Source: a virus (lineage: Duplodnaviria; Heunggongvirae; Uroviricota; Caudoviricetes). From it: 64,000 bases of DNA. The number at the start of each line of letters is the position of its first letter. Within the stretch, counting starts at the first letter, position 1. The stretch is taken from IMG/VR virus record IMGVR_UViG_3300032046_000009; one strand, written 5' to 3'. Shown here one piece after another: positions 1 to 64,000 of this stretch. Made by a program: the position numbers and the translations under genes. The notes under the pieces are model-generated. The model made no database searches. It saw only the letters and a list, made by a program, of their open reading frames with translations, and was not told where the DNA came from.

Positions 1-26
1 TAGAACAGGAACTATGAAGTCAAATA

Positions 27-100
27 GGTAGTATATAAGGGTTTCGGTATAGGGTAGTATATAAACGTTTCGGTATGGCGACCTATATAAAGGTTGTGGT
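27..100 (-). promoter_or_regulatory. three tandem BRE/TATA-like promoter repeats (GTAGTATATAAGGGTTTCGGTAT-like), minus-oriented, driving transcription leftwards out of the window
   Basis: three consecutive approx 23-bp units each containing TATATAA plus GTTTCGG. Confidence 0.35.
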
Positions 101-351
101 CAACCGAAAGTTGAACTTCTGGGGGTAACTGTCTGGGGTGTAACGCACATAGGTATATATTAAGTTAAAATTTGTTTTTCCGCTAAGTTTGCAAGTCAAA
201 AAAAGAGGGAGTTTTATCGGTTCTGTTCGAGCAGTTCAAAAAATCGCTTATTAAACAGTTTGCCGAGATTTCCTTTTAATTTCGGTTGTGTCCGAATTCG
301 TCTTTTTTGTTCCATGATTATCACCAAAAAAACAAAAAGGGGGTAGGGGGG

Positions 352-618
352 TTAATAGCCGTATTTGTTGTTTAATTCGGTTCTGAATTGCTCTTTTTCT
401 GTTTCGGTCAAAGCGTCCGTCTTTTCTAGCAGTTTATGTATGACGGTTTCGAAGTCAAATTTCTCCCATGTTCTGTTTACGTAGCATACTTTAGCCTTTT
501 CGTATTCATTGCCATTTTTGAACAGCCTTGCATCATGTCTAAAACCGCTTCTTGTGCTCACAAATTCACAGAGTATTTCTGTGGTTTCATTCACTTTAAA
601 GATTCTTGCCATTTTCAC
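352..618 (-). CDS. hypothetical small protein (88 aa), probable ATG start at 612
   Basis: track ORF; promoter box TTTATAAGG about 30 nt upstream on minus strand (636-660). Confidence 0.5.
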   Translation of the reverse strand: MKMARIFKVNETTEILCEFVSTRSGFRHDARLFKNGNEYEKAKVCYVNRTWEKFDFETVIHKLLEKTDALTETEKEQFRTELNNKYGY

Positions 619-658
619 ACGTCCTTAATACCTATATGTCAGCGTCCCTTATAAACCT

Positions 659-949
659 TTAGGTGTTCGTTAATCCATAGCGATATTTGGCGTTAATGGT
701 TTGAATCACCTTAATAGCTGAGGCTTCAGGTTGAATAACCTGAACTTTACGGTATGCTAAAGCTATAAAGGTCTGACATTCACAGCATAAAACTTCGCAT
801 ACTTCTAAGTTGCTGTCAGGAACCGCTTCCCATGTGGTTTTTAGTTGTGCCTTTTTGTGCTCGCATGGGTTCTTATCTATGTCACGGTATCCGTCCATAA
901 CTTTTAGATAAGCGAAATATTCTTGTTGTTCTAGTTCGTCCACGTTCAC
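659..949 (-). CDS. hypothetical Cys-rich small protein (96 aa)
   Basis: track ORF; CEVLCCEC motif; AAGGACGTG leader; TATA at 980-1000. Confidence 0.5.
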   Translation of the reverse strand: MNVDELEQQEYFAYLKVMDGYRDIDKNPCEHKKAQLKTTWEAVPDSNLEVCEVLCCECQTFIALAYRKVQVIQPEASAIKVIQTINAKYRYGLTNT

Positions 950-1033
950 ACGTCCTTAACTATAGTAATAGCATCGCCTCTTATAAAGGTTTGCCTAAAA
1001 TCGGAAAGTTTATATACTAGAAAAAAGGGTTGT

Positions 1034-1321
1034 TTAGAGTTGCTGTTCTTCAATGGCTTTTTCTCTGAGTCTAGCGATGAGTCTAAGATGTAGCTGTTCG
1101 ATTTGTTCAGGGTAGAGGTAAACAAAAGACTCTTCAATATCGGATTCGCTGAAAGCTATTGCCCCGTTGTCGTATTCGATAAGTTCAACTATGCTTGTGT
1201 TTGCCCCACAGCATCGATGACGCTTATTTACTAACTTAGTTCGACATTTTACATTATCTTTCACTTTTCCACGTCCTTGTAATATAGTATAGCACCGACC
1301 TATATAAACGTTGCTACTCAA
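1034..1321 (-). CDS. hypothetical protein; true start probably GTG near 1265 (about 77 aa)
   Basis: track ORF; AAGGACGTG leader and TATA at 1298-1312 lie inside the annotated 5 prime end; oligo-A (minus oligo-T) terminator at 1021-1030. Confidence 0.4.
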   Translation of the reverse strand: MSSNVYIGRCYTILQGRGKVKDNVKCRTKLVNKRHRCCGANTSIVELIEYDNGAIAFSESDIEESFVYLYPEQIEQLHLRLIARLREKAIEEQQL

Positions 1322-1497
1322 AATTGAGTTCTGATGTCGGCGAATCTCGGTTGTCTCAGCCTAAACGCTCTTGTGAATGTAAAACCCTGTCTCGTGAGTT
1401 CAGCCCTCATATTTTCAACATTATGACCGCACAGTAAAAGCGTAGCTGTCCCGTGTGCCTCTGTTCGTGTTCCCGTAACGTAAAATAGCTGTGCCAT
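1318..1497 (-). CDS. hypothetical small protein (about 59 aa, MAQLFYVTGTRTEAHG...)
   Basis: hand-translated minus ORF with promoter box at 1532-1560. Confidence 0.3.
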   Translation of the reverse strand: MAQLFYVTGTRTEAHGTATLLLCGHNVENMRAELTRQGFTFTRAFRLRQPRFADIRTQF

Positions 1498-1678
1498 ATT
1501 TTCACCAATAGCATATAGGCATCGTAGCTTATAAACCTTTACCTAAAAACCGAAGGTTTATAAAGGACGACCACAACAAGCGCAAAACGGTTTTGTGTGA
1601 ATCAAAGTTTTACCGTAACCTATTGATTCTTCAACATATCGCCATATAACCTTATTTTTCTCCATTTTGTCACCGTCC

Positions 1679-1694
1679 TTAATCAGTTGATTAA
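1679..1694. promoter_or_regulatory. palindromic site TTAATCAGTTGATTAA
   Basis: TTAATCA-NN-TGATTAA family. Confidence 0.6.
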
Positions 1695-1699
1695 TTGGT

Positions 1700-2250
1700 G
1701 AGGCTTACGGATTCGCACCGTCAAACCCGAACCTACGCGAAGTTTGCACCTTCGCACGATTTGAGGCTTCGGTTTATAAGTCCTCGCCTCGCCTCTTCGG
1801 TTGTGCACCGAGTTCGCTACCGAGTAGAGCAAGTCCTCAATAGTATAATAGTACCGTCCTTTATAAAGGTTTCTGTACTAAAGTGTACGCAAAGGTTTAT
1901 ATACCCGTGTGCTATAGTAGTATTAGGGACGGTGGCGACACGAATCGGATATTACATGGACACGAATGCCATGAGTTCGGTTGCACCACGAGTTGAACTT
2001 TTGGTGTTCCGAAAAAATAATAGAAAAAAGGTGTCGGGAGTCCCGTTTAGTGTTTTGCACTTTTTTGGGTTATCCGTCTTTACGCTCTACCGTTCATCGA
2101 CTTACACTCCTATCGAACGTTTCGAACCGTTCTACCGTTCATCGGTAAGCACTCCTATCGAGCGTGTGTCAGAAGGCTAATTGTCCCTTTGTTAAGGGCT
2201 AATTGTCCCTCGTCCTTGTGAGGCTTCACGAGTTCGCCGTCTTGGGTCGC
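1700..2250 (-). ncRNA. candidate structured non-coding RNA or regulatory repeat region (GC-rich, ORF-less, promoter at 2278-2300)
   Basis: GC-rich island in an AT-rich context; minus-oriented TATA box upstream; tandem 48-bp repeat x2 and 14-bp repeat x2 inside; only a spurious plus ORF. Confidence 0.25.
2085..2211. repeat. tandem direct repeats: CTACCGTTCATCG..CTCCTATCGA(A/G)CGT x2 (about 48 bp period) and GGCTAATTGTCCCT x2
   Basis: read directly in the sequence. Confidence 0.7.
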
Positions 2251-2352
2251 CCGCGCCTCAATAATATACTATGTCAGCGTGGTATATAAACCTTTCTCAA
2301 TTTGTGATTATAGAAAGTTGAACTATTGTCCCTTGCTTATAAAGGTTTCGAC

Positions 2353-2368
2353 TTAATCAGTTGATTAA
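2353..2368. promoter_or_regulatory. palindromic site TTAATCAGTTGATTAA between TATA and ATG
   Basis: TTAATCA-NN-TGATTAA family. Confidence 0.6.
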
Positions 2369-2624
2369 AAAATGCCAAATTCGCCGTTCCGCTTCGCCGT
2401 ACCGTTCCATCAATACCTACGATGTTTCCGAATTTCGTGATGAAAAGTGGGCAACTGTGATTGAAAAGCATGGGAAAAGACCATACCTACACGTCTGTTC
2501 ACGATTCATCACAATGGGAGCTATGGGAAAAAAGCATGGTATTGTGGTGAATAGTGAGCAACTGTGTATTGTGTGGCTAAACGAAAAATTCTCTAAGTTT
2601 TCAGTTAATAGAAAGTTGTACTAA

Positions 2625-2640
2625 AAAAAGAAGGGAAAGT
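2625..2640 (-). terminator. oligo-T terminator (TCCCTTCTTTTTTT on minus strand)
   Basis: A7 run on plus strand immediately 3 prime of the minus gene end; same AAAAAAAGAGGGA-like element recurs at 195-210, 1021-1030, 3540-3555, 6975-6985. Confidence 0.45.
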
Positions 2641-2663
2641 TGCACCGTCTATATCACGGTGGT

Positions 2664-2897
2664 TTAACTCCACAGGCGCACCACAAGTCTGTTTACCGTT
2701 GCAAACTCTGGGTTGACCACGTTAGTTATCCCTGCAAGTTTAACTATTTCGCCGATTATGGTTATTCTTGCAGTTGTTCCGCAGTTGATACATTCGCTTG
2801 TACGCTGTGGTAGTCTCGCAGTTGCACTTTTTATAGCCTTCACGGATTTAACTATCGTGTGGTGTCTGCATTTGGGACAATTTCCGAAATATTCCAT
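2664..2897 (-). CDS. zinc-ribbon small protein (77 aa; CPKC...CINC)
   Basis: track ORF; two CxxC pairs; followed by minus-strand oligo-T at 2625-2640. Confidence 0.55.
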   Translation of the reverse strand: MEYFGNCPKCRHHTIVKSVKAIKSATARLPQRTSECINCGTTARITIIGEIVKLAGITNVVNPEFATVNRLVVRLWS

Positions 2898-3490
2898 TAT
2901 TCATTCACCTCTTTATTAGTTGTATAGTAGTCTAGTGAGTTAGGGCTGACGGTTGCACTTTTGATTATCTTTATTATTCGTTTCGCTCTTATATAATCTA
3001 TGTGTCCGTGTTTGCCCTTATATACTACAGGAACCGTTAGACTTCGAATCCCGACCCGTTTTAAGAGCCTTCTACGCAATGCGTCACGTCTTACGACTAA
3101 AAGGTAATTCTTGTGCCAATTTGGGCTTATTTCTATGTCAATTTGGGTCTTAGGGTCAAAGAAGTCTAATTTGAAAATGTGCCAGCGGTTGCACCTATCC
3201 TTAACTTTTATGCGTACCTCATGGTTCAACTCTAGGTTAAAGTCGTCCACTAATCTCTTGAATTGTGCCTCTAAATGGGTAAATACGTTAGGATTACGCT
3301 TAGAATTCAATTTCCAGCAATTTCCAAAGCCCTTTCCTTTAGCCTTGCCTTTTTCACAGTCCTTATAGTGTTTAAAGAATTCTAAGAACTGCACTTGTGA
3401 TTCTAGGCTTAAATCGAAGAGTCCGATAACGTCCGTGTCCTCTAGTTGTGTTAAGTGTTCGCATATTACGCTAAGTTGTAAGTGTTCCAC
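2897..3490 (-). CDS. hypothetical protein (197 aa), GTG start, lysine-rich
   Basis: track ORF; overlaps downstream gene at 2897; promoter box 3515-3545. Confidence 0.55.
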   Translation of the reverse strand: MEHLQLSVICEHLTQLEDTDVIGLFDLSLESQVQFLEFFKHYKDCEKGKAKGKGFGNCWKLNSKRNPNVFTHLEAQFKRLVDDFNLELNHEVRIKVKDRCNRWHIFKLDFFDPKTQIDIEISPNWHKNYLLVVRRDALRRRLLKRVGIRSLTVPVVYKGKHGHIDYIRAKRIIKIIKSATVSPNSLDYYTTNKEVNE

Positions 3491-3564
3491 GTTCGCACGT
3501 CCTTCAATACTATAATGTCAGCGTCCTATATAAACCTTCGCATTAAAAAAAGAAGGGAATTGTT

Positions 3565-3858
3565 TCAAACGAAATACGGATGTCCGTTTATGCTTATCAG
3601 TTGACTCTTCTGTGAGCATATCCGCTTTAAATCTTCGCCGTATTTAAGTATTTGTTCAGGAGAAACCACGGTTGAACTTTCGATTATCCAAATTTGCACG
3701 TTGTCCAGATACAATTTTCCGTTGTCCAGCCATAGACCCTCACAGTTGTTAATGATAGTTAAACCGCCGAATGCACCGCACAGTTGAACTTTCACAGCAT
3801 CCAATTTCGTTTTATCTGGGTTCTCAGTTGTGACCACGTAGATTTTTATTTCTACCAT
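3565..3858 (-). CDS. hypothetical protein (97 aa)
   Basis: track ORF; TATA at 3888-3900. Confidence 0.5.
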   Translation of the reverse strand: MVEIKIYVVTTENPDKTKLDAVKVQLCGAFGGLTIINNCEGLWLDNGKLYLDNVQIWIIESSTVVSPEQILKYGEDLKRICSQKSQLISINGHPYFV

Positions 3859-3894
3859 CTTTCCACGTCCTTAATAGTGTAATAGCACCGTGAC

Positions 3895-4416
3895 TTATAA
3901 ACCTTCGCTTTTTTTGGTAAACTTAGCGAATTTTGAGATAACGCTCTGCTGTAGCTCTAGCTGTGCATCTATTGTACATGTCCCGATAAACTCACAATAG
4001 ACCCACTCGTTTATCGTTTCTTGTATCAATTCCAACACTAGAGGGTCTGGATTATTATCAAGCAATTCATTTATTGCTGTTTTCCAAGCATAAACCTCTT
4101 GTTTCAGCAAAAATTCTCTATCGTATGACAGGCAAAATTCGGCAATATCCATATTAGGGTAAAGCGTTTGATATACGATAATATGTCCTATTTCGTGATT
4201 CAGAATTAACGCTTTTACCTTATCAGGTATTGAACCATAACCATTAATATAATTAGTTGAATAGTTCTTAGTTCCAATAATGATTTTTCGCTCAGGGTAA
4301 AATGAAGCCTTCGAATGATTCCAGCTTAGGATATAACTGTACTCGATACGGAAACCTAGTTTTTGCGCTAAGTTTTCAAGTCGTGTCAATTCATCCTTAT
4401 CGTTCAAATGTTCCAC
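3895..4416 (-). CDS. putative small zinc metallopeptidase-like protein (HEIGH = HExxH motif)
   Basis: track ORF 173 aa; LNHEIGHIIVY zincin-type motif; promoter elements 4440-4495. Confidence 0.45.
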   Translation of the reverse strand: MEHLNDKDELTRLENLAQKLGFRIEYSYILSWNHSKASFYPERKIIIGTKNYSTNYINGYGSIPDKVKALILNHEIGHIIVYQTLYPNMDIAEFCLSYDREFLLKQEVYAWKTAINELLDNNPDPLVLELIQETINEWVYCEFIGTCTIDAQLELQQSVISKFAKFTKKSEGL

Positions 4417-4499
4417 GTCCTTAAAGATGATATAACACCGTCCTTAATAAAGAGTTCTATGGTTTTTCTTGTAATAGGTATATAAACCTTTCGCTCTGT

Positions 4500-4760
4500 T
4501 CGAACCTGTCCGTGCCAGCGATACCCAAAAGGACTGTATATCAAACCCGTTTGTCAAAAACAAGCCCTGAGCATGTCGTTCGGACGAATACGCTCAATTC
4601 CCTTTATATTTGCTCAACGATATTGAGCGAGCAAGCCCCGTTTAGTCGAATAAGGCTAAATCGTGGAGTTCGGGTCTATGTTAGGCATGGTCAATTCAAC
4701 ATCAGTCCTATGGTAACTATGGTTCGATGACGTTCGTTTAGCTAAATCAGCCTTAGAGCT
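4500..4760 (-). ncRNA. candidate small structured RNA region (GC-rich, ORF-less)
   Basis: GC-rich; flanked by several TATA-like elements (4478-4495, 4858-4885); only a weak plus ORF. Confidence 0.2.
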
Positions 4761-5439
4761 AGTCATCGCGGCGAGTTCGAATCTATAAGATGCCTCTATT
4801 AACTGATTCCGCCTCAAATCGGGGTCCGATGATGTGTAGCTAAAGTGTATCTGTGTTCTACAACTAAAAGCAAACGTTTATATAGGACGCTGAGAACGTA
4901 GTATTTGGCGGCGGCGGTTCGCGTTAAGCGTATATTACATAGTTACGCATCTTATGAATTCAGTTGCACTAAAAGTTCAACTTTGGGTTGCCTCTCTCCC
5001 GTGTCTTGCGTCAAGCTACTAGCAGATACGCACAGCCCTATATAAACCTTCCTATTAAAGTGTAGAACAGAGATACAATAGGAACCTTTATATACCTCGC
5101 TATCCTCTTCTCAGCGCGCCTCAAATCGTGCTTCGTTTGGCTAATCCGCCTCGATTCAGCCCTAATTGAACATGGTTGTTCTAGGCAAACATTTATAAGC
5201 AACCATGCCTTTTATATGGTATGTATCGAAAGACGTGATTAAACCCAGAGTTGTACTTTATGGTTCGAATTTTGCTAAGTTTGCACATATATAAGCAACC
5301 GATAGGTTTAAATAGCTACTATATAAGGCTATCGGCGATACGCTTAAATAGGGGGTATATAAACGTTTTGGTCTAGCACAACTTCTAGTGTAACAAAAAG
5401 TGCAACTTTTGGGGTAACGCCTCGGCTAACAGGAAATTG

Positions 5440-5680
5440 TCCGTAGAATGCAACTGAGAATGTCACATAAGCGCACATAGGCGTTTTTTTGATTCCAATT
5501 ATTTTCTGGTCAGAGCTTCCACGCCGTCCGTTTTACCTGTCGGTTTGCCCTGCTTAATCACCTGATTAAAAGTTCTCCACAGTTCCGCGAGCCTTTCGGA
5601 TAATAAAGTCACCGTTTGCCAAAACGTCTTTTTTTCAGGGCTATTTTGGCATTCAGGGGAGCTAGAGGGGGGGGACTTGT
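5440..5680. repeat. composite intergenic module copy 1 (GTCACATAAGCGCACATAGGCGTTTTTTT ... palindrome ... AACGTCTTTTTTTCAGGG..GCTAGAGGGGGGGGACT)
   Basis: shares about 45-nt 5 prime block, internal TTAATCA palindrome and 3 prime G-rich block with copies at 19745-20035 and 40840-41070. Confidence 0.6.
5554..5569. promoter_or_regulatory. palindromic site TTAATCACCTGATTAA
   Basis: 16-bp perfect palindrome family TTAATCA-NN-TGATTAA. Confidence 0.6.
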
Positions 5681-5699
5681 TTATAATGGGGTATTAATC

Positions 5700-6260
5700 A
5701 GTTGTTTAAAATAGAGCTATAGCACTATGTCAGTCAGCACGTTGTCGTATGCCAACTATTCACTCCATAGACCCTTTACGTATGACAACCCTTTTCTTTA
5801 CGTATGTAAAGGTCATCAGTATCTTTTATCGAGCATTTCTTTTATCCATGTACTCCACTTTTTAGCTATTCTGGGGGTCTAGTACCACTTTTAGGGGTCT
5901 TTTGAGGGGTATAGGGAGTCATCTAGGGGGTTAGTGATTAGAGGTCGTTAGGGGTTCGTGGTTAAGGGGGTCGGACGGGGGTTCTCTGGGGTTCGGGAAT
6001 TTACTTAACAATTTCTGTTAATGGTTAGGGGGGTCGGGGTAAAGGGTGCATGTGGCATGAGAGAGCCTGTTACGAGCTACGATTCGTTAATCAGTTGATT
6101 AAAAGTTCGGGTTTGCCTGTGTCGCCTTGCTACGGGCTTGGCAGAACTTGGGTCAGTCTGGGTTGACTAGGTGAAATCAAAAAGTGTTAAGGATTCTTAA
6201 CAAAAATTGTCTAAGTTTGCAGAGGGTAAAAGAGGGGGTTTCGAGAGAGGTTAGAAGGAA
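5700..6260. repeat. G-tract-rich non-coding block (irregularly spaced TAGGGG(G)T / GGGGTC units, more than 15 G4-5 runs)
   Basis: read directly; no ORF; contains palindrome at 6087-6102. Confidence 0.6.
6087..6102. promoter_or_regulatory. palindromic site TTAATCAGTTGATTAA
   Basis: TTAATCA-NN-TGATTAA family. Confidence 0.6.
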
Positions 6261-6389
6261 TGAGTAGAACGGGCGAAGGGAAAGCGCGAGAAAGGACGGT
6301 GAAAAAATGGAACAATATCCCTTCGCCCTTGATAGAGTAGTATGTCAAACGGGTATATAAAGGTTGTGGTAGAAAGACCATGCTCGAAT

Positions 6390-6617
6390 CTAGTGTTCGA
6401 CTTTATAGATTCCATAGAGCAGTACCAATATTCCAACAGGGACACCCAAAAATAGAAGCGGTGAAAATAGCGCACCAAAAGTAGCAGAAAAAGCGAAAAT
6501 GAAAATTCCACCCAGAATTGCCCCTATACTTTGGGTTAGAGGGTCACGTATGACTTCGATGGTTCTTGTGTAGAGCCACTTAAAGAATCCTATTTTTTGC
6601 TTGACCATCTTGTTCAC
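6390..6617 (-). CDS. small membrane protein (75 aa, 2 predicted TM helices)
   Basis: track ORF; hydrophobic stretches; promoter box 6641-6675. Confidence 0.5.
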   Translation of the reverse strand: MNKMVKQKIGFFKWLYTRTIEVIRDPLTQSIGAILGGIFIFAFSATFGALFSPLLFLGVPVGILVLLYGIYKVEH

Positions 6618-6671
6618 TTGATAATAACAACAACACCGAGCTATATAAAGGTTTCCTAAGAACGTCCATGC

Positions 6672-6809
6672 TCAAAATTCAATGTGAACTTTGAGTATTC
6701 CAGAAAGTATTAGAGCTATTACAACTACGAAAAAGGCTATCGGGGCAAATGCCATGATTATGCCAGCGTTCTCTTTTACTTTCTTAATCACGGTTTTTAG
6801 TGTTATCAT
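6672..6809 (-). CDS. small membrane protein (about 45 aa, 1 TM) with approx 105-nt structured 5 prime leader
   Basis: hand-translated; leader 6810-6915 has hairpins GGAAAC-AA-GGTTTCC and CGTCC...GGACG; promoter box 6941-6980. Confidence 0.3.
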   Translation of the reverse strand: MITLKTVIKKVKENAGIIMAFAPIAFFVVVIALILSGILKVHIEF

Positions 6810-7165
6810 TTTAGACCACTTAGATTAGCGCGGAACACGGACGATTCTCCAATAAGCGTCCATCACTCGTCAGCTAAGGACGTAGTTTGGAAACCTTGTT
6901 TCCGTGCTCATACGAGTAATACAATAATCAAACAACTATATAAAGATTGTGGTAGAAACATCATACTCAAAAAAAGAGAGTTTTAGAGAAATTGTTTATT
7001 CTCTGTCCGTATCTGAATGTCAATGTCCGTAACGAGTATTTCAATGCTGTCTATGTTTTGTTGTTTCTTGCGTCTTTTAGTCTTTACGGCATCTTTTAAG
7101 AGCTTTATGACGTATCGAGCTTGTTTCGGGGTTATTTTGACCTTAAACTCTTTGTCTATCATGGC

Positions 7166-7513
7166 TTAAGCGTCCTTCAAGTAAAGCGTATATCCGACTG
7201 AGAACCATCCCGTTTGGCAGAAGCCAATAATAACGGTTTCTCCGCGCGTTTCGCACTCTTTTATCTTGTCTTTCAGCAATTCGGTCATTGCTTTCGGGTC
7301 TGTTCCAGATTCACCCATAGTTGCTATCCATCCAGAATGAAGGTGTTCATTTTGAAGCCCTGTGCCTGAACGGGTCGTAATTTTGTCGTCATTTCCTAGT
7401 TCAATAGCGTGGTAGCCCCGTTTCTTTGCCAGCGCGTCTAATCTGTCATAGTCTTGGAAAACATTGCAATGGACGGGTGGGAATTTGTCTTTTGATGTTA
7501 GGAAGTTCTTCAT
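7166..7513 (-). CDS. hypothetical protein (115 aa)
   Basis: track ORF, operon with 7525..7914. Confidence 0.5.
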   Translation of the reverse strand: MKNFLTSKDKFPPVHCNVFQDYDRLDALAKKRGYHAIELGNDDKITTRSGTGLQNEHLHSGWIATMGESGTDPKAMTELLKDKIKECETRGETVIIGFCQTGWFSVGYTLYLKDA

Positions 7514-7524
7514 TGCTCAGTCAC

Positions 7525-7914
7525 CTATTGATGTCCGTCTTGAATATTCTGGAAAACTTCAATGAATCCGTGCATGTGAACGGCACACGCGAATAACTCA
7601 TAGATTCCATAGTATGACGCAAAGTTGTCATAACCAACACCCGAATCTACGAAGATTCTGGGTCGCTTTTGGACATTGCCCTTCTCTGTGAGTCCCGCTA
7701 GAACAACGACACGTTTTTCTGGGTTCTTTAGAAGATATTTTTCTAATTGTTCTCTTGCCTCTTTGCCGAAGTTGTCCTCAATGTTCGCTAGGTTCAAGTA
7801 TGTCAGCTTAGAGTATCGTTCAGATGGTTGTGCTGGATATTGGTTTTCGAGCCATGACTCTGAGGGTTTAACGTTCTTCGATGTCAGCTTTTCCTTTAAC
7901 TCTTGTAACTTCAT
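7525..7914 (-). CDS. hypothetical protein (129 aa)
   Basis: track ORF; promoter box 7948-7984. Confidence 0.5.
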   Translation of the reverse strand: MKLQELKEKLTSKNVKPSESWLENQYPAQPSERYSKLTYLNLANIEDNFGKEAREQLEKYLLKNPEKRVVVLAGLTEKGNVQKRPRIFVDSGVGYDNFASYYGIYELFACAVHMHGFIEVFQNIQDGHQ

Positions 7915-8149
7915 AGTTTCAACCTTTGAAGAGTAGTGTTCGCCGTCCTATATAAAGGTTCGCTAAGAACGAACGTGCTCAAAATTTTAGGGGGGTCTTG
8001 GCTAGTGCGTTTCGCCGTGACCCTAGTTTTATTTAATGTAGAGGTTGAAATTTGCCCTATGTCGTATCGCACCGCATAAGGATTTTTCAACGTGCGGAAT
8101 AGACATATACACACCGAAGTATATAAACTTTCGCTAAGAACAACCATAC

Positions 8150-8533
8150 TCAGAGAGGAATAACACCTAGCCATTTATAAACTTCGGTGTTAATTTCAGC
8201 CATACCCGAACCCGTCCATACGTTGTGAGGAATAGAAGTATGAAGAGACTCTGGAATGAAAATAACGTGTGATTTATCGATGTGGTGTCCTTCTGAACCG
8301 TTAAAAGGTGCGTTTAGAATAATAGAGCCTAATTCTCGGCGTTTAGCTTGAATCCTAGCTTGCGTTTTCTTGTGATAAATTCGATGTTCTCTCTCATATT
8401 TTCTCTCATAGTTTGGGTTTTCTAATCTCCATTTCCTCTTATATAACTTTACCTCTTTCTTATGTTTCAAACGCCAATTCTTGTAATATGTAATACGTTT
8501 TTCTCTTGAATCTGTGAGCGTCATTTGATTCAC
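8150..8533 (-). CDS. HNH-like nuclease-motif protein (127 aa), paralog of 9378..9704
   Basis: basic N-terminus; shared C-terminal block GxxxHHID...IPxxLHxSIxHxVWTGxGMAEIN with the paralog; promoter box 8119-8152. Confidence 0.4.
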   Translation of the reverse strand: MNQMTLTDSREKRITYYKNWRLKHKKEVKLYKRKWRLENPNYERKYEREHRIYHKKTQARIQAKRRELGSIILNAPFNGSEGHHIDKSHVIFIPESLHTSIPHNVWTGSGMAEINTEVYKWLGVIPL

Positions 8534-8579
8534 ATTAAACTAAATGTTAAACGTGCTTATAAAGGTTTCGGTAAAAGTT

Positions 8580-8830
8580 AGTTGGAACACGGGGGAGAGT
8601 GTGCCCCCGTGTTCTCGGACGTGGTTTGTGGTTTTTTGTCAGTTGAAGCACAAGTTGGTGGAATGCCCCGTGTACGGGACAAACCTTCGGTCTTGTGCGG
8701 TTCCGTTCTTTGTCGCTTATTTCGAACGTAACCCTAGCGACTATGAAGGGTCGGCAAGTTTGTGAGCGTATAGCTCTTTGGTCTTGCGCGCCCTTTGTTT
8801 AGACGCAAGCGCGTCATGTATTATTGAGAT
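8580..8830 (-). ncRNA. candidate structured RNA (GC-rich, ORF-less, minus promoter at 8840-8870)
   Basis: perfect hairpin GAACACGGGGG-N8-CCCCCGTGTTC at 8588-8618; palindromic GACGCAAGCGCGTC; no credible ORF. Confidence 0.25.
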
Positions 8831-8870
8831 GTCAAACGACTATATAAACTTTTCGGGAGAAAGACCATGT

Positions 8871-9266
8871 TTATTGTCTGGGTTTGTTTGCCCTTTCTCT
8901 AAAATCGTCTGTTTCTTGTTGTGTGAAAACTTTATCAATAGCTGGAAGTCTATCGCTCTTTACATAACCATGTAAAAGGTTTCTCTCTTCTACATATTCA
9001 TTATCGCTTTCAGCGTTCAAGTTGTGAGAAATAGCTGATAAACTTTCGTATGGAAGAATTCGGTTTAATACTTCATAAATTGCAACTTCATTGAATTCGT
9101 GAACGAACAACTCAGCACCAATATCATCAGCGATTATACTGTCAATGGAATAGATAACTTTGGTAATTTTAGTATCATATCTTGAAATAGTCCCAGAAGC
9201 CAAAGCTGTTCCATCGAGTTCAGCGTTATCGAAGTAAATTTTCTCCGTGTTCATCGCGTTCACCAA
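8871..9266 (-). CDS. hypothetical acidic protein (about 127 aa from ATG 9254)
   Basis: track ORF; promoter box 9291-9331 flanked by two palindromic sites. Confidence 0.5.
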   Translation of the reverse strand: MVNAMNTEKIYFDNAELDGTALASGTISRYDTKITKVIYSIDSIIADDIGAELFVHEFNEVAIYEVLNRILPYESLSAISHNLNAESDNEYVEERNLLHGYVKSDRLPAIDKVFTQQETDDFRERANKPRQ

Positions 9267-9286
9267 TTAATCAACTGATTAATCAG
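9267..9286. promoter_or_regulatory. palindromic site TTAATCAACTGATTAA(TCAG), between TATA and start of 8871..9266
   Basis: operator-like position downstream of TATA. Confidence 0.6.
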
Positions 9287-9331
9287 TACAGCGCGCTATA
9301 TAAAGTTTCGCCTAGAACGTCCATGTTCGAG

Positions 9332-9347
9332 TTAATCAACTGATTAA
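9332..9347. promoter_or_regulatory. palindromic site TTAATCAACTGATTAA, upstream of the promoter box
   Basis: TTAATCA-NN-TGATTAA family. Confidence 0.6.
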
Positions 9348-9377
9348 AAATTCGCTAAAAACCACTTGTCGCCACGT

Positions 9378-9704
9378 TTATGTGGTAAGCCATTCGAAAA
9401 CTTTATCATTTATTTCTGCCATACCCTGACCTGTCCAAACGCAATGATGAATAGAAATATGAAGTTCTCTGGGAATATAGATAACACATTCAAAATCTAT
9501 ATGATGAGCAACAGAGCCAATAAATCTCCCATTAAAAGGGTCAAACCCTAATTCTCGCCGTTTTGCATTCTTCATTTTAGTTCGCTCTGGGTGTTTTTTT
9601 CCCCACATTTTTATTTGTTCTCGTTGTCTCTTTTTTTGTGATTCAGTTTTCTCTTTTATTTCAACGTCAAAATTTCCAATAGACTTTAATCGCATCTGAA
9701 TCAT
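9378..9704 (-). CDS. HNH-like nuclease-motif protein (108 aa), paralog of 8150..8533
   Basis: HHID...H...WTGQGMAEIN block; TATA at 9725-9740. Confidence 0.4.
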   Translation of the reverse strand: MIQMRLKSIGNFDVEIKEKTESQKKRQREQIKMWGKKHPERTKMKNAKRRELGFDPFNGRFIGSVAHHIDFECVIYIPRELHISIHHCVWTGQGMAEINDKVFEWLTT

Positions 9705-9745
9705 CTAAAGATAAAATAGTAGAAGTTGCTTATAAAGGTTATGGT

Positions 9746-9961
9746 TTATGTAAATTGAACCTGTTCTATGTCTTTCTTTTTGATGATTTTTTCGAAACAG
9801 TCAGGGCAGAGCCACGTTAAAGTTATGCCAATTTTTCCTCTTTCTTGTACTTTTCCTTTCAAACGATAAACTTTTAGGCTGTTTTTCCAACAATTAGTGC
9901 AACTATAATAGCTTATTGATGAAATACAAATATTATAATCGGTTTTTGTTAGTTGAATCAT
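9746..9961 (-). CDS. VxFT-tail family, Cys-rich; terminal member of array 1 (tail EQVQFT, TAA stop)
   Basis: track ORF; CxxC pairs; no downstream overlap and a TAA stop. Confidence 0.6.
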   Translation of the reverse strand: MIQLTKTDYNICISSISYYSCTNCWKNSLKVYRLKGKVQERGKIGITLTWLCPDCFEKIIKKKDIEQVQFT

Positions 9962-10200
9962 GTAAACTCTACCTTCTCTTTGCTGTTGAGAAAATCCTTA
10001 AACCACTTTTCCTTTTCCCATTCTTCAATGGGCGTATGAAAACCTAAAAGCGTCCCATGTTCTTTGTCAAACCTTTTTGAAAAATATCTCTTCCATTCTT
10101 CGTTACAACTTTCGCAGAGAACAGCCAATAATAGTTTAATTGGAAATTGACCGCTAACTATTCTTTTGCATTTTCTACAACGTCCTTTAAATTTTGTCAT
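9958..10200 (-). CDS. VxFT-tail family, Cys-rich (KEKVEFT)
   Basis: track ORF; ATGA junction at both ends. Confidence 0.6.
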   Translation of the reverse strand: MTKFKGRCRKCKRIVSGQFPIKLLLAVLCESCNEEWKRYFSKRFDKEHGTLLGFHTPIEEWEKEKWFKDFLNSKEKVEFT

Positions 10201-10426
10201 GTAAATTCAACCGTTTCCCGTTCACTCTTCCAATACTCACATGAACAACCTAAACGATAAGAATGTCTAGGACTACCTAACGGAGTTTTCACGTCCCTTA
10301 AAAATCCTGTAGCTTTCCCGTTCGGTTCAGTTAAGTTAGGTTGTGAGCGCATCTCTGTGCATTTATAATAAATCTTGTCGAGATTCCTCTTGTTCGAACA
10401 GTTAAAGCAACCTTTCTCTTTCAAGT
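10197..10426 (-). CDS. VxFT-tail family (RETVEFT); TTG start overlapping upstream ACTTGA (track start 10493 is an over-extension)
   Basis: CFNC...YKC...GCSC motifs; TTGA junction. Confidence 0.55.
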
Positions 10427-10660
10427 GAAATTGACCTTCTCTTTTGTTGTTACTTTGCGTTTTAATAGCCACTTTTTGAAAAAAGACTCCCAAGTATTAT
10501 CTCTTCTATCGTGAAAGAAGTCATGTCGTTCTTGTGATTTTTCCCACAAAATACCATGTGAGTCGCAAAGATAAAGTTTTTCCTCAGTCTGTATATCGTG
10601 ATAATTTGCATAACCTTTTTTACCGCAAATACAACACTTTTTACGGTTTGAATTTATCAT
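10421..10660 (-). CDS. VxFT-tail family, Cys-rich (KEKVNFT)
   Basis: track ORF. Confidence 0.6.
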   Translation of the reverse strand: MINSNRKKCCICGKKGYANYHDIQTEEKLYLCDSHGILWEKSQERHDFFHDRRDNTWESFFKKWLLKRKVTTKEKVNFT

Positions 10661-10836
10661 GTGAACTCGACCTGTTCTTTTTCGTTAGCCTTTTTATAAC
10701 AAACATTTAGGGTATTGCCTTTGAATCCTCTTTCTATTGAACATGGTTTGCAATAACACACGTTCGCGCTCAATTTATGCAAACTATCACATATATTATT
10801 GCAAGTGAATCTCTTTCCACAAACTTTACAAATCAT
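10657..10836 (-). CDS. VxFT-tail family (58 aa, EQVEFT), CxxCGKxFxC...CYCxxC subfamily
   Basis: hand-translated; below the 60-aa track cutoff; ATGA junctions. Confidence 0.45.
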   Translation of the reverse strand: MICKVCGKRFTCNNICDSLHKLSANVCYCKPCSIERGFKGNTLNVCYKKANEKEQVEFT

Positions 10837-11051
10837 GTGAACGTCACCGTTTCCCGTCCCTTTAGACGGTTAATAATCTCTCGCGCCTTCATTTTGTCTA
10901 AGAGTTCCATTATCTCTGGGTTATCGGAAAGTAACTTGTCTATGCGTTCGCCTTGCTCTCTGAGCCTGTCTAGCTCGTACATCATACAATTAAAGCATAA
11001 TTTCTCGTTAATTCGTTGTTTGAACTCGTTTCCACATTTAGAACAAATCAT
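10833..11051 (-). CDS. VxFT-tail family (RETVTFT); likely start ATG 11051
   Basis: track ORF 10833..11087, start revised to the ATGA junction. Confidence 0.55.
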   Translation of the reverse strand: MICSKCGNEFKQRINEKLCFNCMMYELDRLREQGERIDKLLSDNPEIMELLDKMKAREIINRLKGRETVTFT

Positions 11052-11194
11052 GTGAAACAGACCTTTTCTCTTCCTTTGTTGTTGCATTGCTTACACATTC
11101 TTGAACCTATCTTCTTTGCATCCGCATAGTTTTTAACGGGAATATTGAGAGGTCTGCCACATTTTGAACACGGTATAACGAGAACGCCCGTCAT
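11047..11194 (-). CDS. VxFT-tail family (48 aa, REKVCFT)
   Basis: hand-translated MTGVLVIPCSKCGRPLN... Confidence 0.45.
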
Positions 11195-11406
11195 GTGAAT
11201 AACACCTTCTCTTTTGGCTCTGGGGTTTTATATAGTTTGGTTCCTCGCGCTTTCATTTGAGAATTAAGTTCTTGACAACATTTATCAATTTCATCATAAT
11301 CAATACTGTTTTCGTGACATTTATCGTGCATCTTGCATTCCGTACACAAATCCTCATAATCGTACTCGATATAACCGTTATCGTCTATTGTTGTCATGTG
11401 AAACAT
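11191..11406 (-). CDS. VxFT-tail family (KEKVLFT), Cys/His-rich
   Basis: track ORF. Confidence 0.6.
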   Translation of the reverse strand: MFHMTTIDDNGYIEYDYEDLCTECKMHDKCHENSIDYDEIDKCCQELNSQMKARGTKLYKTPEPKEKVLFT

Positions 11407-11588
11407 ACCTTCTCCTTTTGTTGTAATTCGATTAAATCTGTATCAGATACAACATACCTTTCGGTTTTATATCTTATATCAATGGTTCTGTTTGACATAA
11501 TTCTTGTAATTTTAACAAATGAACCTTTGGGGCAATGCCTAAAGCCAGCGTATTTTAGCTTTGCCTTATCGCCAACTTGAAACGTCAC
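11394..11588 (-). CDS. VxFT-tail family (KEKVCFT), GTG start in a GTGA junction
   Basis: track ORF. Confidence 0.55.
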   Translation of the reverse strand: MTFQVGDKAKLKYAGFRHCPKGSFVKITRIMSNRTIDIRYKTERYVVSDTDLIELQQKEKVCFT

Positions 11589-11704
11589 GAGAAAATCACC
11601 CGTTCTTTTCTTCTGTCTAGCCAGCGATTAAACTCTGCCGTATGAATGAAACATCTAAGTTTTCCTGTATCTTTGTCGAACACTATTATAGCACAGTCAG
11701 TCAT
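11585..11704 (-). CDS. VxFT-tail family variant (38 aa, tail ERVIFS with S=TCG)
   Basis: hand-translated; TCGTGA junction giving a GTG start downstream. Confidence 0.4.
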   Translation of the reverse strand: MTDCAIIVFDKDTGKLRCFIHTAEFNRWLDRRKERVIFS

Positions 11705-11994
11705 GTAAACGTCACCTTTTCCCTTTTGTCGTATTCTGTTTTTAAACTGTCCTTTAAAAGCCATCCATTCGGATTTTCTCTCATAAATTGTTCAGCATGA
11801 CTTTTTGCCTCTTCATAAGTGTTAAAGATTCCCTCAGTATCGTATTTTCCTGTTTTATCATCTCTGAGCCAAATCTCTGTGCACTCACATTCATTGGGAG
11901 TATGAGTTTCACAATCTTCATAAACGTCTAAACTAAGAAATTCGGTTCCTATTCTCCACGAATTAGTTCCATCCCAGACCCATTTACCCGTCAT
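11701..11994 (-). CDS. VxFT-tail family (REKVTFT); start ATG 11994
   Basis: track ORF 11701..12042 trimmed to the ATGA junction. Confidence 0.55.
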   Translation of the reverse strand: MTGKWVWDGTNSWRIGTEFLSLDVYEDCETHTPNECECTEIWLRDDKTGKYDTEGIFNTYEEAKSHAEQFMRENPNGWLLKDSLKTEYDKREKVTFT

Positions 11995-12188
11995 GTAAAG
12001 TTCACCTTTTCCTTTGCGTCTGGGTATCTTTGCGCTTTGCATTCTTTATGTTTATAGTTAAGAAAAGGCAATAAGCATAGAGGTTTATAGGGGTTCTTTC
12101 TGTGAACCTTATGAGGACATTCTGCCTCATCAATGCAAATAGGGACATCGTGATTTTTCAGAAGAGCCTTTAAGTTTAAATCCGTCAC
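11991..12188 (-). CDS. VxFT-tail family (KEKVNFT), first gene after a approx 150-nt leader
   Basis: track ORF; leader 12190-12345 contains the palindrome near the TSS. Confidence 0.55.
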   Translation of the reverse strand: MTDLNLKALLKNHDVPICIDEAECPHKVHRKNPYKPLCLLPFLNYKHKECKAQRYPDAKEKVNFT

Positions 12189-12352
12189 GCTTTCAACCCC
12201 TCTCTAAACTTGCCATGTGCGAACGGTTGACCGTGATGTGAGCCTGTCGGCAGACTTGAATAGAAACGTCTAAGTTTTCGGACGTTCAACGGCAGACCCC
12301 CGTGACTTTGCGTTTTGCGAGTTTGCGCTTTATCCTATGAAGTTTTCCCGTA

Positions 12353-12368
12353 TTAATCACCTGATTAA
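12353..12368. promoter_or_regulatory. palindromic site TTAATCACCTGATTAA at the predicted TSS of the 11991..12188 transcript
   Basis: lies about 25 nt downstream of the TATA of promoter box 12372-12415. Confidence 0.55.
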
Positions 12369-12386
12369 CTAGAACAACACCGTGAC

Positions 12387-12635
12387 TTATAAAGGTTGTT
12401 CCAGAAAGACCATTCTCGAAATACTGTTCCGTATCTTACAACTTTCGAGTTTAAGCCCATATTCAGCCTCTAATTGCTTCGCCCTCTTCGCCAGCCCGTC
12501 CTTATAGGATTTAACGCCCAGAATGAGCAGACAATCTTTCATCCATCCCTCATAAACGATTAGTTTGTCCCCCTCAATTCGAACTCCAAATCCAATATGC
12601 CCAAGTTTTCGAGCTACGTTCTTCAAATCAGTCAT
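12387..12635 (-). CDS. hypothetical protein (82 aa), no VxFT tail; 3 prime end overlaps the next promoter box
   Basis: track ORF. Confidence 0.5.
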   Translation of the reverse strand: MTDLKNVARKLGHIGFGVRIEGDKLIVYEGWMKDCLLILGVKSYKDGLAKRAKQLEAEYGLKLESCKIRNSISRMVFLEQPL

Positions 12636-12853
12636 GTAAATTCAACCCTCTCAGGAACCATGAATTTCACCTTTCGAATTATGTCACCGTGAACGAAATA
12701 CTTTGACCATTTTCGTTTTACCACACACACGGTAAAAACAAGTGGGGTTTTTTTTGTAATTGATTCAACTTCTAGTATCGTGCCTACGGGAACGTAAGGA
12801 TTATTTGATTTAAGCAACCGTACAAAATCGCCAGCTTTTATTATTTGATTCAT
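12632..12853 (-). CDS. VxFT-tail family, non-Cys member (PERVEFT)
   Basis: track ORF. Confidence 0.55.
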   Translation of the reverse strand: MNQIIKAGDFVRLLKSNNPYVPVGTILEVESITKKTPLVFTVCVVKRKWSKYFVHGDIIRKVKFMVPERVEFT

Positions 12854-13005
12854 GTAAATGCAACCTTTTCCTTCGTCCGTTTGACCTCTACGACTGTGAG
12901 AATGCCCCCTTCGTCCATTCCGTTTGATAACAGACAGTCTTTCATGTCGAGCAATGTCGGGGGGTCGTCCCCTTCGTATGTAACTAAGAATTTCTTTTTA
13001 GACAT
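12850..13005 (-). CDS. VxFT-tail family (51 aa, KEKVAFT), first member of array 1
   Basis: hand-translated MSKKKFLVTYEGDDPP...; ATGA junction. Confidence 0.45.
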   Translation of the reverse strand: MSKKKFLVTYEGDDPPTLLDMKDCLLSNGMDEGGILTVVEVKRTKEKVAFT

Positions 13006-13282
13006 TATTTCACGCTCTTGTTCTCTAGTTTGTAAAGGTCTGAATTAAGAAACGCTTCGGAAAATTCACAACCGTTCAGCCAATTTTCTACTAATCCCCG
13101 TCTAACTTCGTTGCGTGTCAAAATTCGGTTATCCGTCCACGAAGGTTGTTTTGTCAAAGTTTTCACGTCCGTTCCTTAAAGATTTTTTTCGCTAACGGGT
13201 GTTCTGAAAACTTTTTGCCACCCTCAGTTTCACTAAAGATTTTACGAAATATTTCGTAGCCCGTTAGTTCTTTACTCATTTT

Positions 13283-13561
13283 TTAATCTTCCTTAATGTG
13301 TGGATTTAATGCAATTCCGTAGGCAACTAAGACTTCTTTAATTTTGCCTATGTCTTTTGTCGAAACATAAAAAGTGGACTCGGTACTAACCTCATATTCA
13401 AATTGAGAAAGAAGGTTGCATATAAGGTCAATATCTTCCTGTTCTTCTATGTCGAAACCGTCTTTTCTAATGAGCAACAGAGAACATGGTACTTTAAGGT
13501 TTGAGAACAGTTTAGCGTCCTCTTCTATTTCTTTGGTTGAAATTATATTGAATTGAAACAT
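13283..13561 (-). CDS. hypothetical acidic protein (92 aa)
   Basis: track ORF. Confidence 0.45.
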   Translation of the reverse strand: MFQFNIISTKEIEEDAKLFSNLKVPCSLLLIRKDGFDIEEQEDIDLICNLLSQFEYEVSTESTFYVSTKDIGKIKEVLVAYGIALNPHIKED

Positions 13562-13593
13562 TTTCTTTCACGCTCGAATTTTTGTCTAAGTTT

Positions 13594-14292
13594 TCAGTCC
13601 TCTTCTTTCTTGTTCTTCTTTGCCTTTTCTGCCTTTTGGTCACAGAGAAAACTTTCGCATTGCCCGTTCAATTCGTCCAGCATATTCACGGTGTCTAACA
13701 TTTCGTTATATCGCTCGTGTCCCTTCATGCTTTCGATGTGTGAATTGCAAATCTCAACTGCTTTTCGACATCTCCAAAGTGTGCTCTGAGCCATGCGTTT
13801 GTCTTTTAACCCGTCCTCTGCCATCTTGACGTGTTCCATTATGAAGTTAAGAATGAACTCTGCTTTCTTGTCTTTGTAGTTTTCGAATCCTTCTGGGGTC
13901 GTGAAAATCGGAATGATTTTTATGCGTCTGTCGATGTCCTCAAATCCTTTGCTCTTTGCCTTTGCCTTTATCTCTTCAATTTCTGCAACAGCTAAGTCCA
14001 GCTTATCGCCGTCCAGAAGCCAACTGCTTTCGAGATGTTTCACAGCGTCCAGCTTGAATTTCAGAGCGAACACAATTGCGTTTCTGAAAATTCGCGCAAG
14101 TTTGTTGAATCGCGTGTTTGCGTCCCGTTGTTCTTTTGTCAACTTTTTCTTTTCCGCGTCCGTCAGATATTTCTCGCTGTAAAGGTCATACTCTATTGTA
14201 TAAATCGTTTCGCCGTGTAGTCCTAACGATTCAAGAGCCTTTTCGTCTATGATGAGTTTGTTTGTCGTTTTTTGGTCAGCCATTTTAATCAC
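13594..14292 (-). CDS. hypothetical protein (232 aa), coiled-coil-like, Lys/Glu-rich
   Basis: track ORF; palindromic site immediately upstream (14285-14300). Confidence 0.55.
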   Translation of the reverse strand: MIKMADQKTTNKLIIDEKALESLGLHGETIYTIEYDLYSEKYLTDAEKKKLTKEQRDANTRFNKLARIFRNAIVFALKFKLDAVKHLESSWLLDGDKLDLAVAEIEEIKAKAKSKGFEDIDRRIKIIPIFTTPEGFENYKDKKAEFILNFIMEHVKMAEDGLKDKRMAQSTLWRCRKAVEICNSHIESMKGHERYNEMLDTVNMLDELNGQCESFLCDQKAEKAKKNKKEED

Positions 14293-14300
14293 TTGATTAA
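14285..14300. promoter_or_regulatory. palindromic site TTAATCACTTGATTAA
   Basis: TTAATCA-NN-TGATTAA family. Confidence 0.6.
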
Positions 14301-14352
14301 CTATAAATACAGCGTCCTATATAAACGTTTGCTAGGAATCTCCATTCTCATT

Positions 14353-14715
14353 TTACTTAATCAGGTGATTAAACGATTTATGACTAATAATTCTGTGACA
14401 ATTCGCGCAGACTAATCGAACGTCCTCTGGAATTTTCTCTGCCCTTCTCCAACGAACCAATTCTTTTACTCTTCGATTCGCATTTTTTTGTTGTTCATTG
14501 CAACGAAGCCATGTATCGTTTCCTTCATGGTGAAAATCATAAACACAAGAATCAAAATGTTTATCGCAATGAAAACACTTATCGCCTAACTTTTGAATCG
14601 CCCAGAGTTTTAATTCTTCTAGCCATTTTTGGTGATATATCTTTTGGCATTCAGGACATCTTTGAGATTTTGTATTTGTTTCTTTTTCACAGTCTTGACA
14701 TTTCATTTGAAACAC
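14353..14715 (-). CDS. HNH endonuclease family protein (120 aa)
   Basis: CxxC...DFHHEGND...N...CANCHRII motif arrangement typical of HNH nucleases. Confidence 0.55.
   Translation of the reverse strand: MFQMKCQDCEKETNTKSQRCPECQKIYHQKWLEELKLWAIQKLGDKCFHCDKHFDSCVYDFHHEGNDTWLRCNEQQKNANRRVKELVRWRRAEKIPEDVRLVCANCHRIISHKSFNHLIK
14357..14372. promoter_or_regulatory. palindromic site TTAATCAGGTGATTAA
   Basis: TTAATCA-NN-TGATTAA family. Confidence 0.6.
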
Positions 14716-14772
14716 TAATTAATAGATGGTTAATTAAGTATTTAAGTCTTATGGTTGATTAATTAGGTGAAT
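14716..14772. promoter_or_regulatory. cluster of degenerate TTAAT/ATTAA palindromic sites (TTAATTAATAGATGGTTAATTAAG ... GTTGATTAATTAGG)
   Basis: read directly. Confidence 0.4.
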
Positions 14773-15050
14773 TGAACACATTCTCTCTCAGGAGCTAAGA
14801 GGTTCCATCTGCCCTTATCATAAATGAATTGTTTTCCTTTGAAAAATAAAAAGTCAAAAGGCAAATCATTTTTACGACAAACTTCGCAAAAATAATGCAA
14901 AAAGTGAGTTTCCCTTATTTTTTGTCTATCGTGTTGTGAAAAACTATCTGTGAAAAAAAGTGTTCCACTTTGTTCTTCCAGAATAGAACCACAAGACGGA
15001 CATTTTCGAGTCAAGCGAATTGAACCGCAAGACGGACAATTTTGAATCAA
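14763..15050 (-). CDS. VxFT-tail family (ECVQFT), four CxxC pairs
   Basis: track ORF. Confidence 0.6.
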   Translation of the reverse strand: MIQNCPSCGSIRLTRKCPSCGSILEEQSGTLFFTDSFSQHDRQKIRETHFLHYFCEVCRKNDLPFDFLFFKGKQFIYDKGRWNLLAPERECVQFT

Positions 15051-15292
15051 GTAAATTGCACCTGTTCTCTAGCTTCGGATTCTGCTAGATAAGTTGTGCA
15101 ACAACAACCATAACGATAATCTTCCGCACCGTCCTTCAAAATCTCCATAAAATTAATTCCATTTCTTCTTTGTCCCTCAATAAGATGACATTTTTTGAAT
15201 CGAGCGCAATTAAAACAACCACGCTCTATCGTTAATTCTTCGTCTTGCCCGATATATGTCATTTTTTCACCAATGGAAAATTTCCCGTTCAA
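15047..15292 (-). CDS. VxFT-tail family (REQVQFT), CFNC...GCCC subfamily; probable start ATG about 15260
   Basis: track ORF; paralog of 38390..38578. Confidence 0.55.
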   Translation of the reverse strand: MNGKFSIGEKMTYIGQDEELTIERGCFNCARFKKCHLIEGQRRNGINFMEILKDGAEDYRYGCCCTTYLAESEAREQVQFT

Positions 15293-15419
15293 CTTTCTTT
15301 TTCGGTTTCGATTTTCGTTTGTGAGTTTGAGCGTATTTTTTCTGATAGTCTTTTCTTCTCTCGATTAGAAATTCTTGCATTTCTCTTCGCGCTAACGCCT
15401 CTTCAATATAATCAGTCAT
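15267..15419 (-). CDS. small basic protein (about 50 aa, MTDYIEEALARREMQEF...)
   Basis: hand-translated. Confidence 0.3.
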   Translation of the reverse strand: MTDYIEEALARREMQEFLIERRKDYQKKYAQTHKRKSKPKKKVEREIFHW

Positions 15420-15452
15420 TTTGGTTTTCCTCAAAAAAGTGGAATTTTGGGT

Positions 15453-15779
15453 TTACCATTTATCGTGTAGCCATAGCCAAATTGCACGTTGTTCAATTGG
15501 TAACTCTTCGAATTCTTTACAGTAGAAATGACGTATGAATTCGAGAAGTTTTCCATCTGCAATTTTGTGGCATTTTTTGTGAATATAGTGAATCCGTCCG
15601 TGTGCTTCGCAATGTGCAGTTTTGTGTTTCGGGTCTAGGCAAATTTCACAGATACCTTTCGGGGGGTTTTTGGGGTCAAACGGTTTCTGCAAAGTTTTTC
15701 GTGTCGGTTGTGGTGTTGGGGGTTCTTCGCCAGCAGGGTTCGCTACTATAATTTTTCTATTGCAAAAGAATCTATTCAT
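15453..15779 (-). CDS. Cys/His-rich small protein (108 aa) co-transcribed downstream of the MoxR ATPase
   Basis: track ORF; overlaps the AAA gene by 1 nt. Confidence 0.55.
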   Translation of the reverse strand: MNRFFCNRKIIVANPAGEEPPTPQPTRKTLQKPFDPKNPPKGICEICLDPKHKTAHCEAHGRIHYIHKKCHKIADGKLLEFIRHFYCKEFEELPIEQRAIWLWLHDKW

Positions 15780-16667
15780 TTAGGTATCCTCTTCTTTCTT
15801 TTTCAACTTTTCTACGTCTATCTCAGAGCTATCTTCGAAGAACGACCTAAATAAATTGCGCTCTTCTCTTGCGGTGTAAAGCGAACTTGCTATATCGATT
15901 ATGTCCTCTTCGGACATCTTCGCTTTGTAGAGTTTGCCGTAGTTTATTAGGTTGCCTGTCGTGAGGGGCGTTCTAAGTTTTCCGTTCTCGTATTCGGTTC
16001 GCGTCTTTTTGGCAATTTCTACGAACTTCGCAGAAAAGTCATAGTTTCCAGAGAACTTCTTTACCAATTCGCGTTCTTTCTGGGGGCTAAGGTATTCGAT
16101 TATCAGACCTTCAAATCGTCTAATGGTTGCAATGTTCTCGATGAATGTCCCAGAGTAACCCGATTTTTCTGAGGGGTTATAGCTGATAACGAGATAGTGC
16201 TGTGCTGTCCGTGTGAATTGCTTCTTGTATTCTGGAATATACACGTTTCCCCTAAAGTCTGCCAATGATTCCAGAAGTGAAATTATCGATGGTTCTGCAT
16301 AGTTGAACCCGTCTATGTAAAGCAGACCTTTCTCGCTGTTCAACCATTGAATTATGATTCCATCTCTTGTTTCTGTGCTTCCAGCTTTCAGAGTATCACA
16401 TGCCAGCAAATCCCACTTTGTCACGTCCCGTGTTAAGACAATTTCAAAAAGCGGAACCTCTAACAATTCAGCCAACTTGTGAACAAGAGTTGTTTTGCCC
16501 GTCCCCGTTTCGCCGACTAATCTAAGGTTGCCGACAATTTCAAGAATCGCTCTTGACTTTTCAATGTAGCCATGTTCGTCCACGAACTCGATGCCTTTGA
16601 CGTAGATGCCAGCACCTTCAAGTGCTGATTCGACCTTTGCATGAATCTTTTCAAATTCTGAGTTCAT
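15780..16667 (-). CDS. MoxR-family AAA+ ATPase
   Basis: Walker A GETGTGKT; MoxR-like block LYIDGFNYAEPSIISLLESL; 295 aa. Confidence 0.7.
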   Translation of the reverse strand: MNSEFEKIHAKVESALEGAGIYVKGIEFVDEHGYIEKSRAILEIVGNLRLVGETGTGKTTLVHKLAELLEVPLFEIVLTRDVTKWDLLACDTLKAGSTETRDGIIIQWLNSEKGLLYIDGFNYAEPSIISLLESLADFRGNVYIPEYKKQFTRTAQHYLVISYNPSEKSGYSGTFIENIATIRRFEGLIIEYLSPQKERELVKKFSGNYDFSAKFVEIAKKTRTEYENGKLRTPLTTGNLINYGKLYKAKMSEEDIIDIASSLYTAREERNLFRSFFEDSSEIDVEKLKKKEEDT

Positions 16668-16698
16668 CTTTATTACCTTACGAGTATAGATGCCAGCG

Positions 16699-16756
16699 TC
16701 CTATTTAAATGTTTGCTTAGAAAGACCATGTTCATTTTAGTTAATCAACTGATTAA
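16699..16756 (-). promoter_or_regulatory. promoter box (TATTTAAAT TATA, GACCATGTTCA upstream element) plus upstream palindromic site TTAATCAACTGATTAA (16741-16756)
   Basis: near-identical architecture repeated at 18963-19023 for the VWA gene. Confidence 0.6.
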
Positions 16757-16805
16757 AATTTCTCAAAACCCCTCTCCCGCCCGAACCAAAGGTTGCACCA
16801 AAAGT

Positions 16806-17033
16806 TTAAGTAAATTGCACTTCTTCTCTGCCCGATTCTTGGCAATGAAATTGAACAACGTTAAAAGATTCATAAGTAGAGTCTGCCCCAGACAACTTTG
16901 AAAACTCTTCCGAAACTTTTTTTACACACTCAAGACAATAACAGTCATTCGGATTTTTAAGTCTATCACTTTTGCATTTTCCGTTGCAGAAAAAATTGTT
17001 CTTACAATGTGTGCAATGTCTTTTATATTTCAC
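16806..17033 (-). CDS. VxFT-tail family (EEVQFT, TAA stop), CxxCxxxFxC subfamily; singleton inside the MoxR/VWA operon
   Basis: track ORF. Confidence 0.6.
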   Translation of the reverse strand: MKYKRHCTHCKNNFFCNGKCKSDRLKNPNDCYCLECVKKVSEEFSKLSGADSTYESFNVVQFHCQESGREEVQFT

Positions 17034-17210
17034 AAGTTATCACATTCGAGTTTTGTTAAGTTTACTTCGTTTCAATTCGCAATAAAGCATAGTCCACAAG
17101 AATTTTTTGGTTAGCTTTATCTTGTGTTTATTGTATTCGAAGAGGTCTTTAGAAATTTCGTCTGCCAATTTTCTACATTCTTTATCGTCAATTATGCAAA
17201 CCATTTTTAC

Positions 17211-18938
17211 TCACTTCTGGGTTTCTACGTTTAGATACACGTTTAGGAATCTCTGAGGTAATTCGGATATTTGGTTTATCCGTGTTCGTGAGCACTTCAA
17301 GTTTTTCACTTTGCTTGCGAAGGTTTCTACATTCTCACAGTCACAGAAACCTATGAAGATACATTCAATTCCAGCTTTCGCATATTGGTCGATTAATTCC
17401 TCTGCTTTCGTTTCTTCATCACCACAGAAGCAGAAATCGGACGCAATGACCAGAATCTTTCGGCGTTCGCCTTTAATCGTATTGAACATTCTCAGGCTTG
17501 CCTCTAATCCAACGGAAACCTCAGTACCGCCAGCATTCACCGAAATAGCTCCAATTCTTGCCCGTGTGTTTTCGAAGGTTTCAAAGAAAGTCTTTACTTT
17601 CTGGGTATCTGCCCCAAAGCACCCAATACTGAACCCGTAATCGTCAACGTAATGTCCAAAGACCTCATTCAGTATAGTGGTTATCTTTTCAGCCTCTATT
17701 CGACTAACTGACCCTGAGAAATCGAACCAAAATTGAATTGCGACTTGTTCCTTCTCAAATTTTGTTGTTGTACGCAGATACACATTGCGAACGGTTCCCC
17801 TAAAGCTGTTTGTGTAGATGCGTGGAACAATTGGACTCATCATTTTTCCGCGTTTCTGGAAAATGTCCCGTTGAACTCTCGGTTTCATTTTCTTCTTTAG
17901 TTGATTCAATAGCTCGGAAATTTCAGGCTTGCATTCGTCCAGAAGTTTCGAATACGCCTCAAAATCTGGGTCTGGGGCTGGAATCTCTTCGCCTGTGCCT
18001 TCGCCAGCACCCGAACCTTTCTGCAAATCTTCTAGGTGTTTCTTCTTGTCCTCTTCTGCCTTTTCTTGCTCTTCCTCTTTTTCTAGTAATTGCCTAAGTC
18101 TGTCCGATATTTTGCCCTTTACGTTGCCCCCTCTTCTAGAAACGACATATTCCTTTGTCGTATAGTCAGCGTTCAAGTGTTTAGCTACCAATTCATAAAT
18201 CGTTTGGCAAGACCTTATTATGTCGAGTTTGACACGTTGATATTTCGTCCCCTCTAGCACTTTAAGGGCTGTTTCACAGTCCTTTCTAGCATCTGGGCTT
18301 AGTTTGTTCCATAACTCTGTGCATTTAGCCTCATATAGACCTTCATTGCACAAAATTGCAACCATGTAAACCCCGTCTTGTTGTCCAGCTTGAATTGTCA
18401 TGTTTGGAATTTCGTTTTCGCCTAAGTTTTCGCCCTTCGGTAAGATGGTTGACATGGCTATTTGTGGCTTTTCAATTGTGTTGTCTATCATGTCTTTTAG
18501 TATCAAATTCGCCAAAAGTAGCCTCTTGCCGACATCAAACCTGTATCTGAGAATTATGAAATGATTCACGCGCTTATCTTCAACTATGTTGCAAACTTCG
18601 TGAGCCAGCTTGTAAAATCCTCTCTGTCGTTTGATTTTTGTTGTCCAATTGTTGAAAAATTCCCAATTCGGTTTTGTTAGAATCAGATGACCGCACTCGT
18701 GAACCATGTCACCGTCTAGGATTTTTCGGAATAGACGGGGCGATGTTTTCACGAAATCGGGATAACTCTGTAAACTCAAAGAAATCTCAAAGTTTTCCAT
18801 ATTGAAAGCAGAAGTTGGTTGTTCTGGAATATACTTGATACGAATCCGTTTGTCCTTCGTAATTGCTATGGCAAGATTCCTCATCTCGTCAAGTATCTTA
18901 GAGAAGTTGTTCGTCTTTGCTTGTTTCTGCTTTGTCAT
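17211..18938 (-). CDS. von Willebrand factor A domain protein with N-terminal HExxH (HECGH) zincin-like motif and acidic linker
   Basis: MIDAS motif DFSGSVS plus downstream GGTE and D; 575 aa; adjacent to the MoxR ATPase. Confidence 0.6.
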   Translation of the reverse strand: MTKQKQAKTNNFSKILDEMRNLAIAITKDKRIRIKYIPEQPTSAFNMENFEISLSLQSYPDFVKTSPRLFRKILDGDMVHECGHLILTKPNWEFFNNWTTKIKRQRGFYKLAHEVCNIVEDKRVNHFIILRYRFDVGKRLLLANLILKDMIDNTIEKPQIAMSTILPKGENLGENEIPNMTIQAGQQDGVYMVAILCNEGLYEAKCTELWNKLSPDARKDCETALKVLEGTKYQRVKLDIIRSCQTIYELVAKHLNADYTTKEYVVSRRGGNVKGKISDRLRQLLEKEEEQEKAEEDKKKHLEDLQKGSGAGEGTGEEIPAPDPDFEAYSKLLDECKPEISELLNQLKKKMKPRVQRDIFQKRGKMMSPIVPRIYTNSFRGTVRNVYLRTTTKFEKEQVAIQFWFDFSGSVSRIEAEKITTILNEVFGHYVDDYGFSIGCFGADTQKVKTFFETFENTRARIGAISVNAGGTEVSVGLEASLRMFNTIKGERRKILVIASDFCFCGDEETKAEELIDQYAKAGIECIFIGFCDCENVETFASKVKNLKCSRTRINQISELPQRFLNVYLNVETQK

Positions 18939-18962
18939 TTTTCCACACCTTTATAGATGCCA

Positions 18963-19023
18963 GCGTAGCTTATAAAGGTTTCCCCAGAACGACCATGCTC
19001 GTTTTAGTTAATCAACTGTTTAA
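18963..19023 (-). promoter_or_regulatory. promoter box plus upstream near-palindrome TTAATCAACTGTTTAA
   Basis: duplicate of the 16699-16756 architecture. Confidence 0.55.
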
Positions 19024-19099
19024 AAAAGTGAAAGGTTGCACTCTGAGTGACTTAAATGTTGATGGTCAAAGGCATGGTCGAAACTTTTATTACACCTAG

Positions 19100-19200
19100 A
19101 GTTTAACTGTGCCCCGAAGTAGTGTCCCCCAAAGGACTGTGGATAATGCCCGACTCTCAATTTCATCCCCTGAGCGTTCTCTTCGGGGCAAATCGTTCAA
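19100..19200 (-). ncRNA. candidate small structured RNA (terminal 10-bp stem GCCCCGAAG...CTTCGGGGC), minus promoter at 19205-19228
   Basis: inverted repeat at 19111-19120 / 19181-19190; TATATAAAC immediately upstream in minus orientation. Confidence 0.25.
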
Positions 19201-19406
19201 TAATTTCGAACATATATAAACGATATTGAACGAGTGTCCTTCTTTTGTTCGAAGAGGCTCAAATAATGCTTTTCGACCAATGGAAACGATGTTAAAAAGA
19301 CCATCAGTCCTATGGAATCTGGGTTTCGTTCGGGTTCGTTTTGGAAAATCAGTCTTGGAAAACGGCAACGCGCAGACTTCGAATGTAAAGGCTTCGAGTT
19401 TTGAAA

Positions 19407-19422
19407 TTAATCATTTGATTAA
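19407..19422. promoter_or_regulatory. palindromic site TTAATCATTTGATTAA
   Basis: TTAATCA-NN-TGATTAA family. Confidence 0.55.
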
Positions 19423-19472
19423 ATAAGCTCAACAGTTCGCATCGTGCCTCGGCGTGAAGGGGCGTGAAGCAG

Positions 19473-19488
19473 TTAATCACCTGATTAA
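19473..19488. promoter_or_regulatory. palindromic site TTAATCACCTGATTAA
   Basis: TTAATCA-NN-TGATTAA family. Confidence 0.6.
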
Positions 19489-19744
19489 TTAAATGCGCCT
19501 CGCACCGCGTCCCGTTTGGCAAAAGCGACCATTGTGAAAGCTGTGCTGGAAATTGAGCATGGCGTTTTTAGGGAAAGATTTATAAGCTACCGTGTTGTAG
19601 TATTCACAAAGAGGCACAAATATGTTTCCGTTTGATACTCTGGGTTTCATAATAGGTTTAATTGTTCTTGCAAAAGTAGTTAAAACTTTCAGGCGACCCG
19701 TTGGTTGTCCCGACCCGTCAGAACTTGAGGAAGCACTAGAGGAC

Positions 19745-20035
19745 GAAGGCTAGGTCACACTTTCGGTGTAACTTTCCGTCCCCTCGAAAATTAAATTTTT
19801 AGTAGAATCCTGAGTGTCACATAACGCACATAGGCGTTTTTTCTTCCCAATTAGATTTCGGTTTATGGTGAAGCCCTCTGCCAGCCCCCAACGTATTCCC
19901 CAGACTTTTAATCAACTGATTAAAAAAGCACCGACTTCAGGCTTCAGTTCCCATTGGCTTCGCCCTAGCATCCAGAACGTCTTTTTCCCTAGTCTATTTA
20001 CCTGTCAAATGTAGCTAGGGGTAGGGGACTAATCG
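19745..20035. repeat. composite intergenic module copy 2
   Basis: GTCACATAACGCACATAGGCGTTTTTT ... TTAATCAACTGATTAA (19908-19923) ... AACGTCTTTTTCCC..GCTAGGGGTAGGGGACTA. Confidence 0.6.
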
Positions 20036-20154
20036 AACCGAACTTTCTCTTTTTGTTTATACAATAGTTTTAGACATTCGGGACAAAAAAGTGCACGACT
20101 TCCAGCGAAGGGTTTGCAGAACCAAAGTTTTCCACATCTAAAACATTCTATCAT
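20029..20154 (-). CDS. VxFT-tail family (about 41 aa, KEKVRFD, TAG stop), terminal member of array 4
   Basis: hand-translated MIECFRCGKLWFCKPF... Confidence 0.4.
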   Translation of the reverse strand: MIECFRCGKLWFCKPFAGSRALFCPECLKLLYKQKEKVRFD

Positions 20155-20165
20155 TTTCTCTTCTG

Positions 20166-20396
20166 TCAATCGAAACTCACCTTTTCTGGAATCCGAAACA
20201 TAAGTTCAGAAATTCTAATATCGACTTTTCTCTTCTTTATCAGACAAACCATTTGCATTGGAAAATTTCTCTCTTTTTTATGTAGTTCCGCAGACCTAGT
20301 TAATCGGTTGCTCAATGCTTGTAAAGTATGAATTTCACTTTTCAATTCGACAAGTGGTTTCTTTTTCCATTGTGCAAGCGGAGATTTATGGGTCAT
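20166..20396 (-). CDS. VxFT-tail family variant (PEKVSFD)
   Basis: track ORF. Confidence 0.5.
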   Translation of the reverse strand: MTHKSPLAQWKKKPLVELKSEIHTLQALSNRLTRSAELHKKERNFPMQMVCLIKKRKVDIRISELMFRIPEKVSFD

Positions 20397-20608
20397 GTGA
20401 ATGACACCGTTTCTTTAGCTTTACAGAATCGTGAACAAACTTCTTTCAAATCTTTTGGGTATTCCCCAACTTCGGATTTCTCAAACTTTCGCGCACAATC
20501 GGAGCAATAACAACCCCCGTATTGCACTTTGCCATGACTAAGACCTAATCTAGCGCACCCATTATTGCACACGAAATGTTTTCCGCATTTTCCACAAATT
20601 TTGTTCAT
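20393..20608 (-). CDS. VxFT-tail family (KETVSFT), CxxCGKxFxC subfamily
   Basis: track ORF. Confidence 0.6.
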   Translation of the reverse strand: MNKICGKCGKHFVCNNGCARLGLSHGKVQYGGCYCSDCARKFEKSEVGEYPKDLKEVCSRFCKAKETVSFT

Positions 20609-20883
20609 GTGAATCGAACAACCTCTCTCATATTAAACCAGAGATTCCAGCAATATTCCCATCTTCCAAAATGTTTCCCATGAAAGATGCCCCATTCGTC
20701 ATAACATCCTCTACAAATCCAGATGTTATGTTTAAATCCGCTATTTACTAAAAAGATTAAAACCGCATCTATCGTTTTGGTATCTTCGTCTTTATGTTCA
20801 AAATTATTAGAATTGCTTACGTGGAACCATTTCTTTTTTGGAAGAGTTACAGTTATTGGTTTTCCACATTTCGAACATTTCAA
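20605..20883 (-). CDS. VxFT-tail family (REVVRFT)
   Basis: track ORF. Confidence 0.6.
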   Translation of the reverse strand: MKCSKCGKPITVTLPKKKWFHVSNSNNFEHKDEDTKTIDAVLIFLVNSGFKHNIWICRGCYDEWGIFHGKHFGRWEYCWNLWFNMREVVRFT

Positions 20884-21089
20884 GTGAACTCTACCTTCTC
20901 TTTGAGTTTGGCTAAATATTCTGGAATATGGTCTGAAATTATTATGTCATTCGGATATTTTTCATGACTCCACTTGACAAAAACCATCCAACATTTTATA
21001 CAAAGAAACGCCCATTTTCCGTTATTCTTTTCTCCGCACACGGGACAAAAATCTGGAAGTTCTTCTTTATCAACGAGTTTGTTTGTCAA
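20880..21089 (-). CDS. VxFT-tail family (KEKVEFT); TTG start at the TTGA junction
   Basis: track ORF 20880..21131 trimmed. Confidence 0.55.
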   Translation of the reverse strand: MTNKLVDKEELPDFCPVCGEKNNGKWAFLCIKCWMVFVKWSHEKYPNDIIISDHIPEYLAKLKEKVEFT

Positions 21090-21283
21090 GTGAATAACAC
21101 CTTCTCTTTTTCGGGTATTCCCCCATAGCACAATTCAAGTGACCCTATATCTTCAGTAAATTTTGTTCCCCATTTTTTGATTGAACATTCTTTACAATAG
21201 CATAATGTAGCGTCTGGGGAACATTCTTCGTCACAATTACAGAAGAACTTTTTTCCGCAAACTTGGCACGTCATTTCTTTCAA
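21086..21283 (-). CDS. VxFT-tail family (KEKVLFT), CxxCGKxFxC subfamily
   Basis: track ORF. Confidence 0.6.
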   Translation of the reverse strand: MKEMTCQVCGKKFFCNCDEECSPDATLCYCKECSIKKWGTKFTEDIGSLELCYGGIPEKEKVLFT

Positions 21284-21423
21284 GTGAATTGAACCTCTTC
21301 TTTTTGTTTTCTCACTTCACAAATCGAACGTTGTCTGCAACTCTTTTGACAAAAATCGTCATAATGATTTATCTCCCCGACATCGCAGTAAATTATTTTT
21401 CCAGCGCAGTATATTTCCGTCAT
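21280..21423 (-). CDS. VxFT-tail family (46 aa, EEVQFT)
   Basis: hand-translated MTEIYCAGKIIYCDVGE... Confidence 0.45.
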   Translation of the reverse strand: MTEIYCAGKIIYCDVGEINHYDDFCQKSCRQRSICEVRKQKEEVQFT

Positions 21424-21629
21424 GTGAATTGCACCACTTCTTTTAAGTCAACCTCTTCGCAACCTTCTGGACGACCCGACCCATGATTGCATTTTTCACA
21501 CCAACAAACGCTATATTCGTGAGGACATTTTCCCGTTATTGAAGATTTAGTCCATCCTCTCCCTTTACAAGTGAAAGTTCTACCACAATTACCGCACTTC
21601 TTTGTTAGAGCTAATGGATATTTCTTCAT
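21420..21629 (-). CDS. VxFT-tail family (KEVVQFT)
   Basis: track ORF. Confidence 0.6.
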   Translation of the reverse strand: MKKYPLALTKKCGNCGRTFTCKGRGWTKSSITGKCPHEYSVCWCEKCNHGSGRPEGCEEVDLKEVVQFT

Positions 21630-21841
21630 GTAAATTGCACTACCTCTTTATCTACCCTTTTAATAAACTTGTCCCAGAGAAAGGTTGCTTTTGCTTCGGA
21701 TTCTGGAATGTCGGCATCGTTTTTGTGAAGTTCGTAAAAATTATACCATTTTTCTCTGCATTTTTGACAAAGAATATCGTTATTCGTTTGAAAAGATTCA
21801 CCGCATTTTTCACAAATACGATTATAGGATTTTTGTGTCAT
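21626..21841 (-). CDS. VxFT-tail family (KEVVQFT)
   Basis: track ORF. Confidence 0.6.
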   Translation of the reverse strand: MTQKSYNRICEKCGESFQTNNDILCQKCREKWYNFYELHKNDADIPESEAKATFLWDKFIKRVDKEVVQFT

Positions 21842-21939
21842 GTGAATTGCACTCTCACGGGTTCTTTCTCAATTTCAAAACGGTCATACCATTTTTTGAG
21901 ACTTCTATATTTTGTAAAAATATGTTGTAGATGGTTCAT
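21838..21939 (-). CDS. VxFT-tail family mini member (33 aa, PVRVQFT)
   Basis: track ORF 21838..22041 trimmed to the ATGA junction. Confidence 0.45.
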   Translation of the reverse strand: MNHLQHIFTKYRSLKKWYDRFEIEKEPVRVQFT

Positions 21940-22151
21940 GTAAATTGTACAACCTCTTGATAACGATATTTGTTTCGCTCCATTCGTTCTTCGCAAGAAC
22001 GACCATTTTCCCTTACTGTTTTTGCGTGGCATAATCCACATTCACAACCATTACTATGTTTGCTCTTTTCAAGTTTTCCACAATCATTATCACAGTAAAA
22101 AATTCGTCCACACGTTCTACAAGTTCTTTTGAAAAGTTCGGGGACTATCAT
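21936..22151 (-). CDS. VxFT-tail family (QEVVQFT)
   Basis: track ORF. Confidence 0.6.
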   Translation of the reverse strand: MIVPELFKRTCRTCGRIFYCDNDCGKLEKSKHSNGCECGLCHAKTVRENGRSCEERMERNKYRYQEVVQFT

Positions 22152-22528
22152 GTAAACTCAACCTTTTCTTTTGAATGTAAACGTACAAGTTCGCTATATC
22201 CCTCATTTATTTCTAGTGTCATATCTAAAATTTCTGAATATGCCAAGTCGGTTGTGACAGTCCCGTAACAAGTTCCACTAGCAATTACCTTATCGCCCTT
22301 CCAAATCTCATAGTCAAATTGGTAGCTATCATTTTCTTTATCTATCTCTTTGAAAGCTCCAATAGGAAAAATCAGTTCAAACCCCTTATCCCATAATTTC
22401 TCCCGTTTCAAAATGATAAGGATATTTTTCTCTATCGTGTCATCTGAATATTCTTCCATAATATCTGTTAGTTCGGTTTCAAACTCAGGTTCTTTGCGTA
22501 AAGTCCAATTCGAAAAAGTGCCACTCAA
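22148..22528 (-). CDS. VxFT-tail family, larger non-Cys member (126 aa, KEKVEFT), TTG start
   Basis: track ORF. Confidence 0.55.
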   Translation of the reverse strand: MSGTFSNWTLRKEPEFETELTDIMEEYSDDTIEKNILIILKREKLWDKGFELIFPIGAFKEIDKENDSYQFDYEIWKGDKVIASGTCYGTVTTDLAYSEILDMTLEINEGYSELVRLHSKEKVEFT

Positions 22529-22670
22529 GTAAACTCAACTCGCTCTCTGTTATCTGGAATAAAGCAAGTCCAACTTGTGCAATACCACAATCCTCTTTTT
22601 GAATCCCATACTCTTCCCTCACAATCCAACTCACACTTTTTGCAATAATCAGGTTGTTCGTTTCGATTCA
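22525..22670 (-). CDS. VxFT-tail family (RERVEFT); start at the ATGA junction
   Basis: track ORF 22525..22731 trimmed. Confidence 0.5.
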
Positions 22671-22895
22671 TGTAAATTCTACCTGTTCTTTGTCTATAAT
22701 TCCTATGAACTTGTGATACTCTTCTTTCCAAACTTTATTTTGAAGTTGGAAACCTTCTAATATCTGAATCTTTTTCTCATAAATTTTTATCCAAACTGTT
22801 CTGCACCCCATACAAATAATTCTCATAGTTTCTTTAGATTCTCCTATCTTAACTTCTCGTCCCTGAATTTCTTTGTGACATTTAGCGCACTTCAA
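22668..22895 (-). CDS. VxFT-tail family (KEQVEFT); TTG start
   Basis: track ORF 22668..22934 trimmed. Confidence 0.55.
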   Translation of the reverse strand: MKCAKCHKEIQGREVKIGESKETMRIICMGCRTVWIKIYEKKIQILEGFQLQNKVWKEEYHKFIGIIDKEQVEFT

Positions 22896-23050
22896 GTGAA
22901 CAATACCTTCTCTCTGATTTTGATTTCTCTGCACAAAATTTTGTAAGGATAATTTTCTCTGTCAGCACCACATGAATGACTTTTACAAGTTTTATAGCAG
23001 AAGTTAGCACAACCGTTGCAATGACACTTTTCACAATCGGGGTTATTCAT
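22892..23050 (-). CDS. VxFT-tail family (48 aa, REKVLFT)
   Basis: hand-translated MNNPDCEKCHCNGCANFC... Confidence 0.45.
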   Translation of the reverse strand: MNNPDCEKCHCNGCANFCYKTCKSHSCGADRENYPYKILCREIKIREKVLFT

Positions 23051-23313
23051 GTAAATTGCACTCGTTCTTTTTTAGGTTTGTCTATACTCTTATCCCAGAA
23101 GTTAGGAAGTTCGCCTAGAAAAACAGCCCAACTTGCGTGATGTCCATTTATGCCCTGAGTATATTTTCTTTCAATATCCCTTCCATATTTGTGATGAAAT
23201 TTGTGCCACATCGCAAGACAATCTTTGCACAAAGAAACGTCTATCATATCATCGTCCCGATTATATTCAGGAACCCATGCACCACATTTTAGACAATCCG
23301 TTTTCAACATCAT
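23047..23313 (-). CDS. VxFT-tail family (KERVQFT)
   Basis: track ORF. Confidence 0.6.
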   Translation of the reverse strand: MMLKTDCLKCGAWVPEYNRDDDMIDVSLCKDCLAMWHKFHHKYGRDIERKYTQGINGHHASWAVFLGELPNFWDKSIDKPKKERVQFT

Positions 23314-23585
23314 GTGAAGTCCACTTTCTCAGGTTTCATTGTTACCTGTAATTCAAAATCATCGTATGCAAGAAGGTCTTTGCCAACACGAACAAGATAT
23401 TGAACGTGTGTAGAATTTACGTCTTTAATGTCTGTTATAGAGCCTATTTTGTCAATGAACCCTATCTTGCCTTTGTTTTCCCCCCTCAATATTTTTACGT
23501 CATCGTCTAGTTTAAGTTTTGTTCGTTGCTTAACAAGTTTGTCTATCTGAGCGCGAAACGCTTTACTTCCTTCCATTGCAGACAC
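23310..23585 (-). CDS. VxFT-tail family, non-Cys first member of array 4 (PEKVDFT)
   Basis: track ORF; promoter box 23608-23645. Confidence 0.55.
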   Translation of the reverse strand: MSAMEGSKAFRAQIDKLVKQRTKLKLDDDVKILRGENKGKIGFIDKIGSITDIKDVNSTHVQYLVRVGKDLLAYDDFELQVTMKPEKVDFT

Positions 23586-23639
23586 TCAGTTATGTCTATG
23601 TGTTCGTCCTATATAAATGTATGCCTAGAACGAACGTAC

Positions 23640-23876
23640 TCAGCAAACGTAACCTCTAAGTCTTTCCTTCCTTTTTTCGGGGTTCTCAACCATTTCTTCC
23701 GAAAACGCCAACTCGGAAACGGCTTGTTTCTCCGCATTAAATTGTCGTGTGAATATCGGGGTCGGATTATCGCAGATGAAAAGAATCGCCGTTCCCTTCA
23801 TTCGTCTAAGTTCTGCATTCGGGTCTTTCTTTTTCTTTTGGGCTTCAATGTAAATCGAAGATTCAAGCGTTGGCAT
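23640..23876 (-). CDS. hypothetical protein (78 aa), last gene of a five-gene operon of small proteins
   Basis: track ORF. Confidence 0.45.
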   Translation of the reverse strand: MPTLESSIYIEAQKKKKDPNAELRRMKGTAILFICDNPTPIFTRQFNAEKQAVSELAFSEEMVENPEKRKERLRGYVC

Positions 23877-24033
23877 CGTCTATTTTCTCCATTGCTTTTC
23901 TTAATTCGATAACTATTTCTGTTGCATCTTCTTTTGAATAGCCTAGAACTCTGAGTCTTTCGTAAACTCTTGACCGAAAGTCTATCTTTCGAACTAGGTC
24001 TTTTACTTGTTCATCTGTTGCTTGTTTTGGCAT
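23863..24033 (-). CDS. hypothetical small protein (56 aa, MPKQATDEQVKDL...)
   Basis: hand-translated; overlapping junction. Confidence 0.35.
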   Translation of the reverse strand: MPKQATDEQVKDLVRKIDFRSRVYERLRVLGYSKEDATEIVIELRKAMEKIDDANA

Positions 24034-24034
24034 T

Positions 24035-24169
24035 TTACTTTTCTCCTAGAAACTTCTCAACTTTTTTTACAATCTCCGAAGCAACTATTTCTGAATCGAC
24101 ATCTTCTCCGTAGTATTTCAATTGTTTGTCCAATTCCTTTAAGACAACATCATAAAGGGTTTTTGGCAT
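24035..24169 (-). CDS. hypothetical small protein (44 aa, MPKTLYDVVLKEL...)
   Basis: hand-translated. Confidence 0.35.
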   Translation of the reverse strand: MPKTLYDVVLKELDKQLKYYGEDVDSEIVASEIVKKVEKFLGEK

Positions 24170-24170
24170 T

Positions 24171-24335
24171 TCATTCACCGCTAAGTTTTGCTTCCTGATT
24201 CCATGCTAAGTTGAAGAGAATCTTTTCGTCCCTGTCCAACTTTTTCTCTGCCTGTATGTAGGCTGTTTGCTTGTCCTTCGCTTTCTCAACCCAATTGCGT
24301 TTACTCGTAACTATTTTGAATTTCGGTTCAGGCAT
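24171..24335 (-). CDS. hypothetical small protein (54 aa, MPEPKFKIVTSKRN...)
   Basis: hand-translated. Confidence 0.35.
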   Translation of the reverse strand: MPEPKFKIVTSKRNWVEKAKDKQTAYIQAEKKLDRDEKILFNLAWNQEAKLSGE

Positions 24336-24556
24336 TAACCTTCGTCCTCTTCGAATGTTCGAGTTATATTTCCCTGTTTATCTAGGTAGCCAGCTTCGAT
24401 TAATTGGTGAGCCATGCGTCCGTAGGTTCCCTGTAAACTCCAAGCGTGTCCGTTTTTCACTAGCATCGAGAAAAGTTCCAGAGTTTTCTGTTCGTCTAGT
24501 TCGCCTGATTCGTAGGCGATAATCAAATCAACTTCGGAGTCCATTTTTATCAACAA
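24335..24556 (-). CDS. hypothetical acidic protein (73 aa)
   Basis: track ORF; promoter box 24570-24603. Confidence 0.45.
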   Translation of the reverse strand: MLIKMDSEVDLIIAYESGELDEQKTLELFSMLVKNGHAWSLQGTYGRMAHQLIEAGYLDKQGNITRTFEEDEG

Positions 24557-24605
24557 GAGTATATTAGCATCGTCCTATATAAACCTTAGCCCAGAACTAC
24601 CATAC

Positions 24606-24893
24606 TCAAGTGAACTGAACTACTTCTTTTATAGCGTTCCTTATATCGCCTAGTGAAGTAATTTTAATATCCAAAATCATCTCATCTGCCATCTGTTGAA
24701 AGTGTTCTATCTCGCTTTCGTGTATCTCTTCAAATGAACATTTAGATATATGTTCTCCGTCATCGTAGTCATCTTCAAAAAACATAGAGCAAAGAGCACA
24801 TTCCTCTGAACCCCCACTTATACCCCCTCTAAATTTTACTGCAAGAGGGTCATTAGAATACGCAAGCCATCTTAAACTAACTTTACGTGTCAT
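24606..24893 (-). CDS. VxFT-tail family (KEVVQFT); stop embedded in the next promoter box
   Basis: track ORF. Confidence 0.6.
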   Translation of the reverse strand: MTRKVSLRWLAYSNDPLAVKFRGGISGGSEECALCSMFFEDDYDDGEHISKCSFEEIHESEIEHFQQMADEMILDIKITSLGDIRNAIKEVVQFT

Positions 24894-25105
24894 GTGAACT
24901 CAACCCTCTCTTTTCTTTTTTCTTTCAAAATTAGCTTTTTGAAACATTCGGGACAAAGCCACCAAAACTTGTGAGCAAATTTTACTCTTCCCCCATTGCC
25001 TATTTCTCTAATACTACTTGCGAACTTCTCACAATTATAACAAGTAAGTTTCTCTCTATAATCTGGGGGGTCATAATCTTCTTCTAGCGGAATTTTTTCG
25101 GTCAA
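24890..25105 (-). CDS. VxFT-tail family (KERVEFT); probable TTG start at the junction
   Basis: track ORF 24890..25114. Confidence 0.55.
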   Translation of the reverse strand: MTEKIPLEEDYDPPDYREKLTCYNCEKFASSIREIGNGGRVKFAHKFWWLCPECFKKLILKEKRKERVEFT

Positions 25106-25266
25106 GTGAAACACACAACTTCCTTTTTAGGCTTTTTGCCACTAACATCGCACACAGAATACATGTCACACTTTTGGCATCTGTCTTGTAAATAGTTTGT
25201 GCATATCAAAACTTTCAGAGTAGTTACGCCCGTTTTTATGTTAGCTTGCAGTTGCATTCTTCTCAA
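25102..25266 (-). CDS. VxFT-tail family (about 53 aa, KEVVCFT)
   Basis: hand-translated. Confidence 0.4.
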   Translation of the reverse strand: MRRMQLQANIKTGVTTLKVLICTNYLQDRCQKCDMYSVCDVSGKKPKKEVVCFT

Positions 25267-25391
25267 GTGAAGGACACCTTTTCTTTATTCTCCAAGATGT
25301 AAATTAATGCCTGAGCAATTATTTGCTGATTCTGTTGGACATTTCCTGTTGGAACAGATTTTAGATTTTTGATTATCTGTTCTCGATTCAA
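25263..25391 (-). CDS. VxFT-tail family, non-Cys helical member (42 aa, KEKVSFT)
   Basis: hand-translated. Confidence 0.4.
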   Translation of the reverse strand: MNREQIIKNLKSVPTGNVQQNQQIIAQALIYILENKEKVSFT

Positions 25392-25537
25392 GTGAATTGC
25401 ACTTCCTCTTGTTCTTCTAAATATGGAATCCCATGAACTATTTTTTGAACCAGATAACGATAACCGTTTTTGTGAAAGACATCTCCAACTTTCAACTCTT
25501 CTCTGTTGGCTTGTCCTCTGGGTATTATTTTGTTCAA
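25388..25537 (-). CDS. VxFT-tail family, non-Cys member (50 aa, EEVQFT)
   Basis: hand-translated. Confidence 0.4.
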   Translation of the reverse strand: MNKIIPRGQANREELKVGDVFHKNGYRYLVQKIVHGIPYLEEQEEVQFT

Positions 25538-25707
25538 GTGAACATCACTATTTCCCTTTCATTTGGTTGCTTGACTTTAAGACATTCTACAAGTCTTTCT
25601 TTCTTTTTCACCCAACAATCAGGACATAAACATTGGTTCATCTTTCTATTTTTCGCATCACATGATTGCTTGCAATTAAACTCTTTTTTACAATTTTTAC
25701 ACTTCAA
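25534..25707 (-). CDS. VxFT-tail family (56 aa, EIVMFT), CxxCxxxFxC subfamily
   Basis: hand-translated MKCKNCKKEFNCKQSCD... Confidence 0.45.
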   Translation of the reverse strand: MKCKNCKKEFNCKQSCDAKNRKMNQCLCPDCWVKKKERLVECLKVKQPNEREIVMFT

Positions 25708-25931
25708 GTAAACTTCACCCTTTCCTTTACTTTCTCTTTATCCCATTTTGCGAAAAGGTCTATTCCTTGTTTCCAAGTTATACAACTGCTTCCTGTCGTC
25801 TTAATGGATTTTTCGCTGTGTTTTCCTATATTCTCATATCTCGTTCCATATTGTTCTCCTTTCGTATCACAATATCCTTTTTTTCGGTTGTTAAACAAAC
25901 AGTTGAAACAGCCCTGTGTTGGTAAACTCAA
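25704..25931 (-). CDS. VxFT-tail family (ERVKFT)
   Basis: track ORF. Confidence 0.6.
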   Translation of the reverse strand: MSLPTQGCFNCLFNNRKKGYCDTKGEQYGTRYENIGKHSEKSIKTTGSSCITWKQGIDLFAKWDKEKVKERVKFT

Positions 25932-26251
25932 CTGAATTGCACCTTAACCTTTGGTTCTTTACCGTCTTTAGTGAATGGTTTATTAGGGTCAATTATGTTT
26001 ATCGTAAATTGTTCTGAACTATTGTGGTATTCCCAATAAAAACAACCGTCAGCTAAATCTTTGAGAATATAGTCTATACAATCATCGTTACAAACTACGT
26101 CCTCAAAATCTGTGCCATTATATTCTTTCTTAACTTTCTCTTTCACTTGTTCAAGAGTCAAATCTAGCAAACCGCGTTTTCTCAGTTGTTCGACTAACTC
26201 TTCCGCGTCCCCAACTTGAAAATCATCTAAGATTTTTAATCCGACAATCAT
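25928..26251 (-). CDS. VxFT-tail family variant (KVKVQFS; S=AGT with a TTGA junction)
   Basis: track ORF. Confidence 0.55.
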   Translation of the reverse strand: MIVGLKILDDFQVGDAEELVEQLRKRGLLDLTLEQVKEKVKKEYNGTDFEDVVCNDDCIDYILKDLADGCFYWEYHNSSEQFTINIIDPNKPFTKDGKEPKVKVQFS

Positions 26252-26469
26252 GTGAATTTCACCATTTCTGGTTCTACGTCCTCAACTTTTCTGTAACCGC
26301 ATTTTTTAATTCCTTTCGCGGTATCTAAGCGTTGTTTTCTCGTACATTCTTCACAATAACATTCATGTATCTTTTTGTGAAATTGTGAAACTCGAATGCC
26401 GACAGAACACATATCATTACCATTACAGTAAAATTCTTTTTTGCAATTCGCACATCTGACCTTAATCAT
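26248..26469 (-). CDS. VxFT-tail family (EMVKFT), CxxCxxxFxC subfamily, first member of array 5
   Basis: track ORF. Confidence 0.6.
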   Translation of the reverse strand: MIKVRCANCKKEFYCNGNDMCSVGIRVSQFHKKIHECYCEECTRKQRLDTAKGIKKCGYRKVEDVEPEMVKFT

Positions 26470-26611
26470 TCTGTTGTTCTCCCTTTCAATGCTAAAACTA
26501 TTAATGGGTCATTGAGAAGGAAAAAAAGGAAAAGAAGAAATTCAGAATGGGTGTAATAGGCAATAATATTGCCCGTAACCAAAACCCATTTCTGATAAAC
26601 TTTCCAGAAAT

Positions 26612-27478
26612 TCATAGGAAAACTCTCTCGGCATGAATCCTTGTGTTAATGGTTTTGTCGTTAAATTCATAAGGTTTACCGTTCTGTTCGAACTTTGGAA
26701 ACGAAATTTTCATAGAGTTTTCGCCCTCTCTGTCAACCCAGAGAAATTCGCCTTTTCGCAAACTCATAACTACATTTGCTATTCTCTGTCCCTTCTCTGA
26801 ACCAAATGCCCTTTTCAATTTCGAGATGTCGTTATCGCCAGCGAGAGAACCTATCAGTAGATATTTTGTGCGCTCAACTATCTGAGTAGAAATGTCACTC
26901 AGACGTTGACCTATTCCTATGAAGAATTGACTATAATTTCTTGATTCGCTCCAAATCTTCAACCAGAAGTCAGATTTCTTGTAAGAACCAAACAAGTTCT
27001 GAATCTCTTCCAGAACGTAGATTCTCTGGATTTCTGCCGTCCCGTTGTTCTTGTTCATTGATTCTCTCTGAATGTAATAGTCTTGTCCGACTAAGTTTTC
27101 GACTAGGCTAACATTTTTTGCAGTTGATAAGAATCCCAAATCAAGCAAAACTGTTTTCTCGTCCTCTGGAATGCTCGGTTTCTTTGTTATGTCAACGTAG
27201 GGTATTTCATCAAATGTGAGTTTCCATGTATTAGCACTATCGCCTATTCGAATTACTATTTTTCCCTCTTTATATCTTTGTGAGTTTCGAATGTATCTTA
27301 CTATGTGCTTCACGGCGTTTGTCTTGCCCGTTCCCCCTAGCCCAATAACAAGCAATCTTCCGTTATCGACTAGGTTCTTCACTATCATTTCAAGTATTGC
27401 ATCGCTCATTTCTTGAACCTTATCGGGTTCAGATATTTCAACCGCGATTTTATTTTCTGTTTCGGTCATTCCATTCAC
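26612..27478 (-). CDS. P-loop NTPase (288 aa)
   Basis: Walker A GLGGTGKT; hydrophobic-D Walker B candidates. Confidence 0.55.
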   Translation of the reverse strand: MNGMTETENKIAVEISEPDKVQEMSDAILEMIVKNLVDNGRLLVIGLGGTGKTNAVKHIVRYIRNSQRYKEGKIVIRIGDSANTWKLTFDEIPYVDITKKPSIPEDEKTVLLDLGFLSTAKNVSLVENLVGQDYYIQRESMNKNNGTAEIQRIYVLEEIQNLFGSYKKSDFWLKIWSESRNYSQFFIGIGQRLSDISTQIVERTKYLLIGSLAGDNDISKLKRAFGSEKGQRIANVVMSLRKGEFLWVDREGENSMKISFPKFEQNGKPYEFNDKTINTRIHAERVFL

Positions 27479-27736
27479 CTAAAGTGGTGTTGCCATACTG
27501 CTTAATAGTACATTCATAAACTCTATGAATGCCAAAGCTAACAACAAACCCCCGAAAATCCAAAAACACGCAAGTTTCTTCGAACGGAACATTGAAAACT
27601 CTTCCATACGTTTATCTCGAACAAGCATTGCTCTACGTTGTCTTTCTTTTAGCTTTTGAACTGCCGTTTCAATATCCATTTCGTTTTCTGGATTAACACT
27701 CAAATCACGCATTAATGTTTCTTTTTTCTTTGTCAT
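27479..27736 (-). CDS. small membrane-anchored protein (85 aa)
   Basis: track ORF; C-terminal TM segment. Confidence 0.45.
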   Translation of the reverse strand: MTKKKETLMRDLSVNPENEMDIETAVQKLKERQRRAMLVRDKRMEEFSMFRSKKLACFWIFGGLLLALAFIEFMNVLLSSMATPL

Positions 27737-27799
27737 CTAATCTACCCTGAATTATTAATAGCATCGACCCTTATAAACCTTTGCCCTAAAACCCCATAC

Positions 27800-28090
27800 T
27801 CAAGTGAAGGACACCTTTTCTGCCCCATTCTTTGCCTTTTCCTCTTCTTGGCGTTTGTCATCTAAATCTCCTAGATAACAGTCAATAGTATCCCAAGTTA
27901 CACCTATTGTTGCGTCATGTCTATGTTCCATTATGTCAATAATTTCCTCTGCTTCATTTTTGGTAATTTTCATACCCCTGTCTTTTGCCCGTCCCAGAAC
28001 GTCCTCAACATTCCAAATTATTAGACAGATATGTTCGTTTGGCTTGTTATAATTCTGAATGTGCTTTATTGCATCTTCTCTTGTTGTCAT
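27800..28090 (-). CDS. VxFT-tail family singleton (AEKVSFT), non-Cys
   Basis: track ORF; promoter box 28110-28150. Confidence 0.55.
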   Translation of the reverse strand: MTTREDAIKHIQNYNKPNEHICLIIWNVEDVLGRAKDRGMKITKNEAEEIIDIMEHRHDATIGVTWDTIDCYLGDLDDKRQEEEKAKNGAEKVSFT

Positions 28091-28248
28091 ATTAGGATAT
28101 ATTATCAGCGTCCCTTATAAACTTTTGCCTAGAACATCCATGCCAATATAACCGTCTGTCCAAGCCCTTGTGCCATCAAAAGCCACTTTTTTAAACAGTT
28201 GATTAACTCGACTTTGGAAAAAATTCCACGGTCTTTCCAATAAATTAA

Positions 28249-28264
28249 TTAATCAACTGATTAA
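28249..28264. promoter_or_regulatory. palindromic site TTAATCAACTGATTAA (plus degenerate copy at 28191-28206)
   Basis: TTAATCA-NN-TGATTAA family. Confidence 0.6.
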
Positions 28265-28417
28265 AATTTCTCAAATTTGCCGTTCCGCCCACAGTAGTAG
28301 TGTTTAAGAAGGGTTCATATATAAAACCAGAAGAGTTTGTTATGTTTTAAAGTTACAGAAAATTAAAGCAGTATGCCCTAAAATGGATAACTAGATTAAA
28401 AAAGAGAAATATAGAGA

Positions 28418-28432
28418 GCAATTAAAAAAATG
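28418..28432 (-). terminator. oligo-T terminator (A7 on plus strand) after 28435..29115
   Basis: T7 run on the minus strand directly 3 prime of the stop. Confidence 0.45.
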
Positions 28433-28434
28433 CT

Positions 28435-29115
28435 CTATTGTTTGGTATTTTTGTTTTTGGTTTCTTTGACGCAAACACACTTTCGATTGTTGAGCAATGC
28501 CCCAATTATCAGTCCTAGTATGAAAGTCAGTATGATTATCAAGAGCCAACATGGGTTACAGTCTTTCTTGTTGTCGGTGATATAGACGTAGAATGGCTTG
28601 TCAACGTAAACAACTCTGTTCACGTAAAGGACTTTCTCGATGTACTTGATGACTTCTTTTGGCACTTCGATATAGACCGTGTTGTTGCAGTATTTGATTA
28701 TTTCGACTTCCTTGATGACTTCGACAGGCACTTCCTTAATGACTTCTTTGATGACCTCTATTGGCACTTCAACGTAAACGACTGTTTCAACAACTTTGTC
28801 AACATAGACAATCTTTTCAACTATTCTGTCAATGTAAACAGTCTTTTCCACTATTCTGTCTTTGTAAACGATTTTCTCAACAACTCTGTCAACGTACACT
28901 ATTCTGTCCACGTAAACAGGAACTTCAACCGTTTGGTTGACGTAAACAATTCTGTCCACGTAGATTATTTTGGTCTTGTTGTTACAAGAGTTGCCATCGT
29001 CACCGTCATTGCAATTTGGCTTATCATTGTCGTCAGAAGCAAATGCTGGAACTATCACTATTGGTATCACTAACGCAATCAAAAGCGCGATTATTATCAA
29101 ATTTCTTTTTTTCAT
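28435..29115 (-). CDS. secreted/surface repetitive protein: signal peptide, approx 11-aa (33-bp) VYVDRIVEK-type tandem repeats, C-terminal TM anchor
   Basis: track ORF; N-terminal hydrophobic leader; DNA tandem repeats 28790-28960; C-terminal hydrophobic helix plus basic tail. Confidence 0.55.
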   Translation of the reverse strand: MKKRNLIIIALLIALVIPIVIVPAFASDDNDKPNCNDGDDGNSCNNKTKIIYVDRIVYVNQTVEVPVYVDRIVYVDRVVEKIVYKDRIVEKTVYIDRIVEKIVYVDKVVETVVYVEVPIEVIKEVIKEVPVEVIKEVEIIKYCNNTVYIEVPKEVIKYIEKVLYVNRVVYVDKPFYVYITDNKKDCNPCWLLIIILTFILGLIIGALLNNRKCVCVKETKNKNTKQ

Positions 29116-29202
29116 TTTTCTCGACCTTACTAGAATACTATAACAATCCTCTATATAAATGTTTACTAAGAAAACCCATATACAAAAAAAGAAAGGAAGA
29201 TT

Positions 29203-30099
29203 TTATGGAGTTGTCGAATTGGTTGGCAGTTGGAAGAACGGAATTATACCGCTTCCGTAATAGGTCGGCAGTTTGCCGTCCCATTGTTGCAGATAGAGAT
29301 ATTGAAGATATTCTGGGCTAACATTTAGTTTCTGTGCGATTAATTGCAATGCTTCCGCGTCTGCATTGGCTTTTGCCAAAGTTGCGTATGCGTATGCGTC
29401 TGCTTCAATTCTTGTCATGTTTGCTTGTGCTTGTTGCTTGAGAATTTCCTGTTCCTGTTGATAGCGAACTATTTCTAAGTTGTTCTTTTCTGTGATTGCT
29501 TGCTGTTCGGCTGTTACTTTGTTCTCAATGGCTTCGTTGAACTTTGTTGAGAATGCGAAGTTCTCTAGCTGAACGTCAACGACTGTTATGTGATAATCCT
29601 TTATTCGTGAGCGAAGTGTGTCTAAAAAGAGAACTTTTACTGCATCTCGTTTTTGGAGAAGTTCTTCTGCTTTGAAAGTAGAGATTGAACCTTTTAGACT
29701 TTCTTGCATGTTGTTGATTATAACCCGTGATTCCCAATCTGTGCGGAGTGTTCTGTAAATATCCTCTGCAAATCCAGACTCAATTCGATAGTTTATTGCA
29801 ACTGTGGTTGTGACTTCTTGCATGTCGTTAGTTCCACAAGACATGTTTGCTAGTTCTGCTTTATGAATCTGCAAGTCAATGTTCACTATGTCTTGTCCAA
29901 ACCAAATGTTGACCCAATGAATGCCTTCACCCGTTGTGCCTGTAATTTGCCCGAATTGAGTAGAAACGCCTATGTAACCGCTTGGAACAGTCCTGATTCC
30001 TAGAACGCCTGTCAACACTAGAAATGCGGAAATGATGACAACAATAGCAATTCGAATAATGCTCCATTCGCCGTTTTTATTCTTTAGTATATTTCTCAT
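29203..30099 (-). CDS. SPFH/band-7 (prohibitin/stomatin-like) membrane protein
   Basis: N-terminal TM then GYIGVSTQFGQI...GIHW block characteristic of SPFH; C-terminal coiled coil; 298 aa. Confidence 0.65.
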   Translation of the reverse strand: MRNILKNKNGEWSIIRIAIVVIISAFLVLTGVLGIRTVPSGYIGVSTQFGQITGTTGEGIHWVNIWFGQDIVNIDLQIHKAELANMSCGTNDMQEVTTTVAINYRIESGFAEDIYRTLRTDWESRVIINNMQESLKGSISTFKAEELLQKRDAVKVLFLDTLRSRIKDYHITVVDVQLENFAFSTKFNEAIENKVTAEQQAITEKNNLEIVRYQQEQEILKQQAQANMTRIEADAYAYATLAKANADAEALQLIAQKLNVSPEYLQYLYLQQWDGKLPTYYGSGIIPFFQLPTNSTTP

Positions 30100-30167
30100 T
30101 TATTCTCGACCTTACTGAAAGTAAGTTATCAGCGTCACTTATAAACCTTCGCTAAGAAAGTCCATGT

Positions 30168-30437
30168 TCAAGTAAATTGAACACGTTCGGGTTCGTTCCA
30201 GATTTCAACTCGTCTTTGCCAAGCTAAACGGCGAACCCCTAAATTAAGTGAAATAGAAGGATAATAAGATTCTCCGCTATGAAGTAGTGCCACGTTGTTG
30301 TGAACAATCGCACCATTATATAGTGCAAGAGAATGTATAAACGCATCTCTGTGAAGTTTCTCGTGTTCCTCTCTAGCAAGAAGAATAAATTTTGTTTTGC
30401 ATCCACATTGCAGATATTGTTTTACTTTTTCACTCAC
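30168..30437 (-). CDS. VxFT-tail family singleton (PERVQFT)
   Basis: track ORF; stop embedded in a promoter box. Confidence 0.55.
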   Translation of the reverse strand: MSEKVKQYLQCGCKTKFILLAREEHEKLHRDAFIHSLALYNGAIVHNNVALLHSGESYYPSISLNLGVRRLAWQRRVEIWNEPERVQFT

Positions 30438-30439
30438 GG

Positions 30440-30455
30440 TTAAACACCTGATTAA
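30440..30455. promoter_or_regulatory. degenerate palindromic site TTAAACACCTGATTAA
   Basis: one mismatch to the family consensus. Confidence 0.4.
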
Positions 30456-30592
30456 TTAGTCAGAGGGAAATTTAGGAACGACAAAAAGAATTTCTTCGCC
30501 TTTCTCGGCTAGTTTCCACGCCTCTCGCTCCGCGTCTGCTTTTCTTTTAGCCTTAACTTCAAATTTACGTTTGCTAGTTACAACTGTCCACT

Positions 30593-30817
30593 TCAAGTGA
30601 ACATCACCTTTTCGCTAATAAAGCCTTTCCAGCGTTTGTTTGATTCCTCTCTCATTTCTCTAAGTTTTTGTTCTACGTTATCTCTGGAATAATCTATGTT
30701 AGTTTTCAAAGGATGAGTTTTCATATACGTCTGCCATTCTTTATTGCATTCAAAACAAGTGTCCGAAGGATTAAAGATTCTCCGTCCGCATCGAATACAA
30801 TGTCTTTCTTTAGTCAT
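30593..30817 (-). CDS. VxFT-tail family singleton (SEKVMFT), Cys-rich
   Basis: track ORF. Confidence 0.55.
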   Translation of the reverse strand: MTKERHCIRCGRRIFNPSDTCFECNKEWQTYMKTHPLKTNIDYSRDNVEQKLREMREESNKRWKGFISEKVMFT

Positions 30818-30974
30818 TGATTCAACCTATTCCTTGCTAACCAAAGTTCTGATATTTGTAATTGCCCTTCACGTTCGCCTTTTACTCTGCTATCGCACCA
30901 CTTTCTAAATTCCATTTCGTCAACTAAGAAGCATCGTTCACGAAGAAGTTTCAATGCTCGGCGTTCGTCTTGAT

Positions 30975-31241
30975 TCATAGTTTTCGCTCTCTAGTGTTTC
31001 TCCATTTGTGGTATCCTCTCGTGTGCGCTAAACACAAACAAGAATCTGGTACTCTTGCTGTTTGACCGCATTTGACACACGACCCATATAGCGCACGTTT
31101 TCGAAATTCCTCTTCGGATATTCCCAGATAATCCCAAATGGCAAGATGTTTTCGTAATTGTCCCCTATTCATACATCTTACGTTCATGCTAAACGCCCCA
31201 GATGTTGAATGAATTGCTGTCCCTGTGGTGAAGTAACCCAA
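30975..31241 (-). CDS. Cys/His-rich small protein (88 aa), no VxFT tail
   Basis: track ORF. Confidence 0.45.
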   Translation of the reverse strand: MGYFTTGTAIHSTSGAFSMNVRCMNRGQLRKHLAIWDYLGISEEEFRKRALYGSCVKCGQTARVPDSCLCLAHTRGYHKWRNTRERKL

Positions 31242-31335
31242 CTAAGAAACCATATCCAAGTTCCAAAGCTAGACATACCAATCCACACCCAATTTCGCCA
31301 ATCTCGGATTTCTTTCTTCCAATTTATTTTGTTCA

Positions 31336-31599
31336 TTATTGGTTCCCTTCCATATTGTAAAGTTGTGCTAGTGGAGATTTCTCAGTTGGCAACATTATGT
31401 GAGATGTGTGTAACCAATGAACGTGAGGATGACACTTCATAGATTCAAGACAACTTTCATAATGAGCCTTATCGCCAACAATTTCTCTTTTCGACCAAGC
31501 CCTCAAATTTCCCATACCTTCACCGTAATATCTAGCTTGCATACTGCAAACTGAGCATCGCCCGTTAGAACCCCAATGATGTTCTCGACATTCGCTCAT
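31336..31599 (-). CDS. Cys/His-rich small protein (87 aa)
   Basis: track ORF. Confidence 0.45.
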   Translation of the reverse strand: MSECREHHWGSNGRCSVCSMQARYYGEGMGNLRAWSKREIVGDKAHYESCLESMKCHPHVHWLHTSHIMLPTEKSPLAQLYNMEGNQ

Positions 31600-31817
31600 C
31601 TGAAAACACCTTTGCTTTCTAGGTATAGGTCTGAATATTCTATTAGTTCACCTATATTCATTATCAGTATTCGAATGGTTTCTTGAGCAATCATTTTTTC
31701 TAAATCCCTTTCGATTCGTTTATCTTGTGTTCGAATTATTTTCAGTCTTTCTTTGAGCATTTTACGGGGAACTTCACGACAACCGTTGCACTCGTGACAG
31801 TTACAACCGCTATTCAT
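31596..31817 (-). CDS. small protein (73 aa, CNCHECNGC)
   Basis: track ORF. Confidence 0.45.
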   Translation of the reverse strand: MNSGCNCHECNGCREVPRKMLKERLKIIRTQDKRIERDLEKMIAQETIRILIMNIGELIEYSDLYLESKGVFR

Positions 31818-32067
31818 AGTTCCAATACCTCAGTTTGTAGTTGTCAAGCCAAACTCTAAGTTGCCAATACCGATATTGTAATTCTAGTTTGATTTTTGTT
31901 AATACCTGATGTCGTCTATGCCTTTCGCTTAGATAATTCTCATAATCAGAGCATCCCGTTGCATAAGCACATTTCGGACAAACCTTTTTTGGGTTAACCG
32001 TTTCCCCTATTTGACATTCTATTTCACTCTTTGGAGTTTCCCGATTTCTAAGTCTAACGTGTGCCAT
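31810..32067 (-). CDS. small Zn-finger-like protein (85 aa)
   Basis: track ORF. Confidence 0.45.
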   Translation of the reverse strand: MAHVRLRNRETPKSEIECQIGETVNPKKVCPKCAYATGCSDYENYLSERHRRHQVLTKIKLELQYRYWQLRVWLDNYKLRYWNYE

Positions 32068-32258
32068 TATCTTATTTCTCCTTTATAGCCACACTTTTTA
32101 CATGTTGCGTGAAAATCTGTCCGACCCTCTGACTTTACTATTCCCTCAATATGCCTGTACGCTTCTGCCTTTGCTTTCTTCGATAACTTTGAACGATTCA
32201 CATCGTATGCGATTTTTGAACTTCCGCAATTAGGACACTTCATTTTAATCGCTTCCAT
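32067..32258 (-). CDS. zinc-ribbon protein (63 aa, CPNC...CKKC)
   Basis: track ORF. Confidence 0.5.
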   Translation of the reverse strand: MEAIKMKCPNCGSSKIAYDVNRSKLSKKAKAEAYRHIEGIVKSEGRTDFHATCKKCGYKGEIR

Positions 32259-32514
32259 TGTAGAGTTTCCAAATGTCTTTGCCGAAGATTTCCATAACTA
32301 ACTCGAAAGCATAGTGGTCATTATCGTTATCTTCACACCAATCTTCGCCGAGTTTTTCGTCCATGATTTTTTTGGCGAATGCGTAAACTTTACGGAAATA
32401 TTCTATCTTTTCTTTGTCTGTAAAAGATTCAAAAGTTCTGAGTTGTTTTGATTCTTTTTCCATCTCTGCAATCTTCGTCAATTCGCTTTCGAGTTTTCGT
32501 TTTCTTGTTTCCAT
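32245..32514 (-). CDS. acidic small protein (89 aa)
   Basis: track ORF. Confidence 0.45.
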   Translation of the reverse strand: METRKRKLESELTKIAEMEKESKQLRTFESFTDKEKIEYFRKVYAFAKKIMDEKLGEDWCEDNDNDHYAFELVMEIFGKDIWKLYNGSD

Positions 32515-32807
32515 CTTCAGTCACTATCTATGTTTGTTTCTTCGACAACTATTTCTTTATCCTTCTCAACGATTTCGCAAACTTTTCCGAATTGAGTTGT
32601 GTAGCCCAATATCTTCTTTGTCATTTCAACCACTTTATACTTATGTTATAACAGCGTAACTAATAAAGGTTTCCCTAGAAAGACCATACTCAATCACGTT
32701 TGAACGGTTCTGGGGGTTTGTGCTTCTCATACTTCAAGTGAGCGAATATAACCACACCGAGAAAGTAGAGAGCCATCAAGCCGTAGAATTGAAGTTCGGT
32801 CAACATA

Positions 32808-32823
32808 TTAATCACTTGATTAA
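32808..32823. promoter_or_regulatory. palindromic site TTAATCACTTGATTAA lying inside an operon (between the ATPase stop and a small TM gene start)
   Basis: TTAATCA-NN-TGATTAA family. Confidence 0.55.
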
Positions 32824-33756
32824 TTGAAGTATCCCATCTTTACTTATTTGGAGTTTGTGGTATCGCATATCAGCCTTGCCTAGCCGACACTTGAGAACCC
32901 GTATGAAGTGTAGAAGTTCGCCTTGTTTTGCTTCGGTGTCGATTTTCATTTGAGCGTCCCAACTTGAGAGTTTCTTAAAGTTGATTTCAAACTCCACGTC
33001 TAGCAAATGGCTTAATGCAATGCCCCCTGCAAGTCCGTGTTGGTCAACTGATTCCTCATTTGCTTTCTGTGAGATAAAGATTCCTGTCACGCCTTTCTTC
33101 TGATTATAGCGGACAAATTCGCCTAAGTGGAATTTCAGTCCAGCACGATAATCATCTAGGAGAGTTAACGAATCGACAATTAGAAACTCAGCCTTTTCCT
33201 GTTCTACGAGTACGCGATAAGTTGAAACAAGTGTATTCCATTCTCTAAGTTCGCCGTGTGCAATAACGTCCAGCACAAAAAGATTCTGCTTTATGTTTTC
33301 CCAACTCAGTCCCAGAAAAGTTGCCATCTGTTTCATTCGACTCTGCAAATCAAATCTGTCGTTGTCAGCTTGGAAAATATCTTCGCTAGTTGTGAAAATA
33401 ACTTTGTTTCCGTCACTAGCTAATCTGAGCGCAACTTCCTGAGCGATTAAAGACTTGCCGACATCTGGGTTTCCGACCACACCTATCTGTGCAACTTTCG
33501 GAATGCCCCCCATAGGTTTATCGTCTTTGTCTAAGAAGAAATTGTCTAGGAAGGTTCTGCTTTTGAATAATGCTATTTGTGTCTTTATCTTTGCATCGTT
33601 CGGTCTAGTGGTCAGAAAGTCTTTAGTAAGTTGAATTGGTTTGTTAAAACTCTCTAGCGTTCCATCATTCTGAGCCTTAGCGATTATCTCTTCCATTCTC
33701 TCCATTACAGATTTAGCTCTTTCCTCTAGTTCTTTTTTACTTTGTTCTTCGCTCAT
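32812..33756 (-). CDS. RecA-superfamily ATPase (KaiC/DnaB/RadA-like)
   Basis: Walker A GNPDVGKS; Walker B FLIVDSLTLL; 314 aa. Confidence 0.6.
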   Translation of the reverse strand: MSEEQSKKELEERAKSVMERMEEIIAKAQNDGTLESFNKPIQLTKDFLTTRPNDAKIKTQIALFKSRTFLDNFFLDKDDKPMGGIPKVAQIGVVGNPDVGKSLIAQEVALRLASDGNKVIFTTSEDIFQADNDRFDLQSRMKQMATFLGLSWENIKQNLFVLDVIAHGELREWNTLVSTYRVLVEQEKAEFLIVDSLTLLDDYRAGLKFHLGEFVRYNQKKGVTGIFISQKANEESVDQHGLAGGIALSHLLDVEFEINFKKLSSWDAQMKIDTEAKQGELLHFIRVLKCRLGKADMRYHKLQISKDGILQLIK

Positions 33757-33758
33757 TT

Positions 33759-33977
33759 TTATTCCTCTGTCTTTACTATCGCTTGAAGGATAATTTCTCG
33801 AAGTTTTACAACAGCCAGCGCAGTTGCTTTCGGTCTTGAACGCTGTGCATCGCCAGCACTTATAGAAACGGTTACTCTATGTCCACAATCATATTCAATC
33901 GACAAGTAACCTAATTCTTTCAGCGCGTCTAGTATTCCCTGTGCTTGTGCTTTTTGTTTTTCAGACATTTCAATCAC
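33759..33977 (-). CDS. hypothetical small protein (about 70 aa from the second ATG)
   Basis: track ORF; AAGGTGATTGAAATG leader. Confidence 0.45.
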   Translation of the reverse strand: MIEMSEKQKAQAQGILDALKELGYLSIEYDCGHRVTVSISAGDAQRSRPKATALAVVKLREIILQAIVKTEE

Positions 33978-34174
33978 CTTAAATTAGTGAATTTAAAGAA
34001 TCTCCAATGAATCTTCTTGTCCTCAAAGTCTATCTGCAAATAGATAAAATGTTCTATCTTTGGGTTTGGAACTATGCCTATCTGGAAATAGAAAGCTAGA
34101 TTAGAAAGCATCGCGTAGAATCTTTCGCCTAAATGGAAAGTACCTACGAATTTTATTTCGGACATTTCAATCAA
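33974..34174 (-). CDS. hypothetical small protein (about 64 aa)
   Basis: track ORF; TTGATTGAAATG leader. Confidence 0.45.
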   Translation of the reverse strand: MIEMSEIKFVGTFHLGERFYAMLSNLAFYFQIGIVPNPKIEHFIYLQIDFEDKKIHWRFFKFTNLR

Positions 34175-34175
34175 C

Positions 34176-34409
34176 TCAAGTGAATTGAACCTTTTCTTTT
34201 CCCGTCAACTTCTTTAACTCTTTTCTTAAACCTTCGTTTTCCTCTTTCAAGTCTAAGTATCGTAATTCGAAATGGTGAAGATAATTCGTAAGTGTTTCCA
34301 TTCTGTCGCGGTAAGTACGAATCGTTTCGCTCTCTAATCTCATTGCGTCCTCTAAAATTTTCGCTGTTGGACAACTATCGCATTTATCTTTCTTTCCCCA
34401 TCCGAACAT
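34176..34409 (-). CDS. VxFT-tail family singleton (KEKVQFT), coiled-coil-like
   Basis: track ORF. Confidence 0.55.
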   Translation of the reverse strand: MFGWGKKDKCDSCPTAKILEDAMRLESETIRTYRDRMETLTNYLHHFELRYLDLKEENEGLRKELKKLTGKEKVQFT

Positions 34410-34410
34410 T

Positions 34411-34728
34411 TCAATCGTCCTCTATTTCTTTGATTTCGATTTTGCCTTTTTGTATTTTGTTCTTTACCGAGTAAACTGTGACTAGAACCCAATATGCAAC
34501 TGTTGGAAGAGCGAAGAAAAATGAAACCCAATAATTTCCCAAACCCTGTCCGATAAAGACAATATACGCTCCCTGAACGCAAGCCATCGCCGACAAAGTT
34601 AGCAATGCCCCTAGCCAATCGTAGCCTTTCAAGATGTTTCGGTTCTTCAATACTGCCCTAATCAGCGCAGATGTGCCAAGCAGAAAGAGAATGTTAGAAA
34701 TGTTGAAAAGCATTGAGGGGTCTATCAT
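34411..34728 (-). CDS. multi-pass membrane protein (105 aa)
   Basis: track ORF; three hydrophobic segments. Confidence 0.45.
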   Translation of the reverse strand: MIDPSMLFNISNILFLLGTSALIRAVLKNRNILKGYDWLGALLTLSAMACVQGAYIVFIGQGLGNYWVSFFFALPTVAYWVLVTVYSVKNKIQKGKIEIKEIEDD

Positions 34729-35054
34729 TCTCTTTTCCCCTTTGCCTTTCCGCTTAGATATTCTTCTTTTGAAAAAATAAGAGCCAAACTAACATCGTGA
34801 ACTAATTCAATCGTTTTCACTACTCTTCCGTTGTTTTCAAGATATTTTATCTTCTCGCGTATCGCTTTTCGCAACTCTTTAGGAGTTTTCCCTTCTGCAT
34901 AAGCAGTATAATGATACTCTGCTCCCCGTTGCTTCTCTTCTGGAACTATGAAACCTATTTTTGCATTCCATTTGTCGTGTTTTTCTACTTGCATTCTAAT
35001 CTTCTCTACGTTTTCGTTTGTTCTTTTTTCCACCCAAATTCGGGTTTGGAACAA
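34725..35054 (-). CDS. hypothetical protein (109 aa, TTG start), possibly the downstream half of a frameshifted gene
   Basis: track ORF; upstream ORF (about 35010-35160) ends just after an A6/T6 homopolymer at 35021-35035. Confidence 0.4.
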   Translation of the reverse strand: MFQTRIWVEKRTNENVEKIRMQVEKHDKWNAKIGFIVPEEKQRGAEYHYTAYAEGKTPKELRKAIREKIKYLENNGRVVKTIELVHDVSLALIFSKEEYLSGKAKGKRE

Positions 35055-35223
35055 GCATCGTGACTAACGTATCGTAGCCATGTCTTTGTTGAATTTGTGT
35101 TATCCAAATCTTCTCGGACTTGGTATCTATCTTTTTCGTATCTCTGTCAACCATTTCAATCACTTTACTTCTATACTATCTCAATGTGACTTATAAACTT
35201 TGCGTTAGAACGTCCATGCTCGA

Positions 35224-35421
35224 TTAATCGTGCATCACGGGGATTCCTTTTGCTCTAAGTTTTGCTTTACGTCTTGCAACCTCTTCAAAATCGTCCGCGC
35301 CAGCGTCATAACCCTCTGAAAATCCAGCTTCATGTGCTTCCCATTCTTTTTCTTCGGACGTTTGTTTTATTTTCTTTCCTTCTAAAAAAAGGTGAAGTTT
35401 TTTGGTTTTTATCGTGTTCAT
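35224..35421 (-). CDS. acidic small protein (65 aa)
   Basis: track ORF; promoter box 35188-35225. Confidence 0.45.
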   Translation of the reverse strand: MNTIKTKKLHLFLEGKKIKQTSEEKEWEAHEAGFSEGYDAGADDFEEVARRKAKLRAKGIPVMHD

Positions 35422-35834
35422 CGAGATAGCAATGCTCCTATCAAAGCTCCTATGAACACCGTGACTACGAGTGTTGAAACGGCAAAAAGAATTATTCCGA
35501 TAATCAGGCAGTAAATCAATGGGGCATAGATTAGCAAGTTTGTGAAGGTTGCTGTTTGTGCAGTTGTAAAGTTTCCCAGACTAATCAGTAATTGATTTAG
35601 TTGTATCGCCCAGACCCAATAGAGATATATGCCAACGTAGGGAATAAGCGAAGCCAGCATTATGAGTTCAGTCAGGAAAACCATAACGAAGCCGACTATG
35701 AATCCTTGTATGCTTGACGTAATTAGAAAGCCGACAGCACCGACTATGAGTGCGATAATCAGCGAAGTTATCCACGAAGTTCCATAGGTTTTTACTACGA
35801 CTTGAGTTGATTTCTTGTCGTTCATTTCAATCAC
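35418..35834 (-). CDS. multi-pass membrane protein (about 135 aa)
   Basis: track ORF; 4 hydrophobic helices; promoter box 35858-35895. Confidence 0.55.
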   Translation of the reverse strand: MIEMNDKKSTQVVVKTYGTSWITSLIIALIVGAVGFLITSSIQGFIVGFVMVFLTELIMLASLIPYVGIYLYWVWAIQLNQLLISLGNFTTAQTATFTNLLIYAPLIYCLIIGIILFAVSTLVVTVFIGALIGALLSR

Positions 35835-35879
35835 TACACACTAAGATAGCAATGTCCCTTATAAACTTTCCCTAAGAAT

Positions 35880-36640
35880 TGCCATGCTCAGTTTCGAAGT
35901 TAGTTCGAAAAAGTATATGAATTAAATTTAAGATTTAATGGGACTGTTATATAATTTTTCATGGTCTTTTCCCATAGGTTATAAACTATTCCATAAATCC
36001 TAAATATAATCCTTGATAGATTTCGGAGTTAGTTCGAAACATCAAAAAGTCCATACTTTTACCATAGACTATTCGAACAATTTTCGAAAAGAAAATATAA
36101 TTATTTAGGATTTTATGGATTAAAATAACTATCCGATTGCCCAGAGAAGCCATAAGAATGCCCCGTTTGACAAAAGGACATAGATATAAAAAATATTAAA
36201 ATTATATTTTAGAATTTTAATCAGGTGATTAACCGTGGTCGTATATTGCATGGACAATATAGGATAATTAATCAACTGATTAAAAATTCGAAAAATCGGG
36301 TGAGTCGCGCTCGCGCAAAATTTTGAGCATTCGAAAAAAAACTAACGTAGAAAAATTGAAAATGAAACATCCAAAACGGAACAGCCGTTAGGGGGTTTCG
36401 CTTCGTCCACTTGAACGGGACGGGCACGATTAGGCTAGAAGTACGTGTTTCTTTCTACACGCATTTTAATTCTATATACCAATTCATTAAATATATATAA
36501 TGGAAACAGTAATCGTTGTTTCAAGTCCTATTCTAGCATTCAGACGATTCGTTGTGGTGTAGTTTTCCATGCTATCACCCATAGCTGAGAAGTAGTATGT
36601 GCAAACTACTATATAAAGGTTGTGGTAGAAGAACCATGCT
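35880..36640. repeat. AT-rich repeat-rich intergenic region (TTCGAA-containing direct repeats, two palindromic sites at 36227-36242 and 36278-36293)
   Basis: direct repeat TTCG(A/G)AGTTAGTTCGAAA at 35893 and 36022; no ORFs; long AT tracts. Confidence 0.5.
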
Positions 36641-36786
36641 CAAGTAAAGGTTACTTTCTCCACGTCCATTTTGTGCATACAGTCATAACAAAGCCACTTT
36701 CTTCCTTTAAGAACTACCACAATCTGTTTTCTTCCGCATCCGTCACACGTTAATCCTGTATAAGCCATAGTGATTTTGGCATTCAT
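36640..36786 (-). CDS. VxFT-tail family (49 aa, EKVTFT), terminal member of array 6; stop lies inside a promoter box
   Basis: hand-translated MNAKITMAYTGLTCDGCGRK... Confidence 0.45.
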   Translation of the reverse strand: MNAKITMAYTGLTCDGCGRKQIVVVLKGRKWLCYDCMHKMDVEKVTFT

Positions 36787-37076
36787 GTAAATGCAACCTT
36801 CTCTTTTCTGGTTTCTATGTTTTTCAAAAACTCTTCAAAATATTTGTTCCAAATTTCGCTGAATTCTTTCCACGCTTTTTCACCCTCATCGTTATCATTT
36901 CCAAATTTTGCACTATTGTTATAATTTTTACGAGCATCATTTAATCTTTGTATTCTACTTCCTTTGTCAAGAAAGTGTGTCCATTTTGAAAAACAATCTT
37001 TACATATAGTATATGGGGCAATAGAATGGCATGTCTTTTCCTCATTACAAACAGAACAAATTTTCAGGTCTGTCAA
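36783..37076 (-). CDS. VxFT-tail family (KEKVAFT), TTG start
   Basis: track ORF. Confidence 0.6.
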   Translation of the reverse strand: MTDLKICSVCNEEKTCHSIAPYTICKDCFSKWTHFLDKGSRIQRLNDARKNYNNSAKFGNDNDEGEKAWKEFSEIWNKYFEEFLKNIETRKEKVAFT

Positions 37077-37213
37077 GTAAACTCAACTCTTTCTTTCTGT
37101 TGAATATAAAATCCGTCAGCTATACAGAAATATTGTTTCTTCTCATCGTCCCATTCTTTGCCCCAACAATCCATTTGACAACCTTTGCACTTATGTTCTG
37201 GAAGTTCGGTCAT
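37073..37213 (-). CDS. VxFT-tail family (44 aa, KERVEFT)
   Basis: hand-translated MTELPEHKCKGCQMDCW... Confidence 0.45.
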   Translation of the reverse strand: MTELPEHKCKGCQMDCWGKEWDDEKKQYFCIADGFYIQQKERVEFT

Positions 37214-37350
37214 GTAAACTGTACCTTCTCCTTTGTATCCTTTATTGGTTTTCCCATGACAATCATTTTATCTCCTCTAATAGCAACCAAGAACCCGTCT
37301 TTCTCCATTATTTCTATGGCTTTCTGAATGTCAGCGTAGTCTATACTCAT
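37210..37350 (-). CDS. VxFT-tail family, non-Cys (45 aa, KEKVQFT)
   Basis: hand-translated MSIDYADIQKAIEIMEKDG... Confidence 0.4.
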   Translation of the reverse strand: MSIDYADIQKAIEIMEKDGFLVAIRGDKMIVMGKPIKDTKEKVQFT

Positions 37351-37364
37351 AGTGATTCTTTTGC

Positions 37365-37688
37365 TCAAGTAAAACTCACAACCTCTGGAAGTGTATCAAA
37401 TGGTTCGCTAGTTCTGCCACAAATTTTTACCCACTCATTTTCGTTGTGCATGTGAAAATGTTCTCTAATTGGTTTGCCGTTTGTTGAGCCGAAATGATAC
37501 CATCCATCATTTTCAAGTTTCCACGAATTTAGTTGGTAAACTTGCCCGTCTGAATCTTCTTGAAAAATACTGCAACTACATTTGAAAGTGTCTCCAACTT
37601 TGGCTTTCAGTTTTTCGTCTTGAGTTACGCTTTGGTTGTTCGGTTGATGAAACATTTTTTGTTTGCAGAAGGGACAATAGTAAGTCAA
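37365..37688 (-). CDS. VxFT-tail family (PEVVSFT)
   Basis: track ORF. Confidence 0.6.
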   Translation of the reverse strand: MTYYCPFCKQKMFHQPNNQSVTQDEKLKAKVGDTFKCSCSIFQEDSDGQVYQLNSWKLENDGWYHFGSTNGKPIREHFHMHNENEWVKICGRTSEPFDTLPEVVSFT

Positions 37689-37921
37689 GTGAACTCGACC
37701 TTTTCCTTATCAACATACTCTATTCTGAAAACTTTACCACATTTCTTGCAAGTTACTTTAAGAGGATAAGGGTCGTGTCCTTCAACAACTTTATATCCCA
37801 TTAAGAATTTATGTCCGTTCGGAACCCATTTTATGTCTTTTTGCTCAAAAGCAAATCCCCATTCATTCCATCCGTTTCCACATTTAGGACATTTTACGTT
37901 TTGTCTATTTTTCGGTTTCAA
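37685..37921 (-). CDS. VxFT-tail family (KEKVEFT)
   Basis: track ORF. Confidence 0.6.
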   Translation of the reverse strand: MKPKNRQNVKCPKCGNGWNEWGFAFEQKDIKWVPNGHKFLMGYKVVEGHDPYPLKVTCKKCGKVFRIEYVDKEKVEFT

Positions 37922-38121
37922 GTAAATTGCACCCTTATTCTATCATCCACTTTAGGTTTCAAGTCGAAAATCTCTCGCTGTATATTCTTATATCTGAGCC
38001 ATTTATTTTCTTGTTTAAAATGTTCTTCACAAAGAAAAATTATTTCTACTCTGTTCACCTTTTTGTAAACGTGAACTTCTTTTACAGCTTCTTTATTGCA
38101 CATCGGAATTTGGCATTTCAA
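37918..38121 (-). CDS. VxFT-tail family (RIRVQFT)
   Basis: track ORF. Confidence 0.6.
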   Translation of the reverse strand: MKCQIPMCNKEAVKEVHVYKKVNRVEIIFLCEEHFKQENKWLRYKNIQREIFDLKPKVDDRIRVQFT

Positions 38122-38393
38122 GTGAATTGCACCTTCACAAAATCGTCCGCGAACTCTTTGGCTAATTCGTTTGCTTCACCTATTCCCTTTGAAAATATTA
38201 TAGACGCGCCCCATCTTTTCTTTTCAATTTTGATATTTGGGTCTTTCTCTTTAAGAAATTTCAACCACTTCCAAAAACAACCACAATCAGCACCAATATA
38301 AAATACAGGATTTAGTTTAAGAATGTTGGTTGTCCCCGTTTCCCTAAACATCGTGGCTTTTCCGTTTTCCTTTCCGCATTTAGCACAAATCAT
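38118..38393 (-). CDS. VxFT-tail family (DFVKVQFT); ATG start at the junction
   Basis: track ORF 38118..38438 trimmed. Confidence 0.55.
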   Translation of the reverse strand: MICAKCGKENGKATMFRETGTTNILKLNPVFYIGADCGCFWKWLKFLKEKDPNIKIEKKRWGASIIFSKGIGEANELAKEFADDFVKVQFT

Positions 38394-38578
38394 GTGAACA
38401 GCACCTTTTCTTTGACAAACTCGTAATTTTGGCAACAACAGCCAGCACGATAAGGTATATTATTTCTACCTTTCTGAATTTCTTTTGGGTCTATTCCTTT
38501 TTCACTATCTATGGAACCACGACAATTTTTGTATTTCTTACAGTTGAAGCAACCACGATTAATTGATAAACCACTCAA
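38390..38578 (-). CDS. VxFT-tail family (KEKVLFT), CFNC...GCCC subfamily; TTG start
   Basis: track ORF 38390..38611 trimmed; paralog of 15047..15292. Confidence 0.55.
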   Translation of the reverse strand: MSGLSINRGCFNCKKYKNCRGSIDSEKGIDPKEIQKGRNNIPYRAGCCCQNYEFVKEKVLFT

Positions 38579-38763
38579 GTAAAGTTCACCTTTTCCTTTA
38601 CCTCTATGCAAGTATGTCTAGGTTGTGGTTCTCCACTATTACTAACTGCTGTCCAGAGGCAATGTTCACAGCAGAAGTTTTGTTCACCAATATCGTGAGC
38701 GTCCCCGTATTGTTCATAAGACCGTCCGCAAACGTCACACTTAACAATTTGCCAAGTCGTCAA
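38575..38763 (-). CDS. VxFT-tail family (KEKVNFT)
   Basis: track ORF. Confidence 0.6.
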   Translation of the reverse strand: MTTWQIVKCDVCGRSYEQYGDAHDIGEQNFCCEHCLWTAVSNSGEPQPRHTCIEVKEKVNFT

Positions 38764-38996
38764 GTGAACACAACCTTCTCTCTAGTATAGTCTGCAATTT
38801 TCCCCTTAAATACTTCCCAAGTTGGGTTTATTTTCTTAGGATATTTAGCAACAAAAAATGTATTATGGTCAGCAAAAAACTCTAGCCATTTTCTTAGACA
38901 AGAACCACAAAGAATAGCGTCTATAGAATGAGGATATTTTAGTTTATCTTCTGTCACCGTGAAAACTCGTCCACATTTCTCACAGTTTCTTTTAGT
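38760..38996 (-). CDS. VxFT-tail family (REKVVFT); TTG start overlapping the upstream TTTGACTAA
   Basis: track ORF 38760..39047 trimmed. Confidence 0.5.
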   Translation of the reverse strand, partial: TKRNCEKCGRVFTVTEDKLKYPHSIDAILCGSCLRKWLEFFADHNTFFVAKYPKKINPTWEVFKGKIADYTREKVVFT

Positions 38997-39225
38997 CAAA
39001 GCTAACAACTTCTGGACGTTCCTCTTCTGCAAGAACTTCCTTTGCACTTCCTTCCATGTTTCCTAAAATATAAGTGAATCCTTTTTCTTTACCTTCCGTA
39101 CAAAGTTCATACCATCTTGCAAGTCGTCTGAGATGTTCTTCACTTTTAAAATGAGTATCAACGCCTCTCTTTGTTGCAAAGTTTTTCTTGCACAAACCAC
39201 AACGCGCGTAGAATTTCTTAGGCAT
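38992..39225 (-). CDS. VxFT-tail family variant (PEVVSFD, TAA stop) with C2H2-like zinc finger (CGLC-x12-H-x5-H)
   Basis: track ORF. Confidence 0.55.
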   Translation of the reverse strand: MPKKFYARCGLCKKNFATKRGVDTHFKSEEHLRRLARWYELCTEGKEKGFTYILGNMEGSAKEVLAEEERPEVVSFD

Positions 39226-39315
39226 TAATCAAGTTCTCCTAAGTCGAATGGATTCCCGTGAGGCATCGGTCTAGTCGGGCGTTCATCGTCCTCAATGAAA
39301 GGACGCGGAATGAAT

Positions 39316-39972
39316 CTATGCTTCACCATTTATTATCTCCTTCAATTCCTTTATTCTTCTTCTATCGTAATATGTGTTTCGTTCATAATAGTTGACGTTT
39401 ACTTTTACGAATTGTCCCTTATCTTTTTTTGCTTTCCTGACTTGTTCCAAATCATCGGCTAGTTCTTTCTTCCAATATTCCAATTCCCGTTCAGCCCAGA
39501 ACTTTGTCAAATCCCATCTTTTACTTTTCGGATAATAGACATACAACATACTTCGCATGGGATTTTCTTCATGCTGTTTCTTGTCATAAGTTGAATAACC
39601 AGAGTGCATATAGAAAGATTCGAGTTTTTCTCTTTCCATGAATTGATGAATTGTATTTAGGTAATGTTCGACAGTTTCCATGTATTCGGGTGTTTGAGCG
39701 TCAATCTCCCCTCTGAGAGAAAGAAGGCATGACCAATATTGGTGTGACCAAATCCATCTACCTGTCGGATACCACGGATAAGGTATGTCCGAGTTCTCGA
39801 AAGACTTCTTTACTAACGCTAGAAAAACTTCACCGAGTTCATCAAGAACGTCATAATATTCATCTGTTGTACCTTTTCTACTCACACGAAACGGGTGTCG
39901 AATAGCTAAATGGTGAAGGTCTTGCAACCGTTCCATTGTAACTATAATTTTCTTTCTCTTTTCCTCAATCAT
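39316..39972 (-). CDS. hypothetical protein (218 aa)
   Basis: track ORF. Confidence 0.55.
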   Translation of the reverse strand: MIEEKRKKIIVTMERLQDLHHLAIRHPFRVSRKGTTDEYYDVLDELGEVFLALVKKSFENSDIPYPWYPTGRWIWSHQYWSCLLSLRGEIDAQTPEYMETVEHYLNTIHQFMEREKLESFYMHSGYSTYDKKQHEENPMRSMLYVYYPKSKRWDLTKFWAERELEYWKKELADDLEQVRKAKKDKGQFVKVNVNYYERNTYYDRRRIKELKEIINGEA

Positions 39973-40193
39973 TATTCATCCTTCCCTGTATCAAGAAAGT
40001 GCATTGCTTCCATGACGCTAACGTATTGGTTTGTTCTCGTTAGAATCTTGAAAAATTCGGAGTCAAGATATTCAGTTAAGACTTTTGGGTGTTTCTTTGC
40101 AACCCATTGAATGAGACATTGAGCATTATCGAGATTGGTTTTCGGTCTGTTCCTGATTCCTATCTGCTTCATTGTATCTCTAACTTTTCCCAT
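39972..40193 (-). CDS. hypothetical protein (73 aa)
   Basis: track ORF; promoter box 40228-40262. Confidence 0.5.
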   Translation of the reverse strand: MGKVRDTMKQIGIRNRPKTNLDNAQCLIQWVAKKHPKVLTEYLDSEFFKILTRTNQYVSVMEAMHFLDTGKDE

Positions 40194-40325
40194 TAATCGG
40201 TCACTACCTAGAGATATAGCTTTCCCCTATATAAAGGTTTAGTAAGAACTCCCATGCTCAAAACCCTATGAGTATCGCTGGTTTGCATGGACTTCTCCAT
40301 GCCGAAGGTCATAAAAGGAACTATT

Positions 40326-40341
40326 TTAATCAGTTGATTAA
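40326..40341. promoter_or_regulatory. palindromic site TTAATCAGTTGATTAA
   Basis: TTAATCA-NN-TGATTAA family. Confidence 0.6.
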
Positions 40342-40469
40342 ACATTCGGTTTCCATGACCAGCAGGGTTGGGAGCTTTTTTGGCACTTCGAAAAATTTCG
40401 AAAGCCATTCTCTCCATACAAACATCCCCAACCAGCAAAAAAGTGATGGTCATTTGCGAGACCTGTAAA

Positions 40470-40640
40470 AATTATCTGCCTCGAAATTTGCTCGTTTTCG
40501 GAAATTCGACTCAGTTCGAAACTCACCCTATGGGAAATTTTCTCGGTGGGAAAGGGCGGGAGCCAAATCGCCCCGAAATTTGCTCGTATTGCCGAGTTCG
40601 ATTCAGTTCGGGGGTCAGATGGCTTTTTTCCACCCCCTCG
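40470..40640. repeat. two imperfect approx 90-bp tandem repeats (CGAAATTTGCTCGT(T/A)TT..GTTCGA..)
   Basis: read directly. Confidence 0.5.
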
Positions 40641-40658
40641 GCTCCATGCCCCAAACTT

Positions 40659-40674
40659 TTAATCAGTTGATTAA
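40659..40674. promoter_or_regulatory. palindromic site TTAATCAGTTGATTAA
   Basis: TTAATCA-NN-TGATTAA family. Confidence 0.6.
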
Positions 40675-40839
40675 TAACTACCGAAAGGTTTATATGGTGC
40701 AACTCGTATTATATAAGGAAGAGTTGAACTTTCAATGACACAGAAAGTTACACTAACCGTAACCTCGAAAGTGACCCAGACGGAAACACGGAAAAGGGTA
40801 ACGCAGAAAAACCTTTAGGAAAAAACCATCGGTCACACT

Positions 40840-41070
40840 TTTTGAAACCACATACCCACACATAGGCGGCGCGCAGGCGAAAATTTGATTTTGGTCGGCG
40901 AACTTTGTGATTTCTGTTATGATTGTTATTTTGGTATTATTTTTATTTCCTATTTCCTGAGCATTTCGATTTAGATTTACTAAGGATTCGAGAAAAGAAA
41001 ATAACTGAAAACGTCTTTTTTTCAGGGAGTTTTGAACGTCTAGGGGAGCTAGGGGTAGGGGACTATCCCA
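40840..41070. repeat. composite intergenic module copy 3 (partial 5 prime block CACATAGGCG; full 3 prime block AACGTCTTTTTTTCAGGG..GCTAGGGGTAGGGGACTA)
   Basis: read directly. Confidence 0.55.
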
Positions 41071-41088
41071 GAGAAAGTTGGTATATGC

Positions 41089-41277
41089 TCAGAAGGAAGC
41101 GGGTGGCGGGGAAGCTGTTGTAATAAAGTCTGGGCACTTGCCATTCTCCTTTATTGCCTGAACGATAAGGTCGTTTACTGGAATACGCTTGCAGTATTCT
41201 TCCCTTAAACATTCCTTACATTTTGCACGTTCCTTTATCTCTTCAAATGGTATCTTATTCACCACCCTTATTGCCAT
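41089..41277 (-). CDS. small Cys-rich protein (62 aa)
   Basis: track ORF. Confidence 0.45.
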   Translation of the reverse strand: MAIRVVNKIPFEEIKERAKCKECLREEYCKRIPVNDLIVQAIKENGKCPDFITTASPPPASF

Positions 41278-41552
41278 ATTTCCCTTAATATTTCGTGGTA
41301 GTACAATCCAAGACTCTCTAAGTATTTGTCATATTGTTTAGGTCTTGTTTTTGTCATATTTGTAATTATCCAATGAAGAAACTCGTGATTAAGAACGCAA
41401 CACATATCTTCTACATTAAGCCACTTTTCTTGGTCAGTAATCTCCACTTTAGCCGAACCTTTTTTAACCCAAATTTTTGCTCGTCTATGATTTTTAGGCG
41501 TACTTTTTCGCACCTTAATAATGAGGTTTTCAAGATTTATTTCTTCGGTCAA
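41268..41552 (-). CDS. minimal HExxH (HEFLH) zincin-like protein, TTG start translationally coupled to the last array-7 member
   Basis: track ORF 41268..41576 trimmed; VLNHEFLHWI motif. Confidence 0.5.
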   Translation of the reverse strand: MTEEINLENLIIKVRKSTPKNHRRAKIWVKKGSAKVEITDQEKWLNVEDMCCVLNHEFLHWIITNMTKTRPKQYDKYLESLGLYYHEILREIWQ

Positions 41553-41788
41553 GTGAATTGTACCTTCTCTATCCATTCAGCCAAAAACTTGGCGTAAATT
41601 TTTTCCCATAATTCAGACCATTTAGGAGTTCTCGCTACATCATGAAGTTTGGAAAGAAATGGTTGTATAAAATTACCCCATTCTGTACTACATTCTCTGC
41701 AAAGAAAATGTTCAAATTTGCCTAAAACCAATTCAGATTCTTTTCCACAACGGTCACATTTTCTACCTTTAAGCCAATTAGCTCTCAT
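41549..41788 (-). CDS. VxFT-tail family (IEKVQFT)
   Basis: track ORF. Confidence 0.6.
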   Translation of the reverse strand: MRANWLKGRKCDRCGKESELVLGKFEHFLCRECSTEWGNFIQPFLSKLHDVARTPKWSELWEKIYAKFLAEWIEKVQFT

Positions 41789-41964
41789 GTGAATTGCACT
41801 ACCTCTCTCGGTATTATCACTTTTAAATCCCCACGTTTTATTTCCCTTTCAATTGGAATTTTGATACTTTTACCACCATGAGTGCAAAAAATTTCTCCAT
41901 GTTTGTTAGTCCGTAATATGCATCCTTTGGTAAGTGTGCAACAAGTACATTTATATTCAGTCAA
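41785..41964 (-). CDS. VxFT-tail family (56 aa, REVVQFT)
   Basis: hand-translated (L)TEYKCTCCTLTKGC... Confidence 0.45.
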   Translation of the reverse strand: MTEYKCTCCTLTKGCILRTNKHGEIFCTHGGKSIKIPIEREIKRGDLKVIIPREVVQFT

Positions 41965-42251
41965 GTAAACTGCACCTTTATTCTCTTTAATTCTTTCGGC
42001 ACATCTTTAGGCGTTCCCCACATATCCCTTTCATCATAAAATCTCCATTTGTCATTAAGAAGATGTTCCCATTTATTATCATAGAAAATCTTTGGAGTCC
42101 CATCTTCATTTTTGAATGCCTCGCTAATAATATTGTGCCCGCACTCACAAGCATAGAAACTCGCGCCTAAATCTCCAAACCAACCTATGCCATTTCGTTT
42201 TCCAGTAAATATCAGTTCACTTTTACAGAACGGACAAATCCAAACAGTCAT
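41961..42251 (-). CDS. VxFT-tail family (RIKVQFT)
   Basis: track ORF. Confidence 0.6.
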   Translation of the reverse strand: MTVWICPFCKSELIFTGKRNGIGWFGDLGASFYACECGHNIISEAFKNEDGTPKIFYDNKWEHLLNDKWRFYDERDMWGTPKDVPKELKRIKVQFT

Positions 42252-42451
42252 GTGAACTGCACTACCTCTGGGTCCTCTGGTACTATAAAAACTTTGTTGC
42301 TATGCTCAAAATATGTCCCATCTGTTTTTCTATTCCAAATACACGTCAATGATTCTTTGTCGAAAAGATGTACTCTTCGAACAAACTGAGCATGACAATC
42401 TTTACATTCCATACATACTTCTTTCTTTTCTATATTTCGTGAATGGCACAT
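42248..42451 (-). CDS. VxFT-tail family (PEVVQFT); paralog of 44551..44823 but apparently N-terminally truncated
   Basis: track ORF; in-frame conserved KCPMC codons lie upstream of the ATG with no start codon. Confidence 0.5.
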   Translation of the reverse strand: MCHSRNIEKKEVCMECKDCHAQFVRRVHLFDKESLTCIWNRKTDGTYFEHSNKVFIVPEDPEVVQFT

Positions 42452-42495
42452 AGGGCATTTAGTGAAGTTGAATTTTAAACCAAAAGTATTGAGAG

Positions 42496-42726
42496 CTATG
42501 TGAATTCCACCTTCTCCTTTGCATCAATTCCAAAATCCATTCTACTTCTACAACGCTCTTTTCCAGAGACAATTTCTCTGCCACCCTTCTCTCTCTCAAA
42601 TTCTTGAATGCAAGCCCCACAATAGCAAGCAGTTTCTTGTTTAGCTTTAAGTTCTATTCCACATTCTCCGTGACACATAAAACTGCAATGGCAATAACAA
42701 CACTTTTTATGATACCATCGTTTCAT
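42496..42726 (-). CDS. VxFT-tail family (KEKVEFT, TAG stop)
   Basis: track ORF. Confidence 0.6.
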   Translation of the reverse strand: MKRWYHKKCCYCHCSFMCHGECGIELKAKQETACYCGACIQEFEREKGGREIVSGKERCRSRMDFGIDAKEKVEFT

Positions 42727-42971
42727 GTAAACTGCACCTTTACTGGTCTATTTATTCTCTTTGTTCTTACTTTTAGTCCTAAGTAATTTGAAAAATACAT
42801 ACCGAACTCATAAGCATGTTCTTCACAAAATTCATCGTGGCATATATGTGTTATTTTTGTAGCAAATTCACGAGTGCTCCCTTCGCTTCGCACCATTTTG
42901 TATGACAAAATAATCTCTGATTCTTTTCTACAATCAACCGCGAGACAACAGGTTAAAACACGACCATTCAA
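42723..42971 (-). CDS. VxFT-tail family (PVKVQFT); TTG start; paralog of 44306..44554
   Basis: track ORF 42723..43034 trimmed; shared AYEFxMYFSNYLGLKV block. Confidence 0.55.
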   Translation of the reverse strand: MNGRVLTCCLAVDCRKESEIILSYKMVRSEGSTREFATKITHICHDEFCEEHAYEFGMYFSNYLGLKVRTKRINRPVKVQFT

Positions 42972-43096
42972 GTAAACTGCACCTTTTCCCTTCTGTGTTT
43001 GTTCTGTCTCCAAATTGCAACAACAAGCATCCAATCTATTACTCTAGCTTTGTATTGAATTTCTGTATCCCAATTATCAAATAACTTTGACTTCAC
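42968..43096 (-). CDS. VxFT-tail family, non-Cys (about 42 aa, REKVQFT) with GTG start in an ACGTGA junction
   Basis: hand-translated. Confidence 0.4.
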   Translation of the reverse strand: MKSKLFDNWDTEIQYKARVIDWMLVVAIWRQNKHRREKVQFT

Positions 43097-43446
43097 GTAA
43101 ATTGCACCTTTTCTCTAGTGATTCCTTCTCTGGAAGCCCAACGTATATTAGATGCGATTCCATTTACACGACATTGAGTTTGTGATAAAAATTCAATCTC
43201 AGTTATTAGTATTTCCCCTGTAGTAGTTTCAATCATTGGTTTTGAATCCTTCATTGATGTACTTTCTATATGAAGCCTGAACATTTTGTTATTATCACAA
43301 TCTTTACATAATTTCTGTGCGTTATCTATTTTAAGTTCGATTTCCCAAATGTCGCCACCATTCACTTTTACTGTCATATCGACTGATGAAATCCCCTCAT
43401 ATTTCTTGTTACCCTGAACTAGATATGCCCGTAAAAATTTGCTCAT
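43093..43446 (-). CDS. VxFT-tail family (REKVQFT; T codon ACG)
   Basis: track ORF 43093..43488 trimmed to the ATGA junction. Confidence 0.55.
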   Translation of the reverse strand: MSKFLRAYLVQGNKKYEGISSVDMTVKVNGGDIWEIELKIDNAQKLCKDCDNNKMFRLHIESTSMKDSKPMIETTTGEILITEIEFLSQTQCRVNGIASNIRWASREGITREKVQFT

Positions 43447-43658
43447 GTAAACTTCACCTTTACAGGTCTCTTTAATTCTTCTCTCCATTCAGTAGCAATT
43501 CTTTTCCATTTTGAAAGACGTAAAGTTTTATTACGGTCTTTGATATATATTCTTACTCTTTTTATCATTTTGCGTTTTTGTCTTTTTGCCTCTAATACCA
43601 TTGCAATAATTAGACCACAAATTGTACTTATCATTCCAATAATTAGTAGTTCAGTCAT
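43443..43658 (-). CDS. VxFT-tail family member with TM helix (PVKVKFT)
   Basis: track ORF. Confidence 0.55.
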   Translation of the reverse strand: MTELLIIGMISTICGLIIAMVLEAKRQKRKMIKRVRIYIKDRNKTLRLSKWKRIATEWREELKRPVKVKFT

Positions 43659-43882
43659 GTAAATTGCACTACCTCTCGTTCTAATTCTGGATGACTTTCT
43701 GGTTTAGCTATTATCTGTCCGCAATTGTGACATTGAACAACTTTGTTATAAGAATTCCATTTTATTGCTCCATTATATCCACAACCGAAACAAATATTAG
43801 AATGTATAGACCTATGTTCTCGCGTAGTCAAACGAACCAAACCACAATCTTTATCATAATGCAAAACTTTGAGTTGTTTCAT
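43655..43882 (-). CDS. VxFT-tail family (REVVQFT)
   Basis: track ORF. Confidence 0.6.
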   Translation of the reverse strand: MKQLKVLHYDKDCGLVRLTTREHRSIHSNICFGCGYNGAIKWNSYNKVVQCHNCGQIIAKPESHPELEREVVQFT

Positions 43883-44061
43883 GTGAATTGAACCTTCTCC
43901 CGTTCATTCATAATTGACACATAAACCGTACAATGTTCTCTTATTCTGCAAGATTTTATGCAATATTCTTTGTTAAGCGAATTATGTACTGTGCATCCCG
44001 AAATACTCCATTTAACGTTCAGTTTAGAAGGATGCGTTAAAAGAACTGGTTCAGCACTCAT
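43879..44061 (-). CDS. VxFT-tail family (REKVQFT)
   Basis: track ORF. Confidence 0.6.
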   Translation of the reverse strand: MSAEPVLLTHPSKLNVKWSISGCTVHNSLNKEYCIKSCRIREHCTVYVSIMNEREKVQFT

Positions 44062-44309
44062 GTAAACTGCACCACTTCTCGTTCTTCATATTTCCCACTC
44101 ATAAAGTTTTCCCAAGAATTAGTCCACGCACTTTGGAATTTAATAGAATCAACATTCTTTACTTCCTTATCATAAACTTTTCCCCACGCCGCACGACAAT
44201 TTGGGCAAAGATAAACAGTTTCCAAATTTTGTCCATTTTTATCAATTGGATGTACTCTTACTAACGCATCAGACATATTATTGCACTTGTCACATGGTCT
44301 CTTCATCAT
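44058..44309 (-). CDS. VxFT-tail family (REVVQFT)
   Basis: track ORF. Confidence 0.6.
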   Translation of the reverse strand: MMKRPCDKCNNMSDALVRVHPIDKNGQNLETVYLCPNCRAAWGKVYDKEVKNVDSIKFQSAWTNSWENFMSGKYEEREVVQFT

Positions 44310-44554
44310 GTAAATTGTACCCTCTCTTTAAGTCTCATCTCTTCGATTATTACTTTTAGCCCTAGATAATTCGAGAAATACATTGAGAATTCATATGCGT
44401 CATCTTCGCAAAACGGTTCAACATTAACTCTTCCTTGTATTTTATAGTAAAGTAAGAATTCTGCCTCTTTTGGGCATTGGTCACTCCGACCATGCATTGC
44501 TACACATCTAGTGTGTCCGTCTTTTCTTATATTAGCAATAGTTGACCCAATCAT
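44306..44554 (-). CDS. VxFT-tail family (KERVQFT)
   Basis: track ORF. Confidence 0.6.
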   Translation of the reverse strand: MIGSTIANIRKDGHTRCVAMHGRSDQCPKEAEFLLYYKIQGRVNVEPFCEDDAYEFSMYFSNYLGLKVIIEEMRLKERVQFT

Positions 44555-44823
44555 GTAAAATGCACAACCTCTGGGTCTTCTGGCGTTACAAAGACGCTAG
44601 TGCTTTCAGGCTCAATTTTAGTGCCATTTCCTCTACGATTCCAAATAACAATAGATTCTGTTGGGGAATTACTTGAACAACTTCTAACAAACATTGCCGT
44701 ACAATCTTCGCAACGAACCCACGGTACTTCCTTTTCAGTATGTTGGCTATGAAGATGAGGGGCTAAATTTCGTGAGCCGCACATAGGACATTTCTTGAAG
44801 TTCTTTTTAAGTATGATTGTCAT
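44551..44823 (-). CDS. VxFT-tail family (PEVVHFT); ATG start at 44823
   Basis: track ORF 44551..44952 trimmed; the 5 prime extension is the overlapping frame of the upstream member. Confidence 0.55.
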   Translation of the reverse strand: MTIILKKNFKKCPMCGSRNLAPHLHSQHTEKEVPWVRCEDCTAMFVRSCSSNSPTESIVIWNRRGNGTKIEPESTSVFVTPEDPEVVHFT

Positions 44824-44987
44824 GTGAACTGTACCTTCTTCTCTCCTTCTATATATTTTTTCCGTGCTATTTTTGCACAAGCAACAGAACAAAAGCCCTT
44901 TTGACTTGAAAGAGTGCCGTTGTATATGTATTCTTTGTGGCATATTGAGCAAGTTCTAGGACCATTACCATGTCTATGTCGTTTCAA
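44820..44987 (-). CDS. VxFT-tail family (55 aa, KKVQFT), TTG start
   Basis: hand-translated (L)KRHRHGNGPRTCSICHKEY... Confidence 0.45.
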   Translation of the reverse strand: MKRHRHGNGPRTCSICHKEYIYNGTLSSQKGFCSVACAKIARKKYIEGEKKVQFT

Positions 44988-45085
44988 GTGAATTGCACCT
45001 TCTCTTTCTGATATTCTTTAGCAAGTCGTTTAAACCAGCGAAGTCGTCTAAAGATGAGAGGATAGTCTATATCTTTTCTGTTCAT
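44984..45085 (-). CDS. VxFT-tail family mini member (33 aa, KEKVQFT), no Cys
   Basis: hand-translated. Confidence 0.4.
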   Translation of the reverse strand: MNRKDIDYPLIFRRLRWFKRLAKEYQKEKVQFT

Positions 45086-45318
45086 GTGAAATGCACTACT
45101 TCTCCTATTGTGATAATATTTTTTACTTCTTTACTAGACAAAGTTATTTCCTTCCATTCTGGATGTTCAATCACTCTAATGAAAAGAATTGGCTCATCAG
45201 TATTCACAAATGGTCTAACAACATAACGATAACCTTTAGCTGACACTCTGCCATGAAGCATTTTTCCTTCTCGCTCGAACATTACAATGTCGCCAGCCCT
45301 TATTTTGTCAAAGTTCAA
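45082..45318 (-). CDS. VxFT-tail family, non-Cys (GEVVHFT)
   Basis: track ORF. Confidence 0.55.
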   Translation of the reverse strand: MNFDKIRAGDIVMFEREGKMLHGRVSAKGYRYVVRPFVNTDEPILFIRVIEHPEWKEITLSSKEVKNIITIGEVVHFT

Positions 45319-45533
45319 GTAAATGTCACCTTTATAACTGGGTCTGTAAGTTCATAGATTTCTATAGGTTTCTGTTTTGTCTCAGGAAAATCATGCTGTA
45401 ATTTTTTGAAGTGTGTTCCACAAAGAAAGTTATGGTCCGCAAAAGGTTCAATGATTATTGGTCTAGGCTCGTTTTTCCAATTGATAACATATTCCGATTT
45501 CTTAGAACACCCTCTCCATTCACAATGAATCAT
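45315..45533 (-). CDS. VxFT-tail family (VIKVTFT)
   Basis: track ORF. Confidence 0.6.
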   Translation of the reverse strand: MIHCEWRGCSKKSEYVINWKNEPRPIIIEPFADHNFLCGTHFKKLQHDFPETKQKPIEIYELTDPVIKVTFT

Positions 45534-45667
45534 TCTCTCAGAAACCCCGCTCCTTTACATCTTCTACACATAACTCTAATCCATCTATCTCCTTTTGGGT
45601 CTGGATTTCTTTCTATCACGTAACCAATTCCTCTACAAACAAAACATTCTTTCGGTGGCTTCATCAT
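45530..45667 (-). CDS. small Cys-rich protein (about 45 aa) inside array 7 without the tail (ends FLRE)
   Basis: hand-translated MMKPPKECFVCRGIGY... Confidence 0.35.
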   Translation of the reverse strand: MMKPPKECFVCRGIGYVIERNPDPKGDRWIRVMCRRCKGAGFLRE

Positions 45668-45906
45668 GTGAACGTCACTTTCTCTTTGGCTTTAAACTTC
45701 TCTTCGGCTTCCCTTATGCCCTCTGCTTTTCCTTCCTGATAACCCTCATCATGTGCTGTACCGCATCCTTCGTCATAGCCAGCTTGCCATGCATCTGCTA
45801 ATGCCTCACCAATCTCGTCTTCCAACTTCTTTGTATCAATATCACCAGCAATTTGCTCTGCTCGTCTGTTGAGTTTTCCGAATGGGGTTTTACGATTGTC
45901 GCTCAT
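45664..45906 (-). CDS. VxFT-tail family, acidic non-Cys first member of array 7 (KEKVTFT)
   Basis: track ORF; promoter box 45940-45975. Confidence 0.55.
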   Translation of the reverse strand: MSDNRKTPFGKLNRRAEQIAGDIDTKKLEDEIGEALADAWQAGYDEGCGTAHDEGYQEGKAEGIREAEEKFKAKEKVTFT

Positions 45907-46024
45907 TTTCCATCTGGGAATAATAATGTCTTTCGTCCCTTATAAACCTTGCGCTAGAAACTCCATACTCAATTTTTCCGCAACCGAAAGACTTAAATAC
46001 TTATAATCACATATTGTATTATAA

Positions 46025-46453
46025 GTGAAAAATATGTCAGAAAGAAAAGAAAAAAACCACAAATATTTTTTAACCCATAAACCATACTTTAGAGATTATA
46101 TGAGAAATTGGTCGAGAAAAAACAAAAACAAAGTAAGTGACTATCACTTTCATAAAAAGTTAATAGCACTTGCCCATTATGGTGGAGAGCCACCAAAATG
46201 TGTTTGTTGCGGTGAAACAGAACCAAGATTTCTTACTATAGACCACATTAATGGTGATGGAGATAAACACAGAAGAGCTATTTCTAATAATCGCAGTTTT
46301 TCTGGTGGACCATTTTACGGTTGGTTAATCAAAAATAATTTCCCAGAAGGATACCAAGTAATGTGTTCTAATTGTAATATGGCTAAAGGGAAAACGAAAG
46401 TTAAGTTTTGTCCAGTTCATCATCCAGAACTATACCAACCGCAACATTTATAA
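46025..46453 (+). CDS. HNH endonuclease
   Basis: CVCCGE...TIDHINGDGDKHR...N...CSNCN arrangement; 142 aa; rare plus-strand gene. Confidence 0.65.
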   Translation: MKNMSERKEKNHKYFLTHKPYFRDYMRNWSRKNKNKVSDYHFHKKLIALAHYGGEPPKCVCCGETEPRFLTIDHINGDGDKHRRAISNNRSFSGGPFYGWLIKNNFPEGYQVMCSNCNMAKGKTKVKFCPVHHPELYQPQHL

Positions 46454-46548
46454 GTCGGTTTTGACTTATGGTGCGGAGCAGAGCCACGGAGTCAAGATTT
46501 CTATAACGCCTCTTCATCCTCGCCGCGATTCTAAAATTTTAAACAGTT

Positions 46549-46564
46549 GATTAAAAGAATTCAC
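46549..46564. promoter_or_regulatory. degenerate palindromic site TTAAACAGTTGATTAA
   Basis: one mismatch to the family consensus. Confidence 0.4.
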
Positions 46565-46602
46565 GTATAATGCCTATTTACGCCTTTCGCAATACTTATA
46601 TA

Positions 46603-47040
46603 CTAGAAGATTTCTATAGTTGTACTATTCTTCTTTTTCGTAACAAATTCGACTGTAAATCGCCATTTTTTTGTGTTAGTATCATAGCAATAAAGTGATT
46701 TGTGAATATTGTCGAGAGACATCTTAGCCTCATGTCCCACAACTTGGTCTAACACTTGATGAAGAACTTCATGCCCAATAATTTCTTCAGCGCATTTCTC
46801 ATAATCGCTACATTCTGGTCGAGCAAAAATTTTTATCTGAATCCACCCAGTATATCCACCCGCAATACAATTATCAAAATACATATTGACTTCGGATTTG
46901 TTGCAGATTCCTACATAAACTCCTATAGGATTCTCTTTTGTTACAGCGGCTTTGATTTTAAGATAATAGTCATAAAAGGCGGGCAAAGACACTCGTATCA
47001 AATCAAATGGAAACCGTGCTTTTTTCTTTAAGCCAGCCAT
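46603..47040 (-). CDS. hypothetical protein (145 aa)
   Basis: track ORF; TATA TTTAAAGG at 47075-47090. Confidence 0.5.
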   Translation of the reverse strand: MAGLKKKARFPFDLIRVSLPAFYDYYLKIKAAVTKENPIGVYVGICNKSEVNMYFDNCIAGGYTGWIQIKIFARPECSDYEKCAEEIIGHEVLHQVLDQVVGHEAKMSLDNIHKSLYCYDTNTKKWRFTVEFVTKKKNSTTIEIF

Positions 47041-47089
47041 ATTTACCTATAGAAAGAGAAGAAAAACGGGTATTTAAAGGTTATGGAAA

Positions 47090-47400
47090 TAGAATGTGGG
47101 GACGGGTAAAGTACACCCGACCCCATAGCTATCACGGCGAGCCGTTGCCAATCCGTATATCATAGTGTACGTTTCGCTCCCACCGTGGGTCTTCGGTCAT
47201 GACACGGTTTTGTCAGGGTTTCGCCACCCCCAATGCATTGCTGGCGGGTTCACCCAACTCCTATAGGTCTTGTTCGTTGTCCGACCAATCATGTTGTCGC
47301 CAATCGTGTACCCGAAAGGTCCTAACATGGGGCATGTCCATCTATGTAAGTTGTGAACAATTACCCGTGTCTAAGAGATACTGTATTAAAAGAAGTATAT
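47090..47400 (-). ncRNA. candidate structured RNA (GC-rich, about 55% GC, ORF-less; minus promoter TATATAAACTT at 47396-47410)
   Basis: strong GC enrichment versus the surrounding AT-rich DNA; several short helices such as CCCACCGTGGG; only a weak plus ORF. Confidence 0.3.
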
Positions 47401-47572
47401 AAACTTTACGGTTAGTCGAATTGTACCTTTACTGGTCGGTTCCAAAAATCTGAAAGATAATTCTCAGCGTAAATATCAGACCATATTCGTCCACAATGGG
47501 GGCACTTATTTATACACATTATTGGGTCATGAATAGGAACAGAACCACAATATGGACATCTATTACAATCAC

Positions 47573-48328
47573 TCATGGTTCACGCCGTTTTTCCTTGCCT
47601 CGCTCTTTATATTTTCCACCCTTGCGAATTGACTTGCGCTTTGACATTCGAATAGCATCCTCTTTTGCTTCCAGTTCTTCCTCTTCTTCCCAGCATTCAT
47701 CACTTCGAGAACGTATTACAGGAACAAATGGTTTAGCCTCTTCTGTCTTTAATGCGTCTAATCCCTTTTTTATTTCCTTTTTTTCTCTAGGAGAAACACC
47801 TTCTCGCGGAGAACTTAGATAGTCAGCTAATTCTTGGTTATATGTTACTGGAAATGTTGGTTTCTTGAATCTTTCGGGATTTATCGGACACTTCTCTTCG
47901 CCACACCATTTGAGATGATTTGGGTTGCCCATCTGGTGATTCTTATAGCAAACTGGGTTACATTCTTTGCAAGCCAACTCGCTACCAAACCACGCAAGAT
48001 GACAATGAATAGATTTGGTTTCAAGTTTTTCATAAGTTTTAGCCAAGTTTTCCACACTAGCTCCTTCCCATATTTTTATTTCATGATACAACGATATTGC
48101 TTTTTCCCACGGAATATCTCTTGCTTCAAATTCTCTAATCATTTTGAGTTCCTTTAAGGTAACTACAGAAACGTGACCGTAACACATTTCAAGTGTAGCA
48201 TTTCGTTGTTGAGCATGACATATTGGACAGTCCAATACTCCGCCTAAACCTATAGGCATCCAATTATCTGGATATTCTTCACTTACCCAACCGCAAATAC
48301 ATATCATATATTTTGCCATATTAGTCAT
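47573..48328 (-). CDS. Cys-rich protein (251 aa) with basic C-terminal tail
   Basis: track ORF; multiple CxxC and CxxxH motifs. Confidence 0.55.
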   Translation of the reverse strand: MTNMAKYMICICGWVSEEYPDNWMPIGLGGVLDCPICHAQQRNATLEMCYGHVSVVTLKELKMIREFEARDIPWEKAISLYHEIKIWEGASVENLAKTYEKLETKSIHCHLAWFGSELACKECNPVCYKNHQMGNPNHLKWCGEEKCPINPERFKKPTFPVTYNQELADYLSSPREGVSPREKKEIKKGLDALKTEEAKPFVPVIRSRSDECWEEEEELEAKEDAIRMSKRKSIRKGGKYKERGKEKRREP

Positions 48329-48341
48329 CTATAGAATGTAT

Positions 48342-48548
48342 CTATCGGTCACTAATAAACCTTGCGGTTTCTCTCATCTTTTTGAGGTCTTCTCGTTTAG
48401 CGTATCGGGCATAATACATGATAAAAAACGCCCATACCAATCCCAGAAACCCAAAGTAATTGAAAAGAATCACAGCCGTTAGAAGCCACCACATTAGAGA
48501 AAGCTGTAGAGTAATGAAAAGATTCCAGAGTTTCTTGAGGGGATTCAT
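48342..48548 (-). CDS. small membrane protein (68 aa, 2 TM)
   Basis: track ORF. Confidence 0.45.
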   Translation of the reverse strand: MNPLKKLWNLFITLQLSLMWWLLTAVILFNYFGFLGLVWAFFIMYYARYAKREDLKKMRETARFISDR

Positions 48549-48621
48549 GAAGGATTAAACACCCAATTGTCAGTAAGATATGCTTGCCAGAATAATGAAC
48601 CGTCTTCTAATTCTTCCTCGC

Positions 48622-48782
48622 TCAAAATTCTTCCTCTCCTATCATTCCATTCATTATGAAATACCAGATACATTTTTTGCATCCAGTTTCGTAGTCGTAA
48701 CGGCATGAAGTACAAACCCGTTGTGCTATCCTAGTGGCTCTAGCCTGTTGTTCCTCTTTTGTCAAAGGAATAAATGGCTTTG
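48622..48782 (-). CDS. small Cys-rich protein (about 53 aa from MAKPFIPLT)
   Basis: track ORF 48622..48870 trimmed. Confidence 0.35.
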
Positions 48783-48789
48783 CCATGCT

Positions 48790-48835
48790 TATCACTACAC
48801 AATCTGTATATAGAAGGAGAAAGGTATATATAAGT
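48790..48835. promoter_or_regulatory. divergent promoter region (CTGTATATAGAAGGAGAAAGGTATATATAAGTC) at the switch from minus to plus coding polarity
   Basis: two TATA elements; GAAAGG + TATATATAAG in plus orientation precedes the plus-strand array. Confidence 0.45.
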
Positions 48836-48837
48836 CT

Positions 48838-48976
48838 TATGGTTATTGTTCTATTGATTACCATGTGCAACTATCGTTGGGATGACTATTACAACATTGT
48901 TCTACTTCCAGCCGACAAAATGAAACCTAAATTTCCGAAAAAAGAAGATGAGAGGGTAAAGGTGCAGTTCGATTGA
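48838..48976 (+). CDS. VxFT-tail family variant (ERVKVQFD), start uncertain; first plus-strand array member
   Basis: track ORF 48734..48976 3 prime part; GATTGA junction. Confidence 0.4.
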
Positions 48977-49155
48977 TAAAAATGAAATGTGTTGATTGTG
49001 GAAAAGAATTTTTCTGTAAAGGTGATATAGTGTGTGAGGAAAGTGTGTCAAAAGGACTTTCTGTTTGTCTTTGTAAAAAATGCACTTGTAAAAGTAAAGG
49101 TCAAATTAAAGAATGTGGTTATAGAGAACTTGGAGAGAAGGTCGAGTTCACTTGA
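48973..49155 (+). CDS. VxFT-tail family (GEKVEFT), CxxCGKxFxC subfamily
   Basis: track ORF; TTGATAAAAATG leader. Confidence 0.6.
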   Translation: MIKMKCVDCGKEFFCKGDIVCEESVSKGLSVCLCKKCTCKSKGQIKECGYRELGEKVEFT

Positions 49156-49271
49156 TTTGCGATGGGTGTGGCAAAGATGTTCAAGTATTATACAAGAAGC
49201 CAAAGACGACACGATGGCTCTGTGAGAATTGTAAACATATAAAAGAAAAAACTAAGGTGCAGTTCACTTGA
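49152..49271 (+). CDS. VxFT-tail family (36 aa, KTKVQFT), TTG start
   Basis: hand-translated (L)ICDGCGKDVQVLYKKPKTTRWLCENCKH... Confidence 0.45.
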   Translation: MICDGCGKDVQVLYKKPKTTRWLCENCKHIKEKTKVQFT

Positions 49272-49537
49272 AAATCCCTATAATTATGGTTCCCATAGAC
49301 AAAATAATTCCAAGAGGAAATCCCAAAGTTGAGAAGGTATTACTTGAAGATATTCGAGTTAATGGATTAAAAGAGCCTTTGCGAGTAATGTTTCGTGAAG
49401 ATGGAAAAGCCATAATTCTGAATGGTCATCATCGGTACTTTTGTTGTAAAGAATTGAACTATAAAGAAATACCATGTTTTGATGGGAAAATTTATTACCC
49501 ACCTAATTCCTATCTTGATTATCCCAAATCAATTTGA
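49268..49537 (+). CDS. ParB/Srx-like nuclease-domain protein, TTG start translationally coupled to the plus-strand VxFT array
   Basis: ILNGHHRYFC = ParB-like GxHR motif; 89 aa. Confidence 0.5.
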   Translation: MKIPIIMVPIDKIIPRGNPKVEKVLLEDIRVNGLKEPLRVMFREDGKAIILNGHHRYFCCKELNYKEIPCFDGKIYYPPNSYLDYPKSI

Positions 49538-50175
49538 TTGGGGTCTGGACCATCTTCTAAATTCCAATGTGTAGTTTCATATTCGTGAAGCCAATGTTTG
49601 TATTCTTCCTCTCGTTTACGCATCTTCTTTATGTCGGCTATTTTTTGATGGTCAAATACAATATTGATTATTGGAGCATGTACTATATCTAATTCACCAT
49701 CTTTATCAAATATTCTCCTATGGTCTGTTGACCAATGTATTGTTTCTGTCTTTTTAACAAGTCCATATCTTAGAAGTGCCGTATGAGGTTTATAAAATTT
49801 CCAATAAATACGATATACTTTCTCATTTGATATTTCAAGCGTTTTACGAACATTATCGCCCCACATGATTATTATCTCATCTGAGTCGAGAAAAATTGCC
49901 CAATCTCCATCACCACAAAATTTTAATGATTCTGTCCTAGCTTCCCATTGATGCATAGGTCGTAATCTTGTGTAACAAACACGAGATTTTGAATGTTCAG
50001 AAAAATTCAAAATTATTTCCTGTGTTTCATCAGTTGAATGGTCTAAACCACTCGTACCAATCCATCGCCCGTCAAGACAAAATATCTCATCAACTTTGCC
50101 GTCTATAGATTTTAAGGCTTCTAGAACTACATCAGCCGAGTTGTAAACTGGCATTAAGCAAATAAGTTTGTTCAT
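49519..50175 (-). CDS. family-2-like glycosyltransferase (218 aa), paralog of 63122..63691
   Basis: N-terminal ICLMPVYN...LEALKSI block and DxD (FLDSDEII). Confidence 0.5.
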   Translation of the reverse strand: MNKLICLMPVYNSADVVLEALKSIDGKVDEIFCLDGRWIGTSGLDHSTDETQEIILNFSEHSKSRVCYTRLRPMHQWEARTESLKFCGDGDWAIFLDSDEIIIMWGDNVRKTLEISNEKVYRIYWKFYKPHTALLRYGLVKKTETIHWSTDHRRIFDKDGELDIVHAPIINIVFDHQKIADIKKMRKREEEYKHWLHEYETTHWNLEDGPDPNQIDLG

Positions 50176-50450
50176 ATTCTATTTCTACTCACATATCTGT
50201 TCAAGTCTTCTATTCCGAACATATGATTAACCTCTCTTTCCTCAAGTTCAAACCATAATTCATCTTTAGTAAACTTCCATTGTTTCTCTCTTTCAAATAT
50301 GGCTTTATAGATAACGCCTTTCTCTTCCGTATCAGCGATAACTCTAAGACTCTGTAACTGAACTTTAGCAGTTTCTATAGTTACTATTTGAAATTCCCAG
50401 ACTAACCATACTTTCTTTTTAGGTATCATAGAATAACCGTTTCTCTTCAA
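50172..50450 (-). CDS. hypothetical protein (92 aa)
   Basis: track ORF. Confidence 0.45.
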   Translation of the reverse strand: MKRNGYSMIPKKKVWLVWEFQIVTIETAKVQLQSLRVIADTEEKGVIYKAIFEREKQWKFTKDELWFELEEREVNHMFGIEDLNRYVSRNRI

Positions 50451-50814
50451 CGCCTAATTCTTCTAAGGCTTTCTTTACTTCATCAAAGAATCCCATATTT
50501 ATAAGTGCCCGTGGACATGCTTTTCGAACTTTTGCCCAATGATAAGCGAAATCTCTGCCGTCAATATTAAGCATAAATACCATTACGGCACATGCGATAG
50601 TATTTGACCGAGATATTCCGCCGCAACATCTAACTACAACTTTTTGCCCGACAGAAAGAAGGTTAGCTATGATTTGTATTTTGGTTTTTATAGCTTCAAT
50701 ATCGTTGCCAGTTCCATCCTTTATATCTCTAACATCTACGATTATCCATCCTTCGGGAGTCATAGATTCTAAGATGTTACAAGTTGCCAAATGGTCTTTC
50801 CAGATTTCAAACAT
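50419..50814 (-). CDS. dual-specificity (Cys-based) protein phosphatase
   Basis: catalytic loop VVVRCCGGISRSNT (C-x5-R-S/T); 131 aa; promoter box 50855-50890. Confidence 0.65.
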   Translation of the reverse strand: MFEIWKDHLATCNILESMTPEGWIIVDVRDIKDGTGNDIEAIKTKIQIIANLLSVGQKVVVRCCGGISRSNTIACAVMVFMLNIDGRDFAYHWAKVRKACPRALINMGFFDEVKKALEELGVEEKRLFYDT

Positions 50815-50904
50815 TACTGTTTCACCTATCTACACACTAATACGCATTCATTCCTTATAAACTTTGTGGTAGAACGCCCATGCTCAAAATTTCGAACATA
50901 TCAA

Positions 50905-51070
50905 TCGTCCTCATGCAATTTTGGCATTAGATAATACTTCTTTGAAAGACAGTTAATACAATAGTATGCACAGGTATGCAAATTCTCACAATATGCCGCT
51001 TCGATTTCTGTTAATTCTCTTTTACAACTTTTACATTTTTTACCAGACGACTTAACCCATTGTTTCATTG
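50905..51070 (-). CDS. small zinc-ribbon protein (about 55 aa), approximate coordinates
   Basis: hand-translated MKQWVKSSGKKCKSCKREL... Confidence 0.25.
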
Positions 51071-51195
51071 TTTCATTCAATTTTTACTACCACATTTATT
51101 CCAACACACTTCACATATCCATGACATTGAAGTGCCGTTCCAGTAAAGATGAACTTCTTGAACGAGAACATCGTTTCCACAATGGTCACAAGATT
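51065..51195 (-). CDS. small zinc-ribbon protein (about 43 aa), approximate coordinates
   Basis: hand-translated MVAIKSCDHCGNDVLV... Confidence 0.25.
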
Positions 51196-51207
51196 TAATA
51201 GCAACCA

Positions 51208-51468
51208 TTATTTCACCTGATTGTCAATATCTTTTTGTGTATAACCATAATAGACAGGAAACTCTAAACCTTTTCTACAATCTTGGTTAATACACATCCA
51301 TTTGCAATCGACACGCTGACGTTCCTTCTCTTCATTAACCCGAATAAGCAATTCACCACATTTGGGGCATTTAAGAAGTTTAACTTCCTCGGTCATAAAT
51401 CGAGAATCCCCAATTTGACGAATGTTCCTATAATCCAGTACCAAAGAGTTATCGGGGTTGTAAGCCAT
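51208..51468 (-). CDS. zinc-ribbon protein (86 aa)
   Basis: track ORF; CPKC...CINQDC. Confidence 0.5.
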   Translation of the reverse strand: MAYNPDNSLVLDYRNIRQIGDSRFMTEEVKLLKCPKCGELLIRVNEEKERQRVDCKWMCINQDCRKGLEFPVYYGYTQKDIDNQVK

Positions 51469-51556
51469 AGACTAATTTCAAGAGCCATTGGAATATTTTT
51501 TCTATCTAGGAAAAACATTATGTCCACTTGAATTTTCCATCTGGCTTCGTTAAAGT

Positions 51557-52234
51557 TCATGGTTCTTCCTTCTTTTCTTCCTTGAATTCTAAAGATTTCT
51601 GTAGTTCCTTTTTGTATCCCTCTAAGCCCAACTTCTTTATTTTGTCTTCTATGAATGCGGTAACTTCATTCTTTGCTTCGACTACAGTTTCATCCATCTG
51701 TTCTGAGAATTGTCTTTTTATAAAAGGAACATTATTTTCTATCTGCATCTTTAACTGGTCGAGTTGCTTTTGAATTTCTTCCCTATCATGTTTTCCTATG
51801 CTCGGCTTCGCTAGTATCCCAGCAATCTTGGTGTAAAATTGGTTAGTAGTCGATGCGACTTCCTTCATCTTATCTTCGAATTCGGTATCGAACTGCACAC
51901 GTTTACTTTCAAATTGTGCCTCTTTTACTTCATGTCCATCCATGTAACGTATTGTGCATGGGGTTCCTTCACCCTGATTCAAAGATGTTATAGCATCTGC
52001 AAACTGTGACGGCGAAAGATAAACGGATACTATCGGTACGCCGTGGTCCGACATAATCCAATCTTTGTAAAGGTCCCTCATAAGAATAGCTTTGCTAATA
52101 TCTACTCTGATGAATGTTCTCTGCTGGATACTGCTTCCAAACAAATTCATTTTCTCTGAGCAAACGCCCCTAGAGATATTTATTACACCAAAACTTGGGT
52201 GTCTTATTTCTTTTCTTTTCTCTTCATCAGGCAT
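51557..52234 (-). CDS. hypothetical protein (225 aa), C-terminal coiled coil
   Basis: track ORF. Confidence 0.55.
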   Translation of the reverse strand: MPDEEKRKEIRHPSFGVINISRGVCSEKMNLFGSSIQQRTFIRVDISKAILMRDLYKDWIMSDHGVPIVSVYLSPSQFADAITSLNQGEGTPCTIRYMDGHEVKEAQFESKRVQFDTEFEDKMKEVASTTNQFYTKIAGILAKPSIGKHDREEIQKQLDQLKMQIENNVPFIKRQFSEQMDETVVEAKNEVTAFIEDKIKKLGLEGYKKELQKSLEFKEEKKEEP

Positions 52235-52652
52235 ATTTTTTTGGCTTCCTTTTATGTAGTTTCTCTCGTAAATCTTTTAAATCAAATTGTGACGGTTTGG
52301 AAACACAGAGAGAACCAATATCGCTTACTTCTTCTGAAAAACCAAATCGCCGCATTATTCGATAAATTAATGCATGTTCCAACTCGTGGCTAATTACATC
52401 ATCAACGGTTTTCAATTGGAACAAACGTTTCAAATACATTTTGTTCAACCTAATAAGGTTGTAATAAGGTGAATATTCCCCACTAATACGACTATCGAGA
52501 TTAGAAGCCCTCAAAAATACATCGTTAAAATCCACGGCATATTCTTCTCTATATTTCTTGAAGCAACATACGCACAATTCACATTTATCTATCTGTGTAT
52601 CGGGGTTATATTTTTCTTTAAGACTCTTTTTAGCTTTTTTAAGCCAGTTCAT
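52227..52652 (-). CDS. minimal HExxH (HELEH) zincin-like protein (SprT/WLM-like size)
   Basis: ISHELEHALIYRIM; 141 aa. Confidence 0.45.
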   Translation of the reverse strand: MNWLKKAKKSLKEKYNPDTQIDKCELCVCCFKKYREEYAVDFNDVFLRASNLDSRISGEYSPYYNLIRLNKMYLKRLFQLKTVDDVISHELEHALIYRIMRRFGFSEEVSDIGSLCVSKPSQFDLKDLREKLHKRKPKKYA

Positions 52653-52870
52653 TTTCTTCCCTCATTTATGTGCCAAGTTGAACAGTCTATTAGAGTATGC
52701 CCATTTTCACTATATACTTCAACGTCTGCCGCAAAGTGACTGTGCCATCTCTTCTTTTTATCCTGATGCCAACCACGATGACAAACATTACAAGTATAAA
52801 GGTCGGCATCTAGTTGAACGTTATGTCTGGGATTTACTAATTCTCCTTTTCTGCAATGTGGACATATCAT
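52649..52870 (-). CDS. zinc-ribbon protein (73 aa)
   Basis: track ORF; CPHC...CNVCH. Confidence 0.5.
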   Translation of the reverse strand: MICPHCRKGELVNPRHNVQLDADLYTCNVCHRGWHQDKKKRWHSHFAADVEVYSENGHTLIDCSTWHINEGRK

Positions 52871-53012
52871 TTTCTCATTACCTTTACAACTTTAAGATAC
52901 CTATAGACTCTGTTATATTCTCGCCTTGCTTCCAAATATTCTTTAAGACTTTCTGAAATTATTCGTAATTCTTCATCGGTCATTTCTTTCTACTCTCCAT
53001 ATATCACTATCA

Positions 53013-53336
53013 TCATCTTTTTAAATAAGAAATTTTATTATCTTCGAGAAGTTTTTGGAGATAATGTTCGTAATGTAATCCACATTTGGCACATTCTGTA
53101 ACCCAATCATAATCACTTTGCCATTTATGTTCTGGGCAATGTTCTTCACAATAGTATTTGTCTTCGTAAAGATGACAAAGATTCATAACAAGCCGTGCAT
53201 TACAAATAGTACAATTTCGAAAGGATTCTATCTCTTTCTTTTTCTGTTCCCATTCCTCATTAGAAAGATTTAATATTCCTTCAAATGTAGCTTTCATTTT
53301 TTCTTCTCCGTCCATTCTCTGCAACTTCCCCACCAT
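53013..53336 (-). CDS. Cys/His-rich protein (107 aa)
   Basis: track ORF. Confidence 0.5.
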   Translation of the reverse strand: MVGKLQRMDGEEKMKATFEGILNLSNEEWEQKKKEIESFRNCTICNARLVMNLCHLYEDKYYCEEHCPEHKWQSDYDWVTECAKCGLHYEHYLQKLLEDNKISYLKR

Positions 53337-53406
53337 CTATGGGTGCATTCTTCATTTCCACAGGTTGCACAACAATTATACGGTCTAAAGTTAACGGGAT
53401 ACCTTC

Positions 53407-54525
53407 TCATTTCTTTCTTCGCTCCATGTAATCTTCATAGAATGTGAACAAGTTTCCACGACTTGAGTAGAGATGTTTTCGGCATTCTTCTGAAACGGCT
53501 TTAGCAATAAGTGGCATATCATGTTTTGGTGTACCATCTAATCCAAAGTCCGCTTCGACATGGCTTATTGCACCCATGATTTCGCTCTCTGGAATTTGTG
53601 GTAACTTTGGCGGTCCCTCTCGTATCCGTTCGACTATTGGCTTTGGAATATCTAGTTTCACTTTTGCTTGAATATACTCTCCTTCTTTATCGAATGTTTT
53701 CAGTACCATACCTTCATCTTTGCCGTAATCCTTTTCGGTGTTACAGTATTCCAGAACGTGATTAGAAAACTTTATCAAATCCTTTATTGTTCTGTGTCTT
53801 GTTGATGCGTAAAGCTGGACAACTGGAATTTTAGAGTGATAACAATATTGATATACCTGTGTATAAGGAAGGAAATTCTTGAGTGCGGTATCGTAGATGT
53901 CAACAACGAACAGGATAGGCTTTTCATACCTTCTTATCCCTGTGACGCTTGCACCTTTGGCACATTCTTCTACAATTACTCTGAATGTTGGATTAGCTTC
54001 GATTAGTGCTACGATTTTCTCATAATCCTCTACACAATCTTTTCTTACTCTGGCTTGAATATCCTTAGCGGCTATCTCTTGATTATGACTTGATATGACA
54101 AACTCGAACTGTTTCCGCGTATGTGGTTTCTTTCTCTTCCATATGGTAACATTTTCACCATCTTCTTTTATTGTCCATTGAAGTCTAAGTCCGAGCAATG
54201 ACCTTCTAAGTCTGGCATTAGTTGTCAAAATAGGAATATGAGGGTAGTGTTCCCACGGAAGTTCTTTTTGGCGTTTCTTTGTTCCAGTAAAGAATGGAGA
54301 TATACATATGGCTGGTTTATCGAAATCAACCTTAACAGATTCCTTAACCAACTTTCTCAGTTTTGCATTATTACATCTAGTATCAATCAATTCTTTAGCT
54401 TTAGGGTCCCATTCGAATCCTTCTGGAATCTTTCGTGGTTTTCTCATCTTCTTTCCTAATTTCTCCAACCTTTTGAATACTTTGGAAGGTTTCCAGATTT
54501 CGTCTGGATTATCTGCGCCTGTCAT
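53407..54525 (-). CDS. putative covalent nucleotidyltransferase (ATP-dependent RNA/DNA ligase-like)
   Basis: candidate motif I KEDG (TIKEDGENV), motif IV DEGMVLK, motif V AKVKLD in the expected order; 372 aa. Confidence 0.4.
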   Translation of the reverse strand: MTGADNPDEIWKPSKVFKRLEKLGKKMRKPRKIPEGFEWDPKAKELIDTRCNNAKLRKLVKESVKVDFDKPAICISPFFTGTKKRQKELPWEHYPHIPILTTNARLRRSLLGLRLQWTIKEDGENVTIWKRKKPHTRKQFEFVISSHNQEIAAKDIQARVRKDCVEDYEKIVALIEANPTFRVIVEECAKGASVTGIRRYEKPILFVVDIYDTALKNFLPYTQVYQYCYHSKIPVVQLYASTRHRTIKDLIKFSNHVLEYCNTEKDYGKDEGMVLKTFDKEGEYIQAKVKLDIPKPIVERIREGPPKLPQIPESEIMGAISHVEADFGLDGTPKHDMPLIAKAVSEECRKHLYSSRGNLFTFYEDYMERRKK

Positions 54526-55238
54526 TACTTCTCAGCCTTTTGTGCTTTCTCAAGTTTCTTTTTCAGTTCGGCTATGTGAGCGTCTTTCTTCTTTACTTCT
54601 TCTATGATTTTTGCAGTTTCGGGGTCAATCAATGGTATCATTTCTTCTTTTGTGGGTATCATAGTTTCTGGTTTCTTAAATTGTTCGGCTAGTTTTGCTT
54701 GGCGTTCAGCTTCCATTGCGGCACGTTCTTTCTTCTGTAGTTCATATGCTTCCGCTTTTCTAGTTTCCTGATAGTCTGTCTGGGTTTTTCTGAAAATTTC
54801 ATATTTGTAAATATCAGCGTTACTTATCGAATCTGGAACCACCTTTATGTCATCAGGCACACCCATTGCAATTTTTCGTTCACGATTCTTGGTAGCTTGT
54901 TCGCTTCTAATTTGCCAATTACGACATTTCTGGCACATTGATTTCTCTGGAATCATAACATTGTCAACCTCTGTGTTCGGTTCCTTTATTAGTCTTTTTC
55001 CTTTTTCTTCGAGACTTCGAGTTGAACCCTCAATTTTTGTGCCCATACTATTCCATTCGGTTGGAACAGTTTTACGAAATACCTTCTTACATTTAGGGCA
55101 ACCAAAAATATTCCCATCAATAGACTTCGCCAATTCTGTTTTGTCGTCAGGGCAAGTATGTTTCTTGAAGACGTAAACCTTCAACATTGTTACGAAATAA
55201 TCTTGTCCACATGATGAACATTTCTGTTTTTGTTTCAT
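54525..55238 (-). CDS. zinc-ribbon plus Lys/Glu-rich coiled-coil protein (237 aa)
   Basis: track ORF; CSSC...CPKCKK; C-terminal KAE repeats; promoter box 55275-55310. Confidence 0.55.
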   Translation of the reverse strand: MKQKQKCSSCGQDYFVTMLKVYVFKKHTCPDDKTELAKSIDGNIFGCPKCKKVFRKTVPTEWNSMGTKIEGSTRSLEEKGKRLIKEPNTEVDNVMIPEKSMCQKCRNWQIRSEQATKNRERKIAMGVPDDIKVVPDSISNADIYKYEIFRKTQTDYQETRKAEAYELQKKERAAMEAERQAKLAEQFKKPETMIPTKEEMIPLIDPETAKIIEEVKKKDAHIAELKKKLEKAQKAEK

Positions 55239-55487
55239 ATTTCAATCACTATAAAGGTATTACGCACTCGTCCTATTTAAACTTTGCGTCAGAAACTCCA
55301 TGCTCAACTTCTAATCAATGAGAGGGTCAACCATTCATTGACGAGAACCATAATGTCATCTGGGTATTTTGGAAACTCTGGAATATCTAAAAATAGAAAC
55401 AACTCGATAAAGAAGTAAGGCTTTCGGTCTGTCCAATAAATTCTTTGAACCATCGAAGGACGTATTCTAAGTTCTTTTATCAATCGA

Positions 55488-55659
55488 ACTTCACCTTTTC
55501 AGACTCTACACGAACTTTATAACAGTCATCAAATGCATGGGGATTCTCAATATACGAACGAGTTTTCTTCCAACATTTTCTACAGAAACATTCTTTGGTT
55601 CTACAGTCTTTAAACTTGGCATCACATTCGAATTCGATACCGCAATTAAGGCATTTCAA
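55488..55659 (-). CDS. VxFT-tail family (about 55 aa, SEKVKFD)
   Basis: hand-translated (L)KCLNCGIEFECDAKFKDC... Confidence 0.4.
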
Positions 55660-55805
55660 TCGAATTGGACCTTCTCTATTTTATGAAAATAGTTGTAATA
55701 TTCGTGAGCAAGTCGTACAAACCATCTCATACATGCTCTATGATTACTACCACATTGAGTGGTCGGTGGTGGTATTATACATCCCCATGTATTTTTTGGT
55801 TTCAT
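55656..55805 (-). CDS. VxFT-tail family (47 aa, IEKVQFD)
   Basis: hand-translated MKPKNTWGCIIPPPTTQCG... Confidence 0.4.
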   Translation of the reverse strand: MKPKNTWGCIIPPPTTQCGSNHRACMRWFVRLAHEYYNYFHKIEKVQFD

Positions 55806-55849
55806 GTGAACGTAACCTTTTCTTCTTCTACAAATTTAATTGCCATCAT
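55802..55849 (-). CDS. mini-ORF (MMAIKFVEEEKVTFT, 15 aa) consisting almost only of the conserved tail, first cistron after a TATA at 55895-55910
   Basis: hand-translated; ATGA junction to the next member. Confidence 0.3.
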   Translation of the reverse strand: MMAIKFVEEEKVTFT

Positions 55850-55925
55850 AATAAAACGAGTGTACCATCCTAAAGCCGCTCTGCATTTGTTATTTCCAAG
55901 TCGAAATTTGTGATTATGGATTTGC

Positions 55926-56618
55926 CTATATAATTTTGTTTGAGCCATCCCGCCATTCCCTCAGTCCGTAACTTTTGTTTGCCTTAATGAACACGAGTGG
56001 ACCGTGGGTATAACTCATTTCCTTAACTTCTCTTTGCAATCTTGGAATCAGATTAAGTTTATCTTGAACGGTCCATTCTGATTTTTGAGCGGCTTGAATA
56101 TCTTTCTTAATAAGGGCATCAGCCATAATGTTGACACAGCATATCTCACCACATTGTATAAGTCTGTCAGTCACGACATGAGTTAATTCGTTAAGTTCTT
56201 CTCCTGTAAAATCATTCACCGTAAAGTGTGAATTAACATTAATCATATGTGGTTGGTCTTTGAAAATAATTTTCGTCCTATATTGCCATTTCTTCCACCA
56301 CGACTGAACCCAAAAATGAACAAATTCCTCTGTGTCTTTTATATCTTGCAAATTTTTGGTTACGCCAAAATTTTCTACAATTAATGATATAATCTCTTCC
56401 ATGATTACTTGTTGCGAAGGTAGAAACTCTTGAGATATTTGTTTATCAACACTCATATGGTTTCTGTCAAGATATTCAGTATAATTCTTAAAGTCTTCAA
56501 TGCAGATTTCATAAACCTTTCGGTCTTCGCCAGTAAGACTTAGCAATGGACAAATTTCAGCTAGATTATTGAAAATTAACGTGTTAATCCAAAATCTCAT
56601 ATCTATATTAAGAGCCAT
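55926..56618 (-). CDS. hypothetical protein (230 aa)
   Basis: track ORF; promoter box 56655-56695 plus palindromic site 56711-56726. Confidence 0.55.
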   Translation of the reverse strand: MALNIDMRFWINTLIFNNLAEICPLLSLTGEDRKVYEICIEDFKNYTEYLDRNHMSVDKQISQEFLPSQQVIMEEIISLIVENFGVTKNLQDIKDTEEFVHFWVQSWWKKWQYRTKIIFKDQPHMINVNSHFTVNDFTGEELNELTHVVTDRLIQCGEICCVNIMADALIKKDIQAAQKSEWTVQDKLNLIPRLQREVKEMSYTHGPLVFIKANKSYGLREWRDGSNKII

Positions 56619-56710
56619 TATACATCAATACTCCAACTACTATAATCTCTCCGTCCCTTATAAACCTTACGCTAGAATAACCATGCTCAATTTAAAGGTT
56701 ATGATGCCAG

Positions 56711-56726
56711 TTAATCAACTGATTAA
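56711..56726. promoter_or_regulatory. palindromic site TTAATCAACTGATTAA upstream of the promoter box
   Basis: TTAATCA-NN-TGATTAA family. Confidence 0.6.
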
Positions 56727-56792
56727 AATATTGGTTTTGATAACCTTCTCCGCCGTTTTCCCATGCTTTCAACATGCTTTATAATATAGTTA

Positions 56793-57068
56793 TCAAACTT
56801 TAGTTCTGATTTTTTTCTGCTTGGCGTGAAACTTTTTGTGACATTTTGTGTGAGCCAATACTAGATATTCAGGAGAATAAGAAACATGGTGAATATCAAC
56901 TTTGTCCCTTCCATCAATCGGAAAATCGGATGCATCAAAAGGCAAACCACAAAAGTAGCATATTGTTGGATTAGACCTTTGCATTATAGAAATTATGTTT
57001 ATCATGCGTTCTTTAAAAAGAAATGTGCGATAGGACTTAGAAATCTTCTTCGTCTTTTTGCTCTTCAA
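56793..57068 (-). CDS. small HNH-like nuclease-motif protein (91 aa)
   Basis: CYFCG...DIHHV...HTKCH. Confidence 0.4.
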   Translation of the reverse strand: MKSKKTKKISKSYRTFLFKERMINIISIMQRSNPTICYFCGLPFDASDFPIDGRDKVDIHHVSYSPEYLVLAHTKCHKKFHAKQKKIRTKV

Positions 57069-57315
57069 GTTTCTTACCTCTAAGTTTGTATTCGGTTTCT
57101 ACTGGATTTTCTCCGAACCTAGCTTTATCGGAAAGTATTTCTTCCATAGTTGATTTGGGACTATCACCAGTTTCCCAATCCTTATCTGCAATACGCTCCC
57201 AGCATTTGGCACATACACCTATTTGACCCTTCTTTTTCCAAGTTATATAAACAATGGCTGGGTCTTCGAGAGTCTTGCACCGAACGTGAAGTTTCATTTC
57301 ATTTACTTGGCACAT
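57037..57315 (-). CDS. small Cys-containing protein (92 aa)
   Basis: track ORF. Confidence 0.45.
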   Translation of the reverse strand: MCQVNEMKLHVRCKTLEDPAIVYITWKKKGQIGVCAKCWERIADKDWETGDSPKSTMEEILSDKARFGENPVETEYKLRGKKLEEQKDEEDF

Positions 57316-57464
57316 TGAGTTCTTTTTCTCCTAAAGTCCATTCTAACAAATCTATGTAACTTTTCAAAATATGGAACATCGCCCACTCGTGGTCAACTTT
57401 AGCTTTTTCTCTCAACTTCTTGAAAGAATCAATCATCATATGAATTTCTTCAACAGTTTTTCTC

Positions 57465-57863
57465 TTATACGCCATAATGAAGTTGCTCCTGTAGTTTGAC
57501 TAAGAAACTAATCCAATTCTCATGATTCTTCATTGAACGAGTTGCACAATGAGAAAGTTCCTCAACCAAGACAGCACTCATGAATTGACTTATTCCGACC
57601 ATATCCTCTGGACAGTCATGCATCTTCTTAGCCATATAAAGATTCATCGTCACCAAGTTAATAGGCTTTGCATAGAATGTATTTCCAGATTGAAGTCTTT
57701 TGTTCCAGACCCAGATAATATAGGGGTCTTCATCTATATCAGGTTCTTTGAATATATACTTGTCTTTTATTCGTATTGTCTTTATCTGTGGTGCATTAGG
57801 AAAATTCAATTCAAGAGGCATTTTTTTCTTCCTTCTCTTTTGGTACTTCTTGCATAGGACCAC
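57465..57863 (-). CDS. hypothetical protein (132 aa)
   Basis: track ORF. Confidence 0.5.
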   Translation of the reverse strand: MVLCKKYQKRRKKKMPLELNFPNAPQIKTIRIKDKYIFKEPDIDEDPYIIWVWNKRLQSGNTFYAKPINLVTMNLYMAKKMHDCPEDMVGISQFMSAVLVEELSHCATRSMKNHENWISFLVKLQEQLHYGV

Positions 57864-58206
57864 CTTGCCATTCTACTTTATCCTTCTTTGGTCGCCCACG
57901 CTTTCGTTTCTCAAGAGTTTCCCCAATTTCCATCTGAATGTCTTTGTCTGCTTTCCACTCAGTTTTTGGATAAATTTTAGCAAAACATTCTCTATTAAAA
58001 GTAGCCAAGCAAACTCTGAATGTGCATTTACATTTAGGACATTCAAGTAAACCTTCTGGACCTTTATTCTCTTCTTTGAGTTGAAGTTCTGCGTTACAAT
58101 GTGGACAATGAATGGTTACTGGCATTATTGTATCAATCCTTCCTTTGCTAATTTCTTTGCTTCTCTCCAATTCGTTTTGAGCAATTTTCGTTTGCATTCC
58201 GCACAA
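57811..58206 (-). CDS. zinc-ribbon protein with AT-hook-like KRKRGRPKK tail (131 aa)
   Basis: CPHCNAE...CPKCKC; GRP motif. Confidence 0.5.
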   Translation of the reverse strand: MCGMQTKIAQNELERSKEISKGRIDTIMPVTIHCPHCNAELQLKEENKGPEGLLECPKCKCTFRVCLATFNRECFAKIYPKTEWKADKDIQMEIGETLEKRKRGRPKKDKVEWQGGPMQEVPKEKEEKNAS

Positions 58207-58514
58207 TTATCTACGCTGTCGTCATTTCCTAACTCATAAGTGTTTCCTAGATATAGCCAACGTCCGCAAAGCGCACGATGTTCCTTGACATAATGTGCCT
58301 TTTTGCTATTAAGAAACCAAACCCATCCTTCCTTAAGTGGTGCTGGTTGTCTCCAATCGTCACCAACCCGATAACCACATTTACGACATTCCATCTTTGT
58401 ATAAGTTTCTGAAACATATGTAAGTTTGACTTCTATTGAGCCGCACTTCGGACATTTCTCTTGATTGATAGGAAGAACTGGCTTGATTGTTGGTACTTTC
58501 GGTATTTCTGGCAT
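58125..58514 (-). CDS. zinc-ribbon protein (129 aa)
   Basis: CPKCGS...CRKCGY...CAECKRK. Confidence 0.5.
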   Translation of the reverse strand: MPEIPKVPTIKPVLPINQEKCPKCGSIEVKLTYVSETYTKMECRKCGYRVGDDWRQPAPLKEGWVWFLNSKKAHYVKEHRALCGRWLYLGNTYELGNDDSVDNCAECKRKLLKTNWREAKKLAKEGLIQ

Positions 58515-58744
58515 TATTCATTAACCTCTACTGATTTGGCTCCCATAACGATATAGGCTTTGAATGCTTCATTTATTTCCCTAAGAGCTTGTTCCATTAT
58601 CCAAAGATTATAGGATTCGCCTATTTTTCTTTGTGCCCATCTTCTCAAGCTCTCGTAATCCCTTATAGTTATTTTACCCATTTTTAGGTCACTATCCTAT
58701 TATATCAGTCGTCCTATATAAATCTTGCGTAAAAAACACCATGC

Positions 58745-59680
58745 TCAATATTTGAAATCTTTCACATAGGTAGCCCACGGACGGTTTTTTGCCGTTTCAT
58801 TAGACATAGCACCCAAATGAGCGAACTTTATTCTGAAATCAAGATGAACTGAATATCCCAAACTACCAGCTAAAAGACAAAATCCAAAGTCTTCGCTTGC
58901 CCCCTCTTCTTGTTTAGCCAAATCATGGCGTATAGGAACAAAATTCAATCTTTTATCATTAAGAATTTTTCTGCTTAACGCCAAAGCACCAGCACTTGTG
59001 CAAGTCGCTTTGTATATCTTTCCCTCGTCATAATCTTGATATTTAAAGCCGAGAACATTAAGATTAAGTTGTCTGGCTTTTCTTATCTCTTTTGCAATTC
59101 CTCGTTTTATAATCGGAACAGTCCCTTTCGGCATGTCCTTAATAGGAGCATCAATAGACCATACGGTTGCTACCATAGTTTCTTGTGGAAAATCCCTAGT
59201 ATATGACCCGCCACAAATATCGAGATTATTGTCGTAATAAATATTATCCAAAAACCTTTGAATAAAATCTTTATCCTGTGGGATACAGTCATCATCGAGA
59301 AATATCGCTATGTTTGCACCAAATGTTCTTGCCCGTGTTAAAAGCAGTTGACGAACATTAGCTATTGGCTCATAAGGTTGTCCCTTAGCGGCATCTTCTT
59401 TGAACCAAATACGAATAACTTCGTGTGGCAACTGAAACTTTTCAATCAGTTCAAGAGTATTATCTACGCTATTGTTTTCGCAGAAGATGACTTTTTCAGG
59501 CTGTGGGTCTAAGCGATAAAGTGCTCGTTCGAAAACTTTCCAGCAACGTCTTGTAGTATTGTAAATAGGCACAAGAAGAACTACATCTTTAGCTACTTTC
59601 CCTAAAAATGGGGTATCATCTCTAACCCAAAGAAGAGTGAAAGAAACTTTGAAGCCCTCAATTTCTATTAGTGGCAACAT
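58745..59680 (-). CDS. family-2 glycosyltransferase (GT-A fold)
   Basis: CENNSVDNTLELIEKF and LDDDCIPQ (DxD) motifs; 311 aa; promoter box 58715-58750. Confidence 0.6.
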   Translation of the reverse strand: MLPLIEIEGFKVSFTLLWVRDDTPFLGKVAKDVVLLVPIYNTTRRCWKVFERALYRLDPQPEKVIFCENNSVDNTLELIEKFQLPHEVIRIWFKEDAAKGQPYEPIANVRQLLLTRARTFGANIAIFLDDDCIPQDKDFIQRFLDNIYYDNNLDICGGSYTRDFPQETMVATVWSIDAPIKDMPKGTVPIIKRGIAKEIRKARQLNLNVLGFKYQDYDEGKIYKATCTSAGALALSRKILNDKRLNFVPIRHDLAKQEEGASEDFGFCLLAGSLGYSVHLDFRIKFAHLGAMSNETAKNRPWATYVKDFKY

Positions 59681-59966
59681 TGATTATTTTTCTTCCCCAT
59701 TGTATTCTATTCCATCCACGTTCATTGAAATAGGTAATAGCATAACAAAGTCCTTCTATCCCAATTGCTACGCCTAAAGATTCCGCTGGACGTTGGAAGA
59801 TAAGGTCGAGAACTATGAAGTCAAATACTACTTCCAACATCTTTGCGGTTACACCTTTAAGGACTGTACGCAAACGACTTTCGCAGACCTTATGCTCGTG
59901 GTCGCATTTGGACATTAGATTGCCTCTGTTTCTTCTTCGCTTGGAATGGTTTCTTTGCGCCAGCAT
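59658..59966 (-). CDS. hypothetical protein (102 aa)
   Basis: track ORF. Confidence 0.45.
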   Translation of the reverse strand: MLAQRNHSKRRRNRGNLMSKCDHEHKVCESRLRTVLKGVTAKMLEVVFDFIVLDLIFQRPAESLGVAIGIEGLCYAITYFNERGWNRIQWGRKIINVATNRN

Positions 59967-60276
59967 CTCTAACTAATTCTTCTGCCGTCTTTGGTTTAGT
60001 CTTGTATGAGATGACTTCTGCACCAACTTTGAATTTCTGCCACGGATGGTCTTGGCATATGAAATATTTGGTGAGTCCTTCTCGGCATTTAGGCATGAAA
60101 TCTTTGCGGCATTTCAAGCATTTACGCATACCTTTCTTTTTCTCGGTCAAGATGAATGGCTTAGATTGACTTCTTTTACAGTTAGGGCATTCGGATAATC
60201 CCAAGTTAGTTATGAGTTTTCTGGTTCGCAGTAATCTAATACATTTTGGTTCTGGACATCTAGGGTTCAAACTCAT
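59890..60276 (-). CDS. basic zinc-ribbon protein (128 aa)
   Basis: CPNCKRS...CLKCRKD. Confidence 0.5.
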   Translation of the reverse strand: MSLNPRCPEPKCIRLLRTRKLITNLGLSECPNCKRSQSKPFILTEKKKGMRKCLKCRKDFMPKCREGLTKYFICQDHPWQKFKVGAEVISYKTKPKTAEELVRDAGAKKPFQAKKKQRQSNVQMRPRA

Positions 60277-60285
60277 TCACCACCT

Positions 60286-60516
60286 TTATTCTTCGCTCCA
60301 TTGATTGAAATGCGGTATTACCAATTGTATTGGTTTCTGCGATAATTCAATGGCTTTTTTATTATCCACTAGCCAGCTAAGAACTTTTAGATAGATAGTC
60401 TCATATGGGGTTCTCGGCATCTTCTTCTCTTGTAACTTACAAAGCAAATAGTATGCTTCTCGGTCAACAAGATAAGTTTTTTCTCCGATGTAAACCATTG
60501 ACATATAATCTGGCAT
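60286..60516 (-). CDS. hypothetical protein (76 aa)
   Basis: track ORF. Confidence 0.45.
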   Translation of the reverse strand: MPDYMSMVYIGEKTYLVDREAYYLLCKLQEKKMPRTPYETIYLKVLSWLVDNKKAIELSQKPIQLVIPHFNQWSEE

Positions 60517-60524
60517 AAAACCAT

Positions 60525-60824
60525 CTACTTCGTTTGTCTATTGGCGTATGTGAGAATCCCATGTAATTTGCCATTCCCGTTGTTGATTGTGCAGTAGAGA
60601 CATTCCTCAATAACGAATAGCTTTCCGTCAATATGTTGTGTGTACTTCATACGTTTATGTCGTCCACAAGTAAGACACGGTTCTTCAACATTAACTACAA
60701 CGATTCGCCCATCCATTTCCTTGATTTTTCGTTTCTCGTCTTCGCTTATGTTTTCTAAAGGAATCCGCATACAACTTCGGATTTGTTTTATCATTTTTTT
60801 CTTACCTTGAATATATACACGCAT
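60525..60824 (-). CDS. zinc-ribbon protein (99 aa)
   Basis: CLTCGRH...CLYC; promoter box 60820-60860. Confidence 0.5.
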   Translation of the reverse strand: MRVYIQGKKKMIKQIRSCMRIPLENISEDEKRKIKEMDGRIVVVNVEEPCLTCGRHKRMKYTQHIDGKLFVIEECLYCTINNGNGKLHGILTYANRQTK

Positions 60825-61020
60825 TCGTCCTATATAAACCTTGCCCTAGAAAGACCATGCTCAACTTTCGAGTCTCTGTTCTTTTCCAAGATGTCTCAGA
60901 ATAATAAATTGATGATGAAATCCCTCAACTGGTGGAATAAGATTTTCGCCCTTCATTTTCCATTCTATACTATATCTATCGGTTGCATGAATCCAAAGTC
61001 CATCATATTCGAAACTCATA

Positions 61021-61422
61021 TTACCATCTTGGTCTATTTCTCTTTGTTACAGGTTCTAGGCAAGTGCCATTTACTCCATACAAAGAAATGAAGTGAGCTA
61101 TGAAAGTTCCTCTATATCCTTTAATGTTAAAGTCTGCATTCCAATCTTTGCGATACTTTATTAGGATTTTGATAATCTCAACTTCTGTGAATTCATGAAT
61201 ATATGTTCCTAAATCCTGAGAATATCTGGGAGCAATTTCTACTGTTTCTGTTGCAAAACAAACCCCAGTTTCGGAAAGATAAACTGGGCGAACATGGTCA
61301 TTGCATAAATGTCGAGAACGACAATGTTTACATATATCATGTTTCCATTCACTACATTCATGAACACATGTAAATTTGAAACCTAATAGGTCATGCTTTG
61401 TATATACCTTTCGTTCACTCAA
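61021..61422 (-). CDS. Cys/His-rich protein (133 aa)
   Basis: track ORF. Confidence 0.5.
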   Translation of the reverse strand: MSERKVYTKHDLLGFKFTCVHECSEWKHDICKHCRSRHLCNDHVRPVYLSETGVCFATETVEIAPRYSQDLGTYIHEFTEVEIIKILIKYRKDWNADFNIKGYRGTFIAHFISLYGVNGTCLEPVTKRNRPRW

Positions 61423-61735
61423 TCAATATACCCTCGGACCTTAATTCTCTAATTACATCGTCACGAGAAATTGGTAGAAGTATTCTCTTATAATAGAGTG
61501 CCCAATCGAACATAACGTGCATCTTTGCTACTTCAATAAATCTTTCACGTTGTTTTATATCTGGGTAATCCTCTGGGTTGTATTTATCATAAATTGCAAT
61601 TGTATAGTGTGTATCTATCCAATGAGTACGTCCGTTAGTTCCATTATATGTTCCATCTATCCACTTATGAACTTCGGGATAAGATTCTCCAAAAATTTTC
61701 CAATCAATATCTTCATGAATTTTCGGGTTAGGCAT
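61415..61735 (-). CDS. hypothetical protein (106 aa)
   Basis: track ORF. Confidence 0.5.
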   Translation of the reverse strand: MPNPKIHEDIDWKIFGESYPEVHKWIDGTYNGTNGRTHWIDTHYTIAIYDKYNPEDYPDIKQRERFIEVAKMHVMFDWALYYKRILLPISRDDVIRELRSEGILIE

Positions 61736-61813
61736 ATTTTCTCACTAAGGGATAACATAGAGTAAAGGAAGTATTTAAATCTTGCGGAAAAAGAGGGAGA
61801 GTGAAGGTAGTTC

Positions 61814-62686
61814 TTATTCTTGATGAGAACTGCCTTTTGGTGCGGGGAAGGACATTTTTCGTTCTTCCTCTTCCATTTTCGCCTTACGAAGTTCTGCACA
61901 TTTCTTGCTGTCGGTTGTCTTGTCGTAAACAAACTGGAAAAAGTTTTCTTCTAGGAAACGGTAGATACTATCAATCGGTATGAAAAATCCCATCCAAGTG
62001 ATTATGTCCACACCGAAACCAAGTTGCACACTTGCTACTCTAGCGGTATTTCCTATATATTCATAGGTATCTTCCAGAAAAACTGGACCGCCTGAGTTGC
62101 CAAAGATGATGTTGGCAGAAGTCATCCAGTATTCTTTTGCTTCTATTTGGTCGCCTTTGCTTGTCAAACTTCCAAAAGTGAAAAACGGATTATGTGCCAT
62201 CGAACAACCACAGCTTATCATTGATGTGCCGAGTTTTATATCATCTCCTTTTTCTCTTGGAAAGAGTTTTGCAACATGTTCTACTTTATCAGAGCATTTT
62301 ACCTTGAGTAAAGCGACATCAAGTGGTTTATCATAAGCAACTATTTCGGCATCCAAAGTTGTGCCACCTATGCATCGACTCAACTTTTCGTATTTGAAAA
62401 GTTCCACACGCACAAGTTCGTTAGCTTCAACCGTGATGTCTTTCTTGGAAATGCTAGACCACTTTTTGACGAACTTGATTGCTTCTTCAACAACGTGGTG
62501 GCAAGTTACAACATATGATTCATACTCTTTGTCTTCGTCTGGTTTGTCGATAGTCTCTGGTGTTACAGCCGAGTAGATAACTACGCCAGTTCCAGCGGCA
62601 TGTTCCGTCAAAACTCTAACAATAGGATAAAGGATATTCCGATGAATTTCTTTTAGTTTTTCAGCAGATATTCCCATCATAGTCAC
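61814..62686 (-). CDS. trypsin-like (S1/HtrA-type) serine peptidase
   Basis: His motif VTCHHVV and Ser motif GNSGGPVF in the correct order; 290 aa. Confidence 0.6.
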   Translation of the reverse strand: MTMMGISAEKLKEIHRNILYPIVRVLTEHAAGTGVVIYSAVTPETIDKPDEDKEYESYVVTCHHVVEEAIKFVKKWSSISKKDITVEANELVRVELFKYEKLSRCIGGTTLDAEIVAYDKPLDVALLKVKCSDKVEHVAKLFPREKGDDIKLGTSMISCGCSMAHNPFFTFGSLTSKGDQIEAKEYWMTSANIIFGNSGGPVFLEDTYEYIGNTARVASVQLGFGVDIITWMGFFIPIDSIYRFLEENFFQFVYDKTTDSKKCAELRKAKMEEEERKMSFPAPKGSSHQE

Positions 62687-62734
62687 CTATAAAGTAATAG
62701 ACAACCCAAGTATATAAGTGTTATGGTTTATGGT

Positions 62735-63091
62735 TTAACCAAAACTTTGTCCTATATGGTCAATTACACCAGACCAACCACCATCGCCATCTTCATCCTC
62801 TTCTTCTTCTTCCTCATCTGGACCCATTAATTCATTCCAAATATTGTTTTCGCTTTTCTCTCCATCTTCGGGCGGTGGGGGCAAGACATCCTCTTCCATT
62901 CTTTCTAAAATATGAAAAGCGCAAAGATAAATTTGAACCATCTCATACATTCCTCTACGTTCACGTTTCACAAGAACAGGATACAAACTTTCAGTTGATT
63001 TACCACAAACATCACACTTCGGACCAATAGCTTTCTCTTTTGCTTCTTCTTCCTCTGGGCAATAATCGTCTTCTGACATAATCAACACCAA
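62735..63091 (-). CDS. acidic zinc-ribbon protein (118 aa)
   Basis: track ORF. Confidence 0.5.
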   Translation of the reverse strand: MVLIMSEDDYCPEEEEAKEKAIGPKCDVCGKSTESLYPVLVKRERRGMYEMVQIYLCAFHILERMEEDVLPPPPEDGEKSENNIWNELMGPDEEEEEEDEDGDGGWSGVIDHIGQSFG

Positions 63092-63121
63092 GAAAGATAA
63101 AGTAGAAGTAGTATTTAAAGG

Positions 63122-63691
63122 TTATGGATGTGGTCTCTGAGCAGTTTCCGAAGCGTGTTTCTCGCGTTTTCGTTTGTTGAAATCATGACGTACATTAATG
63201 TTAATCATGTAAAGGGCTTGCAATATCTTGCCTTTAGAATCACAAACTCTACAAGTGAAATATTTCATACATTTTTCCTTTCTAAAGAGGCGGCAAACTG
63301 GAAACATATGACTATCCATATACCAAAAGAATCCTTTCTCTATGGTGTTCTCAAGAATAGAACGAACATTATCATCCCATCGTATAACTACTTCGTCAGA
63401 ATCTATAGCAAAAACCCAATCTCCTTCTGCCACATTTTCTATAGAAGCATCTCTGCATTTTTGTTCACTCATTGGGGACGATAACATAATATAGTCTGCT
63501 TTCGTCTTAGAGGTTTTAGAGAAATTTTCTATTATTTGTTTCGTATCGTCAGAAGAATGCAAAGTTGACGGGTTAATCAGCCAACAAGTATCGTAACAAT
63601 GAATCTCATCAACTTTTCCATCCACACTTCTTAGCGTTTCGAGTAGCATATCTCCGCAATTGTAAACTGGTATCACACAAATTATTCGCAT
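63122..63691 (-). CDS. family-2-like glycosyltransferase (189 aa), paralog of 49519..50175
   Basis: ICVIPVYNCGDMLLETLRSVDGKVDEI and AIDSDEVV blocks shared with the paralog. Confidence 0.5.
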   Translation of the reverse strand: MRIICVIPVYNCGDMLLETLRSVDGKVDEIHCYDTCWLINPSTLHSSDDTKQIIENFSKTSKTKADYIMLSSPMSEQKCRDASIENVAEGDWVFAIDSDEVVIRWDDNVRSILENTIEKGFFWYMDSHMFPVCRLFRKEKCMKYFTCRVCDSKGKILQALYMININVRHDFNKRKREKHASETAQRPHP

Positions 63692-63963
63692 TTATATCTA
63701 TCTCTTGGAAATGGGGTTGCATGTGGTCCGTAGTTCCGAACTATGCATTCCACTTCCTTCCAGCCTAACATTTTGCAAGCTCTCAATCTGTGAACACCTT
63801 CTACAACTTCATAGTAATCTTTTACTCGATGAATTTCTATCGGATTTTTCAAACCATTTTTTGAGATGTCTTCAGCTAATTCTTCTACACGCCGTTTAGC
63901 CGCTTTGAATCTACTATAATACAAGTCAAAGTCATCACGAATTTCATCAATTTTGACTAACAT
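63682..63963 (-). CDS. ParB/Srx-like nuclease-domain protein (93 aa)
   Basis: VVEGVHRLRAC (GxHR) motif; directly upstream of the GT2 paralog. Confidence 0.45.
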   Translation of the reverse strand: MLVKIDEIRDDFDLYYSRFKAAKRRVEELAEDISKNGLKNPIEIHRVKDYYEVVEGVHRLRACKMLGWKEVECIVRNYGPHATPFPRDRYKCE

Positions 63964-64000
63964 TTTATCACTTCGACTTTGGTGGACGTGGACTAGCCTG

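What the first reader, a model, noticed from the sequence alone, without database searches (positions are those of the whole stretch)
1679..56726. About 22 copies of a 16-bp perfect palindrome TTAATCA-NN-TGATTAA
The sites have 7-bp inverted half-sites with a variable central dinucleotide (AC/GT, CC/GG, CT, TT), typical of a dimeric HTH or RHH DNA-binding protein. Their positions vary. Some lie about 25 bp upstream of the promoter box in an activator-like position (16741, 19008, 9332, 56711, 19908). Some lie between TATA and the start codon in an operator-like position (9267, 2353, 12353). A few lie inside operons (32808) or in clusters (14716-14772, 28191-28264, 36227-36293, 19407-19488). This points to a regulon controlled by one factor. 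The cognate regulator is not obvious among the annotated genes.
Basis: seen in the sequence. Interest (0 to 1): 0.7.

Follow-up and report, generated by a model that had tools for sequence, protein, structure and literature searches.

The report
Conserved operator palindrome in archaeal virus
A 16-bp inverted repeat (TTAATCA-NN-TGATTAA) occurs 25 times between the genes of a ~154-kb archaeal-type virus and is kept letter-for-letter in distant relatives, always at set distances from promoters, so it is almost certainly the docking site of one DNA-binding regulator that has not yet been identified.

Summary
The window holds 20 exact and 5 one-mismatch copies of TTAATCA-NN-TGATTAA, against 0.01 expected by chance. 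Nearly all are intergenic, and half-sites do not occur alone.

The element uses archaeal-style BRE/TATA promoters. About 32 of them share an extended box, TGAGCATGGTCTTTCTAGG-N6-TTTATA. Sites sit at fixed positions relative to the TATA box:
- centred on the predicted transcription start (+30 to +33);
- just upstream of the box (-36 to -40);
- or in long non-coding stretches.

The same 14 bases are invariant in 138 distinct sites from relatives with 30-95% protein identity and from unrelated elements. One of those lies on a contig binned with a Bathyarchaeia genome. The central NN and the flanks drift freely. In a 112-kb relative the site lies 8 nt upstream of TATA (centre -16) or just downstream of it (+24).

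The hairpin the palindrome could form is weak. No mobile-element features were found.

I read this as an operator set for one dimeric regulator. No regulator was found in the window. The best lead is a rare small winged-helix family encoded in other elements. In 6 of 7 subfamilies its gene is directly preceded by the palindrome.

This is a new regulon of a known kind, of moderate interest.

The parts
1679..1694 (.). Exact site at one edge of a ~0.8-kb non-coding region (about 1580-2360) that contains several TATA-like elements and short direct repeats.
   Evidence: the + strand ORF 1695-2180 looks spurious
2353..2368 (.). Exact site, 9 nt upstream (on the minus, coding strand) of cgaaacc-TTTATAA. 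Centre is -17 from TATA, the same geometry as in the 112-kb relative.
5554..5569 (.). Exact site in the 1.7-kb largely non-coding stretch 5479-7165, 61 nt from a TTTGCCAAA motif.
5694..5709 (.). One-mismatch site (TTAATCAGTTGTTTAA) in the same non-coding stretch.
6087..6102 (.). Exact site in the same non-coding stretch, next to C-rich sequence.
9267..9282 (.). Exact site centred +29.5 from the first T of the TATA in promoter box 9283-9335. That is on the predicted transcription start, 12 nt before the ATG of gene 8871-9254 (operator position).
9332..9347 (.). Exact site centred -35.5 from the same TATA, abutting the extended promoter box. It forms a pair with 9267 (65 bp apart) that brackets the promoter.
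12353..12368 (.). Exact site centred +32.5 from the TATA of box 12372-12424 (start-site position). It is followed by about 310 nt with no called gene.
14285..14300 (.). Exact site centred +32.5 from the TATA of box 14304-14356, 1 nt before the ATG of gene 13594-14283 (229 aa).
   Evidence: the same layout is conserved in L179, L188, L195 and L215
14357..14372 (.). Exact site centred -39.5 from the same TATA. It overlaps the last codons of the HNH-like gene 14353-14706. Forms a pair with 14285 (72 bp apart).
16741..16756 (.). Exact site centred -39.5 from the TATA of box 16688-16740, the promoter of the CobS/MoxR-like AAA gene 15780-16667.
19008..19023 (.). One-mismatch site centred -39.5 from the TATA of box 18955-19007, the promoter of the 575-aa gene 17211-18938.
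19407..19422 (.). Exact site, distal member of a pair upstream (-164.5) of the plus-strand promoter box 19548-19600.
   Evidence: half-sites invariant in 3 of 4 aligned relatives, one mismatch in L217
19473..19488 (.). Exact site, proximal member of that pair (-98.5 from the plus-strand TATA). A conserved 35-bp block containing TTTGGCAAA lies between it and the box.
19908..19923 (.). Exact site in non-coding DNA (19754-20165). No promoter box lies within 300 bp. Conserved in relatives with a different central NN.
28191..28206 (.). One-mismatch site, -77.5 from the TATA of box 28100-28152. That box is the promoter of the operon 27800-28090 / 27479-27736 / 26612-27469 (P-loop ATPase).
28249..28264 (.). 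Exact site, -135.5 from the same TATA. Forms a pair with 28191 (58 bp apart).
30440..30455 (.). One-mismatch site, 2 nt before the GTG start of gene 30168-30437, which lies upstream of the SPFH gene.
   Evidence: in the relative, two sites lie upstream of the SPFH homologue
32808..32823 (.). Exact site containing the TGA stop of the KaiC-like ATPase gene 32812-33756, 1 nt before an uncalled ATG. From my own reading of the printed DNA, that ATG opens an ORF of about 38 codons that looks like a membrane peptide.
36217..36232 (.). Exact site, member of a pair in the 0.8-kb non-coding region 35826-36639.
36268..36283 (.). Exact site, the other member of that pair (51 bp apart).
40326..40341 (.). 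Exact site, -98.5 from the TATA of box 40214-40266, the promoter of gene 39972-40193. The called ORF 40208-40453 that contains the site also contains the promoter box and is probably spurious.
40659..40674 (.). Exact site in the non-coding region 40454-41088. It coincides with a homology breakpoint against relatives.
46539..46554 (.). One-mismatch site between the convergent genes 46034-46453 (+, HNH) and 46603-47040 (-). A strain variant (L010) has a different gene here next to an exact site.
56711..56726 (.). Exact site centred -54.5 from the TATA of box 56643-56695, the promoter of gene 55926-56618. It lies just after an uncalled HNH-like ORF.

Best explanation
TTAATCA-NN-TGATTAA is the operator of one sequence-specific DNA-binding protein that binds as a symmetric dimer, or as a pair of dimers. 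It controls a subset of archaeal-type BRE/TATA promoters in a ~154-kb virus-like element.

What is shown:
- The motif is hugely over-represented, intergenic, and occurs only as a full inverted repeat.
- The two 7-bp arms are invariant while the 2-bp centre and the flanks drift.
- Sites sit at a few discrete distances from TATA boxes.
- The motif and these geometries persist in relatives whose proteins are only 30-70% identical, and in unrelated elements.

What is inferred:
- Sites centred on the predicted transcription start (9267, 12353, 14285; +24 in the relative) block RNA polymerase recruitment.
- Sites 8 nt upstream of TATA (2353 here; the main class in the relative) overlap the BRE and block TFB/TBP.
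- Sites abutting the extended promoter box (9332, 14357, 16741, 19008) either cooperate with the downstream site by looping or modulate the factor that uses the box.
- Distal and clustered sites in long non-coding regions act as extra loading or looping sites, or as roadblocks.

The most tightly controlled genes have two sites each: 8871-9254 and 13594-14283. The neighbouring CobS/MoxR-like ATPase and the 575-aa protein have one site each.

The binder was not found in the window. It may be encoded in the unseen ~74 kb, by a co-resident element, or by the host. The best candidate family is a rare ~95-aa winged-helix protein, whose gene in other elements is directly preceded by the same palindrome in an autoregulation-like layout.
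For: Enrichment: 20 exact sites against 0.01 expected, and 25 against 1.1 with mismatches allowed. It is the only enriched palindrome. Half-sites are not enriched alone. 21 of 23 sites are intergenic, P = 7e-11.

Promoter geometry in the window: site centres lie at -39.5 (three sites), -35.5, +29.5 and +32.5 (two sites) from the first T of TATA.

Geometry in relatives: peaks at -39/-34 and +32/+34 in close relatives, and at -16 and +24 in the 112-kb relative.

The site-box-TATA-site-ATG layout at the 229-aa gene is conserved in loci with 70-74% protein identity, and those loci have different central NN.

Phylogenetic footprint: in the 4-way alignment the arms are invariant while the centres and flanks vary.

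Breadth: 138 distinct exact sites across related and unrelated loci. The centre is AC/GT in 52, AT in 49 and CC/GG in 14.

The same motif, as 2-3 copies upstream of a TATA, occurs in elements that share almost no genes with the window, including a contig binned with a Bathyarchaeia genome.

Winged-helix family A4: one or two palindromes lie within about 150 nt upstream of the gene in 6 of 7 subfamilies. In four of these (L187, L221, L226, L227) the proximal site is exactly 8 nt from the TATA. The AlphaFold model has pLDDT 93.5 with an H-H-H-beta-beta-H topology. All top Foldseek hits are winged-helix DNA binders, including STIV F93.

Bacterial signals are absent: sigma-70-like sites number 43 against 46 expected, and terminator-like sites 11 against 17.
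Against: No binding experiment exists and no transcription start sites have been mapped, so start positions are inferred from TATA spacing.

No regulator was found in the window or in the fetched parts of the relatives. The A4 profile finds nothing there (best E = 2.1), nothing in IMG/VR, and no A4 member lies on a long contig of this virus.

The link between the A4 gene and the site could simply mean that the gene is a target rather than the binder.

About half of the window's sites are not near any recognisable promoter.

Sites coincide with homology breakpoints more often than chance, so a recombination role is not excluded.
Confidence: 0.75

Rival explanations
1. The palindrome, together with the conserved promoter box, is mainly a recombination linker. 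In this view it is a short identical sequence at module boundaries that lets related viruses swap gene cassettes, as proposed for the promoter-stem-loop (PeSL) cassettes of T4-type phages. Any protein binding would be secondary.
For: Ends of homology between the window and 20 related loci fall within 20 bp of a site in 7 of 46 cases. The null is 0.8 for any position and 2.6 if all breakpoints were intergenic (P = 0.015).

Between the equivalents of sites 19008 and 19407, one relative (L201) carries an HNH gene where the window has non-coding DNA.

Different HNH families sit upstream of the same palindrome-bracketed promoter in different relatives.

A strain variant swaps the gene next to site 46539.
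Against: A 16-bp identity is short for homologous exchange.

BLAST alignments tend to end at conserved islands in fast-evolving spacers anyway, so the breakpoint result is expected to some degree.

This view does not explain the exact spacing to TATA boxes and start sites, nor why the arms are invariant while the centre is free. A recombination linker would be conserved throughout.

It does not explain conservation in elements that share no genes.
Confidence: 0.12
2. The sites are loading sites for a partition or genome-organising protein that also silences nearby promoters. The model is KorB binding its 12 OB palindromes on plasmid RK2, or ParB binding parS.
For: There are many identical palindromes dispersed over more than 55 kb, at promoter-proximal, intermediate and remote positions.

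They cluster in long non-coding regions here and in the relative, which has 6 sites in 1.2 kb.

Two ParB N-terminal-domain proteins are encoded in the window, at 63682-63963 and 49268-49537.
Against: The two ParB-like proteins are about 90 aa and match only the N-terminal domain. No HTH domain was detected and no ParA partner was seen.

Sites track TATA boxes at base-pair precision, which partition alone does not need.
Confidence: 0.08
3. The palindrome acts in the nucleic acid itself, as an RNA or DNA hairpin. Possible roles would be a transcription terminator, a protective 3' end, or a processing site.
For: Several sites in the window are preceded by T-runs on the coding strand and lie between the end of one transcription unit and the next promoter.
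Against: The hairpin is weak. Mean minimum free energy is -1.7 kcal/mol for the 16-mer. With 12-nt flanks it is -4.75, against -3.83 +/- 2.7 for random 40-mers.

There are no compensatory changes. The arms are invariant, and the one-mismatch variants break pairing.

In the relative the upstream flank is A-rich (AAAGA), not T-rich.

Sites centred on start sites and sites just upstream of TATA make no sense as terminators.

The window has no Rfam match.
Confidence: 0.03
4. The sites are targets or landing pads of the element's many HNH homing endonucleases, or termini of a small mobile element.
For: Four of five HNH-like genes in the window have a site within 90 nt of their stop codon (my reading of the CxxCH / HH...H motifs, supported by PHROG 'HNH endonuclease' hits for two members).

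HNH genes flank sites in relatives as well.
Against: Intact sites persist in 25 copies in a genome that encodes the nucleases, whereas homing normally destroys or avoids its own target.

Three unrelated HNH families sit next to the same motif.

There are no target-site duplications and no conserved internal sequence between paired sites. Apart from the promoter box and a short A/T-rich bias, the flanks are unrelated.

Most sites have no HNH gene nearby.
Confidence: 0.03

Closest known systems
Stoperators of cluster A mycobacteriophages (L5 gp71 repressor; about 24-30 sites per genome). From my own knowledge, not checked in the literature here.
   Same: There are dozens of copies of one short repressor-binding sequence spread over the whole viral genome. 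Nearly all lie in short intergenic spaces. Some are at promoters and others lie between genes inside operons.
   Different: Stoperators are asymmetric 13-bp sites with a fixed orientation relative to transcription, in a bacterial virus whose repressor gene is known. Here the site is a symmetric 7-2-7 inverted repeat, the promoters are archaeal BRE/TATA, and the binder is unknown. Neither lysogeny nor elongation blocking is shown.
KorB and its OB operators on IncP-1 plasmid RK2 (from my own knowledge).
   Same: About a dozen identical palindromes are dispersed over a ~60-kb replicon, at promoter-proximal, intermediate and remote positions. They form one global regulon.
   Different: KorB is a full-length ParB-family protein that also has a partition role. 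Here only ~90-aa ParB N-terminal-domain proteins are present, and the system is archaeal.
Small regulators of archaeal viruses that bind at BRE/TATA or at the start site, such as SSV1 F55, SIRV1 SvtR (ribbon-helix-helix) and STIV F93 (winged helix).
   Same: They are small virus- or element-encoded dimeric DNA binders that act right at archaeal core promoters. The candidate family A4 is a winged-helix protein, and F93 is among its structural matches.
   Different: Those regulators have a handful of sites with different sequences. No sequence homology to any of them was found. The Foldseek E-values are weak (0.04-0.5), so only the fold class is supported.
PeSL (promoter-early stem-loop) cassettes of T4-type phages (from my own knowledge).
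   Same: A short palindromic element next to a highly conserved promoter recurs between small orphan genes and coincides with mosaic junctions.
   Different: The PeSL stem-loop is a stable terminator-like hairpin. Here the hairpin is weak, and it is the sequence rather than the pairing that is conserved.
A TetR-family operator in Vibrionaceae, upstream of a TetR gene next to leuA.
   Same: Two copies of exactly TTAATCA-NN-TGATTAA lie about 47 bp apart (63 bp start to start), directly upstream of a TetR-family gene in about 30 Vibrionaceae genomes. This is consistent with a homodimeric HTH protein reading this 7-2-7 site, though that the TetR protein binds it is itself an inference.
   Different: This is a bacterial chromosome with one locus per genome and no relation to the archaeal elements. 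It is an analogy only.

Membership tests
Operator for a dimeric transcription regulator | Inverted repeat with conserved arms and an unconstrained centre, occurring only as the full dyad | tested here: met
   The arms are invariant in 20 exact window sites and in 138 distinct sites from related loci. The centre uses 9 of the 10 possible strand-symmetric dinucleotide classes. Isolated half-sites are not enriched.
Operator for a dimeric transcription regulator | Fixed position relative to core promoter elements | tested here: met
   In the window, centres lie at -39.5 (three sites), -35.5, +29.5 and +32.5 (two sites) from TATA. In the 112-kb relative the peaks are at -16 and +24.
Operator for a dimeric transcription regulator | Conserved more strongly than the surrounding non-coding DNA (phylogenetic footprint) | tested here: met
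   Shown by the 4-way alignment A2. The promoter layout is conserved at 70-74% protein identity. The motif is kept between elements that share almost no genes.
Operator for a dimeric transcription regulator | A cognate DNA-binding protein, typically encoded next to its own site | tested here: inconclusive
   None was found in the window. In other elements a winged-helix family has the site upstream of its gene in 6 of 7 subfamilies (fold).
Operator for a dimeric transcription regulator | Demonstrated specific binding and an effect on transcription | not testable with these tools
   Needs EMSA or footprinting, and transcript mapping.
Intrinsic terminator or structured RNA hairpin | Stable stem whose pairing is kept by compensatory changes | tested here: not met
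   The 16-mer folds at -1.7 kcal/mol and is no better than random 40-mers when flanks are included. There is no covariation, and mismatches are one-sided. No Rfam family matches.
Miniature mobile element (MITE/IS) termini | Terminal inverted repeats bounding a conserved unit, flanked by target-site duplications | tested here: not met
   The two arms are only 2 bp apart. Flanks are unrelated apart from the promoter box and an A/T bias, and there are no direct repeats at the edges.
ParB-parS / KorB-OB system | A ParB-family protein with a DNA-binding HTH, usually with a ParA partner, and sites concentrated at a centromere | tested here: not met
   Only two ~90-aa proteins match, and they match ParB_N alone. 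No ParA was seen in the 80 kb examined. Sites are dispersed over 55 kb.
L5-type stoperator system | Repressor gene present, a lysogenic state, and sites that block elongation depending on their orientation | not tested
   No repressor or integrase was identified in the 80 kb examined. The site is symmetric, so orientation cannot be scored.
CRISPR array or tandem repeat | Regular spacing of repeats | tested here: not met
   Spacing ranges from 51 bp to more than 10 kb.

The most novel reading that the evidence does not exclude
The palindrome is a shared 'immunity' operator used by a whole community of unrelated mobile elements of one archaeal host group, possibly Bathyarchaeia. In this reading a rare ~95-aa winged-helix repressor, carried by small integrated elements, autoregulates through the site. 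The 154-kb virus carries 25 or more copies of the site without encoding that repressor. One element, or the host, could then silence or time the expression of another through a common cis-code, as a cross-element, stoperator-like network. A conserved extended promoter box (GAGCATGGTCTTTCTAGG-N6-TTTATA), also shared between unrelated elements, would be a second word of the same code.
Probability: 0.2. Interest if true: 0.75.

Novelty: new member of a known kind. Interest (0 to 1): 0.5.

Why it matters
Almost nothing is known about gene regulation in viruses of uncultivated sediment archaea. This work supplies:
- an exact cis-element;
- a set of promoters it marks;
- the geometry that predicts repression;
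- a short list of proteins to test.

These can be tested with synthetic DNA and recombinant protein, with no need for a culture.

The motif is also a cheap sequence tag for finding related viruses and other mobile elements in metagenomes. A paired-site pattern pulled out dozens of such loci. If unrelated elements really share one operator, that would point to regulatory cross-talk between mobile elements in one host.

Tried and rejected
Searches for relatives and known RNAs:
- No near-identical DNA in deposited phage genomes. Protein hits there are only distant.
- No tRNAs and no Rfam families.
- The exact motif strings do not occur in the searchable literature. A paper on Bathyarchaeia viruses does not mention such a motif.

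Bacterial signals:
- Sigma-70 promoter and intrinsic terminator scans are at or below chance.

Hairpin idea:
- Rejected on energy and on lack of covariation.

Mobile-element termini:
- Rejected because flanks are unrelated and there are no direct repeats.

Search for the regulator in the window:
- Pfam and PHROG scans of 142 proteins listed no HTH or ribbon-helix-helix family, but only the 25 most-matched of 97-163 families are shown, so single-member hits may be hidden. The listed hits are zinc ribbons, ParB_N and HNH.
- PDB sequence searches of four candidates were empty.
- The ribbon-helix-helix-like protein 58514-58681 has only five close homologues (67-98% identity) and none in the divergent relative, so it cannot be the shared binder.
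- The proteins behind the double-site promoters (8871-9254, 13594-14283) are not obvious DNA binders. The 229-aa protein also occurs in a relative whose fetched 13.5 kb contains no sites.
- Profile searches with the ribbon-helix-helix-like and winged-helix families from other elements found nothing in the window or in its relatives.

Covariation test:
- I looked for a relative with an altered palindrome, hoping to find a co-varying regulator. The one relative without the motif has no other enriched palindrome.

Full report
**1.

TTAATCANNTGATTAA occurs 20 times exactly in the 64-kb window. 100 dinucleotide-preserving shuffles give a mean of 0.01. Allowing mismatches adds five one-mismatch copies, at 5694, 19008, 28191, 30440 and 46539, for 25 against 1.1 expected.

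A blind scan for any inverted repeat with 6-bp arms finds this as the only enriched palindrome. The half-site alone is not enriched: 11 isolated copies, against a mean of 17 for 7-mers of the same composition. The full dyad is therefore the unit.

In this window the central dinucleotide is never self-complementary, so 'perfect palindrome' is loose.

**2. What the element is**

Genes run almost entirely on the minus strand, and most are small orphans. No close relative exists among deposited phages.

The same proteins lie on an 86-kb and a 137-kb metagenome contig. The coordinates of those contigs wrap around the window, which implies a circular or circularly permuted genome of about 154 kb.

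Relatives are catalogued as viral genomes in IMG/VR.

Several things point to an archaeal host:
- A LonB-type protease lies just past the window.
- Some proteins match DUF7417 and DUF7569 and TFIIB-type zinc ribbons.
- There is no excess of sigma-70 promoters or intrinsic terminators.
- Above all, the promoters are of archaeal type. About 32 copies of a ~40-bp box, tTGAGCATGGtcnTTCTAGGcaAAcnTTTATAtaGGACG, each have a BRE-like A-rich stretch directly upstream of TTTATA. The start codon follows about 40-50 nt after the TATA and is often preceded by GGTGA/GTGAT.
- A distant site-bearing locus lies on a contig binned as Candidatus Bathyarchaeia. That host assignment is tentative.

**3. Where the sites sit**

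Of the 23 sites in the gene-called part of the window, 21 are intergenic although 74% of that DNA is coding (P = 7e-11).

Positions measured from the first T of the nearest TATA, in the direction of transcription:
- -39.5: sites 14357, 16741 and 19008.
- -35.5: site 9332.
- -54.5: site 56711.
- +29.5: site 9267.
- +32.5: sites 12353 and 14285.

An archaeal TATA is centred about 26-27 nt before the start site (established knowledge). The '+30' sites are therefore centred on the predicted start. Sites 14285 and 30440 end 1-2 nt before a called start codon, 9267 ends 12 nt before one, and 32808 ends 1 nt before an uncalled ATG.

Two promoters are bracketed by one upstream site and one start-site site: 9332/9267 for gene 8871-9254, and 14357/14285 for gene 13594-14283. 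Site 2353 lies 9 nt upstream of cgaaacc-TTTATAA.

Only 9 of 32 strong boxes have a site within 110 bp, so the motif marks a subset of promoters.

The remaining sites lie in long non-coding stretches: about 1580-2360, 5479-7165, 18939-20165, 35826-36639 and 40454-41088. Several are paired at 51-72 bp.

**4. Comparative evidence**

A search for two sites 30-60 bp apart found a 112-kb IMG/VR genome with 32-36% GC. It shares the CobS-like ATPase (68% identity), the 575-aa protein (50%), the 229-aa protein (50%), the SPFH protein (65%) and others.

The 59 kb of that genome I could fetch holds 33 or more exact sites, most with a central AT. It lacks the window's extended promoter box. Many of its sites lie 8-14 nt upstream of a TTTATAA that precedes an ATG by 45-55 nt. 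The offset distribution peaks at -16 and +24.

The same search in JGI metagenomes returned 41 loci. About 17 of them encode relatives of window proteins at 30-95% identity.

In loci with 70-74% identity, the 229-aa gene keeps the exact layout site-box-TATA-site-ATG, with different central dinucleotides.

A four-way alignment of the 19.4-19.9 kb spacer shows invariant arms with variable centres and flanks.

In total there are 138 distinct exact sites in related loci. The centre is AC/GT in 52, AT in 49, CC/GG in 14, with a few others.

One relative with a 70% identical CobS has no site in 13.5 kb. There the three conserved genes form a plain operon.

The motif also occurs as two or three copies upstream of a TATA in elements that share almost no genes with the window: L164/L186, L189, L190, L187, L204 and L209. 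Two of these, plus a probable integrated element next to cellular genes, also carry the extended GAGCAYGG...TTTATA box.

**5. Mechanism**

The following features are the signature of a site read by a symmetric protein dimer contacting two major grooves about 9 bp apart:
- invariant arms with a free 2-bp centre;
- dyad-only occurrence;
- base-pair-precise spacing to core promoter elements;
- conservation far beyond that of the neighbouring DNA.

By analogy with characterised archaeal repressors (established knowledge), a protein centred on the start site blocks polymerase recruitment, and one 8 nt upstream of TATA covers the BRE and blocks TFB/TBP. I therefore infer mainly repression.

For the -36 to -40 sites the effect is undecided. 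They could work by cooperative looping with the start-site copy, or by modulating whatever factor uses the extended box.

The distal and clustered sites could be auxiliary looping sites, loading sites or roadblocks. That part is speculation.

**6. Who binds**

I found no convincing DNA-binding protein in the window:
- Pfam and PHROG scans of 142 proteins listed zinc ribbons, ParB_N, HNH and enzymes. Only the 25 most-matched families are shown, so single-member hits could be hidden.
- PDB sequence searches of candidates were empty.
- A ribbon-helix-helix-like 55-aa protein (58514-58681) is restricted to close relatives.

In the unrelated elements, however, the first gene after the site pair is a ~95-aa protein in L187 and L190. 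Its family comprises 11 clusters in the 5.8-billion-protein set and 20 representatives in the exhaustive search.

It was examined in seven subfamilies. Six have one or two palindromes within about 150 nt upstream. In L187, L221, L226 and L227 the proximal site is exactly 8 nt from the TATA.

AlphaFold gives a confident winged-helix model (pLDDT 93.5). All top Foldseek hits are winged-helix DNA binders, including the archaeal-virus protein STIV F93, though the E-values are weak.

This looks like an autoregulated repressor and is my best candidate for the kind of protein that reads the site. No homologue was detectable in the window, its relatives or IMG/VR. For this virus the binder may therefore be a non-homologous analogue, may be encoded in the unseen ~74 kb, or may come from another element or the host.

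**7. Rivals**

- *Hairpin or terminator:* the stem is weak (-1.7 kcal/mol) and there is no covariation.
- *Mobile-element termini:* no target duplications and no conserved flanks.
- *parS/KorB-like:* only ParB_N fragments are present and no ParA.
- *HNH targets:* HNH genes are often adjacent, but three unrelated families are involved and the sites stay intact.
- *Recombination linker:* homology breakpoints are enriched at sites, 7 of 46 within 20 bp (P = 0.015 against an intergenic null). I keep this as a possible secondary consequence rather than the primary function.

**8. Novelty and interest**

The kind of feature is familiar: an operator set for one regulator. The closest analogues are the mycobacteriophage stoperators and the KorB OB sites.

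The motif itself, the promoter architecture and the candidate winged-helix family are undescribed as far as I could search.

Sharing of both cis-elements among unrelated elements hints at cross-element regulation. I rate interest as moderate.

Noticed in passing
window, e.g. 60817-60869, 16688-16740, 24562-24614 (about 32 strong copies; list): A ~40-bp promoter box, tTGAGCATGGtcnTTCTAGGcaAAcnTTTATAtaGGACG, recurs before many genes and often begins with the TGA stop of the previous gene. The part upstream of the BRE/TATA (GAGCATGG..TTCTAGG) is also present in unrelated elements (L190, L224, L218). It may be the site of a second factor.
   Followed up: partly
window, gene junctions throughout, e.g. 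21626-21655, 25388-25417, 44058-44087 (families D2, D4, D5): 54 of 119 small proteins end in ...E-K-V-x-F-T. At the DNA level this is GAGAAGGTGCAATTCAC-ATGA, with the next gene's ATG overlapping the stop. In the 112-kb relative the tail is ...KVKVILI instead. It looks like a Shine-Dalgarno-like coupling signal embedded in the last codons, but the conserved spacer is unexplained.
   Followed up: partly
window 20397-20879, 21132-21419, 25115-25927, 38394-38759, 44785-45081: Stretches called 'intergenic' actually hold further uncalled small Cys-rich (CxxC...CxxC) ORFs with the same C-terminal tail. The element carries dozens of zinc-ribbon mini-proteins, two of which match the TFIIB zinc ribbon.
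   Followed up: no
window ~5246: Two independent assemblies (ENA k141_72449 and a Logan contig) end at this point. A third contig runs through it, and its coordinates wrap around the window. This implies a ~154-kb circular or permuted genome with a strain-variable or repeat boundary here.
   Followed up: partly
window ~5600-5680, ~19960-20030, ~41020-41080 (minus strand): A repeated C-rich element, AGTCCCCTACCCCTAGCTCCCCT...CCCTGAAAAAAAGACGTTTT, occurs three times. At ~5.6 kb and ~20.0 kb it lies within about 130 nt of a palindrome; at ~41.05 kb the nearest site is about 370 nt away. Its function is unknown.
   Followed up: no
window 5615 and 19515; L015 2640, 6923, 8733, 8888; L190 1992; L197 3922, 5645; L196 1058: A second short motif, cgTTTGGCAAAag, lies 21-88 nt from palindromes in three different lineages. 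At 19.5 kb it sits inside a 35-bp block that is invariant among relatives.
   Followed up: partly
window 8150-8524, 9378-9704, 14353-14706, 46034-46453 (+), uncalled ORF ~56.75-57.0 kb: There are at least five HNH-type endonuclease genes, of three sequence families counting relatives. Four of them have a palindrome within 90 nt of their stop. In relatives, different HNH families occupy the same slot upstream of the 229-aa gene's promoter, and one relative has an HNH gene between the equivalents of sites 19008 and 19407.
   Followed up: partly
window 13594-14283, 15780-16667, 17211-18938: A CobS/MoxR-like AAA ATPase, a 575-aa protein and a 229-aa protein are adjacent in an operon in two relatives. 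In this virus they are split up, and each has its own palindrome-bearing promoter.
   Followed up: partly
L163 7098-7176 (Aliivibrio fischeri ES114 chromosome I) and about 30 other Vibrionaceae loci: Two copies of the same TTAATCA-NN-TGATTAA lie directly upstream of a TetR-family regulator gene that is divergent from leuA. This is presumably that repressor's operator and a coincidental match in bacteria.
   Followed up: partly
window 63682-63963 and 49268-49537 (+): Two ~90-aa proteins consist only of a ParB N-terminal domain. No HTH was detected and there is no ParA nearby.
   Followed up: no
window 28435-29115: A 226-aa protein with N- and C-terminal hydrophobic segments has an interior built from degenerate 30-nt repeats (V-Y-V-D-R-I-V...), found at 28769-28896.
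   Followed up: no
L164 1036-1692, L204 400-1125, L187 962-1501: In unrelated site-bearing elements, two genes beside the palindrome arrays (L164, L204) are mutually related (E = 3e-9). By eye they carry a PD-(D/E)xK-like D...E-V-K motif, as does the L187 protein. Pfam gives only faint Hjc/UPF0102 hints, and only for L187.
   Followed up: partly

What the first reader, a model, noticed from the sequence alone, without database searches (positions are those of the whole stretch)
5440..41070. Three-copy composite intergenic module (conserved 5 prime block, central palindrome, G-rich 3 prime block)
The regions 5440-5680, 19745-20035 and 40840-41070 share three parts. The first is an approx 45-nt block ending in a small hairpin plus oligo-T (CCGTAGAATG..CTGAGAATGTCACATAAGCGCACATAGGCGTTTTTTT), which could be the 3 prime end of a plus-strand small RNA. 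The second is a TTAATCA palindrome. The third is AACGTCTTTTTTTCAGGG...GCTAGGGGTAGGGGACTA. A partial fourth copy of the first block lies at 100-150. The modules sit in ORF-free islands that separate gene blocks. They could be small RNA genes, replication or partition sites, or recombination hotspots.
Basis: seen in the sequence. Interest (0 to 1): 0.65.

Follow-up and report, generated by a model that had tools for sequence, protein, structure and literature searches.

The report
Repeated intergenic boundary module, archaeal-type virus
A roughly 205-bp non-coding module with five sequence boxes at fixed distances occurs four times in this stretch of a large, probably archaeal, virus genome, always after a short backward-pointing transcription unit, and most likely stops backward transcription and marks borders between gene blocks.

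Summary
There are four complete copies: 146-350, 5474-5676, 19827-20031 and 40859-41063, all on the + strand and antisense to nearly all genes.

Each copy has the same boxes at fixed offsets (within 2 nt), although the interiors cannot be aligned between copies. ACATAGG(CG), usually followed by T6-7, is at 0. AAATTWGATTTTGG is at +22. An optional TTAATCANNTGATTAA palindrome is centred at +88. AACGTC-T5-8 is at +150. GGGGTAGGGG is at +190.

Module copies, in one or two copies per contig stretch, occur in nine related metagenome contig lineages. Those next to the same genes are syntenic. The module is absent from more distant relatives and from IMG/VR.

The palindrome is not specific to the module: the window holds 20 exact copies, mostly beside promoters. 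The "hairpin" is weak and not conserved. No shared ORF, Rfam hit, fold signal or covariation was found.

A + strand TATA-type promoter lies 170-290 nt upstream of all four copies. Two of these units encode conserved mini-proteins of 43 and 27 aa. Every conserved box except the G block carries a T4+ tract on the + strand.

Best reading (about 0.4): a fail-safe archaeal oligo-T termination and boundary cassette for short antisense units, which also serves as a patch of homology for recombination. The fixed geometry and the interiors conserved between orthologues remain unexplained. A fixed-length non-coding RNA, or an origin/enhancer nucleoprotein site, is therefore still possible.

The parts
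146..350 (+). Module copy M0, complete. ACATAGG 147-153, AAAATTTGTTTTT about 169-181, no palindrome, CGTC-T6 299-308, GGGGGTAGGGGGG 336-348. The stop codon of minus-strand gene 352-610 lies 2 nt from the G block.
   Evidence: (nhmmer 107.6 bits)
5474..5676 (+). Module copy M1. ACATAGG 5475-5481, T7 5484-5490, AATTATTTTCTGG, palindrome 5554-5569, CGTC-T7 5625-5635, GCTAGAGGGGGGGGAC 5661-5676.
   Evidence: (155 bits). In strain L050 it is 88-100% identical while the flanks are 18-56% identical.
19827..20031 (+). Module copy M2. ACATAGG 19828-19834, T6 19837-19842, AATTAGATTTCGG, palindrome 19908-19923, CGTC-T5 19978-19986, GCTAGGGGTAGGGGAC 20014-20029.
   Evidence: (154 bits). Syntenic copies lie upstream of the VWA gene in L005, L006/L017, L135, L136, L137, L143 and L008.
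40859..41063 (+). Module copy M3. ACATAGG 40860-40866, no first T-run, AAAATTTGATTTTGG, AT-rich interior without palindrome, CGTC-T7 41012-41022, GCTAGGGGTAGGGGAC 41048-41063.
   Evidence: (129 bits). Orthologues in L141 and L142 also lack the palindrome.
5161..5221 (+). Full 'class II' promoter motif on the + strand. It fires toward M1, with the TATA about 282 nt upstream of ACATAGG. The transcript appears non-coding.
   Evidence: (score 41.4)
19548..19608 (+). Full 'class II' promoter motif on the + strand. It fires toward M2, with the TATA about 248 nt upstream.
   Evidence: (score 42.1). Conserved in L005.
19623..19753 (+). 43-aa hydrophobic mini-protein gene (MFPFDTLGFIIGLIVLAKVV...) with a Shine-Dalgarno sequence. 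It lies between the + promoter and M2, and its stop codon is about 75 nt before ACATAGG.
   Evidence: Sequence. Gene called in L003. Conserved in L005, L006 and L017 and in L135 and L137.
40684..40819 (+). + strand core promoter (40684-40705), preceded by palindrome 40659-40674, followed by a 27-aa ORF (40737-40820, MTQKVTLTVTSKVTQTETRKRVTQKNL). It leads into M3.
   Evidence: The same 27-codon reading frame was read by eye in the L141 sequence.
49..96 (-). Tandem minus-oriented TATA boxes (TATATAAACGTTTCGG / TATATAAAGGTTGTGG) directly left of M0. The same kind of array lies left of module copies in L050, L136 and L008.
36178..36400 (+). Possible degenerate or expanded fifth copy. It has ACATAGATATAAAAAATATTAAAATTATATTT, two palindromes (36217, 36268) and CCAAAACGG...TAGGGGG at 36371-36395. 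The spacing does not match and the profile did not detect it.
   Evidence: not found

Best explanation
Each module is the downstream end of a short transcription unit that runs backwards (+ strand) against the otherwise uniform minus-strand gene direction of a large, probably archaeal, virus.

A TATA-box promoter on the + strand fires toward the module. The unit encodes a mini-protein at M2 and M3 and appears non-coding at M0 and M1.

The module then presents a fixed series of oligo-T tracts on the transcribed strand:
- ACATAGGCG-T6/7
- GATTTTGG
- CTTTTAATCA (the left half of the palindrome)
- AACGTC-T5-8

In archaea such U-tracts terminate transcription without a hairpin, and they do so more efficiently the more tracts there are. 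The cassette would therefore be a fail-safe stop. It would keep antisense RNA polymerase out of the upstream minus-strand gene block, and together with the G-rich end block it would mark the border between two gene blocks.

The central palindrome is the genome-wide operator of an unidentified dimeric viral regulator. Where it is present, it could gate read-through between the first and last terminator.

Because the end boxes are repeated in one orientation, they also act as patches of homology at which strains exchange or replace flanking sequence.

Shown here: the anatomy, copy number, orientation, fixed spacing, synteny, upstream + promoter motifs, breakpoints at the borders, and the absence of an ORF or a structured RNA.

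Inferred: that the T-tracts terminate transcription, that the host is archaeal, that the palindrome binds a regulator, and that the boundary function exists.
For: 1. Orientation. All 4 window copies and every copy in relatives point the same way, antisense to the genes.

2. Upstream + promoters. A position weight matrix built from 26 minus-strand promoters finds only 2 full matches on the + strand in 64 kb. Both lie about 250-280 nt upstream of M1 and M2. Core-only + matches lie 172 nt upstream of M3 and, seen in L047, 172 nt upstream of M0. L005, L136 (both copies), L137 (one copy) and L008 (one copy) also have + core matches 38-265 nt upstream.

3. Small + strand genes. Conserved + ORFs with a Shine-Dalgarno sequence or a leaderless start end 70-90 nt before ACATAGG at M2 and M3.

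4. T-tracts. Each conserved box except the G block contains T4 or more on the + strand. CGTCTTT is invariant across the 13 aligned copy sequences.

5. Archaeal termination. Terminators in archaea are U4+ tracts, need no hairpin, and become more efficient with more tracts (PMC8716108).

6. Archaeal type of the element. The promoter core is TTTATAWA, a TATA box lying 30-35 nt before a Shine-Dalgarno sequence and ATG. One relative lies in an 'uncultured archaeon' MAG. There is no match to phage records.

7. Position. Modules lie at the ends of minus-strand transcription units, with gene stop codons 2, 25 and 135 nt from the G block.

8. Borders. Homology breaks exactly at ACATAGG in L050 and at the G block in L006/L017.
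Against: 1. T6 or longer runs are common on the + strand (79 in 64 kb). Antisense transcripts would soon meet a T-run anyway, so a dedicated 200-bp cassette seems excessive.

2. Termination alone does not explain why box spacing is held to within 2 nt across paralogues with unrelated interiors.

3. It also does not explain why the M1 interior is 88-100% conserved between strains whose flanks are replaced.

4. The first T-run is missing in M0, M3 and L136a. L005 has only T3 at the last box.

5. In L008, + TATA boxes sit only 38-39 nt before ACATAGG (only the first reaches the matrix threshold). A transcript from there would reach the first T-run after about 20 nt.

6. The G-rich end block has no assigned mechanism.

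7. No transcript data were available.
Confidence: 0.4

Rival explanations
1. The module is a gene for a fixed-length (about 125-170 nt) unstructured non-coding RNA on the + strand. Its 5' handle would be ACAUAGGCG...AAUUAGAUUUUGG and its 3' handle AAAACGUC-Un. Its body would be specific to each copy, like a guide or antisense RNA. The U-rich ends could bind an Sm-like protein.
For: - The length between the end boxes is fixed at 150-152 nt although the interiors cannot be aligned.
- Interiors are conserved between orthologues: M1 across strains, M3 against L141, and the right arm of M2 against L005 and L135.
- The last box ends in a near-universal T-run.
- Canonical + TATA boxes lie 38-39 nt before ACATAGG in both L008 copies. 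Degenerate TATA-like sequences lie at the same offset in M2, L005 and L006.
Against: - There is no Rfam hit.
- There is no thermodynamic signal; z-scores run from -1.3 to +2.8.
- There is no covariation.
- The interiors show no complementarity to anything in about 84 kb of the genome beyond the palindrome.
- A T6-7 run sits about 20 nt after the predicted start.
- M0, M1 and M3 lack a TATA at -38.
Confidence: 0.25
2. The module is a nucleoprotein assembly site at the DNA level. It could be a dispersed origin of replication and/or a transcriptional enhancer (like baculovirus homologous regions), or a centromere-like site. Proteins bound to the five boxes would need fixed helical geometry around the central palindrome. 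Transcription from the upstream + promoter might activate it.
For: - The five boxes hold fixed geometry within 2 nt.
- The palindrome is central, with roughly symmetric flanking boxes (GATTTYGG about 54 bp to the left, CCARAACG about 56 bp to the right of the centre; sequences).
- TAGGGG units resemble iterons, and a further G-rich cluster lies at 5870-6050 beside M1.
- Several copies occur in one orientation within non-coding islands.
- AT-rich patches occur at three fixed places.
- A ParB_N-domain gene lies at 63682-63963.
Against: - There is no consistent AT-rich unwinding region. The M1 and M2 interiors are GC-rich and the M0 and M3 interiors are AT-rich.
- Cumulative GC skew shows no turning point at M2 or M3.
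- The palindrome is missing in two of four copies, yet is present 16 times outside modules.
- No initiator gene was identified in the window.
Confidence: 0.2
3. The module is mainly a recombination cassette, or a mobile or miniature element. Dispersed direct repeats would mediate exchange, deletion and shuffling of gene blocks, like the PeSL cassettes of T4-type phages, with no function of its own beyond regulation it picked up.
For: - In L050 homology starts exactly at CACATAGG and the left flank is replaced.
- Synteny with L006/L017 breaks at the G block.
- The L008 copy at the M2 position resembles M3 in sequence.
- Other strain indels end at promoter or palindrome repeats, for example window 660-2349.
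- PeSL-like motifs have been proposed for the archaeal virus HGTV-1 (PMC3950731; PMC2839356 and PMC4122927).
Against: - There are no terminal inverted repeats or target-site duplications (alignments).
- M2 and M3 copies are stably syntenic across relatives whose neighbouring anchor proteins are 61-88% identical to those of the window.
- Paralogue interiors cannot be aligned, so there has been no recent spread.
- Fixed geometry implies selection on the element itself.
Confidence: 0.1
4. The resemblance is chance or low-complexity similarity (T-runs and G-runs) with no shared element.
For: T-runs are frequent on the + strand. Parts of the end blocks are homopolymer-rich.
Against: - The blocks are significantly over-represented.
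- The spacing is identical in all ten copy sequences measured, six of them from relatives.
- nhmmer E-values range from 1e-22 to 1e-50.
- The copies are conserved in synteny.
Confidence: 0.01

Closest known systems
PeSL cassettes (promoter-early plus stem-loop) of T4-type phages, and the analogous TATA-box plus inverted-repeat motif reported upstream of most left-arm ORFs of the haloarchaeal myovirus HGTV-1 (PMC2839356, PMC4122927, PMC3950731)
   Same: Both are repeated composite regulatory motifs in the intergenic regions of a large tailed-virus-like genome rich in small ORFs. In both, strain-level insertions, deletions and replacements end at the repeats. The window's promoter-plus-palindrome pairs (28 promoters, 20 palindromes) match this description closely.
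   Different: - The module is about 205 bp with five boxes at fixed offsets, not a 50-70-bp promoter plus hairpin.
- No promoter was detected inside it.
- It points against the gene direction.
- It occurs only 4 times here, not before most genes.
- No circular excision products or mobility were tested.
Archaeal intrinsic / aCPSF1-assisted terminators (U-tract terminators; PMC8716108, PMC7515710)
   Same: Both have T4-T8 tracts on the transcribed strand after a promoter and a short ORF. Both use several tracts in series and need no hairpin.
   Different: Known terminators are about 23-nt U-rich stretches right after a gene. They are not a 200-bp cassette with conserved non-T boxes (ACATAGGCG, AACGTC, GGGGTAGGGG) at fixed spacing. 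Termination was not measured here.
Bacterial interspersed mosaic elements (BIME/RIP: REP palindromes plus an IHF site) and pneumococcal BOX elements. This comparison is from my own knowledge; no paper was read for it.
   Same: Both are mosaic extragenic repeats built from a few conserved boxes in fixed order. Both lie at the 3' ends of transcription units, occur in many or several copies, and bind proteins and/or influence termination.
   Different: - The host domain and the sequences differ.
- BIMEs are built from palindromic REP units, which are lacking here except for the optional operator.
- Copy number is far lower here.
- The interiors here are copy-specific and conserved between orthologues.
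Baculovirus homologous regions (hrs). This comparison is from my own knowledge.
   Same: Both are dispersed intergenic repeats containing a palindrome in a large dsDNA virus. Both sit between gene blocks and are associated with rearrangements. The hrs act as enhancers and as origins.
   Different: The hrs are tandem arrays of an imperfect palindrome bound by IE-1. The module is a single unit that is not tandem, and its palindrome is optional. Neither origin nor enhancer activity was tested.
Stoperators of cluster A mycobacteriophages (PMC9283540, PMC6550527). This analogue applies to the palindrome only.
   Same: Both are a short operator repeated about 20-30 times across the genome, mostly in short intergenic gaps near promoters, and presumably bound by one viral regulator.
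   Different: Stoperators are asymmetric 13-14-bp sites whose orientation follows transcription and which are bound by a monomer. Here the site is a symmetric 16-bp palindrome, often in pairs 51-72 bp apart around a promoter. The binding protein is unknown.

Membership tests
   The stem has 4-6 pairs and -7.2 to -7.7 kcal/mol, with z-scores of -1.3 and -1.9 in M1 and M2. M0 and M3 have neither the hairpin nor the U-tract. The consensus scan flags only M2.
Archaeal U-tract terminator | U4 or longer tracts, preferably two or more, on the transcribed strand downstream of a promoter-driven unit | tested here: met
   + promoters lie upstream of all 4 copies. T4+ tracts occur in four of the five boxes, and CGTCTTT is invariant. 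The criterion is taken from PMC8716108.
Archaeal U-tract terminator | Transcript 3' ends map to the tracts | not testable with these tools
   No transcriptome data were available.
Structured non-coding RNA family (Rfam or novel) | A match to a curated covariance model | tested here: not met
   There were 0 matches at gathering thresholds. At E up to 1, the only match was a spurious miRNA hit on the palindrome pair at 36.2 kb.
Structured non-coding RNA family (Rfam or novel) | A conserved secondary structure supported by compensatory changes, or folding energy below that of shuffles | tested here: not met
   z-scores run from -1.6 to +2.8 on both strands in 8 copies. RNAalifold on 7 orthologues predicts only the palindrome stem, with 0 compensatory pairs.
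Protein-coding gene | An ORF shared in frame across copies | tested here: not met
   Six-frame translation of 7 copies shows stop codons in every frame, with no common frame.
PeSL-type mobile promoter-terminator cassette | Contains a promoter plus an adjacent stem-loop | tested here: not met
   There is no promoter-matrix hit inside any module. The palindrome is absent from 2 of 4 copies.
PeSL-type mobile promoter-terminator cassette | Indel and rearrangement breakpoints between close relatives coincide with the repeats | tested here: met
   The left border is a breakpoint in L050. The right border is a breakpoint in L006/L017. The sample is small: 2-3 events.
MITE / miniature transposon | Terminal inverted repeats and target-site duplication | tested here: not met
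   The ends, ACATAGG... and ...GGGGTAGGGGAC, are not inverted repeats, and the flanks are not duplicated (alignments). The copies are stably syntenic.
Replication origin / hr-like enhancer / centromere | Repeated protein-binding boxes in fixed geometry around a palindrome or an AT-rich unwinding element | tested here: inconclusive
   The fixed geometry is shown. However, the palindrome is optional, interior composition is inconsistent, and there is no skew inflection.
Replication origin / hr-like enhancer / centromere | Initiation of replication, enhancer activity, or binding of a partition protein | not testable with these tools
   These need experiments or read-depth data.

The most novel reading that the evidence does not exclude
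The modules encode, or are, a new class of element with fixed length and a variable body in archaeal viruses. One possibility is a family of about 150-nt unstructured RNAs with common U-rich handles and copy-specific bodies, acting as guides or decoys against host targets. The other is dispersed origins or enhancers activated by transcription, analogous to baculovirus hrs, which would be the first such elements described for an archaeal virus.
Probability: 0.25. Interest if true: 0.75.

Novelty: new variant of a known kind. Interest (0 to 1): 0.45.

Why it matters
Almost nothing is known about how large uncultivated archaeal viruses organise transcription. This window offers an unusually readable regulatory grammar:
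- two promoter classes;
- a genome-wide palindromic operator;
- a five-box boundary module, conserved in synteny, that ends short antisense units.

If the module is a terminator and insulator, it gives defined, portable parts for archaeal genetics, and an example of how a one-strand genome tolerates backward genes.

If the fixed geometry instead reflects an RNA or an origin, it would be a new kind of viral element.

The breakpoints at the module borders also show how gene blocks are exchanged in this lineage.

Tried and rejected
1. Rfam at gathering and at E up to 1 gave nothing. The tRNA scan found none.
2. Folding of whole modules and of the end blocks on both strands gave no signal. RNAalifold showed no covariation.
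3. Six-frame translation found no shared ORF.
4. A search for targets complementary to the module interiors, in the window plus 20 kb of neighbouring sequence, matched only the palindrome.
5. Phage record searches by DNA and by protein found no match.
6. IMG/VR scans for GCTAGGGGTAGGGGAC, for the left block, and for CGTCTTT-N-GGGGTAGGGG gave only chance hits in unrelated contigs.
7. The idea that the G-block pairs with a C-rich stretch left of M2 holds for 7 bp in M2 and L005 only, and was dropped.
8. A resemblance between AAGTTSAACTT...GGGG and an archaeal ORB (Orc1/Cdc6 origin-recognition) site rests on my memory only. The motif is a palindrome also found away from modules, so I did not pursue it.
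Module content beyond 10 kb left of the window is therefore unknown.
10. A G-quadruplex as a universal feature was rejected: M2 has only two G-tracts.

Full report
**What the window is.** Nearly all ORFs lie on the minus strand, and GC skew falls steadily. The window has no tRNA genes, no Rfam families and no match to phage records by DNA or protein.

The 575-aa VWA-domain protein (17211-18938, minus strand) is encoded on metagenome contigs of 86 and 151 kb. Together, these place the window inside a genome of at least about 167 kb. That genome also carries ribonucleotide reductase, dCMP deaminase, Lon protease and sugar-modification genes.

Relatives are found only in sediment and peat metagenomes, in three IMG/VR contigs, and in one contig of an 'uncultured archaeon' MAG.

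A promoter-like motif recurs 28 times on the minus strand: TGAGCATGG-N3-TTCT-N6-AAnGTTTATAWAGGACG. Its core, TTTATAWA, is an archaeal-type TATA box lying 30-35 nt before a Shine-Dalgarno sequence and start codon. I therefore treat the element as a large archaeal virus. This is an inference and has not been proven.

**The observation.** The supposed partial copy at 100-150 is a full fourth copy at 146-350. A profile built from seven copies finds exactly these four in the window. It finds none in the 10 kb to the left or the 10 kb to the right.

The anatomy is strikingly regular, with offsets measured from ACATAG:
- ACATAG(G), usually followed by CG and T6-7, at 0
- AAATTWGATTTTGG at +21/22
- the centre of a TTAATCANNTGATTAA palindrome at +87 to +89, where present
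- CGTCTTT at +150 to +152
- GGGGT(A)GGGG at +190 to +193

This holds in all ten copy sequences measured, six of them from relatives, although the 50-nt stretches between boxes cannot be aligned between paralogues.

- The 45-nt left block is shared only by M1 and M2. In strain L050 everything left of CACATAGG is replaced by unrelated sequence carrying two TATA boxes.
- The palindrome is not part of the module's identity. It is missing from M0, from M3 and from M3's orthologues. It occurs 20 times in the window against 0.01 expected, often as pairs 51-72 bp apart bracketing a promoter. It is conserved in relatives whose VWA protein is only 44-50% identical. It behaves like the operator of a dimeric regulator.
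- The hairpin before the first T-run is weak and not conserved.

**Conservation.** Nine related contig lineages carry the module: L005, L006/L017, L008, L135, L136, L137, L141, L142 and L143. In the VWA-anchored lineages the VWA protein is 69-88% identical to the window's. L141-L143 were found through the 218-aa protein next to M3, which is 61-85% identical.
- M2 lies upstream of the VWA gene in all those lineages that have it.
- M3 lies upstream of the 218-aa gene in L141 and L142.
- Relatives at about 50% identity lack the module. So does IMG/VR.
- Within strains, M1 is 88-100% identical to L050 while both flanks fall to 18-56%.
- M3 and its L141 orthologue keep the same AT-rich interior.

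Interiors are therefore specific to each copy but are not free to drift.

**What it is not.**
- It is not a protein gene. No frame is shared.
- It is not a structured RNA. There is no Rfam hit. MFE z-scores are about 0 or positive on both strands. RNAalifold on seven orthologues finds only the palindrome stem, with no compensatory change.
- It is not a MITE. It has no terminal inverted repeats, and its copies are stably syntenic.
- The interiors have no complementary target in the roughly 84 kb examined.

**Context that suggests a function.** Scanning with a matrix built from the minus-strand promoters gives only two full matches on the + strand, at 5161-5221 and 19548-19608. Both point at a module about 250-280 nt away.

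Core-only + matches lie 172 nt before M3, and, in the neighbouring sequence L047, 172 nt before M0. Most copies in relatives also have a + promoter 38-265 nt upstream.

Between promoter and module, M2 has a conserved 43-aa hydrophobic ORF. M3 has a 27-aa ORF whose frame I could also read in L141. The M0 and M1 units seem non-coding.

All conserved boxes except the G block carry T4 or more on the + strand, and CGTCTTT is invariant. In archaea, U4+ tracts are the terminator signal. No hairpin is needed, and efficiency rises with the number of tracts (PMC8716108).

On the other side, the G block abuts the end of the preceding minus-strand gene block, with stop codons 2, 25 and 135 nt away. To the left, arrays of minus-oriented TATA boxes restart transcription.

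M1 also separates the territory of the TGAGCATGG-type promoters from that of a second promoter class, which has a GTTSWACASTTRAAAGC upstream element.

**Best explanation (confidence about 0.4).** The module is a fail-safe oligo-T termination and boundary cassette at the end of short antisense transcription units. An optional operator in the middle could gate read-through.

It also acts as a recombination patch. Homology breaks exactly at its left border in L050 and at its right border in L006/L017. The L008 copy at the M2 position resembles M3. Other strain indels end at promoter or palindrome repeats. This is the PeSL logic described for T4-type phages and suggested for the archaeal virus HGTV-1.

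**What this does not explain.** T6 or longer runs are common on the + strand (79 in 64 kb), so a special cassette seems more than is needed. Termination also does not require spacing held to within 2 nt, nor interiors conserved between orthologues. These two facts keep two rivals alive:
- a fixed-length unstructured RNA with common U-rich handles and copy-specific bodies (about 0.25);
- a DNA-level nucleoprotein site such as a dispersed origin, enhancer or centromere (about 0.2).

A purely recombinational or mobile role is less likely (about 0.1). Chance is excluded.

**Novelty.** Repeated promoter and terminator cassettes at gene-block borders are a known kind of element. This five-box, 205-bp, antisense-oriented, syntenically conserved module in an uncultivated archaeal-type virus lineage has not, as far as I could find, been described. 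I rate it a new variant of a known kind and of moderate interest. The rating would rise if the fixed geometry turns out to reflect an RNA or an origin.

Noticed in passing
window 6332-60869 (28 sites on the minus strand), plus 5161-5221 and 19548-19608 on the + strand: A promoter-like motif of about 45 nt, TGAGCATGG-N3-TTCT-N6-AAnGTTTATAWAGGACG, precedes gene blocks. The conserved element upstream of the TATA box suggests a virus-specific activator site.
   Followed up: partly
window 49-5103 and L047 7767-16761 (the sequence to the left of the window): A second promoter class has the same TATA core but a different upstream element (GTTSWACASTTRAAAGC). It occurs on both strands. The switch between the two promoter classes lies at module M1.
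   Followed up: partly
window, 20 sites from 1679 to 56711 (for example the pairs 9267/9332, 14285/14357, 19407/19473 and 36217/36268): The 16-bp palindrome TTAATCANNTGATTAA occurs 20 times against 0.01 expected. It often occurs as pairs flanking a promoter, and it is conserved in relatives down to about 44% protein identity. It is probably the operator of an unidentified dimeric regulator.
   Followed up: partly
window, dozens of gene junctions (for example 38111-38136 and 44977-45002): A conserved gene-junction motif reads GAAGGTG-N4-6-TTCA(C/T)(A/T)TGA on the minus strand. It combines a Shine-Dalgarno sequence with a start codon that overlaps the previous stop codon, which implies tight translational coupling of the small ORFs.
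   Followed up: no
window 4420-6390: This 2-kb island has no ORFs but has promoters on both strands. Units 4498-4813 and 4846-4981 are in swapped order in strains L047, L049 and L050. Extra copies of each unit lie left of the window in L050 and L048. These may be non-coding RNA genes.
   Followed up: partly
window 5870-6050: A cluster of G-rich repeats of the TAGGGG, GAGGGG and TTAGGGG types lies on the + strand just right of M1. It is transcribed from minus-strand promoter 6332-6392 with no ORF. It is partly replaced in strain L050.
   Followed up: partly
window 660-2349, compared with L047: This 1.7-kb segment is absent in a 98%-identical strain. The deletion ends at promoter 639-660 and at palindrome 2353. 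This is an example of repeat-mediated modular loss or gain.
   Followed up: partly
window 109, 1991, 2324, 4974 and 40722 (variants at 5399, 19765 and 40754): A second palindromic motif, AAGTT(G/C)AACTT, is concentrated in the non-coding islands. One copy lies 40-140 nt left of each module.
   Followed up: no
window 28589-28980, inside ORF 28435-29115: In-frame repeats of 18 and 30 nt (TCAACAACTCTGTCAACGTA-like) lie within a 226-aa ORF that has a weak Pfam IMCp match. It is a repetitive protein.
   Followed up: no
window 46025-46453 (+ strand); L008 about 8080-8510 (- strand of the locus): A + strand ORF resembling an HNH endonuclease lies in its own island. A similar-looking Cys/His-rich ORF, compared by eye only, lies directly beside the module upstream of the VWA gene in L008. 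Some VWA homologues carry inteins (PF14528/PF14890).
   Followed up: no
window 13594-18938, compared with L014, L016, L021, L043, L045 and L023: The gene order differs between lineages. It is VWA, then AAA_5 ATPase, then the 232-aa gene in the window's lineage. It is AAA_5, then the 232-aa gene, then VWA in relatives at about 50% identity, which also lack the module.
   Followed up: no
window 63682-63963 (minus strand): A 93-aa protein consisting only of a ParB_N domain is encoded next to a glycosyltransferase cluster. It could be relevant to the palindrome or to partition.
   Followed up: no
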